Positions 1-64,000 of a stretch of 64,000 bases of DNA are shown here, piece after piece; the first letter of the stretch is position 1; each line of letters begins with the position of its first letter. The stretch is taken from positions 1,362,163 through 1,426,162 of the forward strand of contig OZ243040.1 of assembly GCA_965211995.1 (NCBI GenBank). The letters run 5' to 3'. The notes beneath the pieces were generated by a model. It did not search any database and had not been told where the DNA came from. It worked only from the letters and a program-made list of their open reading frames with translations. A program made the position numbers and the translations under genes. This stretch comes from Candidatus Oxydemutatoraceae bacterium. Lineage in GTDB: Bacteria; Pseudomonadota; Gammaproteobacteria; Poriferisulfidales; Oxydemutatoraceae.

Positions 1-1
1 A

Positions 2-970
2 AGCGCTGATTAGTTCCACCGATCTTCGGAAATGACCGCACAATAGAGTCATTGCGCTTCTCCACATTTCATACTCGTTCTCGGTGCGCATTAACTCGCT
101 ATGTTCGGTCCTGGAAGCGTAATTGGCGGCCCACTCTTGCTGTTCGCGCTGTTCCTGGGTCGCTTCCTCGTACTCTTCAAGGCTTGCATTGATACATTTC
201 ACCACCACGGCAATGAAAGAAGATAAATCGGTGCCTTGTGAATCTTCCAAGGCGGCGTAATATCCAAACCGGCCCTCTTTTGTGATAATCGCCGGCGGAC
301 AACCATAACGCATCAATATAAGGTCCATCAGCAATCTCCCCACTCTCCCGTTGCCGTCAATGAACGGATGAATGGTTACAAACCACGTGTGCGCCGCCGC
401 CGCGCAAAGAATCGCTTCCATCCGCCCATGGCCGTTGTCTTCAAGCGACACCGATGACATCCACCGCCCGAATAACTCCATTTCCGCACGCACTGATTCA
501 GGCGCGGGAGGTTTATACTCAGAGCCGCCAATTTCTACGGCTTTGGTTCTATAACTGCCGGCATTTTCATCATCAAGACCCCTTAAAACAAGTTGATGAA
601 GCTGCTTTATATCCGTTTCTGTAATCGGCTTCGCCGGGGGAATTGCAAGTTCCTCGACAAAATCCAGGGCTGCATTCAAATTTTTCGCTTCGGCCTGATC
701 CACCAGTGATCTTCCGGTAATAGCAAGCCCCAACTCGACGACTTGCTTCGTTTCCTCCATATTCAGGGCATTTCCTTCGATCGCGTTTGAATGATATATA
801 TTTTTTATCCGAAAAAACTTTCTTAGGTCCGCTAAGATCTCCGGCGTAAGCCGCCCCGCTTTCCTCATTTCCAGGACTCGATAAGACAATTCCTCAAGCA
901 CCGGGGGGTGCGACGTTTTAAAAGAATACGGAGTGCCTTCGATCTCCATTCTCGTCTTAGTTTCAGCCAT
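2..970 (-). CDS. Fic-domain protein (class II-like), 3' end runs off the window
   Basis: Manual translation from ATG at 970 gives the catalytic motif HPFIDGNGRVGR (His codon at 368-370) and an upstream YHSNAIEGN matching the (S/T)xxxE(G/N) inhibitory motif. Visibly lower GC than neighbours. Absent from the ORF track because no stop lies in the window. Confidence 0.9.
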   Translation of the reverse strand, partial: MAETKTRMEIEGTPYSFKTSHPPVLEELSYRVLEMRKAGRLTPEILADLRKFFRIKNIYHSNAIEGNALNMEETKQVVELGLAITGRSLVDQAEAKNLNAALDFVEELAIPPAKPITETDIKQLHQLVLRGLDDENAGSYRTKAVEIGGSEYKPPAPESVRAEMELFGRWMSSVSLEDNGHGRMEAILCAAAAHTWFVTIHPFIDGNGRVGRLLMDLILMRYGCPPAIITKEGRFGYYAALEDSQGTDLSSFIAVVVKCINASLEEYEEATQEQREQQEWAANYASRTEHSELMRTENEYEMWRSAMTLLCGHFRRSVELISA

Positions 971-1100
971 GACATTCCTTAATTTTTATGCTCAAGCGGC
1001 GCCCTAAGTCTCTCTGCGCGCGTGGATGGATCAGCCTGAGCCGTTTTTTTACGCGGTTCGGCGCCGCTTATTATAGACGAACGGCGCTCGGATACCGGCG

Positions 1101-1928
1101 TCATTCGGTCCGCAACTTGCCGGTTACAATTGAGAATCCGCCTTGACGTTCACCGCCCGCGTGATTCGCAAACGCCCGCGCAATCCCATAACGCGCAGCG
1201 TATTCGACGCCGAGCAAATACAAGCCGCAACCGGCGGCGGTGACGCCGCCCTGCGTGCGGTCGCGGCGCGCGAGCACTTCGCCGACCCATGCTTCGGGCT
1301 GCGCGCCGGCGCCGACCGCGATCAGCACGCCCGCGATGTTTCTGACCATCTGCTGCAGGAAAGCGTCAGCGCAAACGATGATCTCGACGAATTCGCCGGC
1401 GCGCCGCGTGTCAACGCTGAACACGCGGCGCACCGGGCTGCGCGCCTGACAGCCGGCGGCACGGAAACTGCTGAAGTCGTGCTCGCCGACCACGGCCTGC
1501 GCCGCGCGCCGCATCGCGCCGGCGTCAAGCGGGCGGTGCACGTGGGTGGCGGTGCGCCGATGCAGCGCCGAGCGCTCGGGGCGGTTCAGGATCACGTAGC
1601 CGTAGCAACGCCGGCGCGCACTGAACCGCGCGTGGAAATCGTCGTCCACCGGCTTGACCCAATGCACCGCGACGTCTTCGGGCAGGTTGGCGTTGGCGCC
1701 GCGCCGCCACTCGGACGGTCGTCTTTGGGCCCGGGCGTCGAAGTGCACGACTTGTTCAAGCGCGTGCACGCCGGCGTCGGTGCGCCCGGAACAGACTACT
1801 GCAACGGGTTCGGCGGCGACTTTGGAGAAAGCCGCCTCGACGCAATCCTGAACGTTGCGCGCATGCGACTGGGTTTGCCAGCCGTGGAAATCACCGCCGT
1901 CGTATTCGATCCCCGCCGCGTATCTCAT
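1101..1928 (-). CDS. truA: tRNA pseudouridine(38-40) synthase
   Basis: GRTDAGVHA motif, FHARFSA, HDFSSFRA; follows asd. Confidence 0.97.
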   Translation of the reverse strand: MRYAAGIEYDGGDFHGWQTQSHARNVQDCVEAAFSKVAAEPVAVVCSGRTDAGVHALEQVVHFDARAQRRPSEWRRGANANLPEDVAVHWVKPVDDDFHARFSARRRCYGYVILNRPERSALHRRTATHVHRPLDAGAMRRAAQAVVGEHDFSSFRAAGCQARSPVRRVFSVDTRRAGEFVEIIVCADAFLQQMVRNIAGVLIAVGAGAQPEAWVGEVLARRDRTQGGVTAAGCGLYLLGVEYAARYGIARAFANHAGGERQGGFSIVTGKLRTE

Positions 1929-1939
1929 GCGCGCGCCGC

Positions 1940-2962
1940 TTACAGATACTCGCGCAGCAGGATCTCCGCAATTTGCACGCTGTTGGTGGCGGCGCCCTTG
2001 CGCAGGTTGTCACTGACGACCCACAGATCGAGGCCGCGCGGATGCGAGACGTCTTCGCGGATGCGCCCGACGAATACGTCGTCGCAGGCCGCCGCTTCGG
2101 TCGCCGCCGTCGGGTAACCGCCGTCCTTGCGCTCGTCGAGCACGCTGACGCCGGGCGCACGCGCCAGCAACTCGCGCGCTTCAGCCGCCGACACCTCCTC
2201 GGCGAACTCGGCGTGCACCGCCTCCGAATGACCGTACGCCACCGGTATCCGCACCGCCGTCGGATTGATCAAAACGTTTTCGTCCTTGAGGATCTTGCGC
2301 GTCTCCCACACCATCTTCATCTCTTCGCGGGTGTAGCCGTTGTCCATGAACGCATCTATCTGAGGCAACGCGTTGAACGCGATCTGCTTGGGATACACGC
2401 GCGTCTCGGCGCGCCCGCCGTCGAGCAGCGCGCGGCTTTGCGCGCGCATCTCGGCGAGCGCCGCCCGGCCGGTGCCCGACACCGCCTGATAAGTCGCGAC
2501 GTTGACGCGGGTGACACGGAAGCGGTCGTGCAAAGGCTTGAGCGCGACCACCATCTGTATGGTCGAGCAATTCGGGTTCGCGATGATGCCGGTGCGGGTG
2601 TAGTTTGCGATCTCCTCGGGGTTGACCTCGGGCACGACCAGCGGCACGGCGTCGTCGCAACGGAACTGCGAGGTGTTATCAATCACGACGCAGCCCGCGG
2701 CCACCGCGCGCGGGGCGTATTCCCGCGACACCGGCGCCCCGGCCGAGAACAGGCCGATCCGCACCCGTGCAAAGTCGAACGCCGCGAGATCGCCGACCTC
2801 GACGTCGCGCCCCTTGAAACGCACGCGCTTGCCCGCCGAGCTCGCGCGCGCGAGCGGATAGAGTTCGGCGACCGGAAAATCCCGTGCCGCCAGCACGTTC
2901 AGCATCTGCTCGCCGACCGCGCCGGTGGCGCCGACCACCGCGATATTGACGGGGCTATTCAT
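1940..2962 (-). CDS. asd: aspartate-semialdehyde dehydrogenase
   Basis: VVGATGAVG, ANPNCSTIQ, DNLRKGAATNSVQIAE. Confidence 0.98.
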   Translation of the reverse strand: MNSPVNIAVVGATGAVGEQMLNVLAARDFPVAELYPLARASSAGKRVRFKGRDVEVGDLAAFDFARVRIGLFSAGAPVSREYAPRAVAAGCVVIDNTSQFRCDDAVPLVVPEVNPEEIANYTRTGIIANPNCSTIQMVVALKPLHDRFRVTRVNVATYQAVSGTGRAALAEMRAQSRALLDGGRAETRVYPKQIAFNALPQIDAFMDNGYTREEMKMVWETRKILKDENVLINPTAVRIPVAYGHSEAVHAEFAEEVSAAEARELLARAPGVSVLDERKDGGYPTAATEAAACDDVFVGRIREDVSHPRGLDLWVVSDNLRKGAATNSVQIAEILLREYL

Positions 2963-3011
2963 GGTTTATCAGTTTACCGAATATGTCCGCGCCTTGAGTG
3001 AAAACCGCCGT

Positions 3012-4079
3012 TTATGACGAACAAAATTCAGACACCAGGTCACCCATCTCACCGGTCGTCGCCAGGCGCGCGGACGAATCGAGGTCGGCGGTGCGCGCTG
3101 CGGCGAGCGCTTTGCGCACCGCGCGCTCGACGCGCTCGGCGGCGGCGTCTTCACCCAGCGAATGACGCAGCAGCATCGCGAGCGACAAGATCGCCGCGAG
3201 CGGGTTCGCCTTGCCGGTGCCGGCGAGGTCCGGCGCCGAGCCGTGCACCGGCTCGTACAAGCCCTTGCCGTCCGCGTTCAAAGACGCCGACGGCAAAATC
3301 CCAATCGAGCCGGTCAGCATCGCCGCGAGATCCGACAAAACGTCGCCGAACAGGTTGGCAGTCAGGATCACGTCAAACTGAGTCGGCGCAAGCACCAACT
3401 GCATCGCCGCGTTGTCCACGTACAAGTGCGTTAACTCGACGTCGGCGTAGTCACCGGCCACCGCCGCGACCGTCTCGCGCCACAGTTTCGACACCTCCAG
3501 CACGTTGGCCTTGTCCACCGAGCACACGCGACCGTTGCGCCGCCGCGCGGCGGCGAACGCAACGTGCGCGACGCGCGCGATCTCGTCCTCGGCGTACACC
3601 ATTGTGTTGAAGCCCTCGCGCAAGCCGCGCTCGTCGCGGCGCTCGCCGCGCGGTTCGCCAAAGTAGATGCCGCCGATCAACTCGCGCACGATCAGCACGT
3701 CGAGACCGGCGATCACTTCGGGCTTCAAGGTCGAGGCCGCGGCGAGTTCGGGGAACAACCGCGCCGGGCGCAAGTTCGCAAACAGGCCGAGCGCTTTGCG
3801 GATCGCGAGCAGACCGGCTTCGGGGCGCAAGGCCCAGTCGAGCGCGTCGTAGTTCGGGCCGCCGACCGCCCCCATCAAGACCGCGTCGCACGCGCGTGCG
3901 CGCGCAAGCGTCTCGTCGGGCAAAGGCCGGCCGCGGGCGTCGTACGCGGCGCCGCCGATGAGTCCGTGCTCGACCTCAAGCGCAAGCCCGCCGGCGCGCA
4001 ACGCCGCGATAACCTTCTCGGCCTGCGCGATGACTTCGGGCCCGATGCCGTCCCCCGGCAGCAACAAGATTGAGGACAC
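3012..4079 (-). CDS. leuB: 3-isopropylmalate dehydrogenase
   Basis: [27 protein letters not shown]. Start moved to GTG at 4079, just after the leuD stop. Confidence 0.96.
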
Positions 4080-4086
4080 GGCGCGG

Positions 4087-4728
4087 TTACGACGACGGGA
4101 ACAACCACGGCGCGCGCTCGGCACGACGGCGTTCGTAGTCACGAATGCGGTCGGCGAGTGCGAGCGTGAAGCCGATGTCGTCGAGGCCTGCGAGCAGGCG
4201 CCGCTTGTAGGACGGTTCGATCTCGAACGGCCATTCCCCGCCGTCGTCGCGCACGCGCTGCGCGTCGAGGTCAACGGTCAAAGCAAAGCCCTCGCGTGCC
4301 TCGGTGCGCGCGAACAATGCGTCCACCCGCGCCGCCGGCAGCGCCGCCGGCAACAGGCCGTTCTTGAGCGCGTTGGTGTAAAAGATGTCGGCGAATCCGG
4401 ACGCGATCACGACGCGGAAACCGTACTCGAGCAAAGCCCACACCGCGTGCTCGCGCGAGGAGCCGCAACCGAAATTGTCGCGCGCGAGCAGGATCGAGGC
4501 ACCGCGGTAGCGCGGACGGTTCAGCACGAAGTCCGGGTTCGGGCGGCGCTTTGAATGATCCTGCCCGGCTTCGCCCGGGTCGAGATAGCGCCAGTCGTCG
4601 AACAGGTTGGCGCCGAAACCGGTGCGCTCGATCGACTTCAAATACTGCTTCGGAATGATCGCGTCGGTATCCACGTTGCCGCGGTCGAGCGGCGCGACCA
4701 GGCCCCGATGGAGGCGAAACGACCGCAT
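4087..4728 (-). CDS. leuD: 3-isopropylmalate dehydratase small subunit
   Basis: [24 protein letters not shown]. Confidence 0.98.
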
Positions 4729-4731
4729 GAC

Positions 4732-6153
4732 TCAGTGCTCCCTCGACGGCGGCCACACGCGAATATCAACAAAATGCCCCGCAATCGCCGCCGCGGTGGC
4801 CATCGCGGGGCTGAGCAGATGGGTGCGCCCGCCCTGCCCCTGGCGCCCTTCGAAATTACGGTTGGAAGTCGAGGCGCAGCGCTCGCCCGACTGCAAGCGG
4901 TCGTTGTTCATGCCGAGACACATCGAGCAGCCCGGCTCGCGCCACTCAAACCCCGCGTCGGTGAAGACTTTGTCCAGCCCTTCGGCCTCGGCCTGCAATT
5001 TGACCTGCCCGGAACCCGGCACCACCAGCGCCTGCTTGATCGTCGCCGCGACTTTTCCGCCCGCGACGGCGGCGGCGGCGGCGCGCAAATCCTCGATGCG
5101 CGCGTTGGTGCACGAACCGATGAAGACCTTGTCGAGCACGATGTCCTGGATCGCGGTGCCGGGCTTGAGATCCATGTATTCGAGCGCGCGGCGCATATCG
5201 CCGGCCTTGACCGGATCGGGCTGGGCGTCGGGGTCGGGTACACGCCCGCCGACGTCCGTCACCATCTCAGGCGACGTGCCCCAGGTCACTTGCGGCTCGA
5301 TCGTTGCGGCGTCCACCTTGACTTCGCGCGCGAAAACCGCGTCGTCGTCGGATTGCAGACGCTCCCACTCGGCGAGCGCCTTCTCCCGCAACGCGCCGGC
5401 CGGCGCGCCGGGGCGCCCCGTGAGGTACTCGGCCGTGACACCGTCAAACGCGATCATGCCGGCACGCGCGCCCATCTCGATGGTCATGTTGCACAAGGTC
5501 ATGCGCCCCTCCATGGACAACCCGCGTACTGCGCCGCCGGCGTACTCGACCGCGCAGCCGCTCCCGCCGGCGGTGCCGATGCCGCCGATGATCGCAAGCG
5601 CCATGTCCTTTGCACAGACGCCGGGCTGCAATTCGCCCTCCAGGGCGACGCGCATGTCGTCGGCCTTCTTTGTCAGCAGGCATTGCGTCGCAAGCACGTG
5701 TTCGACGTCCGAAGTGCCGATCCCCATCGCCAGGGTCGCAAACGCGCCGTGCGTCGAAGTATGCGAATCGCCGCACACGACGGTCATGCCCGGCAAAGTC
5801 GCGCCCTGTTCGGGGCCGATGACGTGCACGATGCCCTGCCGCGGATCGCGGATGTCGTAGAAAGTGAGTCCGTGCTCGCGGCAGTTGCGCTCGAGCGCGG
5901 CGACCTGTTTGCGCGCCACCGGGTCCTCGATCTCCACGTCGCGCGCGGTCGTCGGCACGCTATGGTCGGGCACGGCGACGATGGACGACTTGCGCCACAA
6001 AGCCCTGCCGGCGAGACGCAGCCCCGCAAACGCCTGCGGCGAAGTCACCTCGTGAACCAGGTGCCGATCGATATAAATCAGGCAATAGCCGCCGTCCTCC
6101 TGATAAATCAGGTGGTCCGACCACAATTTGTCGTACAGCGTCCGCCCGGTCAT
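4732..6153 (-). CDS. leuC: 3-isopropylmalate dehydratase large subunit
   Basis: [37 protein letters not shown]. Confidence 0.98.
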
Positions 6154-6290
6154 CGAAAATCTCCGCGTTGATTAAGACGCGTATTGTATCCAATGTGCGG
6201 CGGTGCGGGGTGAGTGAACTTGTCCGTCCGACTATTGCGATTGGCCGGCGCATGGGTGATCCGGTCACAGCCGCCGTACCCCTTGTGATC

Positions 6291-6968
6291 GTGCGCCCCC
6301 CGCGCCCGGCAGCGTGCGCAACCCGGATCATTGCGGCGTGCAAACGCGCCGCACTTCGTCGAAGGTCGCCTCGACGCTGACGACGTTGCCCTGAGACCGA
6401 CTGATCGCGGTGTCGGGATCCTTCAATCCGTGGCCGGCCGGCGTGCACGCTGCGCGCGCCCCCCGCGCCCGGCAGCGTGCGCAACCCGGATCATTGCGGC
6501 GTGCAAACGCGCCGCACTTCGTCGAAGGTCGCCTCGACGCTGACGACGTTGCCCTGAGACTGACTGATCGCGGTGTCGGGATCCTTCAATCCGTGGCCGG
6601 TCGGCGTGCACACTGCGCGCCCCCCCCGCGCCCCCCCCGCGCCCGGCAGCGTGCGCAACCCGGATCATTGCGGCGTGCAAACGCGCCGCACTTCGTCGAA
6701 GGTCGCCTCGACGCTGACGACGCTGCCCTGAGACTGACTGATCGCGGTGTCGGGATCCTTCAATCCGTGGCCGGCCGGCGTGCACGCTGCGCGCGCCCCC
6801 CGCGCCCGGCAGCGTGCGCAACCCGGATCATTGCGGCGTGCAAACGCGCCGCACTTCGTCGAGGGTCGCCTCGACGCTGACGACGTTGCCCTGAGACTGA
6901 CTGATCGCGGTGTCGGGATCCTTCAACCCGTGGCCGGTCAGCGTGCACGCTACGCGCGCGCCCCGCGG
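6291..6968. repeat. 4-copy tandem array (periods 163/174/163 bp) of the thrC 3' end plus ~30 bp of downstream DNA
   Basis: cgcgcccggcagcgtgcgcaacccggatca starts at 6301, 6464, 6638 and 6801. The last copy contains the real thrC stop (6828-6830). Copies differ by substitutions and one 11-bp insertion. Confidence 0.95.
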
Positions 6969-7952
6969 GATGCGGCCGGCGCGGGCGTCCTTGATCAGGC
7001 CGGCGATCGAGATCGCCGACGCCGGCTCGCAGAACACCCCCTCGCACGACGCCAGCGTCTTCTGCGCCGCGAGGATCTCGGCGTCGCTACATTCGTCGAA
7101 CCAGCCGCCGGATTCGCGCACCGCCGCTTCGGCTTGCTGCCAACTTTGCGGATTGCCGATGCGGATCGCGGTTGCGACGGTTTCGGGGTTGTCAACTTTG
7201 TGCCCGCGCAGGATCGGCGCGGCGCCGCTCGCCTGATAGCCGACCATCTTCGGGCGAGTCGCAGTGAACGCGGCGCCGGCGCGAAAAGCATCACCGAGCA
7301 AGTCGCGCGCGTGCGCCATGCACTCGCTGTCCTCGCCGGCGGCTTCGCAGTAACCCATCCAGTAGGCGCTGATGTTGCCGGCGTTGCCGACCGGAATGCA
7401 GTGGTAGTCGGGCGGCGCCCCCAGCGTTTCAACGATCTCGAAAGCGGCGGTCTTCTGCCCCTGCAAGCGGTACGGGTTGATCGAGTTGACGATCGCCATG
7501 CCCGCTTCTTCCGCCACTTCTTTGACCAACTGCATGCCCTGATCGAAGTTGCCCTTGATCTGGATGATGGAAGCCCCCTCGATCATCGCCTGCGCGAGTT
7601 TGCCCAGCGCGATCTTGCCCGCGGGGATGAGCACGAAAGCGGCAAGCCCCGCGCGCGCGGCATACGCGGCGGCCGACGCCGAAGTGTTGCCGGTGGACGC
7701 GCAGATGACGGCGCGCTTGCCCGCGTGCAACGCCTGGGTAACCGCCACCGTCATGCCGCGGTCCTTGAACGAGCCGGTCGGGTTAAGTCCCTCGTACTTG
7801 ACGAAGATCTCGAGTTCGACGCCGGCCTTGGCGGGCAGGTTATGCAGGCGGATCAAAGGCGTCGAGCCCTCGTCGAGGCTCACGACGCGCGCGTCGGGCG
7901 GCAGCGGCAGACGTTCGCGGTAACGCGCGATCAGGCCGGCGGGTGCGCTCAA
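6828..7952 (-). CDS. thrC: threonine synthase
   Basis: EGLNPTGSFKDRGM (PLP lysine), CASTGNTSAS, TGHGLKDPD. Confidence 0.97.
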   Translation of the reverse strand: MSAPAGLIARYRERLPLPPDARVVSLDEGSTPLIRLHNLPAKAGVELEIFVKYEGLNPTGSFKDRGMTVAVTQALHAGKRAVICASTGNTSASAAAYAARAGLAAFVLIPAGKIALGKLAQAMIEGASIIQIKGNFDQGMQLVKEVAEEAGMAIVNSINPYRLQGQKTAAFEIVETLGAPPDYHCIPVGNAGNISAYWMGYCEAAGEDSECMAHARDLLGDAFRAGAAFTATRPKMVGYQASGAAPILRGHKVDNPETVATAIRIGNPQSWQQAEAAVRESGGWFDECSDAEILAAQKTLASCEGVFCEPASAISIAGLIKDARAGRIPRGARVACTLTGHGLKDPDTAISQSQGNVVSVEATLDEVRRVCTPQ

Positions 7953-9256
7953 TCCAGCGTCTCCACCCGGATCTTGACGGGCGGCGCGGTGACGAAATCA
8001 AAGGCTTCGATCTCGGTGAGCGCCGCGTCGAGATCACATTCACGCACGCGGTAGGTCAGCAGCACCACCGGCACCGGCACACTGTCGCCCGATTCCTTTT
8101 GCAGCACCGCCTCGATGCTGATGTTGTGCTCGGCGAGCGCGTGCGTGACTTTTGCGAGCACGCCGACCTGCTCTTCGACCGTCAGGCGCAGGTAATACGC
8201 CGTCACCACCTCGGCGATGCCGATCACTTCGATGTCGGACAGCGCGTCGGGCTGAAACGCGAGATGCGGCACGCGGTTGCCGGGGTCCGCGGTCAGCGCC
8301 CTGACCACGTCCACCAGATCGGCAACGACCGCCGAGGCCGTCGGCTCGGCGCCGGCGCCGGCGCCGTAATACAGCGTCGGCCCGACCGCGTCGCCGGTGA
8401 CGACCACCGCGTTCATCACGCCCTCGACGTTCGCGAGCAGGCGCTTTTGCGGCACCAGCGCCGGGTGCACCCGCAACTCGAGACCGCCGTTGGTGCGTTT
8501 GGCGATGCCGAGATGCTTGATGCGGTAGCCGAGTTCACCCGCGTAAACGACGTCCTGCGGGTCGAGACCGGCGATGCCCTCGACGTTGACGCGGTCGAAT
8601 TGCAGCGGGATGCCGAACGCAATCGAGGCCATGATCGTCAATTTGTGCGCGGCGTCTATGCCCTCGACGTCGTACGCGGGATCGGCTTCGGCGTAACCGA
8701 GCAATTGCGCGCGCGCCAGCGCGTCTTCAAAAGACCGGCCCTCGCTGTACATCTCCGAGAGGATGAAATTGCCGGTGCCGTTGATGATGCCGACGAGCCA
8801 CAGCACGCGGTTGCCCGACAGCCCCTCGCGGATCGCCTTGATGATCGGGATCCCGGCGGCGACCGCGGCCTCGAAAGCAACCACCGCGCCCCGGTCGGAC
8901 GCCGCGGCGAAAATCTCGTTGCCGTATTGCGCAATCAGCGCCTTGTTCGCGGTGACCACGTGCTTGCCTGAGGCGAGCGCTGCGAGCACGAGTTCGCGGG
9001 CCGGACGCGAGCCGCCGATCAACTCGATGATGACGTCGAGCGAGTCGTCATGCACGACCGCAAACGGATCGGCGCCGACCTCGATACCGTCGAGCGCCGC
9101 CGGGCGCTGCTTGCCCGGGTCGCGCACCGCGGCCCTGACCACCTCGATACCGCGACCGGCGCGGCGCACGATCTCATCGGCATTGCGACGCAGCACTTCG
9201 AGCGTACCGCAACCGACGGTGCCCAGTCCCAGGATACCGACCCGGACGGGCTTCAC
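7949..9256 (-). CDS. hom: homoserine dehydrogenase with C-terminal ACT domain
   Basis: GLGTVG, VVTANKALIA, INGTGNFIL, GAGAEPTASAV. Confidence 0.97.
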   Translation of the reverse strand: MKPVRVGILGLGTVGCGTLEVLRRNADEIVRRAGRGIEVVRAAVRDPGKQRPAALDGIEVGADPFAVVHDDSLDVIIELIGGSRPARELVLAALASGKHVVTANKALIAQYGNEIFAAASDRGAVVAFEAAVAAGIPIIKAIREGLSGNRVLWLVGIINGTGNFILSEMYSEGRSFEDALARAQLLGYAEADPAYDVEGIDAAHKLTIMASIAFGIPLQFDRVNVEGIAGLDPQDVVYAGELGYRIKHLGIAKRTNGGLELRVHPALVPQKRLLANVEGVMNAVVVTGDAVGPTLYYGAGAGAEPTASAVVADLVDVVRALTADPGNRVPHLAFQPDALSDIEVIGIAEVVTAYYLRLTVEEQVGVLAKVTHALAEHNISIEAVLQKESGDSVPVPVVLLTYRVRECDLDAALTEIEAFDFVTAPPVKIRVETLD

Positions 9257-9359
9257 GGCGGTCCCCCCGGCGTGACGCGACCGGCCCGACGCTGCGGTTT
9301 TTGGAGCGCGCGCACGACGCGCAGATCCCCCGCGACGCGGCGGACAACCGGACGATGCA

Positions 9360-10544
9360 TCACCTTGCCTCCTGAAACATGCGCTTGATGTTGCGCAACG
9401 CCTGCCTGATGCGGTGCTCGTTCTCGATCAGGCTGAACCGCACGTAACCCTCGCCGTGGCGGCCAAAACCGGCGCCCGGCGACACCGCGACCTGGGCGCG
9501 GTTCAGCAGGTGCTTGGAAAACTCGAGCGAGCCCGCGTCGCGGTAAGGCGCGGGCACCGGCGCCCACGCGAACATCGTCGCCCGCGGCTTCTCGATCGCC
9601 CAGCCGAGTTTATTGAGTCCCTCGCACAACACGTCGCGCCTTTTGCGGTAGGTTTCCCTGGTCTCCTCGACGCAGTCCTGCGGCCCTTCGAGCGCCGCGA
9701 TCGCCGCGACCTGGATCGGCGTGAACAGACCGTAGTCCAGATAAGACTTGATCTTTTCGAGTGCCGCAACCAACTCGCGACAACCGCACATAAAACCGAC
9801 CCGCCAACCGGGCATATTATAGGTCTTGGATAGAGAATAAAACTCGACCGCGAGTTCCGCGGCGCCCGGCACTTGCAGGATCGAAGGCGGACGGTAGCCG
9901 TCGAACGAAATCTCGGCGTAGGCAACGTCGTGAATCACCCACAAGCGGTGCTCGCGCGCGAGTTCCACAACTTTCTCGAAAAACGGCAGTTCCACGCAGC
10001 GCGCGGTCGGGTTGCTCGGAAAGTTCAAGATCAACAACTTCGGCTTCGGCCAGGCGTCGTGGATCAGTTTCTGCAGTTCGTCAAAAAAATCCGGTTCCGA
10101 CAGCAGCGGCACGTACAGCACGTCGGCGCCCGCGATCACGCAACTGTAGGGATGGATCGGATAGGCCGGCGCCGGCACCAGCGCACAGTCTCCCGGCTTC
10201 AGCATCGCCAGCATCAGGTGCGCGATGCCTTCTTTCGAGCCGATCGTGACGATCGCCTGCTCTTCGGGGTCGAGTTCGACGCCGAACCTGCGCCGGTACC
10301 AGTCGCACACCGCACCGCGCAGGCGCGGGATCCCGCGCGAGGACGAATAGCGGTGGGTGTCGTCCCGCTGCGCGACTTCGACCAGTTTGGCGACGACGTG
10401 CGCGGGCGTCGGGCGGTCGGGGTTGCCCATGCCGAAATCAACGATATCGTCGCCGCGCGCCCGGGCTTCGGCCTTCAGCCGGTTGACGATCGAGAACACG
10501 TACGGCGGGAGCCGCTCGATCCTTTCAAATTGCCCGGTGTTCAT
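9360..10544 (-). CDS. alaC: AlaC-like class I/II aminotransferase (glutamate-pyruvate aminotransferase)
   Basis: [38 protein letters not shown]. Start moved to ATG 10544. Typical alaC-hom-thrC order. Confidence 0.88.
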
Positions 10545-11116
10545 GCCAGGTACAGCGCCAACGCCAGCAGCACCAGCGCGGCGAGCGCGAGCCAGCCGTA
10601 CACCTCGATGCGCCGCTCGATCACCGGCAGTACTCTCGGCCCCGCCCACTTCAGCAGCAACGCGACCAGAAAAAAGCGCGCGCCGCGCCCGGCCAGCGAC
10701 GCGACGACGAACACCGCGAGATTTTGCCCGAGCGCGCCGGCGCCGAGCGTGAAAACCTTGTAGGGGATCGGGCTGAAGCCCGCGATGAAGACGACCGCCG
10801 CGCCCCATTCGTCGAACCACGCCGCCGCCGTCTCGTAGCGTTCCCAAAACGCGCCGCCCTCGAGCCACGGCGTGATCAGATCGAACGCGAAATACCCGAG
10901 CGCGTAACCCGCGACGCCGCCGCCGACCGAAAACAAAGTCGTCATCGCCGCGAGATACATCGCACGCTGCGGGCGCACCGCGCACATCGGCGCGAGCAGC
11001 ACGTCGGGCGGCACCGGGAAGAAAGACGACTCGGCGAAACTCAACGCGAACAGGTACTTGTCGGCGGCGGCACGCGACGACCAGGATTTCACCGTGTGAT
11101 ACAAAGGTGCGAACAA
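10541..11116 (-). CDS. yqaA: YqaA/DedA-family membrane protein
   Basis: [23 protein letters not shown]; usual neighbour of surE-pcm. Confidence 0.85.
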
Positions 11117-11120
11117 TGAC

Positions 11121-12020
11121 TTACGGCAACACGGCTAACTTGCTGTTCATCAACGCCGGGGCATACTTCGGCTTGTGCATGGGTCTCGTGCGCAACGTGC
11201 CCGCGAAAGCGCGCCGTATTCTGCTTCCGGATACGTCAACGTATTGTTCTTCCGTCTCCGCGCCTGCGCCGCGTCTGCCGTGACGAATGGCCGCAATAAT
11301 GGAACTGCCGGCTCCCAAAAACGGATCGAGCACCCAGTCGTCCCGGTTTGTCAGCGACAGCACCAGCCGCTCGACCAACTCCACCGGATACTGGCAGGGA
11401 TGCTCCGTTTTCTCCACGTGATTGCTTTTGACGTTGGGAACGTCCCAAACGTCCCCGGGATTTTTCCCCAGCGGATTACACGAATATTGTCCCGCCTTTG
11501 GTCCTTTGAAATACTTTTTGGCCGGGTACTTTTGCGGAACTCTAACGGGATCGAGGTTAAAAACATAATCCTTTGCCTTTCTAGTGAACCAGATGATCGT
11601 TTCGTGGCGCCCGGAAAATCTTTTTGAACAATGCAGCCCGTGTTCAAAGTACCAGATTATCCGATTTCTCATCACCAGCCCCAGATCGGAAAATACCGGA
11701 TACAGGGCGGCGTCAAGAGGAACAATAGCCCCGTCATCCACGTAATTCCCGACTTGCCAGCAGATGCTGCCGGTATCGGAAAGAACACGGACACACTCTT
11801 TTATCACCCCCGCCTGGCTTTCGAGGTATTGATTGAGGCCGGTTTTCTTCTCATATTCCTTGCCGATATTGTAAGGGGGCGACGTAACGATCAATTGGAT
11901 GGAACGATCCGGTATTTGTTCCAACAGGGCCAGGCAATCCCCGTGATAGACGACAACGCGCTCGTTCAATTTGAACGTGCCGGCTATTTCTGCTTTCGGG
12001 GCGGGCATAATCCGTTGCAT
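11121..12020 (-). CDS. Site-specific DNA amino-methyltransferase (beta class, SPPY motif, probably N4-cytosine), apparently orphan
   Basis: TSPPYNIGKEYE catalytic motif precedes HPCQYP and DPFLGAGS (SAM-binding); lower GC. Confidence 0.9.
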   Translation of the reverse strand: MQRIMPAPKAEIAGTFKLNERVVVYHGDCLALLEQIPDRSIQLIVTSPPYNIGKEYEKKTGLNQYLESQAGVIKECVRVLSDTGSICWQVGNYVDDGAIVPLDAALYPVFSDLGLVMRNRIIWYFEHGLHCSKRFSGRHETIIWFTRKAKDYVFNLDPVRVPQKYPAKKYFKGPKAGQYSCNPLGKNPGDVWDVPNVKSNHVEKTEHPCQYPVELVERLVLSLTNRDDWVLDPFLGAGSSIIAAIRHGRRGAGAETEEQYVDVSGSRIRRAFAGTLRTRPMHKPKYAPALMNSKLAVLP

Positions 12021-12154
12021 TATATGTCATATAACGGGACGGCCGCCGCCTGCGGCCGGCCGGCCTTAAAAAGAAACCAGCACCGCCGCTGCAATGCCGA
12101 CAAGCGCCAACGGTACGCCGGAAACCTCTTTCCCCGCGCGGGCGCAATACGAAG

Positions 12155-12880
12155 TTATCCGTCAAAAGAGTAGTTGAACCGCTCTATTTCCCACCGGGAA
12201 ATTTCCGCGACTTTATCGCGCAACTCGTCGTCGTAATATTCGCGGAAATGAGACCTTGAAGCGGATGTACTGATTTTTAAGGACTCTCCCAATTCCGGAA
12301 AACCGATCCGTTCGCCTACGTGCGCGAGATCCTCCCGCCGATTTTCATATCTTGCGACAAAGTCCACCAGCAGGTTGTTTTCTTCGTCGCACAGCAGTTT
12401 ATTCGCCGGAAGCCATGACTGCGCGCGTGAGCGGTATTTTGCGAACAGGACACTCTTAAAAGGCGCTCTCATCTGAGAGGGGGAAAGGGGCATTCCACAA
12501 TGAAAAATGTAAAGTGATACATATCTTTCCCACGGATTCCTGATGACGCTAAAAGTGAACCGCCTTTGCCAAAGTTCGTGTCCCGGCAGTTTCCGCATCT
12601 CCAATGCCGTTAAATGATCGGGCAAGCGGAAAATCCGCCCGCCGGCAAAGCGAGTTGCAAGCGATTTTTTCGTTGCCTCGCCGATGAAGTCAATCCGCCG
12701 GTCTTTACCATAAGGCCAGCCAAACCGGGCATCGAGTTCCGTTTTAAGAGAGGTGGAGGAAGTACGCGCAATATCAACGTACCAAAAGCCCGTCCCGGCG
12801 ACTTTACGCCGAACCAAAGGAAGAACCGGTTTCCCGAATATTTGCCTGAATGTCTTGCGGAGACTCATGCGATACGACAA
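12155..12880 (-). CDS. Sulfotransferase family 2-like protein
   Basis: IARTSSTSL (5'-PSB-like loop), RNPWERYVSLY (3'-PB-like), VDFVARYEN, YYDDEL...EIERFNYSF; low GC. Confidence 0.75.
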   Translation of the reverse strand: MSYRMSLRKTFRQIFGKPVLPLVRRKVAGTGFWYVDIARTSSTSLKTELDARFGWPYGKDRRIDFIGEATKKSLATRFAGGRIFRLPDHLTALEMRKLPGHELWQRRFTFSVIRNPWERYVSLYIFHCGMPLSPSQMRAPFKSVLFAKYRSRAQSWLPANKLLCDEENNLLVDFVARYENRREDLAHVGERIGFPELGESLKISTSASRSHFREYYDDELRDKVAEISRWEIERFNYSFDG

Positions 12881-12960
12881 TGATTTTTATTAAGACTGCC
12901 CGCAGATGCAACGCCATTACCCCATAGCCGTCAAACAAGGGGAAACAACAACCCCTTCAC

Positions 12961-13596
12961 TCAACCGACCAGCGGCACGAACTTAACCCCGAAGTGGCGC
13001 TCTTTCTTGTAGCCGTGCTCGTTGCGCCTGACCAGCATCAGGTGCTGGTCCTCTTCACCGACGGGCACGACCATGCGGCCGCCGACGGCGAGTTGGTCGA
13101 GCAGCGCGGGCGGCGCTTCTTTTGAAGCCGCGGTGACGATGACGCCGCCGTACGGCGCGAATTGCGTCCAGCCCTTGCCGCCGTCGGCGCAACGGAAATT
13201 CACGTTGCGGCAGTCGAGTTCCGTCAACAGTGCGCGTGCGGCGCTGTGCAATGCGCCGATGCGCTCGATCGTGAACACGCGGGGAACGAGCAGCGACAGC
13301 ACCGCCGTCTGATAACCCGAACCGGTGCCGACCTCGAGCACGACTTCGGGCACGCCATTGGCGATCAGCAGTTGGGTCATAAACGCGACGATGTACGGCT
13401 GCGACACGGTTTGATCGTGGCCGATCGGCAGCGCCTGATCGGCGTAAGCGAGATTGGCGAAACCCGGATCAACGAAACGGTGCCGCGGCACGCGCCCGAC
13501 CGCATCGAGCACCCGGCGGTCGGCGATGCCTTTGAATTCGAGTTCGGAGACGAGCCGCTCACACGCGTACTGGAATCGGTGTTCCGTCTCGCGCAT
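12961..13596 (-). CDS. pcm: protein-L-isoaspartate O-methyltransferase
   Basis: QTVSQPYIVA, VLEVGTGSGYQ, FVPLV. Confidence 0.96.
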   Translation of the reverse strand: MRETEHRFQYACERLVSELEFKGIADRRVLDAVGRVPRHRFVDPGFANLAYADQALPIGHDQTVSQPYIVAFMTQLLIANGVPEVVLEVGTGSGYQTAVLSLLVPRVFTIERIGALHSAARALLTELDCRNVNFRCADGGKGWTQFAPYGGVIVTAASKEAPPALLDQLAVGGRMVVPVGEEDQHLMLVRRNEHGYKKERHFGVKFVPLVG

Positions 13597-13602
13597 CGCC
13601 GC

Positions 13603-14358
13603 TCAGCGCAAACTTCCGAGCCAGTCGCCGACGGTTTCGAGGTGGCGGTGGCGGGTCAGGTCAACGTGCAAAGGCGTCACCGAAACGTAACCGGCGGCGA
13701 CCGCGTGAAAGTCGGTGCCGGACCCCGCGTCCTGCTCGGGACCGGGCGCGCCGATCCAGTAGATCGGTTCGCCGCGGGGGTCGCTGTCCTCGATCGCCGG
13801 CTCGGCGACGTGGCGGTTGCCGAGCCGGGTGCTTTTGAAGCCCTTGACGTCGTGCAACGGCACGTCGGGCACGTTGACGTTAAGGATGATCTCACGCGGC
13901 AGCGCCGCGTTTTTCAAATGCCCGATCAGCCGCCTGGTGACTTTGGCGGCGGTGTCGAGATGGCGCGGGCGCAGCGAAACGATCGACACCGCGACCGCGG
14001 GGAATCCCAGATAGCGCCCCTCCATCGCCGCCGCGACGGTGCCCGAATACACCACGTCGTCGCCCAGATTTTCGCCGTGGTTGACGCCCGACAACACCAT
14101 GTCGGGCGGCGCGTCCTTGAACAGGCCGGTCACGCCGAGGTGCACGCAATCGGTCGGCGTGCCGTTCACCGCGTATATGTTTTCGGATATGCGGGTGATG
14201 CGCAGGGGGCGGTCGAGTGTCAGCGAATTGCTCGCGGCGCTGCGGTCCTGGTCCGGCGCGACCACCGACACTTTGTCGGACGCGGCGAACGACGACGCGA
14301 GGATCCTGAGCCCCGGACTGTCGTAGCCGTCGTCATTGCTGATCAATATGTGCATCAA
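13603..14358 (-). CDS. surE: 5'/3'-nucleotidase SurE
   Basis: ILISNDDG, GTPTDCV, SGVNHGENLGDDVVYSGTV. Confidence 0.97.
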   Translation of the reverse strand: MMHILISNDDGYDSPGLRILASSFAASDKVSVVAPDQDRSAASNSLTLDRPLRITRISENIYAVNGTPTDCVHLGVTGLFKDAPPDMVLSGVNHGENLGDDVVYSGTVAAAMEGRYLGFPAVAVSIVSLRPRHLDTAAKVTRRLIGHLKNAALPREIILNVNVPDVPLHDVKGFKSTRLGNRHVAEPAIEDSDPRGEPIYWIGAPGPEQDAGSGTDFHAVAAGYVSVTPLHVDLTRHRHLETVGDWLGSLR

Positions 14359-14438
14359 ATCGGCGGGTGTGCGGTTTTTATATTACGGTATATCATAATG
14401 TGCGGCAACCGAATGAAACAACGGGCAAGCAACGAGCA

Positions 14439-14948
14439 ATGTCTGAAAACAATCACACCGGCGAAGAAACTTTCCGTGATCTGATCGAGCAAACCGAGGT
14501 TAAACACGGGAAACGCGAGCGCCCGCCGCAACCGCACGGCACACGGCACCCGCAGCCGCGCCCACCCACCGGCGCGCCGGCGACAACCAAAAACATTCCG
14601 GCCGAATTCATGCGCGCAGGCGTACAACACAAGGAGATGCGCCGCCTGAAGCAGGGGAAATTCCCCCTCAACGATGACCGGAAGATTGACCTGCACGGCC
14701 TGAAGCGCGACGAGGCTCATCAGCCCCTGAGCGAGTTCATAGACCACTGCTTGAACAACGACATCCGCTATGCCTGCGTGATCTGCGGCAAGGGTGTCCA
14801 TTCGCCCGGCAAACCCGTGCTCAGGCCGGCAGTCCGCAGTTGGCTGTCCCATCACCGCAAAGTGCTTGCGTATTGCCCCGCACAATTGAAAGACGGCGGC
14901 GACGGCGCCTTGTACGTTCTGCTCAAAACCGGACACGCGGGGCCTTGA
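14439..14948 (+). CDS. Smr/MutS2 C-terminal domain protein
   Basis: IDLHG, ICGKG, GGDGALYVLL. Start set at ATG 14439. Confidence 0.88.
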   Translation: MSENNHTGEETFRDLIEQTEVKHGKRERPPQPHGTRHPQPRPPTGAPATTKNIPAEFMRAGVQHKEMRRLKQGKFPLNDDRKIDLHGLKRDEAHQPLSEFIDHCLNNDIRYACVICGKGVHSPGKPVLRPAVRSWLSHHRKVLAYCPAQLKDGGDGALYVLLKTGHAGP

Positions 14949-14950
14949 CG

Positions 14951-16228
14951 ATGAAACCCGCCGCGGAACAGGCGCCGCTGCATGACCCGAGTTGCCAGGA
15001 CGATTACGATCCGGGCTCTTTGCCGATCGCCGCAGCCGCCGAGCGCATCATGTCCACGGTCGCGCCCGTCGCCGATACCGAAACATTGCCGCTGCGCGCC
15101 GCACTCGGCAGAGTCCTCGCGCAAACGGTGAACTCGACGATCAACGTGCCCGGGCACGCCAACTCGGCGATGGACGGCTACGCGCTGCGTCTGCGTGACC
15201 TGCCCCGGTCGGGAGCGGGCGAATTCAAGGTCGTCGGCAAGGCGCTCGCCGGACGCCCCTACGCGGGCGGGGTCGGCGCCGGCGAATGTGTGCGCATTAT
15301 GACCGGCGCGGTGCTGCCCGCCGACTGCGACACAGTGGTGATCCAGGAGCAGGCCGAGGCAAGCGGCGGCGGCGTCAGGATCGGCGGCGGTCACCGCAAG
15401 GGGCAGAACGTGCGCCTCGCCGGTGAAGACGTCGCCGCCGGTGAGAAAGTGCTCGACGCCGGGCGGCGCCTGAGTCCCGCCGACGTCGGCCTGCTCGCGT
15501 CGGTCGGAGCCACCGAAGCGACGGTGACGAGACCTCTCAAAGTCGCGTTTTTCTCGACCGGCAGCGAACTGCGCCCCGCCGGCGAACCGCTCGCCGCGGG
15601 GCAGATCTACGACAGCAACCGTTACACCTTGTTTGGAATGCTCACCCGTCTCGGCGTCGAAATCTCCGACCTCGGCATCGTCGCCGACGACCGTGCGGCG
15701 CTGATCGAGGCGTTCGGGCGAGCGACGGCGGCCGATGCGGTCATCACTTCGGGCGGCGTGTCGGTCGGTGAGGCCGACTATGTTAAAGAGATCCTGGCGC
15801 AACTCGGCCGGGTGCATTTCTGGAAAGTCGCGGTCAAACCCGGCCGGCCGCTCGCGTTCGGGCGCATCGGCGACACCGCCTATTTCGGGCTGCCGGGCAA
15901 CCCGGTGTCGGTGATGGTGACTTTCTACGTGCTGGTGCAGCCGGCGCTGAAAGCGATGATGGGGGAAACGCACCAAGCGGCCGCGCTCAGGCTGCGCGCG
16001 CGCAGCCTCGACAAGTTGCGCAAACGCCCCGGGCGCGTTGAATTTCAGCGCGGCATTCTTGAACGCGGCGAAGACGGCGAATACAACGTGCGTAAAACCG
16101 GCGCGCAAGGCTCCGGGATCCTGAGCTCGATGACGGCGGCAAACTGCCTGATTATCCTCGGCACCGAAGAAAAAGAAATCGCACCCGGCGCCGCGGTCGA
16201 AGTGATCCCGTTCGACAGCCTGACCTGA
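14951..16228 (+). CDS. moeA: molybdopterin molybdotransferase
   Basis: SAMDGYA, RIMTGA, SGGVSVGEAD, GLPGNPVS. Start at ATG 14951. Confidence 0.96.
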   Translation: MKPAAEQAPLHDPSCQDDYDPGSLPIAAAAERIMSTVAPVADTETLPLRAALGRVLAQTVNSTINVPGHANSAMDGYALRLRDLPRSGAGEFKVVGKALAGRPYAGGVGAGECVRIMTGAVLPADCDTVVIQEQAEASGGGVRIGGGHRKGQNVRLAGEDVAAGEKVLDAGRRLSPADVGLLASVGATEATVTRPLKVAFFSTGSELRPAGEPLAAGQIYDSNRYTLFGMLTRLGVEISDLGIVADDRAALIEAFGRATAADAVITSGGVSVGEADYVKEILAQLGRVHFWKVAVKPGRPLAFGRIGDTAYFGLPGNPVSVMVTFYVLVQPALKAMMGETHQAAALRLRARSLDKLRKRPGRVEFQRGILERGEDGEYNVRKTGAQGSGILSSMTAANCLIILGTEEKEIAPGAAVEVIPFDSLT

Positions 16229-16237
16229 AACCCGCCC

Positions 16238-16825
16238 TTACCGCTTGACGAAAACCAGTTTGAAACTGACCGGGATCGTGGCCGGGATATTGAACAACCC
16301 GACCAACTCCTTGAGTTTGCCGAAACCGTCGAGCATGCCGTAATCCACGGCGTTAACCAGAATCGGCGCGGTCGTCTGCACCACCAGGCTGTCGCCGGCG
16401 CGCGCAACGCTGATCTCGCCTTTCACCTTGCGGGTGACGCCGCGCATGGTCAGCGCGGCTTCGACCGTCTGCGTCCGTCCGGGCGGATAGTGCTGCGCCG
16501 GGGCGCCGACCGCGAGCCTGACCGTCGCCCGCGGATGATGCGCGACGTCGAACACGTATTGCCTGATCCGCTCGTCGCGGATCTCAACGCCGGTGTCAAC
16601 GCTGTTCAGGTCTATGTCGAGCATGACTTCGCCGGCGTCATTGATGCCGCCCGAGAAACCATTGAAGCGGTTGTTCTCGAACACCGTCTGAAAAGTCGCG
16701 GTCATCTTGCTCGAAAGGTAGGTGACCGCGGAACGGTCGCGCGCAACGACCCAGTCGGCGACCGCCGCGAGCGGCAAGGCGGCGAGCACCACACATGCGA
16801 CGATGCGTTGCATAAAAAGTTTCAT
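16238..16825 (-). CDS. YceI-family secreted lipid/polyisoprenoid-binding protein
   Basis: Signal peptide; IDLNSVDTGVEIRDERI; LTMRGVT. Confidence 0.8.
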   Translation of the reverse strand: MKLFMQRIVACVVLAALPLAAVADWVVARDRSAVTYLSSKMTATFQTVFENNRFNGFSGGINDAGEVMLDIDLNSVDTGVEIRDERIRQYVFDVAHHPRATVRLAVGAPAQHYPPGRTQTVEAALTMRGVTRKVKGEISVARAGDSLVVQTTAPILVNAVDYGMLDGFGKLKELVGLFNIPATIPVSFKLVFVKR

Positions 16826-16839
16826 GTTGCTCCCCGGCG

Positions 16840-17292
16840 TCAATGCCCCGGCGTGTTTTCCTTGACCCAGCGCGCACCGTGCTTGAGGGTCTCCCGCTTC
16901 CAAAACGGCGCCTTTGATTTAAGGTCTTCCATGATACACCGGTTGGCGGCGTAAGCGTCGCGGCGGTGCGCGGCCCATACCGCGACCAGCACGATTGCCT
17001 CTCCCGGCAGCACTTCTCCGACGCGATGGACGACCAAAGCGTCGCCGATCGCGTGTTCGGACGCGGCGCGCTCAAGCGTGCGCTCGATCTGCGCGTGCGT
17101 CATCCGCGGATAATATTCAAGATACATCGCGGTCACTTCGTCGCCCTGATTGAAGTCGCGCATGGTGCCGACGAACACCGACGCCGCACCGAACTCGCCC
17201 GGGTGCGCCGCCCCCGCTCCCGACTTCCGGGGCCGGTATTCGGACAACCTGCGCCACGGGTCAAAGGCGCTTTCGATGATCTCCACCTGCAT
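16840..17292 (-). CDS. moaE: molybdopterin synthase catalytic subunit
   Basis: FVGTMRD, LEYYP, HRVG, LKSKAPFWKRE. Confidence 0.95.
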   Translation of the reverse strand: MQVEIIESAFDPWRRLSEYRPRKSGAGAAHPGEFGAASVFVGTMRDFNQGDEVTAMYLEYYPRMTHAQIERTLERAASEHAIGDALVVHRVGEVLPGEAIVLVAVWAAHRRDAYAANRCIMEDLKSKAPFWKRETLKHGARWVKENTPGH

Positions 17293-17357
17293 CACTGTAC
17301 TCTCGCGTTCGTTGCGCGGGTCTATAATACTCCGCCGCGCAAACAAGCGCCAAGAAC

Positions 17358-17882
17358 ATGAAAAACGCACAGTTCATCCCGCTCGGAATCGCAGTGCTGA
17401 CGGTGTCCGACACCCGCGACGAGGCCGGCGACAAATCGGGGGCGTTGCTGGTCGAGCGCATCAAAGCGGCGCACCACCGCTGCGTTGAAAAACGCATCGT
17501 CCCCGACGACGTCGCGCGGATCCAGACCGAACTGTCCGCGTGGATCGCGAACGACGAAGTTGACGCGGTGCTCACGACCGGCGGCACCGGACTGACCGGG
17601 CGCGACAACACGCCGGAAGCCGCGCGCGAGATGTTCGACAAAACCATAGACGGGTTCGGCGAGATGTTCCGCGTCTTGTCGTACGCAACGATCGGCACCT
17701 CGACTTTGCAGTCGCGCGCGATCGCGGGCGTCGCCGGCGGGACGTTCATCTTCTGCCTGCCGGGTTCGCCCGGCGCGTGCGCCGACGCCTGGGACAAATT
17801 GATCAGCCATCAGTTGGATCACCGCACCCGCCCGTGCAACCTGGTCGAACTGAGGCCGCGGCTCGCCGCGCGCAACGGGTAA
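17358..17882 (+). CDS. moaB: molybdenum cofactor biosynthesis protein B
   Basis: VLTVSDTR, TTGGTGLTGRD, QSRA, LPGSPGAC, RPCN. Confidence 0.95.
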   Translation: MKNAQFIPLGIAVLTVSDTRDEAGDKSGALLVERIKAAHHRCVEKRIVPDDVARIQTELSAWIANDEVDAVLTTGGTGLTGRDNTPEAAREMFDKTIDGFGEMFRVLSYATIGTSTLQSRAIAGVAGGTFIFCLPGSPGACADAWDKLISHQLDHRTRPCNLVELRPRLAARNG

Positions 17883-17906
17883 GCCGGCCCGTTCGCGTTA
17901 TCCCGA

Positions 17907-18090
17907 ATCCAGGTTTGAAGCGCGGCGTTTGCCCGTCATCCGCCCGTGCCCGTCCGGCGTCGTCTGCGGATTGACTTTGGGCGCCGCAATTGACGCGGAC
18001 GTTCGCAGATCAAGGCGGTCTTGTTGTGAGCACTCAGGCGCTGCCGCGAAGCGCCTGCCTTTCTTCCTGTTGCCGCGCTTCGGACTGGAA
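17907..18090. repeat. Dispersed ~175-185 bp element with terminal inverted repeats (MITE-like), copy 1
   Basis: Left tccaggtttgaagcgcggcgtttgcccgtcatc and right gccgcgcttcggactggaa are inverted repeats; ends match the copies at 19975 and 23481. Confidence 0.7.
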
Positions 18091-18160
18091 TTTTCCCATC
18101 CGCGGATTTATTTTTCGGCCTCGCCGACGGCGGCGCTGCGGACTTGGATGGGGTGGGTGG

Positions 18161-19180
18161 CTAGCCGCCGATGTACGACATCTCGATCTTGTTCAGCGCG
18201 ACGGTGTCGTCGCTGCGCGATTCGGAGTAGCGGTCATCGCGCCGGCGCCACACGCCGCTGATCCATTCGCCGAGCGCCGCGTCCGAATCGCCGCTGCGCA
18301 GGGCGCGGCGCAGATCGTGTCCGTGCACCGCGAACAAGCAGGTGTACAACCGCCCTTCCGCCGACAGCCTCATGCGGCTGCAATCGGCGCAAAACGGCTG
18401 CGTTACTGAGGCGATAACGCCGATCTCGCCGCCGCCGTCGCGATAGCGCCAGCGCCGCGCGACTTCGCCGCGGTAATTCGGCTGCACCGGCTCGAGCGGC
18501 ATTTCCCCGCCGATGAGTTCGACGATCTCAGACGCCGGGAACACGTCGTCCATGCGCCAGCCGTTGGTCGTGCCGACGTCCATGTACTCAATAAAGCGCA
18601 GCACGTGCCCGCTGCCGTGAAACCGGCGCGCCATCGGCAGCACCTGACGGTCGTTGACGCCGCGCCTGACGACCATGTTGATCTTGACGGGCAGGCCGGC
18701 GGCGGCGGCGCAGTCGATCGCGGCGAGCACGCGCGCGACCGGAAAGCCGCTGTCGCTGAGCGCGGCGAAAACCTTTTGGTCGAGCGCGTCGAGGCTGACG
18801 GTGACCCGCGACAGCCCCGCCGCTTTCAGCGCGCGCGCGCGCGCGGCGTCGAGCACCGTACCGTTGGTCGTGAGGCTGACGTCGGCGACTCCCGCAACGG
18901 CGGCGATGTACTCGACCAGGATCTCGATGCGCTTGCGCAGCAACGGCTCACCGCCGGTGAGGCGGATCTTGCTGACGCCTAGCGCGGTGAAAATCCCGAC
19001 GCTGCGCACAATCTCCTCGAAAGACAGTATTTCCGAACGCTGCAGGAATTTGTATCCCGAGCCGAACACCTCTTTCGGCATGCAGTAGGTGCAGCGAAAG
19101 TTGCAACGGTCGGTCACCGAGATCCTGAGATCGCGGATGGGCCGTCCCAATTTGTCAATCAATTCTTTCATGCCGGTCAT
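18161..19180 (-). CDS. moaA: GTP 3',8-cyclase
   Basis: CNFRCTYC radical-SAM motif, FCADCSR, C-terminal MSYIGG. Confidence 0.98.
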   Translation of the reverse strand: MTGMKELIDKLGRPIRDLRISVTDRCNFRCTYCMPKEVFGSGYKFLQRSEILSFEEIVRSVGIFTALGVSKIRLTGGEPLLRKRIEILVEYIAAVAGVADVSLTTNGTVLDAARARALKAAGLSRVTVSLDALDQKVFAALSDSGFPVARVLAAIDCAAAAGLPVKINMVVRRGVNDRQVLPMARRFHGSGHVLRFIEYMDVGTTNGWRMDDVFPASEIVELIGGEMPLEPVQPNYRGEVARRWRYRDGGGEIGVIASVTQPFCADCSRMRLSAEGRLYTCLFAVHGHDLRRALRSGDSDAALGEWISGVWRRRDDRYSESRSDDTVALNKIEMSYIGG

Positions 19181-19181
19181 T

Positions 19182-20012
19182 CTAACCTCGGCGGTCGGTT
19201 CGCATATTCAAAAAACGCATAACGCGCCGGACGCTGTCTTGCGCCGCCACCGCATTGTACTTAACGCGGTGCCCGAAATAACTCAAGTCCAATCCGGGCA
19301 CGTCGAAACTGTGGTGCGCGCCGGGGTACACCACCAGTTCGTAAACGTGCCCGGCGCGGTCGCCGATGCGCATGTCGCGGCAGCGGGCGGCGGGCGTCCA
19401 GTCGTCGCGGTCGCCGATCAGCACCAGCAAGTCGGCGTTCAGCACGGGCAGCACGTCGTAGCAGTAGGGATAAAAAGCGATCACGCCCTTGAGCCGGGAA
19501 AACGGCGAAGCGGCGTGCAACTGCGTGAGCAGCGCCGCGGTCGCGCCGTGCGACGCGCCGGCCAGGAACACGCCGTCGCGGTCGAAACGCCCGTCGCGCA
19601 TGACCCAGTGCAACGCGGCCGCGGCGTCCATGCTGCGCGTCATCGGCGAGACGCGGAACACGTCGCCGCAAACGTTGGCGACGCCGCGCGGCGTCAGGCT
19701 GTCCACCTGCAATACCGCGAAACCCGCGCCGGTCAGTTGCGGCAGCCATACGCGGTTGCGCGCTTCCCAGATGCCGCCGCAGCCGTGCAAGTCAATTACG
19801 ATCGGATGAGGCCCCGCGCCCGCGGGCAGATAGAGGTCGCCGCGCACCGGCGCGGAAGCCCCCGCGAACGCGACTTTGTCGGGCGTCGGCAAGACGGCGC
19901 ACCCCCCCGCATACAAAACGAGAAAGCAAACCAGGCACGCGGCGGGCGAGCCTAAGGCAACGTGCGGGCGGCGCGCCGGACTCAAGTCTGAAGTGCGGCG
20001 TTGACCCGTCAT
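19182..20012 (-). CDS. Dienelactone hydrolase-family alpha/beta hydrolase, probably exported; start uncertain (ATG 20012 or TTG 19985)
   Basis: LHGCGG, GASHGA nucleophile elbow, GDRDDWTP, YPGAHHSFD; hydrophobic N-terminal segment ending AGGC. Confidence 0.8.
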   Translation of the reverse strand: MTGQRRTSDLSPARRPHVALGSPAACLVCFLVLYAGGCAVLPTPDKVAFAGASAPVRGDLYLPAGAGPHPIVIDLHGCGGIWEARNRVWLPQLTGAGFAVLQVDSLTPRGVANVCGDVFRVSPMTRSMDAAAALHWVMRDGRFDRDGVFLAGASHGATAALLTQLHAASPFSRLKGVIAFYPYCYDVLPVLNADLLVLIGDRDDWTPAARCRDMRIGDRAGHVYELVVYPGAHHSFDVPGLDLSYFGHRVKYNAVAAQDSVRRVMRFLNMRTDRRG

Positions 20013-20434
20013 CCTCCGGTGCCTGCCCGCGCTGTCTTTTGCAGGCCCCCTCACCGCCCGGGCGGCGGCGTCCGGCCGACTTCCTCTCGAGGGTGGAGCG
20101 ACTTTCAACGGCCCGCTCCGCTTCCTTTGATCGCACTGGCGTTGACCCGTCATCCTCCGGTGCCTGCCCGCGCTGTCTTTTGCAGGCCCCCTCACCGCCC
20201 GGGCGGCGGCGTCCGGCCGACTTCCTCTCGAAGACGGAGCGACTTTCAGCAGCCCGCTCCGCTTCCTTTGATCGCACTGGCGTTGACCCGTCATCCTCCG
20301 GTGCCTGCCCGCGCTGTCTTTTGCAGACCCCCTCACCGCCCGGGCGGCGGCGTCCGGCCGACTTCCTCTCGAGGGCGGAGCGACTTTCAGCAGCCCGCTC
20401 CGCTTCCTTTGATCGCACTTCAGGCTGGAAGTTG
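19975..20434. repeat. MITE-like element copy 2 with its internal 141-bp segment triplicated
   Basis: ttgacccgtcatcctccgg at 20001, 20142 and 20283; ends caagtctgaagtgcg ... cgcacttcaggctggaag. Confidence 0.9.
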
Positions 20435-20520
20435 ACCGAGGGGCGAAAGGGCGCGGCTCAAATCGGCCGCAAACTTTCAAATATATAATGCGTATCAAAT
20501 AAATACACCGGGGACGAAAC

Positions 20521-21228
20521 ATGCTAAGGGCGTTGCTGATTCTTGCGGCCATCGCGGCGCTGGTGCTGCTTGCGCGGGCGTGGCTCAAGCAGCCCGCGCC
20601 GTCGCGCCTCAAGTGGATGCTTTATATCACAGTCGCCGTCGTCGCCGTGCTCGCCTTGTTCGGCAAACTGCACTGGCTTGCGGTGCTCGGCGCGGCCATC
20701 GCGGGCGTGTTGCCGGTGATCGTAAAAAAACTGTTCTTGTTGATACGGTACTTCCCATTGCTCAGCGGCCTTATCAGCCGCGCCGGTTACGGCAAAAGCG
20801 GCAACGCGCGCTTTGAAACCGCGTGGCTGCGCCTCGAAGTCAACCCCGCGCTCGGCACGCTCGACGGCGAAGTGCTGCAAGGCGAGTTCAAAGGCCGGCG
20901 GCTGTCGGCGCTGAGCCTGCCCGAACTCGAGCGGTTGCACGCGGCGCTGCGCGGGTGCGACATGAAAAGCGCGATGCTGCTGCACAGCTACATCGCGCTC
21001 AGAAAACGCACGCACGGTGCGCGCGGCGACGGTGCCGCCCCCCGCGACGACGCGATGACGCGCGCAGAGGCGTTGAACGTGCTCGGCCTCAAGGACGGCG
21101 CGACGCACGCGGAGATCACCCACGCGCACAAGCGCCTGATTCAGAAAATGCACCCGGACCGCGGCGGCTCGCACTACCTCGCGGCGAAAATCAACCGGGC
21201 GAAAGAATTGCTGCTCAAGACGTTATGA
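20521..21228 (+). CDS. Membrane protein with C-terminal DnaJ (J) domain
   Basis: N-terminal TM helices; MTRAEALNVLGL...HPDRGGS..LAAKINRAKE. Confidence 0.88.
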   Translation: MLRALLILAAIAALVLLARAWLKQPAPSRLKWMLYITVAVVAVLALFGKLHWLAVLGAAIAGVLPVIVKKLFLLIRYFPLLSGLISRAGYGKSGNARFETAWLRLEVNPALGTLDGEVLQGEFKGRRLSALSLPELERLHAALRGCDMKSAMLLHSYIALRKRTHGARGDGAAPRDDAMTRAEALNVLGLKDGATHAEITHAHKRLIQKMHPDRGGSHYLAAKINRAKELLLKTL

Positions 21229-23363
21229 AATTTCCCGGATTGCCGCGGAGATTGCGCCGCCGGCCCGTCCCCGCGCCTAAGCCGGTGCGGGCGCGCATGA
21301 CCGCGCTGTACGGCGGCATGGGCGAACGCGAACTGCAACTGCGCATGGAATTGATCTTCGAAGACTTTATTGCGCACCGCGACTACCGGGTGCTGGAACC
21401 GGCCCGGCGCCTGGCCGCGCTCAGTCTGTCCGAACAGGAGCGCTTTCTCAAAGCCGCCGAGCAACTTGCGCGGAAAAGTTTCAAACTCGCCTACCGCTTT
21501 TGTCTCGACGGGGTCGCGGCGCTGGCCGAGATCACCGGCACCGAATGGGACGAGTGGCTTGCGACGCTTGAGCGGCAACTGCACGACAACGGCGAAGACG
21601 CCGCGATTGCCTACCTGAAAGATCTGGATTCTCATCTGCGCCTGATCAGGCTGCCGCAATCCGCGGTCACGTTTGAGACAGCCGCACCCGTGATCGAGCG
21701 CCTGCTCACCGCCCTCGGCGGACGCCGGCTCGCGGTGCAGGCGCACGCGGACATATTCACCGACACCGCGCGGGTCTGTCTGCCGAAAACCTGCTCGCTG
21801 TTTCCCGAGGCGCACAAAAATTTCGCTTTCTACAAAGCGACCGCCGTGTTCCTGTGGGCGCAGAACAGATTCGGAACCTGGCGCGTTGACATCCCGCGGC
21901 TGCTGTACGACGCCCCCGACTCCGACAAGGCGACGGCGCTGTTTCAGGCGCTCGAAAACCTGCGTCTCGACGCCTGCATCGCAAGAGAATTGCCGGGCGT
22001 CGCGCGCGTTATCGCCGAACTCGGCAGGCAGTCCGGACGCCTGCCCGACGACGACCGCTGGCGGCACGCCGCACAGCGGCTCGCGCGGGCCGGCGCGACC
22101 GCGCACGACAGCCTCGAGATGGTCGAGACGCTGTACCGCGCGCCGGCGCCGCAGCCGACCGTCTATCAGGGCGCGTTCAAGCCGGTGGCGGTCATGCGCG
22201 CGATGAAAACACGCATCGCCGCCGAGCGCACGACGCTGCAGCAGGCGTTGTCGGAGCTGAGCGGTCAACTCAACGCCGCCGAAAGCAACGCGAGGTTCAT
22301 GCTCAAAGTTGACCGGGACGCCGACGTCTATGACTTTGAACTTTCGCACGACGGCGAAATAGCCGAGATCACGCCTGAGATCAAGCGGCTGCTCGGGTCG
22401 GCGATGCTGGACTTCGGGGAAGTGCCCGAGGATTATCTGAGCGCCGGCAAAGGCGACAAGCCCGGGCGGGCGCGGGAACACACGCACGAGGACGCCGCCG
22501 CGCTGCTGCCCGAGTGGGACCATTCGATCCGGCGCTACCGCCCCGACTGGTGCCGGGTGTTCCTGCGCGAAGTGCCGGGCGGCGACCCCGGCTTCGCGGC
22601 GCAAACGCTCGCGCGCCACGGCGGCCTGCTTAAGCGGCTGCGGCGGACTTTCGAGGCGCTGCGCGAAGGCGATGCGCTGCACCGGCGCGAACCCGACGGC
22701 GACGACATCAATCTCGACGCGGCGATTGAAACCGCGGTGACGGTTCGGCGCGGCGAGGAACCCGACGCGGGCGCTTACATCCGGCACAAAAAAACCGACC
22801 GCAATATCGCGGTGGCGTTCCTCGCGGACCTGAGCGGCTCGACCGGCGGCTGGATCAATCAAACCGAAAAAGAGGCGCTGGTGCTGCTGTGTGAATCACT
22901 CGAGACGCTCGGCGACCGCTACGCGATTTACGGGTTTTCGGGGCGCACGCGCGCGCGCTGCGACATTTTCAGGATCAAGTCTTTCGCTGAAAGTTACGGC
23001 GACGAGGTGAAAAGAAAAATTGACGGCGTCGCGCCGCAGGGCTACACGCGCATCGGCGCCGCGATCCGTTTCGTGCGCACCGAATTGCTGCGCGCGGAAG
23101 CCCGAACCCGAATCATGATTACGTTGTCCGACGGGCGCCCGGACGACCGCGACGGCTACCGCGGGCAATACGGCATCGAAGACACGCGCCGCGCCCTGCT
23201 CGAAACCGGCTTTCGGGGAATCCACCCCTACTGCATCACGATCGACCGTGAAGCGTCGGATTACTTGCCGTATATGTACGGGCGCGCAAACTATTCGATC
23301 GTTGACCGCGTTGAGAAACTGCCGTTGCAAGTATCCGATATCTACCGGCGCATCACCGCCTGA
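21225..23363 (+). CDS. NorD/CbbO-family von Willebrand factor A protein
   Basis: EWDHSIRRYRPDWC, DGDDINLDA, DLSGST (MIDAS), YTRIGAAIR, LSDGRPDD. ATG 21225 overlaps the upstream stop (ATGA). Confidence 0.87.
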   Translation: MKFPGLPRRLRRRPVPAPKPVRARMTALYGGMGERELQLRMELIFEDFIAHRDYRVLEPARRLAALSLSEQERFLKAAEQLARKSFKLAYRFCLDGVAALAEITGTEWDEWLATLERQLHDNGEDAAIAYLKDLDSHLRLIRLPQSAVTFETAAPVIERLLTALGGRRLAVQAHADIFTDTARVCLPKTCSLFPEAHKNFAFYKATAVFLWAQNRFGTWRVDIPRLLYDAPDSDKATALFQALENLRLDACIARELPGVARVIAELGRQSGRLPDDDRWRHAAQRLARAGATAHDSLEMVETLYRAPAPQPTVYQGAFKPVAVMRAMKTRIAAERTTLQQALSELSGQLNAAESNARFMLKVDRDADVYDFELSHDGEIAEITPEIKRLLGSAMLDFGEVPEDYLSAGKGDKPGRAREHTHEDAAALLPEWDHSIRRYRPDWCRVFLREVPGGDPGFAAQTLARHGGLLKRLRRTFEALREGDALHRREPDGDDINLDAAIETAVTVRRGEEPDAGAYIRHKKTDRNIAVAFLADLSGSTGGWINQTEKEALVLLCESLETLGDRYAIYGFSGRTRARCDIFRIKSFAESYGDEVKRKIDGVAPQGYTRIGAAIRFVRTELLRAEARTRIMITLSDGRPDDRDGYRGQYGIEDTRRALLETGFRGIHPYCITIDREASDYLPYMYGRANYSIVDRVEKLPLQVSDIYRRITA

Positions 23364-23480
23364 CCGCCCCGTCCATCAAGGGGCCCACCGCGCCCGTGCC
23401 GGCGCGGGCGGCTGATGACCCGGCAAGATTGACGCGGCTGGGTGCAAAGCAAATGAGAAACGGATCTGCGACGGGAAACA

Positions 23481-23656
23481 GCCGGATTCAAATCTGAAGC
23501 GCGGCGTTGGCCCGTCATGCTCTTGTGCCCGCCCGCGTTGCTTTCTGTGTTGCCCCCACCGACCGGGCTGTGCGCGGCCGACTCCCCCTTAATTGGCGGG
23601 AATGATGGTCAGCGGCCTGACCTTCTTCCTTTTAGCGCACTTCGGACTGGAAGTTG
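23481..23656. repeat. MITE-like element copy 3
   Basis: gccggattcaaatctgaagcgcggcgttggcccgtcat ... gcgcacttcggactggaagttg; colinear with copy 2. Confidence 0.75.
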
Positions 23657-23705
23657 GCTCACACCGCGCCCGTGCCGACGCGGGCGAGAAAAAAATCCGG
23701 AGAAC

Positions 23706-25094
23706 TTACAGGCGGTCGTAGATGTAAAAGCCGCCGAAATAGGTGCCGAACGCCGATCCGATGCTGCTCAGAAAAAACACCAGCAAAGTCCGCGCGACGC
23801 GGTTGTGCCGCCACCCCGACCAGTGCATCGTGTCCTTGCGGAGGTTCTTGAAATCGGCGACCGTAGGCTGTCTCATATACACTTCGGCGGCGGCGGTGAC
23901 CATGCCGGCGCCGACAGTCGGGTTGATCGAGGTCAGCGGCGCGGCCAGAAACGCGGTGAGGATGGTCAGCGGATGTCCGCCGGCGAGCAACGCGCCGAGC
24001 GAGGAAAGACCGCCGTTGATCAAGATCCACGCGAACACCAACTCAAGCCCGAGCGCGGTGTTGTGCCTGAAACCCGCGGCGAAGCCGGCGAGGATCACGC
24101 CGACTACGATCCACGGGACAAACTTGATCCATTTTGAACCCGCCGGCGTCTTGTTGAGTTCCGTAGCCTCGCCGCGCGGGTCGTCTATTTTTCCCCTGAG
24201 ATAATCCAGCAGCACGTCGGCGAGTCCGCGCACGTGTCCCATGCCGACCACCACCAACATCCGCGCCGGTTTCTGACGGCATATATGAGAGATGATGCAC
24301 GCCCCCATGTAGCGGTCGCGCTCGGTGATCAATGCCTTATACAGGCGCGGGTCGAGTGCCTGCAATTCCTGGAACATGCCGGTGAGCACGTCGCCCTGCT
24401 GCATCTCCTCGGCGTGGACTTCGCTGAGCCTGCGGCGGCTGAACAAACTGACCAGCAATCCGCTGAGCAGCATCATGCGCCGCCACCACGGCACGCTGCG
24501 GTAAACCCGCTTGAGCGTCACCCCGATATCGCGGTCTATCAACTCCAACTTGATGCCACGCTCGTGCGAAGTGTGCACCGCTTCCTTCATCTCGCCGCCG
24601 AGTTCGACGCCGAGATGGTCGGCGAGGCGCTCCTGATAGGCGCTGAGCGCGACCAGCGCGGTCATCGCGCCGAGTTTGCGTTCGCGGATGGCCTTCCCGA
24701 GATCAATCCGCGTGATCGCGTCGGGATCAACGATTGCCTTATGCCGGCTCTCGCACAGTTCGACCGCGACCATGTCGTAGTCGTCGCCCGCGAGCAATTC
24801 CGCGACGTGTTCGCGGCTCAACCGCGATATATGCACGGTGCCGAGAATGTCAACGCGGGTTTTGCCGATGTTCAGCGTCGGCAATTGGTCGGCCAATTTC
24901 TCGGGCGGCTGCCCGGCTTGTTCGTCGGCTACTTTCTCGGGCGGCTGCCCGGCTTGTTCGTCGGCCACTTTCTCGGGCGGCTGCCCGGCTTGTTCGTCGG
25001 CCACTTTCTCGGGCGGCTGCCCGGCTTGTTCGTCGGCCAATTTCTCGGGCGGCTGCCCGGTTTGTTCGTCGGCCACTTTGTCTTCGGTGCTCAT
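23706..25094 (-). CDS. TraB/GumN-family (pheromone shutdown-like) membrane protein with an N-terminal 12-aa repeat
   Basis: LGTVHIS, VAVELC, IDRDIGVTLKR, ERDRYM, VVGMGH, APLTSINP. Start at ATG 25094. Confidence 0.88.
   Translation of the reverse strand: MSTEDKVADEQTGQPPEKLADEQAGQPPEKVADEQAGQPPEKVADEQAGQPPEKVADEQAGQPPEKLADQLPTLNIGKTRVDILGTVHISRLSREHVAELLAGDDYDMVAVELCESRHKAIVDPDAITRIDLGKAIRERKLGAMTALVALSAYQERLADHLGVELGGEMKEAVHTSHERGIKLELIDRDIGVTLKRVYRSVPWWRRMMLLSGLLVSLFSRRRLSEVHAEEMQQGDVLTGMFQELQALDPRLYKALITERDRYMGACIISHICRQKPARMLVVVGMGHVRGLADVLLDYLRGKIDDPRGEATELNKTPAGSKWIKFVPWIVVGVILAGFAAGFRHNTALGLELVFAWILINGGLSSLGALLAGGHPLTILTAFLAAPLTSINPTVGAGMVTAAAEVYMRQPTVADFKNLRKDTMHWSGWRHNRVARTLLVFFLSSIGSAFGTYFGGFYIYDRL
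24888..25079. repeat. In-frame 36-bp tandem repeat, ~5.3 copies, K(V/L)ADEQ(A/T)GQPPE
   Basis: tttctcgggcggctgcccggcttgttcgtcggcca repeated; visible in the translation. Confidence 0.95.
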
Positions 25095-25888
25095 TGCGAA
25101 ACCGCCTGTTTGTGCAGTTGCGGCTGCGATTGCCGAGTCAACGGAGCGCACACCGGGCACGCCGGGTTTTGCGGGATTGTCAGGGTGCGCCATTCCATGC
25201 GCGCGCCGTCGAACAATAACAACCGCCCGAACAGCGGCGCGCCGACACCGAGCAGCAACTTGACCGTCTCGACCGCCTGCACCGCGCCGATGACGCCCGC
25301 GACCGGCGCGAGGACGCCGCTTTGCACGCACGCTTCATCGGCGCCGACGCCGTCGGCGTACAGACATTCATAACACGGCGAGCCGGGCACCGACGCGAAC
25401 ACCGCGACCTGCCCTTCCATGCGCGCCACCGCGCCGCTGACCAGCGGCGTACCCGCTTCGACGCAGGCGCGGTTCACCGCGTGGCGGGTGGAGAAATTGT
25501 CACAGCCGTCCACCACTACGTCGGCGCGCGCGACCTGCGCGGGCAACGTGCCGGAGTCCAGCCTCGCGCACACGGTCTCGACCGACACCTCCGGGTTCAG
25601 GCGCCGCAAGGTGCGCCGCGCCGAGTCGGTCTTGGCCCGCCCGACGGCGTCGTCGGCATGAATGATCTGGCGCTGCAAATTGGACAATTCGACCTGATCG
25701 TCGTCGGCGACGATCAGGCGGCCGACGCCGCTCGCGGCCAGATACATCGCCGCGGGCGAACCGAGACCGCCGAGGCCGACGATGAGCACACTCGAATCGA
25801 GCAACTTGTGCTGCCCCTCGATGCCGATTTCGGGCAACAAGATCTGCCGGCTGTAACGCAGCAGTTGTGAATCGTTCAGATCACGCAC
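25091..25888 (-). CDS. moeB: molybdopterin-synthase adenylyltransferase (MoeB/ThiF family)
   Basis: RYSRQI, VGLGGLG, SNLQRQ, CYEC and CPVC zinc motifs. Start taken as GTG 25888. Confidence 0.88.
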   Translation of the reverse strand: MRDLNDSQLLRYSRQILLPEIGIEGQHKLLDSSVLIVGLGGLGSPAAMYLAASGVGRLIVADDDQVELSNLQRQIIHADDAVGRAKTDSARRTLRRLNPEVSVETVCARLDSGTLPAQVARADVVVDGCDNFSTRHAVNRACVEAGTPLVSGAVARMEGQVAVFASVPGSPCYECLYADGVGADEACVQSGVLAPVAGVIGAVQAVETVKLLLGVGAPLFGRLLLFDGARMEWRTLTIPQNPACPVCAPLTRQSQPQLHKQAVSQ

Positions 25889-26195
25889 GGGGGCGATTCT
25901 TGTTGCGGGCTTCAAGCGCGGCCTTTTGTTCGGGCGTCATTTCCGTTTGATATTTTCTCTTCCACTCGGCGTAGGGCATGCCGTAGATCAGTTCGCGCGC
26001 GAACTCGTAGTCCACGCTGACGCCGCGCTCTTCGGCGGCGGCGACGTACCACTTGGACAGGCAGTTGCGGCAGAAGTCGGCGAGATTCATCAGGTCTATG
26101 TTCTGAACCTCGGTTTTGCCGCGCAGGTGGCGCACCAGGCGCTCGAACACCGCCGCCTCTATCGCCTGTTGGTCGCCGTCTGAAATGGCCGCCAT
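25881..26195 (-). CDS. DUF1244-family protein
   Basis: VQNIDLMNLADFCRNCLSKWY, YGMPYAEWK. Confidence 0.85.
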   Translation of the reverse strand: MAAISDGDQQAIEAAVFERLVRHLRGKTEVQNIDLMNLADFCRNCLSKWYVAAAEERGVSVDYEFARELIYGMPYAEWKRKYQTEMTPEQKAALEARNKNRPRA

Positions 26196-26245
26196 CTTTT
26201 CAACTCCCGGAAAACGTCCGCTTCCTTGTATTATACGCGCACGGT

Positions 26246-26486
26246 AACCGCTTGAATGAGACGCATGAATACCGCCGCGACCTATCCCAAAGACGACATC
26301 ACCTGCGCGATCCTTGCGGGCGGCAAAGGCTCGCGCATGGGCAACCGCAACAAGGGACTGGTCGAACCGCTTGAATGAGACGCATGAATACCGCCGCGAC
26401 CTATCCCAAAGACGACATCACCTGCGCGATCCTTGCGGGCGGCAAAGGCTCGCGCATGGGCAACCGCGACAAGGGACTGATCGAAC
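26246..26486. repeat. 119-bp tandem duplication of the mobA 5' end
   Basis: aaccgcttgaatgagacgcatg at 26246 and 26365; two substitutions between copies. Confidence 0.95.
26256..26378 (+). pseudogene. 40-aa duplicated MobA N-terminal fragment (upstream mini-ORF)
   Basis: MRRMNTAATYPKDDITCAILAGGKGSRMGNRNKGLVEPLE*; its TGA overlaps the mobA ATG. Confidence 0.6.
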
Positions 26487-26995
26487 TGACGGGGCGCCCG
26501 ATGATCGAGCACGTGCTCGAGCGCGTCACGCCCCAGGTCAGCGGCGTCGTAATCAGCGCCAACCGCCATCTCGAGGAATACCGCCGCTACCACCGCCCGG
26601 TAATCGCCGACGCGGCGGACGACTTCCGCGGACCGCTCGCGGGGATTGCGGCGGCGCTGCGCCATTGCGACACGCGATGGACGCTGAGCGTGCCGTGCGA
26701 CAGCCCGCTGCTGCCGCTCGACCTCGCCGCGCGCCTGTACCGTGCGCTTGCGACGCAAGGCGCGGACGTCGCGGTCGCCGACGACGGGGAACGCCTGCAT
26801 CCGGTGTTCTGCCTGATAGCGCGGCATCTCACCGGCGACCTCGAGGACTTTCTCGCGGGCGGCGAGCGCAAAATTGACCGTTGGTTCAAGCGGGTCGGCA
26901 CCGCGCGCGCCGACTTCAGCGACGAGCCCGAATGTTTCGGCAACGTCAACACCGCGGGCGAGTTGGCCCGGGTCGAGCAAGCATTGGCGCAATGA
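26375..26995 (+). CDS. mobA: molybdenum cofactor guanylyltransferase
   Basis: ILAGGKGSRMG..DKGL, GPLAGI, VPCDSP, NVNT. Confidence 0.96.
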   Translation: MRRMNTAATYPKDDITCAILAGGKGSRMGNRDKGLIELTGRPMIEHVLERVTPQVSGVVISANRHLEEYRRYHRPVIADAADDFRGPLAGIAAALRHCDTRWTLSVPCDSPLLPLDLAARLYRALATQGADVAVADDGERLHPVFCLIARHLTGDLEDFLAGGERKIDRWFKRVGTARADFSDEPECFGNVNTAGELARVEQALAQ

Positions 26996-27175
26996 TGAAC
27001 CGGCGCTCTTCCATACACCCCCCGGTCCTCGGTTTCTGCGCGTACAGCGGCACCGGCAACGTCAACACCGCGGGCGAGTTGGCCCGGGTCGAGCAAGCAT
27101 TGGCGCAATGATGAACCGGCGCTCTTCCATACGCCCCCCGATCCTCGGTTTCTGCGCGTACAGCGGCACCGGCAA
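26938..27175. repeat. 116-bp tandem duplication spanning the mobA/mobB junction
   Basis: cggcaacgtcaacaccgcgg at 26938 and 27054; CGGCAA microhomology; two substitutions. Confidence 0.95.
26992..27111 (+). pseudogene. 39-aa chimeric mini-ORF (MobB N-terminus fused in frame to MobA C-terminus)
   Basis: MMNRRSSIHPPVLGFCAYSGTG|NVNTAGELARVEQALAQ*; ATGA overlaps at both ends. Confidence 0.6.
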
Positions 27176-27656
27176 GACCACGCTGCTGACCTCGCTGCTG
27201 CCGCTGCTCAAAGCGCAGGGCGTCAAGGTCGGCATGGTCAAGCACGCGCACCACAAGTTCGACACCGACCGTCCCGGCAAGGACAGTTATGAATTGCGCA
27301 AAGCGGGCGCGCAGCAGATGCTGGTGTCGTCGAGCAAGCGCTGGGCGCTGGTCACCGAATTGCTTGAGGGCGAGGACGAAGCAAATCTCGATGAGCTGAT
27401 CGCGCACCTCGATCACGCCGCTCTCGACCTGATCCTGGTCGAGGGTTTCAAGCGCGAAGCGTTCCCGAAAATCGAACTGCACCGTCCCGAACTCGGCAAG
27501 CCGACGCTGTACCGCCACGACCGAAACATCATCGCCTTCGCAACCAACGGCGCGCCGCCCGCCGGCATTTCGATCCCGGTACTGGATCTCGGCGCACCCG
27601 CGAAAATTCGCAACTTCATCACCGACTTCATCAACGTCAAAACGGCGGACGCATAA
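27108..27656 (+). CDS. mobB: molybdopterin-guanine dinucleotide biosynthesis protein B
   Basis: AYSGTGKTTLL Walker A, KHAHH, DRPGKDS, LVEGFK. Confidence 0.96.
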   Translation: MMNRRSSIRPPILGFCAYSGTGKTTLLTSLLPLLKAQGVKVGMVKHAHHKFDTDRPGKDSYELRKAGAQQMLVSSSKRWALVTELLEGEDEANLDELIAHLDHAALDLILVEGFKREAFPKIELHRPELGKPTLYRHDRNIIAFATNGAPPAGISIPVLDLGAPAKIRNFITDFINVKTADA

Positions 27657-27720
27657 CCGCACGGCGCGCGCGTATCGCCCAATCCTGTATAATTGCGCGT
27701 TTCACCGCAACGAACGCGTA

Positions 27721-29028
27721 ATGCCAAAGCAAGACACCGGCGTCAAACTCATCGGCAACCAAAGCGGCAGAGAAGTCGAATTGCCGGTGCTGCCCGGCGC
27801 CGAGGGTCCGAGCACCCTCGACGTCGGCAAACTGCCGCAGAAACTGGGCTATTTCACGTTTGACCCGGGCTTCGTATCCACCGCGAGTTGCGCCAGCAAG
27901 ATCACCTACATAGACGGCAAAAAGGGGCTGCTCAGATACCGCGGCTACCCGATTGAGGAACTCGCCGAACACAGCAACTTCATCGAATCGGCGTACCTGC
28001 TGTATTACGGCGAACTGCCGCAGCAAGCGCAACTCGAGGAATTCAACCGCCGTCTCGCCGAGCACGCCGCGCTCGAGCGCGCGACCATGACCGCGCTGCA
28101 AAACGCCTTCCCGAGCGACGCGCATCCGATGGCGATGCTGATGGCCGCGGTGAGCCTGATCGCCGCGCTGCACCATAAGGGAAAAGACGTGTACGACGCG
28201 AACTACCGCGAGACCGCGTTTCTGCGCCTGCTCGCGAAGATGGCGACAATCACCGCCTGGATCTTGCGTCATCACCTGGGCCGGGAGCCGGTGGCCCCCG
28301 ACCCGCGGCGTCCGTACACCGAGAATTTCCTGCGGATGATGTTCGCCGGCGACTCCCCCCCGGTCAGCGCCACTTTCGTGCAAGCGATGGATTTGATCCT
28401 GCTGCTGCACGCCGACCACGAACAAAACGCCTCGACCTCGGCGGTGCGCGTGATCGGCAGCACCGAAACCAGTCCGTACGCGGCGCTGGTCGGAGGCATC
28501 GCGTCGCTGTGGGGGCCGGCGCACGGCGGCGCCAACGAAGCCGTGGTCAAGATGCTCGAGAACATCGTGCGCTCGGGAGAATCCATCGGCCACTACATCG
28601 CCCGCGCGAAGGACAAGAAAGACAACTTCCGCCTGATGGGATTCGGGCACCGGGTGTATAAGCACTACGACCCGCGCGCCAAGATCATACGCGGAACCTG
28701 CCACAGCCTGCTGTCCGAACTCGAGCCGGACAACCCCAACCGGCCGCTGCTCGATACCGCGATGAAACTCGAGGCGATTGCCCTCGAAGACGAGTATTTC
28801 ATCTCGCGGAAGTTGTATCCGAACGTGGATTTCTACTCGGGCATCATCCTGAGCGCGATGAAACTGCCGCTCGACATGTTCACGGCGATCTTCGCCCTCG
28901 CCAGAACCGCCGGCTGGATCAGCCATTGGGATGAAATGATGTCCGAGGGGCACGCGCGAATCTACCGCCCGCGCCAACTCTATACCGGCAACACCGAAAG
29001 AAACTACCTGCCGCTCGCGCAGCGCTGA
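27721..29028 (+). CDS. gltA: type II citrate synthase
   Basis: HADHEQNAST, GPAHGGANE, MGFGHRVYK, YPNVDFYSG. Confidence 0.98.
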   Translation: MPKQDTGVKLIGNQSGREVELPVLPGAEGPSTLDVGKLPQKLGYFTFDPGFVSTASCASKITYIDGKKGLLRYRGYPIEELAEHSNFIESAYLLYYGELPQQAQLEEFNRRLAEHAALERATMTALQNAFPSDAHPMAMLMAAVSLIAALHHKGKDVYDANYRETAFLRLLAKMATITAWILRHHLGREPVAPDPRRPYTENFLRMMFAGDSPPVSATFVQAMDLILLLHADHEQNASTSAVRVIGSTETSPYAALVGGIASLWGPAHGGANEAVVKMLENIVRSGESIGHYIARAKDKKDNFRLMGFGHRVYKHYDPRAKIIRGTCHSLLSELEPDNPNRPLLDTAMKLEAIALEDEYFISRKLYPNVDFYSGIILSAMKLPLDMFTAIFALARTAGWISHWDEMMSEGHARIYRPRQLYTGNTERNYLPLAQR

Positions 29029-29038
29029 CGCACCGCGG

Positions 29039-30202
29039 TCAACGCGCGGGGCCGAGTTTGGAAAAAAACTCGGCGACGACCGGCGCGAAATTTTCCGCGT
29101 CAACCAGAAAGGAATCGTGCCCGTAGATCGAGGCGAGTTCCTTATACGTGACTTGCCTGCCGGCCTTGACCAGCCCGTCGGCGATCTGGCGCTGCTGCTC
29201 GAGCGGAAACAGGATGTCGGTGGTGACGCCGATCACCAGCGTATGTTTTGCATGGATCCTCGCGAGGCCCGCGTTCACCGAACCGCCATGGTCGGCGACG
29301 TCGAACAAGTCCATCGCGCGTGAAAGATACAGGTAACTGTTGGCGTCGAAATTGCGCGCAAACTTCTTGGCGTTGTAGTCGAGATACGACTCAATCTCGA
29401 ACTCGACGTCGAAAGGATCACCCGAGCGCTTGCCGGGCGCGACGCGCGCACGGTCGAACCGCCGCCGCCATTCCTCGGAGGCGCGATACGACATCAGGCC
29501 GAGTTTGCGCGCGAGTGTCATGCCCTTGAACGGTTCATCGTCCGCCGGGTAAGCCCCGTCCAGCCAGTGCGGGTCGCAGCGGATGATCTCGCGTTGCAAC
29601 GAACGCACCGCGATCGTGAAAGGCAATGCGCGGCACGCCGAAGAAATCGTCACCAAATTGTCCATCTCGTCCGGATACTGCAGCGCGTACGCGAGCGCGG
29701 TCATCCCGCCCATCGAACTGCCGACGACCGCGAGCGGATGATCAATTCCAAGATCGTTCAGCGTGTGATGCGCGGACTTGGAGATGTCCTCGATTGAAAG
29801 TTCCGGAAATTCGGCGCCGTACGGGCGTGCGGTCGCGGGGTTGATCGAGGCCGGCGAGGTCGAGCCGAAGCAACTGCCGAGCGAATTGATGCAAATCACG
29901 TGAAACCGGCCGGTGTCTATCGGCTTGCCCGGCCCGATCATGTATTCCCACCAGCCGGGCGACGGGTCCTCCGGCGAGGAGCACGCGTGCGCCGACGGCG
30001 ACAGGCCGGTGAACACGAGCACGACGTTGTCGTGGTTCGGGGCCAGCGCGCCCCACGTCTCGTAGGCGATCCGCACCTCGGGCAGCCTGCCGCCCCGGTA
30101 CATCACGAATTCGCGCATGGCGTAGTCGCCCGAAAGTTTGACGTAACGGGTCGCGGGCGAAATCGCCGGCGCGGCGGCTTGCTTGTCTGTGACGGCGCTC
30201 AT
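29039..30202 (-). CDS. metX: MetX-family homoserine/serine O-acyltransferase
   Basis: YETWG, GSSMGG, YGHDSFL. TGLSPSAH resembles the serine O-succinyltransferase-type MetX subgroup, so substrate is uncertain. Confidence 0.75.
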   Translation of the reverse strand: MSAVTDKQAAAPAISPATRYVKLSGDYAMREFVMYRGGRLPEVRIAYETWGALAPNHDNVVLVFTGLSPSAHACSSPEDPSPGWWEYMIGPGKPIDTGRFHVICINSLGSCFGSTSPASINPATARPYGAEFPELSIEDISKSAHHTLNDLGIDHPLAVVGSSMGGMTALAYALQYPDEMDNLVTISSACRALPFTIAVRSLQREIIRCDPHWLDGAYPADDEPFKGMTLARKLGLMSYRASEEWRRRFDRARVAPGKRSGDPFDVEFEIESYLDYNAKKFARNFDANSYLYLSRAMDLFDVADHGGSVNAGLARIHAKHTLVIGVTTDILFPLEQQRQIADGLVKAGRQVTYKELASIYGHDSFLVDAENFAPVVAEFFSKLGPAR

Positions 30203-30246
30203 AATCCGGTCGGCGCGGCTGTATCGGCTGCGAAAAGCGCCCTATT

Positions 30247-30657
30247 TTACTCGTCGCACATGGGCAGACAAAGCACGGCGACGACCGCCAAAAAGCCGAG
30301 CGTGCCGACCGTCCAGCGCGCCCACAGCGGCTCGATGATCAACGCAACGGTGAACGCAAACGCGACCGTCAGTGAGACCGCGGACAATGCTTTCAGGCGC
30401 CGGCGCACGCAACCGCGCTCGCGCCAACGCCTGATGTCCTCGCCGAAGTGTTTGTTGTTCAGCAGCATTTGGTAAAAACGCTCGCTTGAACGCGCGTAAC
30501 ACGCCGCCGCGATGATCACGAACGGCGAGGTCGGCATGACGGGGATCAGCAAACCGATAACGCCGACGGCCAGCGACAGATGGCCCGCGAGCAGGAACAG
30601 GTAACGATTGCCCGCCGAGGCCGCGGCTTTAGCAGGCTTGGCGCCGTTATCGAACAA
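30247..30657 (-). CDS. YbaN (DUF454) inner-membrane protein
   Basis: PVMPTSPFVIIAAACYARSS; start taken as TTG 30657. Confidence 0.8.
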   Translation of the reverse strand: MFDNGAKPAKAAASAGNRYLFLLAGHLSLAVGVIGLLIPVMPTSPFVIIAAACYARSSERFYQMLLNNKHFGEDIRRWRERGCVRRRLKALSAVSLTVAFAFTVALIIEPLWARWTVGTLGFLAVVAVLCLPMCDE

Positions 30658-31015
30658 GGTTCCGCTCCGCCAGTTCCAGCAGCAAACCCACGACCGCCCC
30701 GGACTTGCCGAGGTAGTCGCACAGGTGAATCCCGACGCCGGGATGTTCGTCGCGCTTTTTCTGCAGTTCCGCCGGGATGTCCCGCCTGACGTGACGGCCG
30801 GCGGCGAGGAAATAAGGCACGGCGAACACTTCACGCGCGCCCGCGTCTATGCAGCGCTGCACCCCCTGCGGGATCGAAGGCTCGGCGAGTTCAAGGAAAG
30901 CGCACTCGACGAGGTCAAACCGCCCCTCGCCCGCAAGCCGCGACGCGAGCGTGCGCACCTCGTCGTTGGAGGAATCCACCTTGCTGCCGTGGGCTATTAA
31001 CAAAAACGCTTTCAT
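30647..31015 (-). CDS. CbiX/SirB-family chelatase (short form)
   Basis: LIAHGS, AFLELAEPSI, PYFLAAGRHV..DIP. Confidence 0.88.
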   Translation of the reverse strand: MKAFLLIAHGSKVDSSNDEVRTLASRLAGEGRFDLVECAFLELAEPSIPQGVQRCIDAGAREVFAVPYFLAAGRHVRRDIPAELQKKRDEHPGVGIHLCDYLGKSGAVVGLLLELAERNLVR

Positions 31016-31078
31016 TCTTATATTATAGAGACTAATGCAAGACTAATGCGGTCCCCGACCGTGCGCCACGCTACCGAG

Positions 31079-31744
31079 ATGAAAAAAACAATCCCGCCCG
31101 TATGCCTGCTGCTGGCATTGACCGCCTGCTCGAACGTCGCCACGCAGATCAAGGGCCTCGGCAAATTGGACGTGGATCTGGTCAGCGACATTCATATCCT
31201 GGTGCTCAGAAACCACCTCCACGAAATGGCCCTGAAACTTTACGACAGGAATCCGGATGAACTCGGTAAAACACCGGGGTTGTCGCTCGAAGCACGCCTC
31301 GCGCAGATCCTCGATCACCCGACCGACGTCTCGTACCGGGAACTCGACTACAAGCACAGCGTGCCCGCGATCGAGTTGGCTCTTGACCACGACTACCGCG
31401 GCGACCGCGTGTTTGCGCTGCTGCTCGGCATCAACAGCATGCTGAAATTCTCGTATAACGATCTCAACGAATTGTTCATGTTCAACGAACTCGACCCGCA
31501 AAAACTTTATGACAGCGCCAGAAACCTCGAGAAGATCGCATCGCGGCTGCGCCTCGAAACCCGCCGCGGAAAACCGCTGATCAACTTGGGGCCGATGCAC
31601 GGTCGAGGCGCGTTTGAAGACACCATCGCCCGTATGGCCGGCGTCCAGGACGTGATGGCCGAGATCATCGCCGCCAAAACGCAGCGCATCGTCAACAAAA
31701 CGGTGCAAAGCGCCACGACCCTCCTTATCCCGGTCAAACTCTAG
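31079..31744 (+). CDS. Hypothetical lipoprotein
   Basis: MKK-hydrophobic-LTAC lipobox. Confidence 0.75.
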   Translation: MKKTIPPVCLLLALTACSNVATQIKGLGKLDVDLVSDIHILVLRNHLHEMALKLYDRNPDELGKTPGLSLEARLAQILDHPTDVSYRELDYKHSVPAIELALDHDYRGDRVFALLLGINSMLKFSYNDLNELFMFNELDPQKLYDSARNLEKIASRLRLETRRGKPLINLGPMHGRGAFEDTIARMAGVQDVMAEIIAAKTQRIVNKTVQSATTLLIPVKL

Positions 31745-31910
31745 CGCCGCGCCGACGGAACTTGGGGCCGATGCACGGTCGAGGCGTGTTTGAAAACACC
31801 ATCGCCCGCATGACCCGGCGGCCGGGACGTAATGGCCGGGATCATCGCCGCCAAAACGCAGCGCATCGTCAACAAAACGGTGCCGCACCCCTCCTTATCC
31901 CGCTCAGGCT
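31583..31910. repeat. 176-bp-period duplication of the lipoprotein gene 3' end; downstream copy degenerate
   Basis: aacttggggccgatgcacggtcgagg at 31583 and 31759; downstream copy has substitutions and indels. Confidence 0.9.
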
Positions 31911-31938
31911 TTGGGAGCGGGCCGGGCGGCAAAGATCT

Positions 31939-33306
31939 TCAGGAGGCGGACAGCCCGGCGAGTGCCGCGCCGCCCATGTTCTTGATCACTTCTTCACCGA
32001 AGCCCGAGGTCGTCACGAGGGTGGCGCCCGGCATCAGGCGCTGAAGGTCGGCGGCGACGTCGTCGCGGCTGCCGAGCCTGCGCACGCCGGCGGCGAGGCC
32101 GCCCCTGACGCGCGCGAGGTCGTAAGTGACGGTCTTCGCGGCGATCGCGCCGGCGACGCCGCCGAGAACGAGATCGGCGGCTTCGTTCCAACCCATGTAG
32201 CGCAGCATCATCTCAGCGGACAGGATGATCGAGCCGGGATTGACGCGGTTTTTGCCGGCGTATTTCGGCGCGCTGCCGTGGGTCGCTTCAAACACCGCGA
32301 CCGTGTCCGACATATTCGCACCCGGCGCGATGCCGATGCCGCCGACCTGCGCGGCCAGTGCGTCGGAAATGTAGTCGCCGTTGAGATTAAGCGTTGCGAT
32401 AACGTCGTACTCGTCGGGCTTGAGCAGAATCTGCTGCAGAAAATTGTCGGCGATCACGTCCTTGACGACGATATCCCCGCCGCTCACGGGGTTTTTGAAC
32501 TTGCGCCACGGGCCGTCGCCGATGACCTCGGCGCCGAACTCCTCGGTCACCAATTCGTAGCCCCAGTTGCGGAAAGCGCCTTCGGTGAACTTCATGATGT
32601 TGCCCTTGTGCACCAGCGACACCGAACTGCGGTCATTGTCTATCGCGTAGCGCACCGCCATTCTGATCAGCCGCTGCGAGCCTTCCTGAGAGACCGGCTT
32701 GATGCCGATGCCCGAAGAGCCGGGAAAGCGGATGCCTTCGACTTTCATCGTATCCTGCAAAAACGAGATAACCTTGCGCACGTCGTCGGACTGGGCCGGC
32801 CACTCGATGCCGGCGTAGATGTCTTCGGTGTTCTCGCGGAACACCACCATATCGGTGGCGGACGACTGCTTCATCGGCGTCGGCGTGCCCGGAAAATAGC
32901 GGATCGGCCTGATGCAGGCGTAGAGGTCGAGCCGCTGGCGGATTGCGACGTTGAGCGAGCGGATGCCTTCGCCGACCGGCGTCGTCAGCGGCCCCTTGAT
33001 CGAAACCGCGTAGTTGCACATCGCGTCGAAAGTCTCCTGCGGCAACCACTGGTCGGGGCCGTAGATCCCGGCCGCTTTTTCGCCGGCGTAGATCTCCATC
33101 CACACAATCCCGCGGCGGTCGGCGTAAGCCGAGGCGACCGCGGCGTCCACCACCTGCCGCATCACCGGCGTGACGTCAACGCCGATGCCGTCGCCTTCGA
33201 TGAACGGAATAACCGGGTGGTCGGGCACCGACAGCGAGCCGTCGGCGCGGTGCGTGATCGCGCCGCCCCGCTGCGGAACCTTTATATGTTGATACGCCAC
33301 CACCAC
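31939..33306 (-). CDS. icd: NADP-dependent isocitrate dehydrogenase (E. coli type)
   Basis: [43 protein letters not shown]. Confidence 0.97.
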
Positions 33307-33327
33307 CGGCTCCGTTCTGAAATGGGT

Positions 33328-34605
33328 TCAGAACTGTTCTTCCTCGGTCGAGCCGGTCAGCGCGGTGACCGACGACGCGCCGCCCTGGATCACGGTGGTG
33401 ACGTCGTCGAAATAGCCGGTGCCGACTTCGGCCTGGTGGCTCGAAAAGGTATAGCCCCGGTCGCGCGCCGCGAACTCTTTCTCCTGCACCAGATCAACGT
33501 AGGCGGTCATGCCCTTTTCGACGTAGCGCCCGGCGAGATCGAACATGTTGAACCACATGTTGTGGATGCCCGCGAGCGTGATGAACTGGTACTTGTAGCC
33601 CATCGCGCCGAGTTCCTTCTGAAAGCGCGCGATCACCGCGTCGTCGAGTTTCTTCTTCCAGTTGAACGACGGCGAACAGTTGTACGCGAGCAACTGCCCG
33701 GGGTGCTCCTTGCGCACCGCTTCGGCAAAGCGCTTCGCTTCGTCGAGGTCGGGCACCGCGGTTTCGCACCACAGCAGGTCGGCGTAGGGCGCGTAGGCGA
33801 CGGCGCGCGCAATCGCCTGGTCGAGGCCGGCATGGGTGCGGTAAAAGCCTTCGGCGGTGCGCTCGCCGGTGACGAACGGCGCATCGTGCGGGTCCACGTC
33901 GGAAGTCAGCAGGTTCGCCGCGTTGGCGTCGGTGCGCGCAAGAATGATCGTCGGGGTGTTGCTGATGTCGGCGGCGAGACGCGCGGCGACCAACTTCTGG
34001 ATCGCTTCCTGCGTCGGCACCAGCACCTTGCCGCCCATGTGCCCGCACTTCTTGGCCGATGCAAGTTGATCTTCGAAATGCACCCCGGCCGCGCCGGCGT
34101 CGATCATCGCTTTCATCAACTCGAACGCGTTGAGCACGCCGCCGAAACCGGCCTCGGCGTCGGCGACGATCGGCGCGAACATTTCCGCGCCCTCGTTGCC
34201 TTTCGCCCACTCGATCTGGTCGGCGCGCGCGAAAGTCCGGTTGATGCGCCGCACCACTTCGGGCACCGAATTCGCCGGATACAGCGACTGGTCGGGATAC
34301 ATCTCGCCGGCGAGATTGGCGTCGGCCGCGACCTGCCATCCCGACAGGTAAATTGCTTTGACGCCGGCCTTGACCTGCTGCAAAGATTGACCGCCGCTCA
34401 AAGCACCGAGGCAGTTGAGGTAGTCCTCTGCGTGCAGCAGCCCCCACAACTTTTCCGCGCCGCGCCGCGCGTAAGTGAATTCGGCTTGCACCGAGCCCTG
34501 CAAGCGCACGACGTCGGCGGCGCCGTAGGTGCGCTTGACGCGCCGCCACCGCGGGTCATCGTCCCAACTTTTTTGTATGGCCGCTATTCTCGCCTGCTTA
34601 CTCAC
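33328..34605 (-). CDS. aceA: isocitrate lyase
   Basis: KKCGHMGGK signature, C-terminal STEEEQF; GTG 34605 preceded by GGAGG. Confidence 0.98.
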
Positions 34606-35014
34606 TTTTTCGATGCCTCCGTGTTTATAAGGCGCTTCCCCCGAAACCGGCGACCGAAACGTGAGCGTAAGCCTCGGTGCGGAAGCGCGAACTGAAGCCA
34701 GAAAGGGTTCAAAAAACAATTTTATATGATAGCAGTTTCCACCCGCGGCATGGCGCCCGCGTTCAGCACATTCGTCTCCGTACGCTCGTTGTCCGGCGCG
34801 TGCGCGTCCGCGTCCCGGCACGTTCCCGGGGAAGCGGTTTTCAACGGCCTGCGGCGGCGGGCCGACTTCCTTTGCGTTGGTATTTCTCTCCCCGCCGGTC
34901 GGGTTGCGCCTGGGATTGCTCCCCTCTCAGGGGGCGCAGTTGACCTTTCCCCCGAAAAGGTAGCCATTTTCAGAGAGACTTTTCCGATAAAATCGACCAT
35001 AAGGAGGTCTCATA

Positions 35015-35281
35015 ATGAAAGGCAAGCGATACAGCACAGAGAAAATCATAGGCATACTCAAGGAGTATGAAGCTGGCATACCGGTGCAGGATGTCGTCCG
35101 CAAGCATGGTATCGCCAACGGCACGTTTTATCGGTGGAAATCGAAGTACGGCGGCATGGAGGTGTCGGAAGCAAAGCGGTTACGGGAACTGGAATCGGAA
35201 AACGCGAAGTTGAAGCGACTGCTGGCGGATACGTTGCTGGACAAGACCGCACTTGAGGACGTACTCGGAAAAAAGTGGTGA
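35015..35281 (+). CDS. IS3-family transposase OrfA
   Basis: HTH (RKHGIANGTFYRWKSKYGG) and LESENAKLKRLLA zipper. Confidence 0.95.
   Translation: MKGKRYSTEKIIGILKEYEAGIPVQDVVRKHGIANGTFYRWKSKYGGMEVSEAKRLRELESENAKLKRLLADTLLDKTALEDVLGKKW
35269..35275 (+). other. -1 programmed frameshift site (A6G)
   Basis: AAAAAAG at the orfA/orfB overlap; orfB is in the -1 frame. Confidence 0.8.
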
Positions 35282-36093
35282 GGCCGACGCAGCGACGCGG
35301 CGCCGTCGTGTATCTGCAGTCGGCCTATCGCATGAGTCAACGCAGGGCGTGCCGGCTGGCGCTGCTCAGCCGCAAAGCGGCTGCTTACCAAGCCGTTGCA
35401 CGCAATGACGGGGCACTAAAAAAGCGGCTCAAGGAACTGGCTGAACGCTACCCGCGATACGGGTATCTGATGCTGCACGCATTGCTCAAGGCCGAGGGCC
35501 TGGTGGTCAATCGCAAACGCACCTATCGCCTGTATACAGCGCTCGGTATGCAACTCAGAACCCGGCGGCGTAAGAAACTGGTTCGGCCTCGGGTCCCGAT
35601 GGCTTTACCTGCCCAAGTGAACGAACGTTGGTCATTGGACTTTGTGCACGACCAATTGGCGGATGGCCGGCGTATCCGGGTACTCAACGTTATTGATGAC
35701 TTCTCCCGGAAATGTGTTGGCCAACTGGTTGACACGTCCATCTCCGGCGCTCGTCTGGCTCGGTATCTGGATGAACTCGCCCTGACCCGCTCACTGCCTG
35801 CCTCGCTCGTGCTGGACAATGGCCCGGAACTGACCAGCAAAGCTATGTTCTTCTGGGCACACAAAACCAAAGTAAAACTCTGCTTCATTCAGCCGGGGAA
35901 ACCCACTCAGAATGCTTATGTTGAGAGCTTCAACGGACGCTTCCGTGACGGCTGCCTGAATCAACATTGGTTTAGGTCGCTCAATGATGCCAGGCAGATC
36001 ATTAACGACTGGCGACATCACTACAACAATGTACGACCGCACAGCTCACTAGGCTATCGGGCACCAACCGTGTTCGAAGCAGAGGCTGCATGA
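35275..36093 (+). CDS. IS3-family transposase OrfB (DDE)
   Basis: WSLDF, DNGPE, PGKPTQNAYVESFNG. Confidence 0.95.
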   Translation: MVRPTQRRGAVVYLQSAYRMSQRRACRLALLSRKAAAYQAVARNDGALKKRLKELAERYPRYGYLMLHALLKAEGLVVNRKRTYRLYTALGMQLRTRRRKKLVRPRVPMALPAQVNERWSLDFVHDQLADGRRIRVLNVIDDFSRKCVGQLVDTSISGARLARYLDELALTRSLPASLVLDNGPELTSKAMFFWAHKTKVKLCFIQPGKPTQNAYVESFNGRFRDGCLNQHWFRSLNDARQIINDWRHHYNNVRPHSSLGYRAPTVFEAEAA

Positions 36094-36393
36094 TATGATG
36101 TTTTTGTCTCTCTTTGAATGGCTACCCAACAGGGGAAAGGTCACAGTCAGGGAGCAAGAGAAGTCGTTGCCGGTCGCCGGCGGCGGGCTGACTTCCTTTG
36201 CGTTGGTATTTCTCTCCCCACCGGTCGGGTTGCGCCTGGGATTGCTCCCCTCTCAGGGGCGCAGTCAGGGAGAAGCCGTTGTCGGTCGCCGGCGGCGGGC
36301 CGACTTCCTTTGCGTTGGTATTTCTCTCTCCGCCGGCCGGGTTGCGCCTGGGATTGCTCCCCTCTCAGGGGCGCAGTCAGGGAGAAGTCGTTG

Positions 36394-39300
36394 TCAGTCG
36401 CGGGCGGTCGCCGGCCGCGGCGTGCGCCGCCGCCGACCGTAAGGGAGCGCGCCGAGGAGCAGCAGGAGCAGCCATACCGGATCCATGGCACCGCCACCAC
36501 CGCCACTGGTCGGATCCGGATCCGGATCCGGCGTCTCCTCATCCTCGGTGAACACGACCAATGCAACCGGGTCGTGAATAACGCCGTTCGCCGTCAGATC
36601 GGCGTCGTTTACCTGGACGTCGTTTACACCGCCGTCCTGGATCTGCAGCAACAGACATTCGTCGCCCGTGCGCACGCCGGCGGTTGCCGCCAAATACCAC
36701 GCGTGAGCGTCCCGGTTGAAAGCCTCGTCGTCGGGCTGCCGCGATGCACTGATCGCAGGACACGGCTTCGGTGCGCTGTACACCCTGTCGGTATTCGTTT
36801 GAATAAACTCACTCCATTCCAGACCGGCGGCGGTGGTGTCGCGGAATTTGTGCACCAACCAAGTCTGGCCCGTGATCACCGTCGCCGGCGCGAGCAGCGG
36901 TATCACTACGGTGACTACGTCGCCGTCCTCCATGCCGCTGACGGCGTAATCAAATACGCCGGTCGCCGTGTTCAGCGTCCCGATCAGGTCTCCTCTGTTC
37001 GGCACCTCCTGATTGATGCCGAGCGTGCCGAGCGCGGCGCTACGCAGCGCCGCCGAGAAATCTTCACTGCTGTCCGCACCCGCACCTTGCACCCGCGCGG
37101 CGGCCTGAGCGTAGCCGCCCAGGGCCAGGGTCAAATCGGACTGGATCGGCGGGCCGGACATCCGCAGCGCCATCTGCTGCGCCATCTGCTGCGCCTCATC
37201 CGGGTCCGGGTCGCGTGCCTCACCGTTCCTGTATGCCTGCAACAGGCGTCTGTTGACTTCATTTTCATCGGCGTGGTCGTCCGGCACGCCATCGTTATCG
37301 CCGTCGACTTCATCCGTCACGACGATGACCCTGAATTCGCCTTCGACCGTTGCCCCCGGCGTGGATACCGCCCTGACCTCGATGGTCTCACCGGCGATGC
37401 CGTCAATGGCCGCGGCGACGTCGCGCAAATTGACAGGCGATGATGCAGCCGCCATCGCCAGATCCCCAATATCTATCGGCGGGGAGAATCTATTGGGGCC
37501 GGCGGCATCAGTGCCGTATTTTCTGACACTGATCGTAAATTCGGCCGCTCCCGTGACATTGAATATCGGGAAAGCAGTCGCTACGTCGGCGACGTTCAGA
37601 GGCAGACTCGTCGGCTGACTTGCCGTCTGATCCGTGAAGAAGTTGAACTCTGCCTCGTCCGGGCGGCCATATACCGACACCATCACGGCGGCGTTGCCCA
37701 GCGCAAACAATCGCTGCCCCGTGAGATCGCCGGCCGTTAAACCTCCTATCTCGTTCGTGTTGCTCGCGCCGGAGAATATGAAGTCGTTCACGCTCTCTAT
37801 AACCACTGCCCCCGTTGAATCTGCTGCGGGCAGCGAGACGCCCACCGCCTGCAACGAACCTCTTTGAGGGTGGTCCTCATTGAATCCGGCGGGGGCAACA
37901 TCCTCTGCGTCTCCATCTCCCACCGTTATGGAGAAAGTGCTTACCTCGACAGGAGCGCCCATATCGTCCAATGAAGCGGCAACCGAGATTGGCAGATCAA
38001 CGTTCTGCGTCCCCGTCTCCCGCACGACCAGTGCCTCGACGTCAAATCCCACCGGCGGTGCGACATAGATGTACCTGATCGCCCTGACCCTGACGTCGGG
38101 GTCGGGGTCGGAACTGAACCCTTCCCACAGCACCCGGGTGGTGAATGAGTTGATGGACGTCGGCCGCAGATCCAACGGCGAACATCCAACGGCTGCCGAG
38201 TCGCCTTCGATAATCGCCATTGCACAGGCGGGCGTGTACTCGTAGGCAATCAGATTGTCGCCGCACTCTGCACACGTCGCCACAGCCGGATTTATCCGGG
38301 TCATCGCGGCTTTTCCGGGGACCAGGATGTAGGGCGACGGCACGCCATCCCCCACCGCACCTGGTGCGAGATTCTCCCCATTGATGCTGATCGCCACCGA
38401 CGACGACACCATCACACCTACTGTGTCAACAGCGGACAAGGGGGTCGTGGAATGCATGTCGGTCACGGTCAACTGGAACGTCAGGTCCGTGTTCATCGCC
38501 ACATTGGGCGCCGTGAACATGGGCTGCGCGGCCGTGGGGTCATCCAGCGCCACGACGGGTGTGCCAATCTGCTCCCACTCGAAACTCAGCGGCTGACCCT
38601 CCGGATCTCTTGAGCGGCTGCCGTCCAGTATCACGGTCGCGCCTTGAGCCACCATGTCATCGCTGACATCAGCCAGGGCCGTTGGCGTGTCGTTCACCGC
38701 GATCACGGTGACCATCACCGTGTCGTTGTCGGACGAATTCCGTGCGTCGCTCACCGTCAACTGGAACATCAATTCTGCGTCCTCGACCAGCAGATCGGGC
38801 GCTATGAACGTAGTCTGCGCGGCCGTGGGGTCATCCAGATCCACGGTGGGCGTGCCATCCGTCTGCGTCCATGCGTAACTCAGCGTCTCGCCCTCCGGAT
38901 CAGCGCCGCTGCCTTCCAGCGTCACCATATCTCCCTCGCCCACGATCAGATCGTCGCCCGCGTCCACTGTCGGCGCGTCGTTCGCCCCGGCGACCACGGT
39001 GATGTCTATCGTGGCAACGCCGGTCAAGCCCGGAGTCCCTCCGTCGGTCACCGTCAACTGGAACGTCAATACCACATCCATAACCAGTTGAGGGGGCGCC
39101 GTGAACATGGGCTGCGCGGCCGTGGGGTTATCCAGCGCCACGGTTGTGCCGTCCGTCTGTGTCCATGCGTAACTCAGCGCGCCCTCCGGATCGCTTGAGC
39201 CGCTGCCGTCCAGCGTCACGGGCGTGCCTTCATTCACACTTGCCGGCGCATTGATCACCGCCGTCGGCGCATCGTTCTCCCCGGTGATCGTGATGGTCAC

Positions 39301-42300
39301 CGTCGCCTCAGCCGTCCCCCCCTGGCCGTCGCTCACCTCATAGATGAAATTCTCGGACACCGGCTCGTTGCCGTTGTGCTGATACGTGAACGTCCCGTCG
39401 CCGCCTATCGTCAATGTCAACGTGCCTTGCGTCGGCTCCCTCACCACGCTGCTGACGATTAAACCACCCTGCGCCGTATCCACGTCACTGTCGTTGGCCA
39501 GCACGCTCGCCGTCACACCGTCCGCCAGCATCGTCGCCGTGCCGCCCTCGGCCACCGTGATCGCGTCATCCATTGCCACCGGCGCATCGTTCGCGCCCTG
39601 CACCGTGATCGTCACCGTGCCCGCCGTGCCGTCCGCCGCCGTCACCGTGAACTCGTCCATCGGCGCTGCGCCCACGTTCAGCGCATCGGTGTCCTCGTCG
39701 TCGTTGTTCAGCCTGTAGGTCCACGCCCCCGTCGCCGTAATCACGAATGCCCCGTAGGTGCCCTGAACATCATCACCGGGCTGCGACACCGACGAAGCCC
39801 GGGGCGTTGACGCCGATGCGATCATATTCGCCCCGTCCACGTCGTCCACCATCCGCCCCCCCGTCGCCGTCATCTGCCCCGCGTCGTCCTCGGTCCCCTC
39901 GGTCACCGTCCCGGTGTCATCGCCGCTGAACACCGCCGCGTCGTTCTCCCCTATCACCGTAATCCTCACCGCCGCCATCGTCTGATCGTCCCCGGCTGCC
40001 ACCACTATGAATTCATCCACCGGATTGGTGCCTGCGCTCAATGCGTTGGTCACGACACTGTTCAGCGTGTAAGTCCAATCCCCCTGCGCCCTGATCTCGA
40101 ACCTCCCATAGTTCCCGTCCACATCGGACTGCACCACAAAAGTGTTGTCGCCGAACGGCGGATTAACGATCGTCAGACTCCTCTCCGCACTGGTGTCATC
40201 CTCGTTCACCGATACCACCAGATCGCCTGTAATCATCGGCACCGGCGTCACCGTCACCTCCACCTCCGCGGTCGCACTGTCGGCCCCGTCACTCACCGTC
40301 AGCATCAGCGTGACCCTCGTAGCAACCGACACTCCACTCGGTGCCATCCACATTGAGTCCTGCGCCACGTTACTGTCATTCGGAGCGAAACTGCCCACAT
40401 CCCCGGGCGTCCCATCCGCCAACGCCGCGCTCCACGTGTAGATCAGTAAGTTAGCCAAGGTTTCCATGTCTGTGCCCATGCCGCTTACCGACACCGTCCG
40501 GCCCGAAATCACCACTCTGTCCTCCGGCGCCGGCACCGTGATCTGCACCGTCGGCGGGTCGTTCTCCCCGGTGATCGTGATGGTCACCGTCGCCTCGTCA
40601 AACAAGCCCCCATTGTCCGTCACCTGGTAGATGAAACTGTCCGACGTCGTCTCGCTGCCGTCGTGGGCATAACTGAACGTCATGTCGGTGTTCAACGTCA
40701 AGGTGCCACCTTGGCCTGGCATCACCCCCCTCATCACGCTGACGGTTAAATCGCCCGGCGCCGTATCATCCACGTCCTCGTCGTTGGCCAGCACCTCCAC
40801 CACCACCGTGCCGCCCTCGACCACCGTCACACTGTCATCCATTGCCACCGGCGCGTCGTTCGCGCCCATCACCGTGATCGTCACCGTGCCCGCCGTGCCG
40901 TCCGCCGCCGTCACCGTGAACTCGTCCATCGGCACCGGTATCGTGCCCACGTTCAACGCATCGGTGTCCTCGTCGTCGTTGTTCAGCCTGTAGGTCCACG
41001 CCCCCGTCGCCGTAATCACGAATGCCCCGTAGGTGCCCTGAACATCATCACCGGGCTGCGACACCGACGAAGCCCGGGGCGTTGACGCCGATGCGATCAT
41101 ATTCGCCCCGTCCACGTCGTCCACCATCCGCCCCCCCGTCGCCGTCATCTGCCCCGCGTCGTCCTCGGTCCCCTCGGTCACCGTCCCGGTGTCATCGCCG
41201 CTGAACACCGCCGCGTCGTTCTCCCCTATCACCATGATCTCCACCGTCGCCATCGTCTGAGCGTCCCCGGCTGCCACCACTATGAATTCATCCACCGGAT
41301 TGGTGCCTGCGCTCAATGTGTTGGTCACGGTCGAGTTCAGCGTGTAAGTCCATTCCCCCTGCGCCGTGATCACGAACGTCCCATAGTTCTCGGCCGTCAT
41401 CGCGGTCTGCTCCACAAAATCGCTGTTGCCGAACGGCGGATTATTGATCGTCAGACTCCCCTCCGCACTGGCGTCATCCTCGCTCACCGATACCTCCAGA
41501 TTGCCTGCAATCACCGGCACCGGCGTCACCGTCACCGTCACCTCCACGGTCACACTGTCCTCCCCGTCATCCACCATCAGCGTCAGCGTGACATCCATAG
41601 CAACCGACACCCCACTCGGCACCGTCCACATTGAGTTCTGCGCCGCGTTATCGCTATTCGGAACAAACGTGCCTGCGGACGCCCCACCCTCAAACACCGC
41701 GCTCCACGTGTAGGTCAGATCGACCAGGTTGGTGTCCTCGTCGCCCCCGGTGCCCACCACCGACACCACCCGGCCCGAAATCACCACGTCCGGCACCGTG
41801 ATCTGCGCCGTCGGCGCGTCGTTCTGCGGGATGACATCAATCGTCACCGTGGCCTCGTCCGTTCCCCCTTCGCCGTCGTCCGCCAAGTAGATGAAACTGT
41901 CCGACGTCGTCTCGCTGCCGTCGTGCCGATAACTGAACATCCCGTTCGAATTCAGCGTAAACGCTCCCCTGTGGTTGGCCGGGAGAGTCACTATCGTGGC
42001 GGTTAAAACGTTATTATCCGCGTCCGTGTCGTTGGCAAGCACATCCCCGGTCACCATGCCGCCCTCGTCCACCATGAACTGGTCATCCACCGCCACCGGC
42101 GGGTCATTCTCCCCGGTGATCGTGATCGCCACCATCGCCTCAGCCGTCCCCCCCTCGCCGTCGCTCACCTCGTAGGTGAAACTGTCCGACCGCGGCGTCT
42201 CGCTGCCGTCGTGGGTATAACTGAACGTCCCGTCGTTATCCAACCTCAAGGTGCCTTCCGCCGGCTCCCTCACCACGCTGACCATTAAAGCGTCCTGCGC

Positions 42301-45300
42301 CGTATCCACGTCACTGTCGTTGGCCAGCACGCTCGCCATACCGTCTGCCAGCACCGTCGCCGTGCCGTCCTCGGCCACCGTGATCGCGTCATTCCTCGCC
42401 ACCGGCGGGTCGTTCGCCCCCGTCACCGTGATCACCACCGTGCCCGGCGTGCCGTCCGTTGTCGTCACCGTCAGCGTGTCCGACACCACCATCCCCTCAG
42501 CCAGCGCGTTCGTCGCATCCCGGTCGTTGTCCAGCATGTAGGTCCACGTCCCCATCGCCGTAATCATGAATGTCCCGTAGATGCTCCGAACCTCATCACC
42601 GGGCTGCGACACCGACGAAGCCCCGGGCGTTGACGCCGACGCGATGAGGTTGTCATCGTCCACGTCGTCCACCATCAGCACCCCCGTCGCCGCCGTGCGC
42701 GTATCATCACCCTCGGTCACCGTCCCGGTGCTCTCGCCGCTGAACACCGCCGCGTCGTTCGCCCCATGCACCGTGATCGTCACTGACGCCTCAGTGTTGT
42801 CCGTCGTCATCACCTGGAACCTCTCAATGACCGTATCGCCCCTGTTCAGTGCATCGGTTGCGGAGGAGGCGTTGTTCAGCCTATAACTCCAATCCCCGCC
42901 GGCTTCAAGATTGAACGTCCCGTACGTAGTGCTAGCATCAGACGGCGGCACAAAGTCAGCGGTCGTGTCAACCATCACCCTCCCCGCCGCCGTCGTGCGC
43001 GCCTCATCGTCCTCGAACACCTCTCCGGTGAGACCGTCAGGGGAGATCACCCCTGCTCGCACCCTGACCGTCACCGTCGCCTGATCCGTCGCGCCTTCCT
43101 CGTCCATCACCGTCAACGTGAACTCCAGATTCGTGTCCATGTCCACCAGCGGCGCCGTGAACGTCAGCATGGACTGATCCAAGTCAACGCCGGTGAGATC
43201 CGCCATCCCCCCCGACGACGTCTGCCCCCACCGATACTCCAGATCCTCGCTGGCCGTCTCCTCATCGGTTGAACCGCTCCCGTCGAGCGTCACCATCGCG
43301 CCCTCAGGCACTCCACCGATCGGCGGCGGCGCAATCATCGCCACCGGTGGGTCGTTCACATCATTGACCATAATAGTCACCACCGCCTCGTTGCTGTCCA
43401 AATCTCCGTCGTTCACCACGTAGGAGAAACTGTCCGTCGCCGTCGGCGTGCCGTTGTGCTGATAAGTGAATACCCCTGTCTGAAAGTTCACGGACACGAA
43501 TGTGCCAGAACTCGGCCCGCTCTGAAAAACAATGCTGATTGTTACCTCGTCCGGTATCAAATGATCCACGTCTCCGTCGTTGGTCAGCACATTCCCGGTC
43601 ACCGTACCGCCCTCGTCCACCGTGAACTCATCATTCACCGCCACCGGCGCGTCGTTCGTGCCGGTCACCGTAATCATCACCTGCGTCGTCAAACCGCTCT
43701 CCGCCCGCACCACGAACACCTGCTCGTTCACTTCCTGCCCCGCCCTAAGCGCCTCTGTGTCAGCGTCCCCGGAAGTCAGCGTGTACGTCCACGTCGCCGT
43801 CGTCGTGACGAACACTCCGTAGGTTCCTGTCGTCCTCTGCACCTCAACCTCGTCATCGCTATCCGGGTCTTCCACCCTCAGGCTGCCCTCCGCTGTGACC
43901 TGCGTATCCTCGATCACCCGCCCGGTGGTGTCGCCTGCAAACACCGGCAGGTCGTCCGCCCCCGTCACCGTGATCGTCACCGTCGCCATCGCCGACTCAC
44001 TCGCCGCCGTCGCATTCACCATGAACGTGTCATCCACCATCGCGCCCGCACTCAGCGCGTCGGTGTCCTCATCGTCGTTGTCCAGCGTGTACGTCCACAC
44101 CCCCGCCCCCGTGATACTGAACGTCCCGTAAGTCCCCCGCACATTCGACTGCACCGCAAAATTGCCTCCCTCCGCGTTCAAAAATACCACCCCCGTCGCC
44201 GTCGTGGTCACCGCGTCCTCGGTCACCGTCCCCGTCAGCGTGCCCCTCACCGCCAGCGCCTCCACCAACACCCTCGCCGACACCTCATCCGTCCCCGTCT
44301 GGTCGTCGTTCACCGTCAATGTCAACGTCACATTCCCCTCATTCCCCGGCACCGTCCACATCGGATCCTCAGCAGTCATATCGTCGAAACTGCCCGCATC
44401 GCCGCCGCCCTCGTGCTCCGCACTCCACACATAAGCCAATGAGTCACCGTCGTCCACGTCAGATCCCATCCCGTTCAAATCCACCACCTGCCCGACCGCC
44501 ACCGTCGCCGGCGCATTCACAATCTCCGCCACCGGATCGTCGTTCGTCCCCCCCACCGTGATCGTCACCTCCGCTGTCTCATCGCTCACCGCCGCCGCCA
44601 CCTGATACATCTCCTCCACCCGCGCCGAAGCCCCCAACCTCTGCGTTACCACATTGAAATTGTTCAACGTATAGGTCCAACTCCCGTCCGACCTCACCGC
44701 AAACTCCCCGTAAGTCTGCGTCGTCGTCGTCGCCTCAAATCCCCCGCGCGCGTTCAAAGTCAACGCACCCTCCACCGACAACGTTTGATCCTCGACCACT
44801 ACCCCCGCAGCCTCCCCGCTGATCTCCACCGCCACCACATTCACCGACACCACCTCCGTATCCGTCAAACCCCCACTGTCCGTCACCGTCACCGTGAACT
44901 CCAGCTCCGTGTCCGTGTCCACCGACGGCGCCACAAATGTCGCCATCACATTGGTATCACCCATCAAACTCAATATCGCCGTCCCCGTGTCCGTGCGCAC
45001 CCACTCATACCCCAACGACACATTCGCCGCATCGTTCTCCGGATCAGACGACCCACTCCCGTCCAGCACCACCGTCTCGCCCGCATACACCGGCTGCACC
45101 AATCCCGTCGCCGTCTCCACACCCGCCGCCGCCGCCGCCTGCGGCGCATTGTTCACTCCGGTGATCGTGATCGTCACCGTCGCCACGTTGGCGCTGTCCA
45201 ACTCGCCGTCGTTCACCATGTAGGTGAAACTGTCCGACGTCGTCTCGCTGCCATCGTGCTGATAACTGAATGTCCCGCTCGAAGCCAGCGTAAACGCCGC

Positions 45301-48300
45301 CCCCATGTGGTGGACCGGACCGGTCACCAACCAGGCGGTTAAACCGTCACCCTCCGCATCCGTGTCGTTGGTCAGCACGCTCGTCGTCATACCGTCCATC
45401 AGCACCTCCACCGTGCCGCCCTCGTCCACCGCGATCCTGTCACCCACCGCCACCGGCGGGTCGTTCACCCCAATCACCGTCACCGTCACCGTCCCCGTCG
45501 TGTTCGCCGCCGCCTGCACCACGAACTCATCATTCGGACGATCATTCTCATCCAACGCGTTCGTTGCTTCCCTGGTGTCGTCCAATTGATACGTCCATAC
45601 ATTATCCGTGATCGAAAGCGTCCCATACGTCCCTATGCCGTTCTCCCCGTCCGCCAGACCGAACAACACATCCGACGCATCCACGTTCACCGCCCGCAAC
45701 ACCCCCGTCGCCGTCGCCGACTCCGCGACATCCCCCGACGCCTCCATCACGGTTCCGCTCAATATCCCCCCGACCACCGGGTCCGACCCCGACGCGATCA
45801 CCTCCACATCCACATCGTCTCTCCCGACCCCATTCCGTGCGTCGGTCACCGCCAACTCGAACGTCAACGTCACGTCCCCGCTCAACCCCGCCGGCGCCTC
45901 GAACGTCGCACCCCCGCTATTATCATCATCCAACATCACGTTGTTGCCCGTGACGTCCGTCTGCCTCCAACTGAAAGTTGTCAACTCATCGCCATCCGGA
46001 TCCGTCGCGCTGCCACTCAATGTCACCACATCCCTCTCGCCCACGATCTGATCCCTGCCCGCGTTCACCACCGGCACGTTGTTAGTGTCCGCCTCCGCCT
46101 CCACCGTCACCGTCGTCGCATCCGACAGCCCGCCCGACCCCTGCTCGGTCACCGTCAACATGAATGTCAACACCTGGTCAACAGTCAACCCCGTCGGCGC
46201 CGTGAACGTCGGCCGCTCGGCGGCGGCATTAGGCAACAAACTCACGTCGGTGCCGACGACAACGTCCGTCTGAACCCACTCGAACGTCAACGCATCGCCC
46301 TCCGGATCGCTCGAACCGCTCCCGTCCAGTGTCACCACAGCCCTCGCGGCCGCGGTCGTCGTGCTCGCCACCGCCACCGCCGTTGGCGCGTCGTTCGCGC
46401 CGATGATCGTGATTACCACCGTCGCCTGCGTCCCGTCCTGCGCCCTCACCGTCAGCGTGTCCGTCACGCTGCTGCCCTCCGCCAGCGCGTTCGTCACTAT
46501 CCGGTCGTTGTTCAGTGCATACCTCCACCCCGTCACGCTTCCGCCTTCCTCGACGAGCGTGAACACCCCATACACCTCCGTCCTCGCCGCCGTCTCCACA
46601 CTCGTCGTCCCAACACTGTCCACGTCGTTCACCGTCAAAGTCCCACTCGCATCATCCGTCCCGTCATCCTCCGCCCCCGCCTCGATCACCTCTCCGCTCA
46701 AATCGCTCCCGCTGAAGTCCACCGCATCGTTCATCCCGAACACCATGACACTCACCGCCGCCGTCGTCCCGTCCATCGCCGTCACCGTGAACTCGTCCAC
46801 CGGCCTGTCACCCTCGTTCAGCGCGTCGGTCTCCGCGTCGTCGTTGTTCAGCGTGTAAGTCCACGTCCCCAACGCCGTGATCTCGAGCGTCCCATACGTC
46901 CCCACCACGCTCGACTCCTCGTTCGCAACGACCGGCTCCTCATCGCCGCTCGCCGCCACCAGCGTGATCACATCCTCCCCGTCCACGTCGCTCACCGTCA
47001 GCACCCCCGTCGCCATCGTCTGCTCCGCGTCCTCGAACACCGCCCCCTGCGGAACCCCGGCAAACACCGCCGCGTCGTTCGTCCCCTCCACCGTGATCCT
47101 CACATCCGCCGTCAACGTCCCGCCGCCGTCGTTCAATTCCGCCATTGCCGTGAATACGTCCTCCACGCTGTCGCCCTCACCCAGCGCGTCCGTGCGCGTG
47201 CTCATGTTCAGCAGCGAATAAGTCCATTCCCCATCCGTATTCAGAGTGAAACACCCGTAGGTCAGCGTCGTCCTCTCCCGCATCGTGAAAACGCCGCTCC
47301 CCCCGACGATCGTCAACTGCCCCGTCACCATATCCGGCCCCACGTCCTCGACCACCGTCCCCGTCACCGTGCCGCTGATCTCCGGCGTCACCGGCGCCGC
47401 CTGCACCGTCACCTCCGCCGTCGCCTCATCCGTCCTCCCCTCGGGGAGTTCGTCGTCGCTCACCGTCAATGTCAACACCACATTCCCCGCAACATCCGGC
47501 GCCCTCCACGTCGTATCCGCAATCTCCGCATTGCCGAAACCGCCCGCATCGCCGCCGCCCGTGCGCGCCGCACTCCACGCATAAGTCAATACGGCGTCCT
47601 CGTCGTCCACGTCAGATCCCATCCCCTCCAAACTCACCTCCTCCCCGACCGTCACCGTCGCCGGCGGATCCACAATCTCCGCCACCGGCGCGTCGTTCGC
47701 CCCCGTCACCGTGATCACCACCTCGCCCTCCGTGTCGTCCGCCGCCGTCACCGTGAACTCGTCCACCTGTGTGTCGCCCGCCCCCAGCGCTTCGGTGTCC
47801 AGGTTAATGTTGTCCAGCGTGTAGGTCCACAGGCCGTCCGCATCAATCTCGAGCATCCCATACACCCCCTCCACCGACGCCCTCGCCGGCGCAGCGACCT
47901 CCACCGCATTCCCCAAATCGCCGCTCGCCGCCACCGATGCGATGCGGTTCCCCCCGTCCACGTCGCTTACTGTCACCGTCACCGTCGCCGTCGCCGTCGT
48001 GCGATCATCATCGTCCTCGGTCACCTCCCCGGTGAGATCCCCGCTGAACACCGCCGGGTCGTTCGCTCCGGTCACCGTGATCGTCACATCCGCCTCAGCG
48101 CCGTCCGTCGTCATCACCCTGAACACGTCGTCCGCCGTGGCGCCCGCCCCCAGCCTGTTCGTCTCCACCCGGCCGTTGTCCAGCACGTACTCCCATCTCC
48201 CGTTGGCTTCAAGAGTGAACGTCCCGTACAGGCCGAGACTATCAGGCTGCGCCTCAAACCCAGCGCCCGTAGCCTCCGTGTTGACACTCACCGTCCCCGT

Positions 48301-51300
48301 CGCCGTCGTCGCCTGCGCGTCGTCCTCGGTCACCGCCCCGGCGAGATTCCCGCCGATACTGCTTGCCTGCACCGTGACCGTCACCTCCGCCTGACCCGTC
48401 GCGCCGTCCCCGTCCGTCACCGTCAACATGAACACCAGATCCGTGTCCCCGTCCACCGGCGGCGCCGTGAACATCAGCGTGGGCTGACTCGTGTCAATGC
48501 CGGTGAGATTCATCCCCGTCCCCGGCGGCAGCGCCCACTCGAACGTCAGCGAATCGTTATCCGCATCGCTTGAACCGCTCCCGTCCAGCGTCACCTCATC
48601 CCCCTCAAGCACATCGTCCGGCGGATCAGCAATCACCGCCACCGGCGCGTCGTTTATTGGTCCGATATCAATAGTCACCGTCGCCACGTCGGCGCTGTCC
48701 AACTCGCCGTCGTTCACCATGTAGGTGAAACTGTCCGACCGCGGCGTCTCGCTGCCGTCGTGGGTATAACTGAATGTCCCGTCCGAATTCAGACTAAATG
48801 GCATGGCGTGGGCCGGCCCACTCACCAACTCGGCGGTTAAACCGCTCCGATCCGTATCCGCATCCGTGTCGTTGTCCAGCACGCTCGTCTCACCGCTATC
48901 CAGCGCCGTCGCCGTGCCGCCCTCGTCCACCGCGATCCTGTCATCCACCGCCACCGGCGCGTCGTTTATTGGTCTGATCTCAATAGTCACCGTCGCCACG
49001 TTGGTGCTGTCCAACTCGCCGTCGTTCACCATGTAGGTGAAACTGTCCGTCGCCTCCTCGCTGCCGTCGTGGACATAACTGAATGTCCCGTCCAAAGCCA
49101 GCGTAAACGCCCCCGCGTGGTGGGTCGGAAGAGTCACCAACTCGGCGGTTAAATCGTCACCCTCCGCATCCGTGTCGTTGGCCAGCACGCTCGTCTCACC
49201 GCCCTCCAGCACCGTCGCCGTGCCGTCCTCGTCCACCGTGATCGTGTCATCCTCCGCCACCGGCGGGTCGTTCACCCCGATCACCGTCACCGTCACCGTC
49301 CCCGTCGTGTTCGCCGCCGCCTGCACCACGAACTCATCATTCGGACGATCATTCTCATCCAACGCGTTCGTTGCTTCCCTGGTGTCGTCCAATTGATACG
49401 TCCATACATTATCCGTGATCGAAAGCGTCCCATACGTCCCTATGCCGTCCTCCTCCCCGTCCGCCAGACCGAACAACACAGCCGACGCCTCCACGTTCAC
49501 CGCCCGCAACACCCCCGTCGCCGTCGCCGACTCCGCGACATCCCCCGACGCCTCCATCACGGTTCCGCTCAATATCCCCCCGACCACCGGGTCCGACCCC
49601 GACGCGATCACCTCCACATCCACCTCGTCTCTCCCGACCCCATTCCGTGCGTCGGTCACCGTCAACCGGAACGTCAACGTCTCTTCCCCGTTCGACGGCG
49701 CCGTGAACGTCGGCTGCTCGGCGGCGGCATCAGACAAACCCACGACGGTGCCGCCCGGCTGCTCCCAACTGAAAGTTGTCAACTCATCGCCATCCGGATC
49801 CGTCGCGCTGCCGCTCAGCGTCACACTATCCCCCTCACCCACGATCTGATCCTCGCCCGCGTTCACCACCGGCACGTTGTTAGTGTCCGCCTCCACCGTC
49901 ACCGCCACCGCCGTCGAATCCGACAGCCCGTCCAACCCCTGCTCGGTCACCATCAACATGAATGTCAACACCTCGTCATCAACCAGCCCCGACGGCGCCG
50001 TGAACGTCAGCTGCTGCACGTTGGTGACGACATCAGACAAAACCTCGCCCGGGCCGCCCGTCTGATCCCACTCGAACGTCAACGCATCGTCCTCCGGATC
50101 GCTCGAACCGCTCCCGTCCAGTGTCACCACAGCCCTCGCGGCCGCGGTCGTCGGGCTCGCCACCGCCACCGCCGTTGGCGCATCGTTCGCGCCGATGATC
50201 GTGATTACCACCGTCGCCTGCGTCCCGTCATCCGCCGCCACCGTCAGCGTGTCCGTCACGCTGCTGCCCTGCGCCAGCGCGTTCGTCACCTCCCGGTCGT
50301 TGTCCAGTGCATACATCCACTCCGTCACGCTTCCGCCGTCCTCGACGAGCGTGAACACCCCATACACCTCCGTCCTCGCCGCCGTCCCCACACTCGTCGT
50401 CCCAACACTGTCCACGTCGTTCACCGTCAAAGTCCCACTCGCCTCATCCGTCCCGTCAACCCCCGCCCCCGCCTCGACCACCTCTCCGCTCAAATCGCTC
50501 CCGCTGAAGTCCACCGCATCGTTCGCCCCGAACACCATGACACTCACCGCCGCCGTCGTCCCGTCCATCGCCGTCACCGTGAACTCGTCCACCGGCACCG
50601 GCATCGTGTCCACGTTCAGCGCGTCGGTGTTCTCGTTGTCGTTGTCCAGCGTGTAAGTCCACGTTCCCAACGCCGTGATCTCGAGCGTCCCATACGTCCC
50701 CTCCACCGACGACGCCGCCAACGCATCGACATCCTCCACATTCCCCAAATCGCCGCTCGCCGCCACCATCGTGATCACATCCTCCCCGTCCACGTCGCTC
50801 ACCGTCAGCACCCCCGTCGCCATCGTCTGCTCCGCGTCCTCGAACACCGCCCCCTGCGGAACCCCGGCAAACACCGCCGCGTCGTTCGTCCCCTCCACCG
50901 TGATCCTCACATCCGCCGTCAACGTCCCGCCGCCGCCGGTCAATTCCGCCATTGCCGTGAATACGTCCTCCACGCTGTCGCCCTCACCCAGCGCGTCCGT
51001 GCGCGTGCTCATGTTCAGCAGCGAATAAGTCCATTCCCCATCCGTATTCAGAGTGAAACACCCGTAGGTCAGCGTCGTCCTCTCCTGCATCGTGAAAACG
51101 CCGCTCCCCCCGACGATCGTCAACTGCCCCGTCACCATATCCGGCCCCACGTCCTCGACCACCGTCCCCGTCACCGTGCCGCTGATCTCCGGCGTCACCG
51201 CCGCCGCCTGCACCGTCACCTCCGCCGTCGCCTCATCCGTCTCCTCGCCGTCGCTCACCGTCAATGTCAGCGTCACAGCCCCCGCCTCACCCGGCGCCGT

Positions 51301-54300
51301 CCACGTCGTATCCTCAGACCCCACATTGCCGAAACCACCCGCATCGCCGCCGCCCGCGCGCGCCGCACTCCACTCATAAGTCAATGTGCCGACGGCGTCG
51401 TCCACGTCAGATCCCGTCCCGTCCAGAGACACCACCTGCCCGAACGTCACCGTCACCGGCGGATCCACAATCTCCGCCACCGGCGCGTCGTTCGCCCCCG
51501 TCACCGTGATCACCACCTCGCCCTCCGTGTCGTCCGCCGCCGTCACCGTGAACTCGTCCACCTGTGTGTCGCCCGCCCCCAGCGCTTCGGTGTCCGGGTC
51601 ACCGTTGTCCAGCGTGTAGGTCCACAGGCCGTTCGCATCAATCTCGAGCATCCCATACACCCCCGCCACCGACGCCGGCCCCGCCAGCGCATTGACCTCC
51701 ACCGCATTCACCAAATCGCCGCTCGCCGCCACCGATGCGATGCGGTTCTCCCCGTCCACGTCGCTTACTGTCACCGTCACCGTCGCCGTCGCCGTCGTGC
51801 GATCATCATCGTCCTCGGTCACCTCCCCGGTGAGATCCCCGCTGAACACCGCCGGGTCGTTCGCCCCGGTCACCGTGATCGTCACCTCCGCCTCAGCGCC
51901 GTCCGTCGTCGTCACCCTGAACACGTCGTCCGCCGTGACGCCCGCCCCCAGCCTGTTCGTCTCCACCCCGCCGTTGTCCAGCACGTACTCCCATCTCCCG
52001 TTGGCTTCAAGAGTGAACCTCCCGTACGTGCCGAGACTATCAGGCTGCGCCTCAAACCCAGCGCCCGTAGCCGCCGTGTTGACCGTCACCGTCCCCGTCG
52101 CCGTTGTCGCCTGCGCGTCGTCCTCGGTCACCGCCCCGGCGAGATTCCCGCTGATACTGCTTGCCTGCACCGTGACCGTCACCTCCGCCTGACCCGTCGC
52201 GCCGTCCCCGTCCCTCACCATCAACATGAACACCAGATCCGTGTCCCCGTCCACCGGCGGCGCCGTGAACACCAGCATGTTGCCCGTGTTAATGTCGGTG
52301 AGATCCACCCCCGTCCCCTGCAGCGTCCACACGAACGTCAGCAATGTGCTGTCCGTATCGCTTGAACCGCTACCGTCCAGCGTCACCTCCGCGCCCTCCA
52401 ACACGGGGGGCGTGGTCACCAACCTCGCCACCGCCACCGGCGCGTCGTTTATTGGTCCGATATCAATAGTCACCGTCGCCACGTCGGCGCTGTCCAACTC
52501 GCCGTCGTTCACCCGGTAGGTGAAACTGTCCGACCGCGGCGTCTCGCTGCCGTCGTGGGTATAACTGAATGTCCCGTCCGAATTCAGACTAAATGGCACG
52601 GCGTGGTCCGGCCCACTCACCAACTCGGCGATTAAATCGCTCCGATCCGTATCCACATCCGTGTCGTTGTCCAGCACGCTCGTCTCACCGCTATCCAGCG
52701 CCGTCGCCGTGCCGCCCTCGTCCACCGTGATCGCGTCATCCACCGCCACCGGCGCGTCGTTTATTGGTCTGATCTCAATAGTCACCGTCGCCACGTTGGT
52801 GCTGTCCAACTCGCCGTCGTTCACCCGGTAGGTGAAACTGTCCGACGTCGTCTCGCTGCCGTCGTGCTGATAACTGAATGTCCCGTCCAAAGCCAGCGTA
52901 AACGCCCCCCCCTCGTGGCGGGCCGGCCCATTCTCCAGTCTGGCGGTTAAACCGCTCCGATCCGTATCCGCATCCGTGTCGTTGGCCAGCACGCTCGTCT
53001 CACCGCCCTCCAGCACCGTCGCCGTGCCGTCCTCGTCCACCGTGATCGTGTCATCCACCGCCACCGGCGGGTCGTTCACCCCGATCACCGTCACCGTCAC
53101 CGTCCCCGTCGTGTTCGCCGCCGCCTGCACCACGAACTCCTCATCCGGATCATCATTCGTATTCAGCGCGTCCGTTCTCGTACTTGCGTCGTCCAGTTCA
53201 TACGTCCATACATCACCCGTGATCGAAAGCGTCCCATACGTCCCGATGCCGTCCTCCCCTGCCGCCAGACCAAACGACACAGCCGACGCCTCCACGTTCA
53301 CCGCCCGCAACACCCCCGTCGCCGTCGCCGACTCCGACTCCGCGACATCCCCCGACGCCTCCATCACAGTCCCGCTCAATATCCCCCCGACCACCGCCAC
53401 CGAGTCCGGCCCCGACGCGATCACCTCCACATTCACCTCGTCTCTCCCGACCCCATCCCGTGCGTCGGTCACCGCCAACTCGAACGTCAACGTCACGTCC
53501 CCGCTCAACCCCGTCGGCGCCGTGAACGTCGCATCCTCGCTATCATCATCAGTCAACACCACGTTGTTGCCCGTGACGTCCGTCTGCCTCCAACTGAAAG
53601 TTGTCAACTCGTCGCCATCCGGATCCGTCGCGCTGCCGCTCAGCGTCACACTATCCCCCTCGCCCACGATCTGATCCTCGCCCGCGTTCACCACCGGCAC
53701 GTTGTTAGTGTCCGCCTCCACCGTCACCGCCACCGCCGTCGAATCCGACAGCCCGTCCAACCCCTGCTCGGTCACCGTCAACATGAATGTCAACACCTCG
53801 TCATCAACCAGCCCCGACGGCGCCGTGAACGTCAGCTGCTGCACGTTGGTGACGACATCAGACAAAACCTCGCCCGGGCCGACCGTCTGAACCCACTCGA
53901 ACGTCAACGTATCGCCCTCCGGATCGCTCGAACCGCTCCCGTCCAGTGTCACCACAGCCCTCGCGGCCGCGGTCGTCGGGCTCGCCACCGCCACCGCCGT
54001 TGGCGTGTCGTTTATTGGTCTGATATCAATAGTCACCGTCGCCACGTTGGTGCTGTCCAACTCGCCGTCGTTCACCCGGTAGGTGAAACTGTCCGACGTC
54101 GTCTCGCTGCCGTCGTGCTGATAACTGAATGTCCCGTCCAAAGCCAGCGTAAACGCCCCCCCCTCGTGGCGGGCCGGCCCATTCTCCAGTCTGGCGGTTA
54201 AATCGCTCCGATCCGTATCCACATCCGTGTCGTTGTCCAGCACGCTCGTCTCACCGCTATCCAGCGCCGTCGCCGTGCCGCCCTCGTCCACCGCGATCCT

Positions 54301-57300
54301 GTCATCCACCGCCACCGGCGCGTCGTTTATTGGTCTGATCTCAATAGTCACCGTCGCCACGTTGGTGCTGTCCAACTCGCCGTCGTTCACCCGGTAGGTG
54401 AAACTGTCCGACGTCGTCTCGCTGCCGTCGTGCTGATAACTGAATGTCCCGTCCAAAGCCAGCGTAAACGCCCCCCCCTCGTGGCGGGCCGGCCCATTCT
54501 CCAGTCTGGCGGTTAAACCGCTCCGATCCGTATCCGCATCCGTGTCGTTGGCCAGCACGCTCGTCTCACCGCCCTCCAGCACCGTCGCCGTGCCGTCCTC
54601 GTCCACCGTGATCGTGTCATCCACCGCCACCGGCGGGTCGTTCACCCCGATCACCGTCACCGTCACCGTCCCCGTCGTGTTCGCCGCCGCCTGCACCACG
54701 AACTCCTCATCCGGAGCATCATTCGTATTCAGCGCGTCCGTTCTCGTACTTGCGTCGTCCAGTTCATACGTCCATACATCACCCGTGATCGAAAGCGTCC
54801 CATACGTCCCGATGCCGTCCTCCCCTGCCGCCAGACCAAACGACACAGCCGACGCCTCCACGTTCACCGCCCGCAACACCCCCGTCGCCGTCGCCGACTC
54901 CGACTCCGCGACATCCCCCGACGCCTCCATCACAGTCCCGCTCAATATCCCCCCGACCACCGCCACCGAGTCCGGCCCCGACGCGATCACCTCCACATTC
55001 ACCTCGTCTCTCCCGACCCCATCCCGTGCGTCGGTCACCGCCAACTCGAACGTCAACGTCACGTCCCCGCTCAACCCCGTCGGCGCCGTGAACGTCGCAT
55101 CCTCGCTATCATCATCAGTCAACACCACGTTGTTGCCCGTGACGTCCGTCTGCCTCCAACTGAAAGTTGTCAACTCGTCGCCATCCGGATCCGTCGCGCT
55201 GCCGCTCAGCGTCACACTATCCCCCTCACCCACGATCTGATCCTCGCCCGCGTTCACCACCGGCACGTTGTTAGTGTCCGCCTCCACCGTCACCGCCACC
55301 GGGGATGCCTCATCCGTCTCCTCGTCGTCTCTCACTATCAAACTCAACGTCACATCCCCCTCATCCGCCGGCGCCGTCCACGTCGTCACCACAGCCTCCA
55401 TATCGTTGAACGTGCCCACGGCTGAACCGTCCGCGTCCACCGCGCTCCACAGGTAGGTCAATGTGTCCCCGGTGTCCACGTCGCTGCTGCCGCTGCCGTC
55501 CAACTCCACCGTCGTGCCGCCTACCACCGTCAGTGCGCCGCCCGCTTCCACGGTTGTCCCGTTCGCCTGCGCGGTGAACGCCGCCGTCGGCGCGTCGTTC
55601 GCGCCGGTCACCGTGATCACCACCGTCGCCGACACATCAAAGCGACCGCCGTCGCCGAACTGCGCCGACACCCCGAATTCATCGTTCACTTCATCGCCTG
55701 CGCCCAACCCCTGCACCGCAGTACTCCTGTTGTCCAGCACGTAGATCCATTCCGCTGCATTGCCGGATGTCCCGGGAGCGAACGTCCCATATTGACCGTC
55801 CTGCTCACTCACCGTGAATTGCGCATCCCTAATATCTTCACCGCTCTCATCCGCAAGACTCAGAAAGCCTCCTACCTCCAGAACATCGTCCTCCGTGACA
55901 AACCCCGTTGTACCAAAGAACATGACCGTCGGGGCCTGCGCCTCCATCACCGCGATGGTGTACCTCACGGTCGCCACGTCGTCGTCAAAATCCCTCACCC
56001 TGTGTATGTAGTTGGTCTCAACCTGCACCGACCTCGCAGTGCCTCCCAAAACCGGGGAAAAACCGAAAGCGCCGCTGCCGCCGTCAAACTCCAATCCGTC
56101 CGGCAGACCGCCTCCCCCCTCCGCCTCGAACGAGTAAGTCAAACTCGAGTTGCCGCTGATCGCCGTCTCCAGGTTTTGGGCGACTGCATCGCCCACCGTG
56201 TAAATCAAAGCGCGGTTCGCAACAAGATCGAAAGCCGCCTCGGCGTCCACCAGCACCCTCGCCTCCGTGGTCGCACTGGCAACCCCGTCACTCACCGTCA
56301 GCATCAAGGTCACCCCCGCTCCCCTCACCCGCGTCGGCGCCGTCCACTGCGTATTCGCCTCGCTGGGTCGGGTGAAAACATTCGCGCCCAGATCGTCCGG
56401 GATCACGCTCCACTCGTAGGTCAACTCAGCGCCGGCGTCCACGTCGTCGCCGCTGCCGACCAGGTCCACCGCCGCACCCCCCGTCACCGTGCTGTCCGCC
56501 GCCACGGTTATCCCATTCACCTGCACGATGAACGCCGCCGTCGGCGCGTCGTTCGCGCCTATCACCGTGATCGCCACCTCCGCCGTCGCCCCCGCCGCCG
56601 TCACCCCGAACGTGTCCGTCCCGCTGCTGCCCTGCGCCAGTGCGTTGGTCTCATCGGCGCCGTTGTCCAGCGTGTAAGTCCACAGACCGTCCGCATTAAT
56701 GCTGAACGTCCCATACGTGCCGGGACTCTCACCCTGCACATCAAAGTCAACGTCCGGACTGACCGTCAACTGCCCCGTCGCCATATTCCGGCCCACATCG
56801 TCCTCGACCACCGTCCCCGTCACCGTGCCGCTGATCTCCGGCGTCACCGGCGCCGCCTGCACCGTCACCTCCGCCGTCGCCTCATCCGTCCTCCCCTCGG
56901 GGAGTTCGTCGTCGCTCACCGTCAATGTCAACACCACATTCCCCGCAACATCCGGCGCCCTCCACGTCGTATCCGCAATCTCCGCATTGCCGAAACCGCC
57001 CGCATCGCCGCCGCCCGTGCGCGCCGCACTCCACGCATAAGTCAATACGGCGTCCTCGTCGTCCACGTCAGATCCCATCCCCTCCAAACTCACCTCCTCC
57101 CCGACCGTCACCGTCGCCGGCGGATCCACAATCTCCGCCACCGGCGCGTCGTTCGCCCCCGTCACCGTGATCACCACCTCGCCCTCCGTGTCGTCCGCCG
57201 CCGTCACCGTGAACTCGTCCACCTGTGTGTCGCCCGCCCCCAGCGCTTCGGTGTCCGGGTCACCGTTGTCCAGCACGTACTCCCAATTCCCGTTGGCTTC

Positions 57301-60300
57301 AAGAGTGAACGTCCCATACACCCCCTCCACCGACGCCCCCGCCGGCGCATTGACCTCCACCGCATTCACCAAATCGCCGCTCGCCGCCACCGATGCGATG
57401 CGGTTCTCCCCGTCCACGTCGCTTACTGTCACCACCACCGTCGCCGTCGCCGTCGTGCGATCATCATCGTCCTCGGTCACCTCCCCGGTGAGATCCCCGC
57501 TGAACACCGCCGGGTCGTTCGCTCCGGTCACCGTGATCTCCACCTCCGCCTCAGCGCCGTCCGTCGTCGTCACCCTGAACACGTCGTCCGCCGTGACGCC
57601 CGCCCCCAGCCTGTTCGTCTCCACCCCGCCGTTGTCCAGCACGTACTCCCATCTCCCGTTGGCTTCAAGAGTGAACCTCCCGTACGTGCCGAGACTATCA
57701 GGCTGCGCCTCAAACCCAGCGCCCGTAGCCGCCGTGTTGACCGTCACCGTCCCCGTCGCCGTTGTCGCCTGCGCGTCGTCCTCGGTCACCGCCCCGGCGA
57801 GATTCCCGCTGATACTGCTTGCCTGCACCGTGACCGTCACCTCCGCCTGACCCGTCGCGCCGTCCCCGTCCCTCACCATCAACATGAACACCAGATCCGT
57901 GTCCCCGTCCACCGGCGGCGCCGTGAACACCAGCATGTTGCCCGTGTTAATGTCGGTGAGATCCACCCCCGTCCCCTGCAGCGTCCACACGAACGTCAGC
58001 AATGTGCTGTCCGTATCGCTTGAACCGCTACCGTCCAGCGTCACCTCCGCGCCCTCCAACACGGGGGGCGTGGTCACCAACCTCGCCACCGCCACCGGCG
58101 CGTCGTTTATTGGTCCGATATCAATAGTCACCGTCGCCACGTCGGCGCTGTCCAACTCGCCGTCGTTCACCCGGTAGGTGAAACTGTCCGACCGCGGCGT
58201 CTCGCTGCCGTCGTGGGTATAACTGAATGTCCCGTCCGAATTCAGACTAAATGGCACGGCGTGGTCCGGCCCACTCACCAACTCGGCGATTAAATCGCTC
58301 CGATCCGTATCCGCATCCGTGTCGTTGTCCAGCACGCTCGTCTCACCGCTATCCAGCGCCGTCGCCGTGCCGCCCTCGTCCACCGTGATCGCGTCATCCA
58401 CCGCCACCGGCGCGTCGTTTATTGGTCTGATCTCAATAGTCACCGTCGCCACGTTGGTGCTGTCCAACTCGCCGTCGTTCACCCGGTAGGTGAAACTGTC
58501 CGACGTCGTCTCGCTGCCGTCGTGCTGATAACTGAATGTCCCGTCCAAAGCCAGCGTAAACGCCCCCCCCTCGTGGCGGGCCGGCCCATTCTCCAGTCTG
58601 GCGGTTAAACCGCTCCGATCCGTATCCGCATCCGTGTCGTTGGCCAGCACGCTCGTCTCACCGCCCTCCAGCACCGTCGCCGTGCCGTCCTCGTCCACCG
58701 TGATCGTGTCATCCACCGCCACCGGCGGGTCGTTCACCCCGATCACCGTCACCGTCACCGTCCCCGTCGTGTTCGCCGCCGCCTGCACCACGAACTCCTC
58801 ATCCGGAGCATCATTCGTATTCAGCGCGTCCGTTCTCGTACTTGCGTCGTCCAGTTCATACGTCCATACATCACCCGTGATCGAAAGCGTCCCATACGTC
58901 CCGATGCCGTCCTCCCCTGCCGCCAGACCAAACGACACAGCCGACGCCTCCACGTTCACCGCCCGCAACACCCCCGTCGCCGTCGCCGACTCCGACTCCG
59001 CGACATCCCCCGACGCCTCCATCACAGTCCCGCTCAATATCCCCCCGACCACCGCCACCGAGTCCGGCCCCGACGCGATCACCTCCACATTCACCTCGTC
59101 TCTCCCGACCCCATCCCGTGCGTCGGTCACCGCCAACTCGAACGTCAACGTCACGTCCCCGCTCAACCCCGTCGGCGCCGTGAACGTCGCATCCTCGCTA
59201 TCATCATCAGTCAACACCACGTTGTTGCCCGTGACGTCCGTCTGCCTCCAACTGAAAGTTGTCAACTCATCGCCATCCGGATCCGTCGCGCTGCCGCTCA
59301 GCGTCACACTATCCCCCTCGCCCACGATCTGATCCTCGCCCGCGTTCACCACCGGCACGTTGTTAGTGTCCGCCTCCACCGTCACCGCCACCGCCGTCGA
59401 ATCCGACAGCCCGTCCAACCCCTGCTCGGTCACCGTCAACATGAATGTCAACACCTCGTCATCAACCAGCCCCGACGGCGCCGTGAACGTCAGCTGCTGC
59501 ACGTTGGTGACGACATCAGACAAAACCTCGCCCGGGCCGACCGTCTGAACCCACTCGAACGTCAACGTATCGCCCTCCGGATCGCTCGAACCGCTCCCGT
59601 CCAGTGTCACCACAGCCCTCGCGGCCGCGGTCGTCGGGCTCGCCACCGCCACCGCCGTTGGCGTGTCGTTTATTGGTCTGATATCAATAGTCACCGTCGC
59701 CACGTTGGTGCTGTCCAACTCGCCGTCGTTCACCCGGTAGGTGAAACTGTCCGACGTCGTCTCGCTGCCGTCGTGCTGATAACTGAATGTCCCGTCCAAA
59801 GCCAGCGTAAACGCCCCCCCCTCGTGGCGGGCCGGCCCATTCTCCAGTCTGGCGGTTAAATCGCTCCGATCCGTATCCACATCCGTGTCGTTGTCCAGCA
59901 CGCTCGTCTCACCGCTATCCAGCGCCGTCGCCGTGCCGCCCTCGTCCACCGCGATCCTGTCATCCACCGCCACCGGCGCGTCGTTTATTGGTCTGATCTC
60001 AATAGTCACCGTCGCCACGTTGGTGCTGTCCAACTCGCCGTCGTTCACCCGGTAGGTGAAACTGTCCGACGTCGTCTCGCTGCCGTCGTGCTGATAACTG
60101 AATGTCCCGTCCAAAGCCAGCGTAAACGCCCCCCCCTCGTGGCGGGCCGGCCCATTCTCCAGTCTGGCGGTTAAACCGCTCCGATCCGTATCCGCATCCG
60201 TGTCGTTGGCCAGCACGCTCGTCTCACCGCCCTCCAGCACCGTCGCCGTGCCGTCCTCGTCCACCGTGATCGTGTCATCCACCGCCACCGGCGGGTCGTT

Positions 60301-63300
60301 CACCCCGATCACCGTCACCGTCACCGTCCCCGTCGTGTTCGCCGCCGCCTGCACCACGAACTCCTCATCCGGAGCATCATTCGTATTCAGCGCGTCCGTT
60401 CTCGTACTTGCGTCGTCCAGTTCATACGTCCATACATCACCCGTGATCGAAAGCGTCCCATACGTCCCGATGCCGTCCTCCCCTGCCGCCAGACCAAACG
60501 ACACAGCCGACGCCTCCACGTTCACCGCCCGCAACACCCCCGTCGCCGTCGCCGACTCCGACTCCGCGACATCCCCCGACGCCTCCATCACAGTCCCGCT
60601 CAATATCCCCCCGACCACCGCCACCGAGTCCGGCCCCGACGCGATCACCTCCACATTCACCTCGTCTCTCCCGACCCCATCCCGTGCGTCGGTCACCGCC
60701 AACTCGAACGTCAACGTCACGTCCCCGCTCAACCCCGTCGGCGCCGTGAACGTCGCATCCTCGCTATCATCATCAGTCAACACCACGTTGTTGCCCGTGA
60801 CGTCCGTCTGCCTCCAACTGAAAGTTGTCAACTCGTCGCCATCCGGATCCGTCGCGCTGCCGCTCAGCGTCACACTATCCCCCTCACCCACGATCTGATC
60901 CTCGCCCGCGTTCACCACCGGCACGTTGTTAGTGTCCGCCTCCACCGTCACCGCCACCGGGGATGCCTCATCCGTCTCCTCGTCGTCTCTCACTATCAAA
61001 CTCAACGTCACATCCCCCTCATCCGCCGGCGCCGTCCACGTCGTCACCACAGCCTCCATATCGTTGAACGTGCCCACGGCTGAACCGTCCGCGTCCACCG
61101 CGCTCCACAGGTAGGTCAATGTGTCCCCGGTGTCCACGTCGCTGCTGCCGCTGCCGTCCAACTCCACCGTCGTGCCGCCTACCACCGTCAGTGCGCCGCC
61201 CGCTTCCACGGTTGTCCCGTTCGCCTGCGCGGTGAACGCCGCCGTCGGCGCGTCGTTCGCGCCGGTCACCGTGATCACCACCGTCGCCGACACATCAAAG
61301 CGACCGCCGTCGCCGAACTGCGCCGACACCCCGAATTCATCGTTCACTTCATCGCCTGCGCCCAACCCCTGCACCGCAGTACTCCTGTTGTCCAGCACGT
61401 AGATCCATTCCGCTGCATTGCCGGATGTCCCGGGAGCGAACGTCCCATATTGACCGTCCTGCTCACTCACCGTGAATTGCGCATCCCTAATATCTTCACC
61501 GCTCTCATCCGCAAGACTCAGAAAGCCTCCTACCTCCAGAACATCGTCCTCCGTGACAAACCCCGTTGTACCAAAGAACATGACCGTCGGGGCCTGCGCC
61601 TCCATCACCGCGATGGTGTACCTCACGGTCGCCACGTCGTCGTCAAAATCCCTCACCCTGTGTATGTAGTTGGTCTCAACCTGCACCGACCTCGCAGTGC
61701 CTCCCAAAACCGGGGAAAAACCGAAAGCGCCGCTGCCGCCGTCAAACTCCAATCCGTCCGGCAGACCGCCTCCCCCCTCCGCCTCGAACGAGTAAGTCAA
61801 ACTCGAGTTGCCGCTGATCGCCGTCTCCAGGTTTTGGGCGACTGCATCGCCCACCGTGTAAATCAAAGCGCGGTTCGCAACAAGATCGAAAGCCGCCTCG
61901 GCGTCCACCAGCACCCTCGCCTCCGTGGTCGCACTGGCAACCCCGTCACTCACCGTCAGCATCAAGGTCACCCCCGCTCCCCTCACCCGCGTCGGCGCCG
62001 TCCACTGCGTATTCGCCTCGCTGGGTCGGGTGAAAACATTCGCGCCCAGATCGTCCGGGGTCACGCTCCACTCGTAGGTCAACTCAGCGCCGGCGTCCAC
62101 GTCGTCGCCGCTGCCGACCAGGTCCACCGCCGCACCCCCCGTCACCGTGCTGTCCGCCGCCACGGTTATCCCATTCACCTGCACGATGAACGCCGCCGTC
62201 GGCGCGTCGTTCGCGCCTATCACCGTGATCGCCACCTCCGCCGTCGCCCCCGCCGCCGTCACCCCGAACGTGTCCGTCCCGCTGCTGCCCTGCGCCAGTG
62301 CGTTGGTCTCATCGGCGCCGTTGTCCAGCGTGTAAGTCCACAGACCGTCCGCATTAATGCTGAACGTCCCATACGTGCCGGGACTCTCACCCTGCACATC
62401 AAAGTCAACGTCCGGACTGACCGTCAACTGCCCCGTCGCCATATTCCGGCCCACATCGTCCTCGACCACCGTCCCCGTCACCGTGCCGCTGATCTCCGGC
62501 GTCACCGGCGCCGCCTGCACCGTCACCTCCGCCGTCGCCTCATCCGTCCTCCCCTCGGGGAGTTCGTCGTCGCTCACCGTCAATGTCAACACCACATTCC
62601 CCGCAACATCCGGCGCCCTCCACGTCGTATCCGCAATCTCCGCATTGCCGAAACCGCCCGCATCGCCGCCGCCCGTGCGCGCCGCACTCCACGCATAAGT
62701 CAATACGGCGTCCTCGTCGTCCACGTCAGATCCCATCCCCTCCAAACTCACCTCCTCCCCGACCGTCACCGTCGCCGGCGGATCCACAATCTCCGCCACC
62801 GGCGCGTCGTTCGCCCCCGTCACCGTGATCACCACCTCGCCCTCCGTGTCGTCCGCCGCCGTCACCGTGAACTCGTCCACCTGTGTGTCGCCCGCCCCCA
62901 GCGCTTCGGTGTCCGGGTCACCGTTGTCCAGCACGTACTCCCAATTCCCGTTGGCTTCAAGAGTGAACGTCCCATACACCCCCTCCACCGACGCCCCCGC
63001 CGGCGCATTGACCTCCACCGCATTCACCAAATCGCCGCTCGCCGCCACCGATGCGATGCGGTTCTCCCCGTCCACGTCGCTTACTGTCACCACCACCGTC
63101 GCCGTCGCCGTCGTGCGATCATCATCGTCCTCGGTCACCTCCCCGGTGAGATCCCCGCTGAACACCGCCGGGTCGTTCGCTCCGGTCACCGTGATCTCCA
63201 CCTCCGCCTCAGCGCCGTCCGTCGTCGTCACCCTGAACACGTCGTCCGCCGTGACGCCCGCCCCCAGCCTGTTCGTCTCCACCCCGCCGTTGTCCAGCAC

Positions 63301-64000
63301 GTACTCCCATCTCCCGTTGGCTTCAAGAGTGAACCTCCCGTACGTGCCGAGACTATCAGGCTGCGCCTCAAACCCAGCGCCCGTAGCCGCCGTGTTGACC
63401 GTCACCGTCCCCGTCGCCGTTGTCGCCTGCGCGTCGTCCTCGGTCACCGCCCCGGCGAGATTCCCGCTGATACTGCTTGCCTGCACCGTGACCGTCACCT
63501 CCGCCTGACCCGTCGCGCCGTCCCCGTCCCTCACCATCAACATGAACACCAGATCCGTGTCCCCGTCCACCGGCGGCGCCGTGAACACCAGCATGTTGCC
63601 CGTGTTAATGTCGGTGAGATCCACCCCCGTCCCCTGCAGCGTCCACACGAACGTCAGCAATGTGCTGTCCGTATCGCTTGAACCGCTACCGTCCAGCGTC
63701 ACCTCCGCGCCCTCCAACACGGGGGGCGTGGTCACCAACCTCGCCACCGCCACCGGCGCGTCGTTTATTGGTCCGATATCAATAGTCACCGTCGCCACGT
63801 CGGCGCTGTCCAACTCGCCGTCGTTCACCCGGTAGGTGAAACTGTCCGACCGCGGCGTCTCGCTGCCGTCGTGGGTATAACTGAATGTCCCGTCCGAATT
63901 CAGACTAAATGGCACGGCGTGGTCCGGCCCACTCACCAACTCGGCGATTAAATCGCTCCGATCCGTATCCACATCCGTGTCGTTGTCCAGCACGCTCGTC
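36394..64000 (-). CDS. Giant repetitive surface protein/adhesin (VCBS, PKD-like, cadherin/Ig-like repeats) with C-terminal GlyGly-CTERM; 5' end lies beyond the window
   Basis: Single frame of >9,199 codons, open to the window edge. Repeats YGTFxxxxxGxWxYxLDN...ITVTGANDAP, VNAGEDQIV...FTAP and DGTFSYxHDGSE...DSFTY. C-terminus SGGGGGAMDPVWLLLLLLGALPYGRRRR. Confidence 0.93.
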   Translation of the reverse strand, partial: TSVLDNDTDVDTDRSDLIAELVSGPDHAVPFSLNSDGTFSYTHDGSETPRSDSFTYRVNDGELDSADVATVTIDIGPINDAPVAVARLVTTPPVLEGAEVTLDGSGSSDTDSTLLTFVWTLQGTGVDLTDINTGNMLVFTAPPVDGDTDLVFMLMVRDGDGATGQAEVTVTVQASSISGNLAGAVTEDDAQATTATGTVTVNTAATGAGFEAQPDSLGTYGRFTLEANGRWEYVLDNGGVETNRLGAGVTADDVFRVTTTDGAEAEVEITVTGANDPAVFSGDLTGEVTEDDDDRTTATATVVVTVSDVDGENRIASVAASGDLVNAVEVNAPAGASVEGVYGTFTLEANGNWEYVLDNGDPDTEALGAGDTQVDEFTVTAADDTEGEVVITVTGANDAPVAEIVDPPATVTVGEEVSLEGMGSDVDDEDAVLTYAWSAARTGGGDAGGFGNAEIADTTWRAPDVAGNVVLTLTVSDDELPEGRTDEATAEVTVQAAPVTPEISGTVTGTVVEDDVGRNMATGQLTVSPDVDFDVQGESPGTYGTFSINADGLWTYTLDNGADETNALAQGSSGTDTFGVTAAGATAEVAITVIGANDAPTAAFIVQVNGITVAADSTVTGGAAVDLVGSGDDVDAGAELTYEWSVTPDDLGANVFTRPSEANTQWTAPTRVRGAGVTLMLTVSDGVASATTEARVLVDAEAAFDLVANRALIYTVGDAVAQNLETAISGNSSLTYSFEAEGGGGLPDGLEFDGGSGAFGFSPVLGGTARSVQVETNYIHRVRDFDDDVATVRYTIAVMEAQAPTVMFFGTTGFVTEDDVLEVGGFLSLADESGEDIRDAQFTVSEQDGQYGTFAPGTSGNAAEWIYVLDNRSTAVQGLGAGDEVNDEFGVSAQFGDGGRFDVSATVVITVTGANDAPTAAFTAQANGTTVEAGGALTVVGGTTVELDGSGSSDVDTGDTLTYLWSAVDADGSAVGTFNDMEAVVTTWTAPADEGDVTLSLIVRDDEETDEASPVAVTVEADTNNVPVVNAGEDQIVGEGDSVTLSGSATDPDGDELTTFSWRQTDVTGNNVVLTDDDSEDATFTAPTGLSGDVTLTFELAVTDARDGVGRDEVNVEVIASGPDSVAVVGGILSGTVMEASGDVAESESATATGVLRAVNVEASAVSFGLAAGEDGIGTYGTLSITGDVWTYELDDASTRTDALNTNDAPDEEFVVQAAANTTGTVTVTVIGVNDPPVAVDDTITVDEDGTATVLEGGETSVLANDTDADTDRSGLTARLENGPARHEGGAFTLALDGTFSYQHDGSETTSDSFTYRVNDGELDSTNVATVTIEIRPINDAPVAVDDRIAVDEGGTATALDSGETSVLDNDTDVDTDRSDLTARLENGPARHEGGAFTLALDGTFSYQHDGSETTSDSFTYRVNDGELDSTNVATVTIDIRPINDTPTAVAVASPTTAAARAVVTLDGSGSSDPEGDTLTFEWVQTVGPGEVLSDVVTNVQQLTFTAPSGLVDDEVLTFMLTVTEQGLDGLSDSTAVAVTVEADTNNVPVVNAGEDQIVGEGDSVTLSGSATDPDGDELTTFSWRQTDVTGNNVVLTDDDSEDATFTAPTGLSGDVTLTFELAVTDARDGVGRDEVNVEVIASGPDSVAVVGGILSGTVMEASGDVAESESATATGVLRAVNVEASAVSFGLAAGEDGIGTYGTLSITGDVWTYELDDASTRTDALNTNDAPDEEFVVQAAANTTGTVTVTVIGVNDPPVAVDDTITVDEDGTATVLEGGETSVLANDTDADTDRSGLTARLENGPARHEGGAFTLALDGTFSYQHDGSETTSDSFTYRVNDGELDSTNVATVTIEIRPINDAPVAVDDAITVDEGGTATALDSGETSVLDNDTDADTDRSDLIAELVSGPDHAVPFSLNSDGTFSYTHDGSETPRSDSFTYRVNDGELDSADVATVTIDIGPINDAPVAVARLVTTPPVLEGAEVTLDGSGSSDTDSTLLTFVWTLQGTGVDLTDINTGNMLVFTAPPVDGDTDLVFMLMVRDGDGATGQAEVTVTVQASSISGNLAGAVTEDDAQATTATGTVTVNTAATGAGFEAQPDSLGTYGRFTLEANGRWEYVLDNGGVETNRLGAGVTADDVFRVTTTDGAEAEVEITVTGANDPAVFSGDLTGEVTEDDDDRTTATATVVVTVSDVDGENRIASVAASGDLVNAVEVNAPAGASVEGVYGTFTLEANGNWEYVLDNGDPDTEALGAGDTQVDEFTVTAADDTEGEVVITVTGANDAPVAEIVDPPATVTVGEEVSLEGMGSDVDDEDAVLTYAWSAARTGGGDAGGFGNAEIADTTWRAPDVAGNVVLTLTVSDDELPEGRTDEATAEVTVQAAPVTPEISGTVTGTVVEDDVGRNMATGQLTVSPDVDFDVQGESPGTYGTFSINADGLWTYTLDNGADETNALAQGSSGTDTFGVTAAGATAEVAITVIGANDAPTAAFIVQVNGITVAADSTVTGGAAVDLVGSGDDVDAGAELTYEWSVIPDDLGANVFTRPSEANTQWTAPTRVRGAGVTLMLTVSDGVASATTEARVLVDAEAAFDLVANRALIYTVGDAVAQNLETAISGNSSLTYSFEAEGGGGLPDGLEFDGGSGAFGFSPVLGGTARSVQVETNYIHRVRDFDDDVATVRYTIAVMEAQAPTVMFFGTTGFVTEDDVLEVGGFLSLADESGEDIRDAQFTVSEQDGQYGTFAPGTSGNAAEWIYVLDNRSTAVQGLGAGDEVNDEFGVSAQFGDGGRFDVSATVVITVTGANDAPTAAFTAQANGTTVEAGGALTVVGGTTVELDGSGSSDVDTGDTLTYLWSAVDADGSAVGTFNDMEAVVTTWTAPADEGDVTLSLIVRDDEETDEASPVAVTVEADTNNVPVVNAGEDQIVGEGDSVTLSGSATDPDGDELTTFSWRQTDVTGNNVVLTDDDSEDATFTAPTGLSGDVTLTFELAVTDARDGVGRDEVNVEVIASGPDSVAVVGGILSGTVMEASGDVAESESATATGVLRAVNVEASAVSFGLAAGEDGIGTYGTLSITGDVWTYELDDASTRTDALNTNDAPDEEFVVQAAANTTGTVTVTVIGVNDPPVAVDDTITVDEDGTATVLEGGETSVLANDTDADTDRSGLTARLENGPARHEGGAFTLALDGTFSYQHDGSETTSDSFTYRVNDGELDSTNVATVTIEIRPINDAPVAVDDRIAVDEGGTATALDSGETSVLDNDTDVDTDRSDLTARLENGPARHEGGAFTLALDGTFSYQHDGSETTSDSFTYRVNDGELDSTNVATVTIDIRPINDTPTAVAVASPTTAAARAVVTLDGSGSSDPEGDTLTFEWVQTVGPGEVLSDVVTNVQQLTFTAPSGLVDDEVLTFMLTVTEQGLDGLSDSTAVAVTVEADTNNVPVVNAGEDQIVGEGDSVTLSGSATDPDGDELTTFSWRQTDVTGNNVVLTDDDSEDATFTAPTGLSGDVTLTFELAVTDARDGVGRDEVNVEVIASGPDSVAVVGGILSGTVMEASGDVAESESATATGVLRAVNVEASAVSFGLAAGEDGIGTYGTLSITGDVWTYELDDASTRTDALNTNDDPDEEFVVQAAANTTGTVTVTVIGVNDPPVAVDDTITVDEDGTATVLEGGETSVLANDTDADTDRSGLTARLENGPARHEGGAFTLALDGTFSYQHDGSETTSDSFTYRVNDGELDSTNVATVTIEIRPINDAPVAVDDAITVDEGGTATALDSGETSVLDNDTDVDTDRSDLIAELVSGPDHAVPFSLNSDGTFSYTHDGSETPRSDSFTYRVNDGELDSADVATVTIDIGPINDAPVAVARLVTTPPVLEGAEVTLDGSGSSDTDSTLLTFVWTLQGTGVDLTDINTGNMLVFTAPPVDGDTDLVFMLMVRDGDGATGQAEVTVTVQASSISGNLAGAVTEDDAQATTATGTVTVNTAATGAGFEAQPDSLGTYGRFTLEANGRWEYVLDNGGVETNRLGAGVTADDVFRVTTTDGAEAEVTITVTGANDPAVFSGDLTGEVTEDDDDRTTATATVTVTVSDVDGENRIASVAASGDLVNAVEVNALAGPASVAGVYGMLEIDANGLWTYTLDNGDPDTEALGAGDTQVDEFTVTAADDTEGEVVITVTGANDAPVAEIVDPPVTVTFGQVVSLDGTGSDVDDAVGTLTYEWSAARAGGGDAGGFGNVGSEDTTWTAPGEAGAVTLTLTVSDGEETDEATAEVTVQAAAVTPEISGTVTGTVVEDVGPDMVTGQLTIVGGSGVFTMQERTTLTYGCFTLNTDGEWTYSLLNMSTRTDALGEGDSVEDVFTAMAELTGGGGTLTADVRITVEGTNDAAVFAGVPQGAVFEDAEQTMATGVLTVSDVDGEDVITMVAASGDLGNVEDVDALAASSVEGTYGTLEITALGTWTYTLDNDNENTDALNVDTMPVPVDEFTVTAMDGTTAAVSVMVFGANDAVDFSGSDLSGEVVEAGAGVDGTDEASGTLTVNDVDSVGTTSVGTAARTEVYGVFTLVEDGGSVTEWMYALDNDREVTNALAQGSSVTDTLTVAADDGTQATVVITIIGANDAPTAVAVASPTTAAARAVVTLDGSGSSDPEDDALTFEWDQTGGPGEVLSDVVTNVQQLTFTAPSGLVDDEVLTFMLMVTEQGLDGLSDSTAVAVTVEADTNNVPVVNAGEDQIVGEGDSVTLSGSATDPDGDELTTFSWEQPGGTVVGLSDAAAEQPTFTAPSNGEETLTFRLTVTDARNGVGRDEVDVEVIASGSDPVVGGILSGTVMEASGDVAESATATGVLRAVNVEASAVLFGLADGEEDGIGTYGTLSITDNVWTYQLDDTREATNALDENDRPNDEFVVQAAANTTGTVTVTVIGVNDPPVAEDDTITVDEDGTATVLEGGETSVLANDTDAEGDDLTAELVTLPTHHAGAFTLALDGTFSYVHDGSEEATDSFTYMVNDGELDSTNVATVTIEIRPINDAPVAVDDRIAVDEGGTATALDSGETSVLDNDTDADTDRSGLTAELVSGPAHAMPFSLNSDGTFSYTHDGSETPRSDSFTYMVNDGELDSADVATVTIDIGPINDAPVAVIADPPDDVLEGDEVTLDGSGSSDADNDSLTFEWALPPGTGMNLTGIDTSQPTLMFTAPPVDGDTDLVFMLTVTDGDGATGQAEVTVTVQASSIGGNLAGAVTEDDAQATTATGTVSVNTEATGAGFEAQPDSLGLYGTFTLEANGRWEYVLDNGRVETNRLGAGATADDVFRVMTTDGAEADVTITVTGANDPAVFSGDLTGEVTEDDDDRTTATATVTVTVSDVDGGNRIASVAASGDLGNAVEVAAPARASVEGVYGMLEIDADGLWTYTLDNINLDTEALGAGDTQVDEFTVTAADDTEGEVVITVTGANDAPVAEIVDPPATVTVGEEVSLEGMGSDVDDEDAVLTYAWSAARTGGGDAGGFGNAEIADTTWRAPDVAGNVVLTLTVSDDELPEGRTDEATAEVTVQAAPVTPEISGTVTGTVVEDVGPDMVTGQLTIVGGSGVFTMRERTTLTYGCFTLNTDGEWTYSLLNMSTRTDALGEGDSVEDVFTAMAELNDGGGTLTADVRITVEGTNDAAVFAGVPQGAVFEDAEQTMATGVLTVSDVDGEDVITLVAASGDEEPVVANEESSVVGTYGTLEITALGTWTYTLNNDDAETDALNEGDRPVDEFTVTAMDGTTAAVSVMVFGMNDAVDFSGSDLSGEVIEAGAEDDGTDDASGTLTVNDVDSVGTTSVETAARTEVYGVFTLVEEGGSVTGWRYALNNDRIVTNALAEGSSVTDTLTVRAQDGTQATVVITIIGANDAPTAVAVASTTTAAARAVVTLDGSGSSDPEGDALTFEWVQTDVVVGTDVSLLPNAAAERPTFTAPTGLTVDQVLTFMLTVTEQGSGGLSDATTVTVEAEADTNNVPVVNAGRDQIVGERDVVTLSGSATDPDGDELTTFSWRQTDVTGNNVMLDDDNSGGATFEAPAGLSGDVTLTFELAVTDARNGVGRDDVDVEVIASGSDPVVGGILSGTVMEASGDVAESATATGVLRAVNVDASDVLFGLADGENGIGTYGTLSITDNVWTYQLDDTREATNALDENDRPNDEFVVQAAANTTGTVTVTVIGVNDPPVAVGDRIAVDEGGTVEVLMDGMTTSVLTNDTDAEGDGLTAWLVTGPVHHMGAAFTLASSGTFSYQHDGSETTSDSFTYMVNDGELDSANVATVTITITGVNNAPQAAAAAGVETATGLVQPVYAGETVVLDGSGSSDPENDAANVSLGYEWVRTDTGTAILSLMGDTNVMATFVAPSVDTDTELEFTVTVTDSGGLTDTEVVSVNVVAVEISGEAAGVVVEDQTLSVEGALTLNARGGFEATTTTQTYGEFAVRSDGSWTYTLNNFNVVTQRLGASARVEEMYQVAAAVSDETAEVTITVGGTNDDPVAEIVNAPATVAVGQVVDLNGMGSDVDDGDSLAYVWSAEHEGGGDAGSFDDMTAEDPMWTVPGNEGNVTLTLTVNDDQTGTDEVSARVLVEALAVRGTLTGTVTEDAVTTTATGVVFLNAEGGNFAVQSNVRGTYGTFSITGAGVWTYTLDNDDEDTDALSAGAMVDDTFMVNATAASESAMATVTITVTGADDLPVFAGDTTGRVIEDTQVTAEGSLRVEDPDSDDEVEVQRTTGTYGVFVTTTATWTYTLTSGDADTEALRAGQEVNEQVFVVRAESGLTTQVMITVTGTNDAPVAVNDEFTVDEGGTVTGNVLTNDGDVDHLIPDEVTISIVFQSGPSSGTFVSVNFQTGVFTYQHNGTPTATDSFSYVVNDGDLDSNEAVVTIMVNDVNDPPVAMIAPPPIGGVPEGAMVTLDGSGSTDEETASEDLEYRWGQTSSGGMADLTGVDLDQSMLTFTAPLVDMDTNLEFTLTVMDEEGATDQATVTVRVRAGVISPDGLTGEVFEDDEARTTAAGRVMVDTTADFVPPSDASTTYGTFNLEAGGDWSYRLNNASSATDALNRGDTVIERFQVMTTDNTEASVTITVHGANDAAVFSGESTGTVTEGDDTRTAATGVLMVDDVDDDNLIASASTPGASSVSQPGDEVRSIYGTFMITAMGTWTYMLDNDRDATNALAEGMVVSDTLTVTTTDGTPGTVVITVTGANDPPVARNDAITVAEDGTATVLADGMASVLANDSDVDTAQDALMVSVVREPAEGTLRLDNDGTFSYTHDGSETPRSDSFTYEVSDGEGGTAEAMVAITITGENDPPVAVDDQFMVDEGGMVTGDVLANDTDADNNVLTATIVTLPANHRGAFTLNSNGMFSYRHDGSETTSDSFIYLADDGEGGTDEATVTIDVIPQNDAPTAQITVPDVVISGRVVSVVGTGGDEDTNLVDLTYTWSAVFEGGASAGTFVPNSDNAAQNSMWTVPSGVSVAMDVTLTLMVDDGEDSVTVEVTVTVTPVPVIAGNLEVSVSEDDASAEGSLTINNPPFGNSDFVEQTAMTAENYGTFVITAQGEWTYTLNSTVTNTLSAGTNPVDEFIVVAAGDAQTMATVEIMVIGENDAAVFSGDDTGTVTEGTEDDAGQMTATGGRMVDDVDGANMIASASTPRASSVSQPGDDVQGTYGAFVITATGAWTYRLNNDDEDTDALNVGTIPVPMDEFTVTAADGTAGTVTITVMGANDAPVAMDDSVTVVEGGTVVVEVLANDEDVDDTAPGDLTVSVMRGVMPGQGGTLTLNTDMTFSYAHDGSETTSDSFIYQVTDNGGLFDEATVTITITGENDPPTVQITVPAPEDRVVISGRTVSVSGMGTDMETLANLLIYTWSAALADGTPGDVGSFAPNDSNVAQDSMWMAPSGVSVATRVTLMLTVSDGADSATAEVEVTVTPVPMITGDLVVSVNEDDTSAERSLTIVNPPFGDNTFVVQSDVDGNYGRFEIRAQGDWTYTLNSVVTNALSAGTNPVDEFIVVAAGDDQTMAAVRITVIGENDAAVFSGDDTGTVTEGTEDDAGQMTATGGRMVDDVDGANMIASASTPRASSVSQPGDDVQGTYGAFVITATGAWTYRLNNDDEDTDALNVGAAPMDEFTVTAADGTAGTVTITVQGANDAPVAMDDAITVAEGGTATMLADGVTASVLANDSDVDTAQGGLIVSSVVREPTQGTLTLTIGGDGTFTYQHNGNEPVSENFIYEVSDGQGGTAEATVTITITGENDAPTAVINAPASVNEGTPVTLDGSGSSDPEGALSYAWTQTDGTTVALDNPTAAQPMFTAPPQLVMDVVLTFQLTVTDGGTPGLTGVATIDITVVAGANDAPTVDAGDDLIVGEGDMVTLEGSGADPEGETLSYAWTQTDGTPTVDLDDPTAAQTTFIAPDLLVEDAELMFQLTVSDARNSSDNDTVMVTVIAVNDTPTALADVSDDMVAQGATVILDGSRSRDPEGQPLSFEWEQIGTPVVALDDPTAAQPMFTAPNVAMNTDLTFQLTVTDMHSTTPLSAVDTVGVMVSSSVAISINGENLAPGAVGDGVPSPYILVPGKAAMTRINPAVATCAECGDNLIAYEYTPACAMAIIEGDSAAVGCSPLDLRPTSINSFTTRVLWEGFSSDPDPDVRVRAIRYIYVAPPVGFDVEALVVRETGTQNVDLPISVAASLDDMGAPVEVSTFSITVGDGDAEDVAPAGFNEDHPQRGSLQAVGVSLPAADSTGAVVIESVNDFIFSGASNTNEIGGLTAGDLTGQRLFALGNAAVMVSVYGRPDEAEFNFFTDQTASQPTSLPLNVADVATAFPIFNVTGAAEFTISVRKYGTDAAGPNRFSPPIDIGDLAMAAASSPVNLRDVAAAIDGIAGETIEVRAVSTPGATVEGEFRVIVVTDEVDGDNDGVPDDHADENEVNRRLLQAYRNGEARDPDPDEAQQMAQQMALRMSGPPIQSDLTLALGGYAQAAARVQGAGADSSEDFSAALRSAALGTLGINQEVPNRGDLIGTLNTATGVFDYAVSGMEDGDVVTVVIPLLAPATVITGQTWLVHKFRDTTAAGLEWSEFIQTNTDRVYSAPKPCPAISASRQPDDEAFNRDAHAWYLAATAGVRTGDECLLLQIQDGGVNDVQVNDADLTANGVIHDPVALVVFTEDEETPDPDPDPTSGGGGGAMDPVWLLLLLLGALPYGRRRRTPRPATARD
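36420..36510 (-). other. GlyGly-CTERM (rhombosortase) sorting signal
   Basis: SGGGGG + hydrophobic helix + RRRR, preceded by a PDPDPDP linker. Confidence 0.85.
39570..41340. repeat. Module repeated at a 1275-bp offset inside the giant gene
   Basis: Identical antisense ORFs at 39747 and 41022. Confidence 0.85.
45430..53000. repeat. More diverged ~3.8-kb in-frame repeat
   Basis: Similar antisense ORFs at 45608/49415 and 47285/51092 (offset 3807). Confidence 0.85.
51670..64000. repeat. Near-identical 5658-bp in-frame tandem repeat (>=2.2 copies) containing a 1566-bp sub-repeat
   Basis: Identical antisense ORFs at 52226/57884/63542 (period 5658) and 52976/54542 (period 1566). Confidence 0.95.

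Follow-up and report, generated by a model that had tools for sequence, protein, structure and literature searches.

Why should six short head-to-tail duplications, several of them at the ends of intact genes, lie within about 30 kb of a bacterial genome? The question was raised by a preliminary description of the window, which is the whole 64,000-nucleotide stretch of the Candidatus Oxydemutatoraceae bacterium genome that was analysed here. The description attributed the duplications to an ongoing lineage-wide process filtered by selection to gene ends. All six local tandem duplications proved to be real. TRF run on the window reported five of them and missed the 176-bp array, and a repeat search recovered this sixth one:

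6293-6967, unstranded: tandem array of 163 bp x4.1 (TRF, 93% matches)
19997-20419, unstranded: tandem array of 141 bp x3.0 (TRF, 97%)
26246-26486, unstranded: tandem duplication of 119 bp x2.0 over the mobA start (TRF, 98%, 2 differences)
26938-27175, unstranded: tandem duplication of 116 bp x2.1, from the mobA end to the mobB start (TRF, 98%)
31583-31924, unstranded: decayed duplication with a period of ~176 bp, x2 (repeat search; TRF silent)
36158-36407, unstranded: tandem array of 112 bp x2.2 (TRF, 93%)
34828-34940, unstranded: third copy of the 112-bp unit, separated from the others, 89-97% identical to 36158-36377

The units of the six arrays were mutually unrelated in sequence, as had been described. 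Ten first-order Markov simulations of 36.5 kb produced no array with a period of at least 50 bp. When the six arrays were compared with the average of their own genome, 1.8 per 30 kb (period of at least 50 bp), the Poisson probability was 0.011, indicating that the window is mildly richer than the rest of the genome and no more.

The earlier gene assignments for thrC, mobA and mobB hold (NCBIfam), and the arrays lie among the following features:

6828-7952, reverse strand: thrC (threonine synthase), intact (NCBIfam TIGR00260, 310 bits, profile positions 1-340 of 340)
19182-19916, reverse strand: dienelactone-hydrolase-family gene (Pfam), flanking the 141-bp array
20533-21228, forward strand: DnaJ-domain ORF (Pfam), flanking the 141-bp array on the other side
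26375-26995, forward strand: mobA, intact (TIGR02665, 237 bits, profile positions 1-185 of 186)
27108-27656, forward strand: mobB, intact (TIGR00176 and PRK10751 matches)
31046-31744, forward strand: ORF of 232 aa, no family match in NCBIfam or Pfam
34941-36143, forward strand: IS3-family insertion sequence (NF033516 matches)
36394-64000, reverse strand: 3′ part of a giant cadherin-like/Big_9/PKD-repeat adhesin gene (ORF of 17,375 aa, extending past the window)

The 163-bp unit is composed of the final 140 nt of thrC and 23 nt downstream; past the end of the intact gene, three extra copies in decay match the ThrC C-terminus (residues 329-374, 87% identity). This array has a nested alternative TRF reading of 337 bp x2.0 with 97% matches versus 93% at the shorter period, a sign of stepwise growth. 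The functional mobA start (26375) is within the second copy of the 119-bp duplication. The ~176-bp duplication covers the 3′ end of the 232-aa ORF, and its second copy occupies the spacer to the 3′ end of icd; the two copies (31583-31754 and 31759-31924; spacing 176/177/170) consist of blocks that are 72-94% identical, with indels. The 141-bp array sits within one copy of a dispersed MITE-like family, and its unit is the sole one in the window to match such a family (30 matches elsewhere, ~77% identity). The 112-bp array had been described as three copies, which is correct once the detached copy is included: the IS3-family element splits it from the other two. This element is present in ~10 genome copies (92.6-99.5% identity by blast), and the depth of its contigs was very high in each of the four sequencing runs. 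With its final 14 nt, the 112-bp array runs into the stop region of the adhesin gene, whose ORF stops at 36394. The suggestion that the same process expanded this gene was not borne out, as the gene expands through domain repeats of 315 bp, in frame, and through a repeated block of 5,645 bp (99% identity), which belong to a different size class.

A further array, missing from the first list, lies close to the 5′ end of a TraB-family gene:

24888-25079, reverse strand: in-frame repeat of 36 bp x5.3, 12 residues per unit (TRF)
23706-25094, reverse strand: TraB-family gene (TIGR00261 match)

It is scarcely credible that the duplications are assembly artefacts. The X1 short-read contigs showed 0 differences to the window and broke at every array, so that they do not confirm copy number by themselves. 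However, the genome is a single closed contig, the copies differ by 1-30% substitutions and not by indels of the long-read type, and the in-frame rule described below would not be expected from artefacts. Moreover, the contigs of an independent study carry the collapsed allele of the 116-bp duplication, with breakpoints exactly one period apart. One contig each in the X3 and X4 sets, which represent that study's strain (~1.8% diverged, 54 differences in 3,070 letters), joins 27025 to 27142 exactly, skipping 116 letters with 255 letters on either side; thus, the 116-bp copy is missing in that strain.

Arrays of this kind were found throughout the genome (1.94 Mb, one closed contig, 61.6% GC), in which TRF detected 146 tandem arrays with a period of at least 50 bp, in keeping with the genome-wide process that had been proposed. 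Arrays made up 3.6% of the genome, mostly with 2-4 copies each. With a period cutoff of at least 40 bp, 117 arrays were non-coding or at gene ends (median period 146 bp, interquartile range 105-192 bp), and the six window arrays are members of this population. The size class is narrow, as claimed: the 5th to 95th percentiles of the period were 59-308 bp, and only 3 arrays exceeded 330 bp with TRF allowed to 2000. Array identity ranged from 67% to 99%, which agrees with the different ages previously assigned to the duplications, and none of the arrays was 100% identical. The lack of units shared between loci also extended beyond the window, with 114/146 units having no match outside their own locus. 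Units matched each other only in the giant-gene arrays, in paralogous genes and in the MITE-like family, the last of which accounts for just four arrays, among them the 141-bp one. Mycobacterial MIRUs and Wolbachia VNTRs are dispersed minisatellite/VNTR families that share one unit family. The arrays resemble them in having intergenic tandem units that run from tens of bp to a few hundred, and in a copy number that differs between strains (here at one locus), but the predominance of locus-unique units led us to reject a dispersed family of this type.

The position of the arrays relative to genes points to selection. Genes were called with home-made software based on ORFs and codon bias, which makes the boundary counts approximate: 30 arrays lay within genes versus 74 predicted by random placement, 3′ gene ends were touched by 77 arrays versus 49 expected under a neutral geometric null, and 5′ gene ends by 53 versus 50. 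All 30 of the in-gene arrays were in frame (period divisible by 3), whereas the non-coding and boundary arrays were distributed 30/34/53 by period modulo 3. These data show that purifying selection eliminates frame-breaking duplications and that the survivors are intergenic, located at gene ends with an intact copy remaining, or in frame. Hence the claim that selection spares copies that leave genes intact was upheld, and selection against frame disruption accounts for the finding of arrays at gene ends. As for the enrichment at gene boundaries, it stood at 3′ ends and not at 5′ ends; the concentration is mostly a matter of geometry and selection, with a moderate added 3′-end bias.

This 3′ bias could also be read as a sign of function, with the copies serving as spare gene ends that act as recombination donors, or as repeated promoters, leaders or terminators that tune expression. 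The units also folded slightly more stably than matched controls, which were not GC-matched (-0.347 vs -0.324 kcal/mol per nt, P = 0.002). We consider a functional role, which had been suggested for these copies, very improbable. The targets include housekeeping enzymes (ThrC, MobA and MobB) with no reason for variable termini, and the extra copies are gene-end fragments that carry stop or start codons plus non-coding flank and are decaying by substitutions and indels. In addition, no sequence is common to the units, an IS element interrupts one array, the related strain lacks the 116-bp copy, and same-genus relatives lack the thrC, mobA and mobA/mobB arrays. A silent-cassette gene-conversion system, which would call for a variable surface or antigen gene with several divergent donor cassettes, was rejected on the same grounds of target identity and copy content.

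Junctions were examined in 17 young two-copy arrays, of which 13 were readable; the 1-5% divergence of the copies blurs the array ends for this purpose. Microhomology of 3-7 nt was present in 4/13 arrays and of 1 nt in 2/13, while 7/13 had none or a few unmatched bases; by our own calculation, at least 3 nt is expected by chance at ~7% of junctions. The two-copy arrays of the window both had microhomology, AAC (3 nt) for the 119-bp and CGGCAA (6 nt) for the 116-bp duplication, and the 141-bp array had none (junction excess 0). Short microhomology had been said to occur often, and a frequency of 4/13 does not justify that word. For bacterial strain-level duplications, a preprint gives ~50% with >3 bp of microhomology and 25-30% with none (bioRxiv 10.64898/2026.02.28.708716).

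We compared array density with that of relatives, normalised per 400 kb. There were 31 arrays with a period of 50-400 bp in this genome, compared with 6 and 5 in the same-genus genomes G003 and G001, 12 in G007 and 0 in G013 of the same order. Thus the process is genome-wide here but, with a density 5-6-fold that of two congeners, the earlier term lineage-wide goes too far. For periods <50 bp the corresponding counts were 47 here and 38, 25, 18 and 23 in G003, G001, G007 and G013, and the excess over relatives is confined to the 50-400 bp class. Individual loci gave the same picture. G001, G003 and G004 lack the thrC array at their orthologous loci, the mobA 119-bp locus was single-copy in G001-G004, and the mobA/mobB 116-bp locus was single-copy in G001, G002 and G003, the G004 locus stopping short of the junction.

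The exception was G002, in which a ~305-bp tandem duplication lies over the 3′ end of thrC, with an in-gene boundary that matches the one in our genome within 1 nt. Together with the nested re-duplication within arrays, this raises the possibility that many arrays are old, pre-date the split of the genus, were homogenised by gene conversion or unequal crossing-over, and were precisely collapsed elsewhere. If so, identity would not measure age, and the species would differ in loss rather than gain. We judge this history to be quite improbable. The downstream thrC boundaries differ (23 nt after the stop here vs about 162 nt in G002), the three other relatives have no thrC array, and the many arrays at 67-90% identity are contrary to efficient homogenisation. 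Furthermore, the G002 copies are 100% identical and flank a scaffold gap, so this structure may be partly assembly-derived. Five arrays of relatives had a placeable locus in our genome, and 2/5 had an array in the same interval; this is about as predicted by chance (~0.9 arrays across the five intervals, by our own estimate). The shared breakpoint nevertheless hints at either breakpoint hotspots or old arrays homogenised by concerted evolution, and in either case a picture of random origin plus filtering would be too simple.

Another explanation for the excess is that a lineage-specific change in replication or repair raised the rate of ~150-bp duplications, for example because flaps or Okazaki fragments are poorly processed, single-strand exonucleases are weakened or the replisome is altered, making the excess mutational rather than a matter of retention. 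Its restriction to the 50-330 bp size class would fit such a change. So would the finding in yeast that loss of Rad27/FEN1 raises tandem duplications 7-10-fold (PMC13167724). HMM scores equal to those of relatives were obtained for recJ, mutS, xseA, mutL, uvrD, polA, recA, dnaQ, rnhA and a FEN-like paralogue, and polA retains its 5′ nuclease domain. The addA-like gene is one open frame with an in-frame insertion and a score below that of relatives, and RecC was not found among the repair families searched. The dnaQ gene has a triplicated start region (array 1199754-1200320), and the search for PF08411, the C-terminal domain of exonuclease I, gave no match; both findings could favour a mutational origin. 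However, PF08411 is also missing from array-poor relatives, and its profile was detected in only 1/14 control genomes. RecQ suppresses illegitimate recombination, and full recQ was present in this genome only among those compared, which also argues against a raised rate. Duplication by NHEJ-type fill-in was rejected, since Ku (PF02735) was found in 0/21 genomes and PF01068, for an ATP-dependent ligase such as LigD, in 0/5 genomes of the genus, including this one. No repair or replication family that we searched was lost or visibly degraded in this genome alone, and an inventory of such genes, as envisaged in the preliminary description, thus revealed no defect specific to it. With the candidates from recJ to the FEN-like paralogue all intact and scoring like those of relatives, we regard a mutational excess as unlikely. 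No cause of the 5-6-fold excess over same-genus relatives was identified among the features examined.

The closest parallels are the 150-bp repeats of Ehrlichia ruminantium and microhomology-mediated tandem duplication (MTD). The sources on E. ruminantium describe tandem repeats of ~150 bp and genome-size plasticity (Collins et al. 2005; Frutos et al. 2006, via PMC10710844 and PMC6547736). As reported there, many non-coding arrays are spread over the chromosome with a unit close to our median of 146 bp, copy number varies between strains (seen here at the 116-bp locus, the one that short contigs resolve), and the process is specific to one species among its relatives, the density here being 5-6-fold that of two congeners. 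On the other hand, E. ruminantium, an obligate intracellular alphaproteobacterium, has an AT-rich genome with long intergenic regions and ~64% coding sequence (PMC10710844), whereas our organism is a gammaproteobacterium of 61.6% GC with 83-86% coding sequence, and it does not share this very low coding ratio. In MTD, a single-copy segment is doubled head to tail and may then expand, breakpoints recur locally, purifying selection thins such duplications out of coding sequence, and strains are polymorphic for them (PMC13167724; bioRxiv 10.64898/2026.02.28.708716). PMC13167724 adds that bacterial tandem duplications arise de novo. Our arrays share the head-to-tail duplication of locally unique segments (114/146 units) and the coding depletion with non-disruptive survivors. 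They differ in their weaker microhomology (none in 7/13, against the published 25-30%), in a density of fixed arrays far above that of their own relatives, and in that units <50 bp, 38% of de novo events in the published work (PMC13167724 / bioRxiv 10.64898/2026.02.28.708716), were not enriched here.

Taken together, the arrays are probably ordinary slippage-type local duplications in one species, kept under weak selection. Arbitrary stretches of 60-300 bp would be doubled head to tail by RecA-independent replication misalignment, through slipped-strand or template-switch events of which some use a few bases of microhomology, and misaligned recombination between existing copies would then enlarge the arrays. 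We infer that their abundance reflects a lineage that tolerates slightly harmful extra DNA, and thus relaxed retention without identifiable loss of a repair gene. Such tolerance would be consistent with the IS3 (~10 copies) and MITE families, neither of which was found in the 400-kb samples of G003 and G001, and with the lower coding density (by our own caller, 83% for the whole genome and 86% for two 400-kb samples, versus 89-91% in relatives). The narrow size window may reflect persistence as well as formation: repeats longer than ~300 bp would collapse fast by RecA-dependent recombination, and diverged copies would be shielded by the intact mismatch repair. Two observations sit less easily with ordinary slippage and weak selection. 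The lack of 100%-identical arrays is difficult to square with steady, continuing duplication, unless identical copies disappear very quickly. Persistence to 10-30% divergence is hard to explain too, as tandem-repeat deletion rates of the order measured in E. coli would preclude it unless loss is unusually slow here.

It is doubtful, but conceivable, that the arrays come from a mechanistically separate process which favours tracts of ~100-200 bp and often acts without microhomology, and that a process of the same kind arose independently in E. ruminantium. If this were true, some feature of replication or fork repair, common to both organisms and not yet described, would set the ~150-bp unit; it might be the interval at which a replication intermediate recurs, or a hotspot for breakpoints such as that in thrC, where the boundary falls within 1 nt in two species. 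Head-to-tail duplications of about 100-200 bases at intact genes are a rare, previously described form of genomic untidiness and not a new genetic device.

The six tandem duplications that the preliminary description had reported as concentrated at gene boundaries were all recovered, five by TRF and the sixth by a repeat search. The arrays and the element that interrupts one of them are as follows, in window positions.

Tandem arrays in the window
6293-6967: 163-bp unit, 4.1 copies, thrC 3′ end (TRF)
19997-20419: 141-bp unit, 3.0 copies, in the MITE-like element (TRF)
26246-26486: 119-bp unit, 2.0 copies, mobA start (TRF)
26938-27175: 116-bp unit, 2.1 copies, mobA/mobB (TRF)
31583-31754 and 31759-31924: decayed duplication of ~176 bp, 3′ end of a 232-aa ORF (repeat search; blocks 72-94% identical, spacings 170-177 bp)
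34828-34940: third copy of the 112-bp unit, separated from the other two by the IS3-family element
34941-36143: IS3-family element inside the 112-bp array (~10 genome copies, 92.6-99.5% identity)
36158-36407: 112-bp unit, 2.2 copies, giant gene stop (TRF)

The ~176-bp array (31583-31924) was not seen by TRF because it is too far decayed. The IS3-family element cut off the copy at 34828-34940, and the original count of three for the 112-bp unit was correct once this detached copy was included. The arrays had also been said to leave one intact gene copy and to have unrelated units; thrC, mobA and mobB were each complete over the whole NCBIfam profile, and no mutual resemblance was found among the units. 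The closest named matches of ThrC were 64-69% identical and came from basal Gammaproteobacteria, and profile searches returned no family match for the 232-aa ORF with the duplicated end. No array with a period of at least 50 bp arose in 10 Markov simulations of 36.5 kb. We also noted that the isocitrate dehydrogenase ORF adjoining the 176-bp duplication (31939-33306) encodes 455 aa; the best family profiles stop near residue 403-406, leaving an unmatched C-terminal tail of ~50 residues. Elsewhere, window positions 10000-14000 have a GC content of 59-60%, compared with ~65% in the surroundings, and carry a gene for an adenine-specific DNA methyltransferase (11121-12020) as well as two ORFs without a family match.

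The arrays of the window belong to a genome-wide population. The genome under study (G000) is a single contig (C1) of 1,943,614 bp with 61.6% GC, in which TRF gave 342 collapsed loci; 146 of these had a period of at least 50 bp and together spanned 70.5 kb, or 3.6% of the genome. Excluding arrays wholly within a called gene left 117 with a period of at least 40 bp. Their median period was 146 bp (interquartile range 105-192 bp; 5th-95th percentile 59-308 bp), copy number was mostly 2-4, and identity within arrays ranged from 67% to 99%, mostly 92-98%, with none 100% identical. Only three arrays had a period above 330 bp, even with periods up to 2000 allowed. Arrays were distributed along the entire chromosome at 0-10 per 100 kb, and the 30-kb stretch with six arrays compares with 1.8 expected from the average of its own genome (P = 0.011). 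The unit had no second occurrence in the genome in 114 of the 146 cases; a dispersed MITE-like family was the source of four arrays, including the 141-bp one. Two loci elsewhere on the chromosome were noted separately. The start region of dnaQ, which encodes the proofreading subunit, is triplicated (191 bp, 3.0 copies, G000:C1:1199754-1200320), with two dnaQ N-terminal fragments (profile positions 1-35) upstream of the intact dnaQ, between dnaQ and rnhA. Three paralogues of 412-444 aa, arranged in tandem, follow immediately downstream of mutS (G000:C1:865550-869485); the array there has a period of 1,317 bp (2.9 copies, 91% matches) and is among the three with a period above 330 bp.

For comparison with relatives, TRF was run with unchanged settings on a sample from each of four further genomes, namely the first 400 kb (of 1.76-2.22 Mb each).

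Tandem arrays by period class in G000 and its relatives
G000 (own): 31 of 50-400 bp; 47 below 50 bp
G003 (same genus): 6 of 50-400 bp; 38 below 50 bp
G001 (same genus): 5 of 50-400 bp; 25 below 50 bp
G007 (same family): 12 of 50-400 bp, coding and non-coding together; 18 below 50 bp
G013 (same order): 0 of 50-400 bp; 23 below 50 bp

In these 400-kb samples, the array excess is specific to the G000 species and to the 50-400 bp class. Proteins of the same-genus relatives are only 62-87% identical, and the G000 branch is therefore long. At orthologous loci the thrC array was missing from G001, G003 and G004, the mobA 119-bp duplication from G001-G004, and the mobA/mobB 116-bp duplication from G001-G003, the G004 locus stopping short of the junction. 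In relatives without the duplications, mobA and mobB overlap by ~40 bp. The mobA match contains one in-frame TGA in G003 (locus L171) and in G004 (locus L174) and none in G000, G001 or G002. Another member of the genus, G002, carries its own ~305-bp tandem duplication over the thrC 3′ end (locus L004, G002:C6, 870-1634), whose copies are 100% identical and lie around a 100-N scaffold gap, the sides of which overlap by 55 bases. The G002 and G000 boundaries inside thrC are homologous to within 1 nt, and the downstream boundaries differ. This common boundary could be a recurrent breakpoint hotspot, and local recurrence of duplications has been described (PMC13167724). Alternatively, an ancient array may have retained its similarity through concerted evolution. 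As for array hotspots across species more generally, the G003 and G001 samples together held 11 arrays. A position on G000 could be assigned to only five of them, and two of these five coincided with G000 arrays, about as many as chance predicts.

The window sequence was found in assembled contigs of four public sequencing runs (X1-X4) from two studies. X1 showed no differences from the window and may be the source sample; its contigs stopped at each array, as short-word assemblies do at near-identical repeats. X3 and X4, from the other study, represent a strain diverged by ~1.8% (54 differences in 3,070 letters). In each run one contig joined 27025 to 27142 and so passed over exactly 116 bases, the joint being flanked by 255 letters on either side; this strain therefore lacks the mobA/mobB duplication, and the youngest array class (98% identity) is thus polymorphic within the species. 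These contigs with the single-copy allele also show that the duplication is no assembly artefact. Copy number was readable at the 116-bp locus alone, as contigs of X1-X4 broke at the 141-, 119-, 176- and 112-bp arrays and at an in-frame 36-bp repeat near the 5′ end of the TraB-family gene (24888-25079). At the 176-bp array, X3 showed part of the second copy plus an ambiguous joint from 31748 to 31825. Contig depth of the IS3-family element at 34941-36143 was very high in all four runs. A separate X2 contig (depth 19) joined 22370 to 24725, leaving out 2,354 bp in which a VWA-domain gene ends and most of the TraB-family gene lies. That stretch is partly covered by other X2 contigs; the joint could represent a within-population deletion variant.

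The preliminary description had attributed the position of the arrays at gene ends to selection. Using a crude ORF and codon-bias caller (1,577 genes, 83% coding), we found 30 arrays inside genes, compared with 74 predicted by random placement. All 30 in-gene arrays with a period of at least 50 bp had a period divisible by 3, whereas the non-coding and boundary arrays were distributed 30/34/53 over period mod 3. As a neutral null, a unit of each array's length was placed at random and retained unless it fell wholly within one gene.

Array positions relative to gene ends, observed and expected under the neutral null
Purely intergenic: 27 observed, 43 expected
3′ end only: 29 observed, 22 expected
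3′ and 5′ ends: 34 observed, 23 expected
5′ end only: 19 observed, 25 expected
Two 3′ ends: 7 observed, 2.1 expected
All 3′ ends touched: 77 observed, 49 expected
All 5′ ends touched: 53 observed, 50 expected

A harmless 150-bp duplication in a compact genome can hardly miss a gene end. Beyond this geometry, the arrays were moderately biased towards 3′ ends; on the simplest interpretation, duplicating a promoter or leader does more harm than duplicating the tail of a gene.

Junctions were scored in 17 indel-free two-copy arrays matching at 95% or more; the ends were readable in 13. Microhomology of 3-7 nt was present in four of the 13, among them the 119- and 116-bp arrays of the window (AAC and CGGCAA, respectively), and of 1 nt in two; in the other seven it was absent or a few bases were lacking to complete the period. 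As we estimate the chance of at least 3 nt at ~7%, microhomology appears somewhat enriched. It is less common than in the bacterial strain-level duplications reported in one preprint, where ~50% had more than 3 bp and 25-30% had none (bioRxiv 10.64898/2026.02.28.708716). The 163-bp thrC unit has an imperfect GC-rich direct repeat common to both ends. This array can also be read as 337 bp in two copies (97%, compared with 93% for 163 bp in four), indicating that a two-copy array diverged and was then re-duplicated en bloc. In a comparison aimed at hairpins or terminators, units were slightly more structured than class-matched controls, which were not GC-matched (P = 0.002, small effect).

Repair genes were searched as a possible source of the excess, the inventory covering recJ, mutS, xseA, mutL, uvrD, the ExoI C-domain, recQ, polA, the 5′-nuclease domain, recA, dnaQ, Ku, ATP-dependent ligase, recC, addA and RNase HI. 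Intact genes with relative-like HMM scores were found for recJ, mutS, xseA, mutL, uvrD, recA, dnaQ and rnhA, as well as for a full-length polA and a second FEN-like gene. The addA-like gene forms a single open frame, is interrupted by an in-frame insertion and scored below its relatives. Full-length recQ was found only in G000 (793 bits, over the cut-off, G000:C1:1665279-1667054); the RecQ-like match was partial in G001 and G003, and none exceeded the cut-off in G002 or G013. The ExoI C-domain and recC were not found in G000 or in the relatives searched, Ku in none of 21 genomes, and ATP-dependent ligase in none of the genomes of the genus. Loss of a repair gene as the cause was thus rejected, there being no G000-specific loss among the genes searched. 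The IS3 and MITE families of G000 were absent from the G003 and G001 samples, and coding density was 86% in G000 compared with 89-91% in relatives; these are signs of tolerated extra DNA. We propose that the duplications form by ordinary RecA-independent misalignment and are then filtered by selection, and that retention is unusually high in G000. From work in E. coli we infer that the 60-300-bp size range may represent repeats that escape RecA-dependent collapse.

The observations of the preliminary description were thus confirmed and its interpretation was partly supported. Nothing supported its suggestion that the copies act as recombination donors or tune expression: housekeeping genes are the ones affected; the copies, which hold stop or start codons plus non-coding flank, are decaying; an IS interrupts one array; and relatives and the sister strain do without the copies. 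Nor was there support for the idea that the same process may drive the giant adhesin. The giant gene (17,375 aa with the crude caller, G000:C1:1398556-1450683, window 36394 onward; cadherin-like, Big_9 and PKD domains) grows by 315-bp in-frame domain repeats and by a 5,645-bp block repeated at 99% identity, and its expansion is homology-driven growth at a different scale from the small arrays. G000 has another giant ORF (9,756 aa, 227533-256800), which contains a 318-bp repeat in 9.7 copies.

Microhomology-mediated tandem duplication depleted from coding sequence has been described across bacteria (PMC13167724; bioRxiv 10.64898/2026.02.28.708716). Within the literature cited here, the closest described case is Ehrlichia ruminantium, whose genome expands and contracts as 150-bp tandem units are gained or lost in its non-coding DNA; this process has been reported to be specific to E. 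ruminantium (PMC10710844, PMC6547736); G000 is alike in unit sizes and genome-wide spread. In practical terms, annotation of G000 should be expected to yield spurious short ORFs and seeming gene fragments by the dozen at gene ends, and short-read assemblies of its group will break at the arrays. G000 represents a second, unrelated case resembling the Ehrlichia ruminantium process, in which the selection filter is seen cleanly, as all in-gene survivors are in frame. Its array-poor congeners make it testable whether faster duplication, or slower loss together with weaker selection, produces the excess.

Follow-up and report, generated by a model that had tools for sequence, protein, structure and literature searches.

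We describe a gene of 17,453 codons whose C-terminal part lies on the minus strand of a 64,000-nucleotide stretch of contig OZ243040.1 (hereafter the window, in whose coordinates positions are given; all features described are on the minus strand). Our reading, to which we assign a probability of about two in three, is that the gene is intact and encodes a 1.8-MDa acidic surface fibre that is anchored by a rhombosortase and delivered by the T2SS. A C-terminal tag of the GlyGly type normally lipid-anchors small enzymes at the cell surface, and we know of no T2SS substrate near the size of this protein: it would far outsize any other cargo put forward for the GlyGly/rhombosortase pathway.

The frame is open from its stop codon (36394-36396) to the edge of the window, a segment (36394..64000) of 9,201 C-terminal codons and the stop codon. 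Extension over the whole genome carries the frame through a further 24.8 kb, to genome position 1,450,917. The initial annotation had described an uninterrupted frame of more than 27.6 kb running past the window, and the giant frame is indeed real; its length (given as more than 9,199 residues) and its mass ("roughly megadalton") were understated, since the frame continues beyond the window and only the C-terminal 53% of the protein had been in view. The complete gene measures 52.4 kb, which is 2.7% of a gap-free single-contig genome of 1.94 Mb (N count 0), and the product is acidic (pI 4.05) with a computed mass of 1.80 MDa. At the ~64% G+C of this region a stop is expected, by our arithmetic, approximately every 40 codons: an open frame of 17,453 codons is thus not a chance occurrence, and that explanation was ruled out. 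The host is a small-genome marine-type bacterium.

A Sec signal peptide was sought by extending the sequence, and the extended frame begins with a Sec-type N-terminus. Several start codons are conceivable (ATG at codons 0 and 4, TTG at codons 55 and 60); on inspection a signal-peptide-like h-region, FIALLLLVSGTLLPF, is followed by AAA|QS, the predicted signal peptide ending …FIALLLLVSGTLLPFEQAAA|QS; an A-x-A-Q ending occurs also at the N-terminus of other tagged proteins of this genome (see below). Tandem duplication of the 5' end was considered as the source of repeated signal-like stretches and rejected: only trivial repeats of 8-12 bp are present. A Kyte-Doolittle scan (window 19, threshold 1.6) flagged nine internal segments (maximum 2.06), all of which are A/V/T-rich strand-like motifs within Ig repeats. 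An atlas search with the N-terminal tip gave a PKD-like lead only, below threshold (0.88).

Most of the protein consists of Ig-like modules, approximately 156 in number, of VCBS/cadherin-like, PKD-like, He_PIG and Calx-beta types. The 156 modules delimited by a self-HMM span 15,573 of the 17,453 residues, and matches to Pfam and NCBIfam models are spread over the whole length. VCBS (TIGR01965) scores 419-1,001 bits per piece of ~2,700-5,000 residues and cadherin-like PF17803 scores up to 735 bits; PF17803, PF17892, PF16184, Big_9 and the PKD-like PF22352 and PF18911 are far over their cut-offs along the full length. The VCBS/PKD/cadherin-like composition first read from the window alone holds along the whole protein. 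Within the window the array occupies 39277..63999 (Pfam, NCBIfam, self-HMM) and is followed by three K319L-like PKD modules (38395..39270; Pfam, self-HMM) that lie directly upstream of the C-terminal region. With these three included the window contains 81 modules: 33 of the tandem-95/VCBS type, 30 PKD-like, 16 cadherin-like/Big_9 and two He_PIG.

The C-terminal region matches, letter for letter, the succession of motifs set out in the initial annotation (DGDNDGVPD, ECLLLQIQDGG...ANGVIHDP, a PD linker, SGGGGG, a TM segment and RRRR). It begins with 466 residues (36997..38394) for which Pfam, atlas and PDB sequence searches returned no relative, and which include the thrombospondin-type-3-like motif DGDNDGVPD (37279-37305). 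The pre-anchor domain that follows (36553..36969) had been likened to choice-of-anchor U, and the model for that family (NF041766, cut-off 32) recognises it with 34.6 bits in the last 500 residues and 38.2 bits in the last 200 (residues 10-148). Its two Cys (PCP…ECLLL), DGG, NDxD…NG and DP are invariant among the aligned tails; PDB sequence searches gave nothing usable, leaving the domain with no solved relative by sequence. The sorting tag stands directly behind this domain, joined by an acidic Pro/Asp-rich linker (…VVFTEDEETPDPDPDPT; 36508..36552), and at the extreme C-terminus has the layout SGGGGG-AMDPVWLLLLLLGALPYG-RRRRTPRPATARD*. The glycine motif (36490..36507) is, by analogy with VesB, the putative region of rhombosortase cleavage, and GGGG is invariant in all 11 aligned tails. 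The Leu-rich hydrophobic segment (36436..36489), aligned with ten other tails, is the predicted membrane-spanning part, and the basic cluster (36397..36435) is predicted to lie on the cytoplasmic side. Gly-rich motif, TM segment and basic cluster are the three elements by which GlyGly-CTERM tags are defined in the accessible text of PMC6219818.

If the tag is of this type then the genome should encode the enzyme that recognises it. A rhombosortase (TIGR03902) is present; it scores 135.9 bits, with a cut-off of 84 that no match in 14 control genomes exceeds. It carries GLSGV and AHWYG motifs and is the sole gene with a Rhomboid domain. It is the terminal gene of a cluster on one strand, gspC-D-A-B-E-(glycosyltransferase)-F-G-H-I-J-K-L-M-N-rhodanese-rhombosortase, which is a complete T2SS cluster; a prepilin peptidase is encoded as well. 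Absence of these genes had been named as fatal to the proposal; because both a rhombosortase and a complete T2SS are encoded, the machinery is not wanting. The giant gene itself is ~895 kb from this cluster and its flanks contain no secretion genes. Seven proteins of the genome, from 830 to 17,453 codons, combine a signal peptide, choice-of-anchor U and the common tail (the six others score 38.6-60 bits with NF041766 or have the motif), so that several proteins are paired with one rhombosortase. Giant proteins of this kind occupy 119 kb of the 1.94 Mb, or ~6% of the genome.

The distribution of enzyme and module among genomes gives the same picture. Of 18 Oxydemutatoraceae genomes, 17 have a rhombosortase and 12 the module, compared to 0 of 22 for each in three sister families of the same order. 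Across 300 genomes of the class, rhombosortase over cut-off accompanies the module in 33 of 41 module-positive genomes vs. 62 of 259 module-negative genomes (tallied by eye). Eight of the 41 thus have the module with no rhombosortase over cut-off, and the choice-of-anchor-U domain alone does not imply the pathway. Among 20 genomes outside Oxydemutatoraceae in which the match takes in the tail as well, 19 have a rhombosortase (also tallied by eye). Three relatives (G013, G016, G006) have a cargo gene directly upstream of the rhombosortase gene. The initial annotation considered the protein exceptionally large for this route, as it is: among the matches listed for the 300 class-mates, the longest canonical GlyGly-CTERM frame over cut-off has 4,728 codons. 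A database search with a 200-residue query found only six proteins (636-1,644 aa), and a query with the last 500 residues against the class of 5,060-16,102 aa brought up no match in 500 candidates with shared words, a set that low-complexity words had probably swamped. An exhaustive profile search yielded 3,072 representatives; since the giant itself is absent from the best 150, this library is uninformative on equally long relatives. The accessible portions of the literature on GlyGly-CTERM, rhombosortase, VCBS and giant proteins do not join the sorting term with VCBS or giant proteins.

The genomic context bears also on where the protein resides. Rhombosortase might process it while the T2SS plays no part in its export. 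The protein would then stay in the inner membrane on a lipid or TM anchor, occupying or crossing the periplasm, or else vesicles, lysis or an unknown conduit would be its only ways out. According to the accessible part of PMC13393428, tag and rhombosortase confer membrane association only, and transit of the outer membrane needs a separate secretion signal; substrates of the T2SS are folded proteins of the periplasm, and cargo of such size is undocumented in the accessible parts of PMC6219818 and PMC13393428. Against this, the rhombosortase gene ends the T2SS cluster, and of the 12 family genomes in which both were located, 10 have gspC and the rhombosortase gene on one strand at a distance of 14-31 kb. 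A fibre of ~156 modules would, moreover, far exceed the width of the periplasm, and the adhesin-type domains fit an extracellular role. We consider this alternative unlikely. A complex prediction for GspC (residues 85-302) with the pre-anchor module scored 0.00 and speaks neither for nor against binding.

A second alternative concerns the identity of the tag. The curated GlyGly-CTERM model (TIGR03501), which the initial annotation had proposed as a check, finds no match on the giant tail at E<=10; across the genome it scores at most 10 bits (cut-off 15.5), for another of the tagged proteins (1,764 codons), and the MprA GlyGly tail model (TIGR03867) stops just short on the giant tail (19.6 bits, cut-off 19.7). 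The sole tail model over its cut-off is MYXO-CTERM, at 21.2-22.4 bits against 20, the upper value coming from a 60-residue piece and the score falling to 19.7 with a 200-residue piece; JDVT-CTERM reaches 18-23 bits (cut-off 27), and the tail contains a DP pair, as does the JDVT-CTERM helix. These scores would suit another sorting signal (of the MYXO-CTERM or JDVT-CTERM kind, for which the protease is a glutamic one of the CPBP family) or a membrane anchor that simply stays uncleaved at the C-terminus. However, the definition of MYXO-, JDVT-, Synerg- and CGP-CTERM tags rests in each case on a signature motif with an invariant Cys (accessible text of bioRxiv 10.1101/2023.06.07.544157), and the last 45 residues of the giant contain no Cys; the DP pair is not kept among the cohort tails. 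The only CPBP gene (PF02517) in the genome matches MrtS best among the NCBIfam models, yet with 24.5 bits where the cut-off is 130, and its listed matches include neither a myxosortase nor an MrtJ model. With no Cys in the tail and no cognate protease in the genome a MYXO/JDVT-type tag was rejected, and, given the company of module-plus-tail and rhombosortase outside the family, the wider alternative is quite improbable. GlyGly-CTERM anchoring thus has support from genomic context and fails the proposed model test: as TIGR03501 does not recognise the tail, and the short tail models with a signal on it are those for MYXO, MprA and JDVT, assignment to the GlyGly/rhombosortase system is supported by comparative context, not by the curated tag model.

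The length of the gene depends in part on young repeats. Repeat comparison identified a tandem unit of 5,658 bp, or 1,886 codons (U2; 54013..59670), a second unit that is cut by the window edge and would reach window-equivalent position 65,328 (U1; 59671..64000), and a partial third copy (U3; 51115..54012) that matches U1 and U2 almost exactly over its first ~2 kb and has diverged beyond. U1 and U2 differ at five of 5,658 positions (99.91% identity; longest identical run 2,389 bp) and because of this their copy number is assembly-dependent. Inflation by mis-assembly of repeats, or an unexpressed relic gene, might thus account for the size. Two public sequencing runs (one study) contain the locus as contigs of at most 1,450 bp, too fragmented to bridge the units: none spans a unit, the joint has sides of 20-35 bases, and they testify neither for nor against. 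An IS3-type transposase lies 300 bp past the stop, and no syntenic ortholog was found in three relatives (G001, G003, G009), where at least 115 kb separate the isocitrate lyase and M48 peptidase genes that flank the giant here, so that an orthologous locus is not definable. Yet collapse of U1 and U2 into one would remove only 1,886 codons (at most 11% of the length) and leave 15,567; all other internal repeats are at most 92% identical, no stop interrupts 52 kb, and independently assembled relatives contain tagged frames of 5,254 to 19,552 codons. Inflation or decay is accordingly a highly improbable account of the gene.

Close to refuted is the suggestion that the protein is a classical T1SS giant adhesin (of the LapA/BapA/MpIBP type) whose secretion signal was overlooked: the extender is VCBS/cadherin-like, weak partial matches to NF045619 (BapA/Bap/LapF) reach 125.9 bits (cut-off 180) and TolC is present (305.6 bits), but the 17,453 residues contain no GGxGxD motif, Pfam matches over the giant at E<=0.01 include no HemolysinCabind family, the N-terminus is signal-peptide-like, the C-terminus is a TM segment with an Arg tail, and the best HlyD-type adaptor (TIGR01843) in the genome scores 33.2 bits against a cut-off of 208.65. 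Lacking RTX repeats and an adaptor, T1SS cargo was rejected, and the early judgement that the C-terminus is free of RTX repeats and the protein not of the RTX/T1SS type extends to the full length.

Among known systems the closest is that of Vibrio and Shewanella. Vibrio cholerae VesB, VesA, VesC and Xds and Shewanella ExeM share with the giant, in the accessible accounts, a signal peptide and a Gly-rich motif, TM segment and basic cluster; there too, one rhombosortase serves several tagged proteins, a T2SS is present and a structured domain plus linker directly precedes the tag. Characterised GlyGly-CTERM cargo (accessible text of PMC6219818) consists mostly of hydrolytic enzymes. The giant, unlike a hydrolase of a few hundred residues, is an Ig-repeat fibre of 17,453 residues with a pure Gly5 run unseen by TIGR03501. 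Placement of the rhombosortase gene last in the T2SS cluster also differs from the survey of GlyGly-CTERM proteins: according to the accessible part of Haft and Varghese 2011 (PMC3237569), rhombosortase was not linked to any T2SS subclass. The curated NCBIfam models for a rhombosortase-dependent M36 metallopeptidase (NF038111) and for choice-of-anchor U (NF041766) document that C-terminal sorting tags are accompanied by PKD-like C-terminal regions and by this pre-anchor domain. The giant lacks the M36 catalytic region, matches NF038111 only in the C-terminal Ig-like part (170-338 bits, cut-off 1,700) and is more than 13 times as long as the 1,315 positions of the model.

Other giants are comparable in size or in cost. 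RTX/T1SS adhesins (LapA, SiiE and the 1.5-MDa ice-binding adhesin of Marinomonas primoryensis) are likewise of megadalton size, with Ig-like/VCBS extender arrays, and are acidic with motifs of the Ca-binding type (PMC5550230 and PMC6272769, in their accessible parts). Polarity and route are opposite, the giant having a Sec signal, a C-terminal membrane tag, no RTX and no T1SS adaptor: its distal tip would therefore be the N-terminus. The giants of Omnitrophota (West-Roberts et al., bioRxiv 10.1101/2023.11.21.568195, accessible text) are similar in being very large genes of small genomes with predicted extracellular attachment domains and an implicated T2SS-like cluster. They are longer than 30,000 aa, with numerous TM regions and SecA-DEAD domains, and lie beside secretion genes; in the protein described here there is one C-terminal tag, the hydropathy scan gives no convincing TM helix inside the chain, and the gene is remote from the T2SS. 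Apilactobacillus kunkeei, as portrayed in the accessible part of PMC12863079, also devotes ~6% of a genome of ~1.5-2 Mb to a few giant extracellular proteins (Giant1-5), in a Gram-positive host, at 3,000-8,000 aa and with other anchoring.

Under the preferred reading of a rhombosortase-anchored, T2SS-delivered fibre, the N-terminal signal peptide would direct Sec export, and the Leu-rich helix and Arg cluster would hold the chain in the inner membrane. The single rhombosortase would then cut the poly-Gly motif, the new C-terminus gaining a glycerophosphoethanolamine-type lipid anchor. The mechanistic precedent (PMC6219818 and PMC13393428, accessible text) is VesB of Vibrio cholerae, in which cleavage follows GG (PMC6219818), the anchor is of the glycerophosphoethanolamine type and an Ig-fold domain beside the tag has a secretion-signal role. 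By the same analogy the T2SS from the rhombosortase gene cluster would carry the protein across the outer membrane, which is the weakest step. Judging from domain content, the ~156 Ig-like modules would project outward as an adhesin or spacer, with the PKD-like N-terminal end as distal tip; a part in host interaction, as proposed in the initial annotation, would be speculative. Choice-of-anchor U, being common to all seven tagged proteins, may be the handle that presents the tag to rhombosortase and/or the T2SS-specific secretion signal.

A bolder version is conceivable, if doubtful: in this family the T2SS and rhombosortase, sharing one gene cluster, may be devoted to assembling megadalton fibres with a lipid anchor, with choice-of-anchor U as universal handle and the ~156-module chain threaded processively through the secretin, anchor-end first. 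Such threading, the repeated or continuous transport of a beads-on-a-string substrate of roughly half a micrometre, would be a mode undescribed for any T2SS, and such dedicated assembly would explain the expenditure of ~6% of the DNA of reduced genomes on such proteins.

The T2SS is thought to push compact folded proteins through the secretin; delivery by it of a 1.8-MDa C-terminally lipidated fibre would, if true, pose a problem of secretion. For annotation the lesson is that the curated GlyGly-CTERM model misses the tag of this lineage, which pre-anchor domain and rhombosortase together identify; the choice-of-anchor-U domain is a candidate recognition element. If the inference holds, sorting of the rhombosortase/GlyGly type reaches beyond small secreted enzymes, and the same route would anchor some of the largest known bacterial proteins, several per genome, in a gammaproteobacterial family with small genomes.

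The giant gene lies on the minus strand. From its stop codon at 36394–36396 the frame runs unbroken through 9,201 codons as far as the end of the window (G000:C1:1362163-1426162) and, in the whole genome – a single contig of 1,943,614 bp with no N – to position 1,450,917, giving 17,453 codons (52.4 kb, or 2.7% of the genome). The initial annotation had described one unbroken frame running past the window, and so it proved; its length of >9,199 aa stands as a lower bound, since only the C-terminal 53% was in view. The full frame specifies a protein of 1.80 MDa (pI 4.05, only 12 Cys), with a signal-peptide-like stretch, FIALLLLVSGTLLPFEQAAA, followed by QS. Candidate start codons are ATG at codon 0 (with a weak AAGG upstream) or 4, and TTG at codon 55 or 60. 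Codons 0–95 (L010:12633-12917, minus strand, a locus of this genome), before the predicted signal-peptidase site, contain two or three successive Arg-rich and hydrophobic stretches (RRSRGAFFALPALLSLALSA, RHRRFRALLPSALS, HRCFIALLLLVSG), leaving it ambiguous where translation begins or whether the signal region is extended; a search for a DNA tandem repeat explaining these stretches found none. GC skew of the plus strand over the gene (window 38001–64000) is -0.15 to -0.39, compared to about -0.05 elsewhere, because the coding strand is G-rich and the protein rich in Thr, Ala, Val, Gly and Asp.

Some 300 bp past the stop is an IS3-family transposase (rve_3, rve, HTH_21; window 35275–36093, plus strand), and beyond it are genes for isocitrate lyase, isocitrate dehydrogenase and citrate synthase. 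Synteny of the locus was not found in three relatives. A full-length M48 peptidase gene is located two genes upstream of the start; in two genomes of the same genus a paralogue lies about 1.2–1.5 kb past the end of a tail-bearing gene (G001:C1:1685510-1686082 and G003:C1:1648672-1649352, both minus strand).

The C-terminus comprises, in order, DGDNDGVPD, a domain ending ECLLLQIQDGG…ANGVIHDP, a PD-rich linker, SGGGGG, AMDPVWLLLLLLGALPYG and RRRRTPRPATARD, exactly as initially described. The suggested choice-of-anchor-U pre-anchor domain (NF041766) is also present: the last 200 residues score 38.2 bits (cut-off 32). Curated models are ambiguous on the short tail: MYXO-CTERM scores 22.4 bits (19.7 on a longer piece; cut-off 20), the MprA GlyGly tail model 19.6 (cut-off 19.7) and JDVT-CTERM 18–23 (cut-off 27), while the generic GlyGly-CTERM model proposed for it (TIGR03501, cut-off 15.5) gave no match at E<=10. 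Cys-type tags, for which an invariant Cys and a partner CPBP protease are the defining features (bioRxiv 10.1101/2023.06.07.544157), can be rejected: the tail has no Cys, and the sole CPBP gene of the genome is generic (24.5 bits against a cut-off of 130), the cognate enzyme not being found.

A signal peptide with the ending A-x-A-Q, the anchor-U module and a GGGGG-[AVT][MI]-x-x-x-W-LL…R/K tail are common to seven proteins encoded in this genome, of 830, 940, 1,764, 1,789, 5,307, 6,823 and 17,453 codons. Two Cys, DGG, NDxD…NG and four Gly are invariant across 11 aligned modules. Among 152 stored proteins with the module, a Gly run, TM segment and basic tail form the C-terminus of 99; by a simple pattern, none has a PEP-CTERM ending. 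The 5,307- and 6,823-codon genes adjoin (G000:C1:314826-350911, plus strand, outside the window); the former carries an extra domain of ~130 residues between module and tag, and its frame extends ~55 residues past the TM segment into the next gene's leader. Related VCBS/cadherin-like DNA forms a 10,081-codon frame (G000:C1:226555-256800, plus strand, outside the window) that ends …SCPIPQPQP, with neither Gly-run tail nor RTX-like end, and is followed by a coiled-coil-like tandem-repeat frame.

Both the rhombosortase and the T2SS genes, flagged by the initial annotation as worth seeking, were found. The single rhombosortase (135.9 bits, cut-off 84; 0/14 control genomes exceed it) is the genome's only rhomboid and carries GLSGV and AHWYG motifs, which we take, by comparison with GlpG, to be the catalytic Ser and His contexts. 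It closes a same-strand cluster as last gene: gspC, D, A-like, B-like, E, a fucosyltransferase-like gene, F, G, H, I, J, K, L, M, N, rhodanese, rhombosortase; the prepilin peptidase gene is elsewhere. The FUT8/NodZ-like fucosyltransferase (857 residues; L019:16670-19240, plus strand, genome 492670–495240) and the rhodanese-domain gene (L020:6514-6906, plus strand, genome 502514–502906) hint at glycosylation or sulfur chemistry linked to the pathway. Across the family, gspC and rhombosortase are on the same strand, 14–31 kb apart, in 10 of 12 genomes with both located (this one included), the exceptions being two genomes of genus g5; G004 (85% complete) gave no rhombosortase match. In three relatives (G013, G016, G006) a cargo gene with module and tail lies 100–800 bp upstream of rhombosortase on the same strand.

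Module and rhombosortase also tend to occur together. Within the order (40 relatives), rhombosortase exceeds cut-off in 17/18 genomes of this family versus 0/22 of three sister families, and the module is found in 12/18 versus 0/22; because these genomes are kin, the pattern may reflect a single gain. Across the class, 41 of 300 sampled and scored genomes carry the module and 95 a rhombosortase; tallied by eye from tables, rhombosortase is present in 33/41 module-positive versus 62/259 module-negative genomes. Outside this family, by the same tally, it is present in 19 of 20 genomes with a match extending through the tail (the exception, G336, is 79% complete) and in 12 of 19 whose matches end short of it. 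A class-mate of another family, G298 (1.9 Mb, single contig), has a 14,360-codon frame with module (G298:C1:328078-328512, plus strand; profile positions 25–164) and no tail, presumably a giant with another anchor; rhombosortase was not found there.

For V. cholerae VesB, rhombosortase is described as cutting after GG, the product gaining a glycerophosphoethanolamine-containing moiety and then requiring T2SS to reach the surface (PMC6219818); tag and rhombosortase suffice for membrane association only, outer-membrane transit needing a second signal, the Ig-fold domain adjoining the tag (PMC13393428). The genome supplies the parts list, and by analogy we infer all four steps of a comparable pathway: the giant protein would be exported by Sec, held in the inner membrane by its tail, cut at the Gly run by rhombosortase and lipid-anchored, and delivered by T2SS, with the anchor-U domain a possible shared handle of tagged proteins. 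The product is most likely a rhombosortase-processed, C-terminally anchored Ig-repeat surface fibre. Export by a route other than T2SS is a live alternative.

A rival view is that assembly of repeats has inflated the gene. A 5,658-bp unit is present in ~2.5 copies, and since the two full units (U1 and U2) differ at just 5 positions, how many copies there are depends on the assembler. Even with the two collapsed into one, however, 15,567 codons would remain, and every other repeat is <=92% identical. The gene is real and very large.

Pfam and NCBIfam matches span the whole protein with scores far above cut-offs: K319L-like PKD, Cadherin_4, _5 and _3 (cadherin-like), Big_9, He_PIG, Calx-beta, Sde0182_C, VCBS (TIGR01965) and tandem-95 repeats. 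HMMs made from its own repeats delimit 156 Ig-like modules, none of them overlapping, which account for 15,573 of 17,453 residues: 62 VCBS/tandem-95-type, 50 PKD-like, 24 cadherin-like/Big_9, 18 He_PIG and 2 Calx-beta. Outside the modules are 232 residues at the N-terminus, three gaps of ~140 residues and 666 residues at the C-terminus; of the latter, the 466 preceding the anchor module had no match among families, atlas clusters or solved structures. The stretch following the signal shows a resemblance to PKD-like domains at lead level only (0.88); given a C-terminal anchor, this end would be the distal tip. The reported lack of C-terminal GGxGxD repeats extends to the entire protein, and no RTX family is among its Pfam matches. 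Although TolC is present, T1SS cargo is rejected: there are 0 RTX motifs, and the best HlyD-type adaptor scores 33 against a 209-bit cut-off.

Canonical TIGR03501 matches occur in 69 of 300 class-mate genomes, and among the over-cut-off matches listed (280 lower-scoring ones set aside) none has a frame longer than 4,728 codons, against 17,453 here – the length comparison initially proposed. The 4,728-codon frame ends in a canonical tail (20.4 bits; G109:C4:421765-421830, minus strand): GlyGly-CTERM proteins of several thousand residues are thus found beyond this family as well. The longest module-bearing representative among the best 150 of 3,072 is 7,842 aa. Within the family giant tagged frames are a shared trait: G009 has frames of 5,254, 5,903, 7,845, 9,164 and 19,552 codons (the last with signal-like N-terminus and GGGGGA-TM-RR tail, both checked), and G003 and G005 have one each, of 6,826 and 7,672 codons respectively. 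In the genome under study the four longest frames (17,453, 10,081, 6,823 and 5,307 codons) occupy 119 kb, about 6%. Giant genes as such are already known: Omnitrophota are reported to encode >30,000-aa proteins near T2SS-like clusters (bioRxiv 10.1101/2023.11.21.568195), and giant surface-protein genes reportedly make up ~6% of a 1.5-Mb Apilactobacillus genome (PMC12863079). Among the papers listed, none joining rhombosortase-type sorting to giant or VCBS proteins was found; the giant protein is an outlier, in size and cargo class, for a known sorting system.
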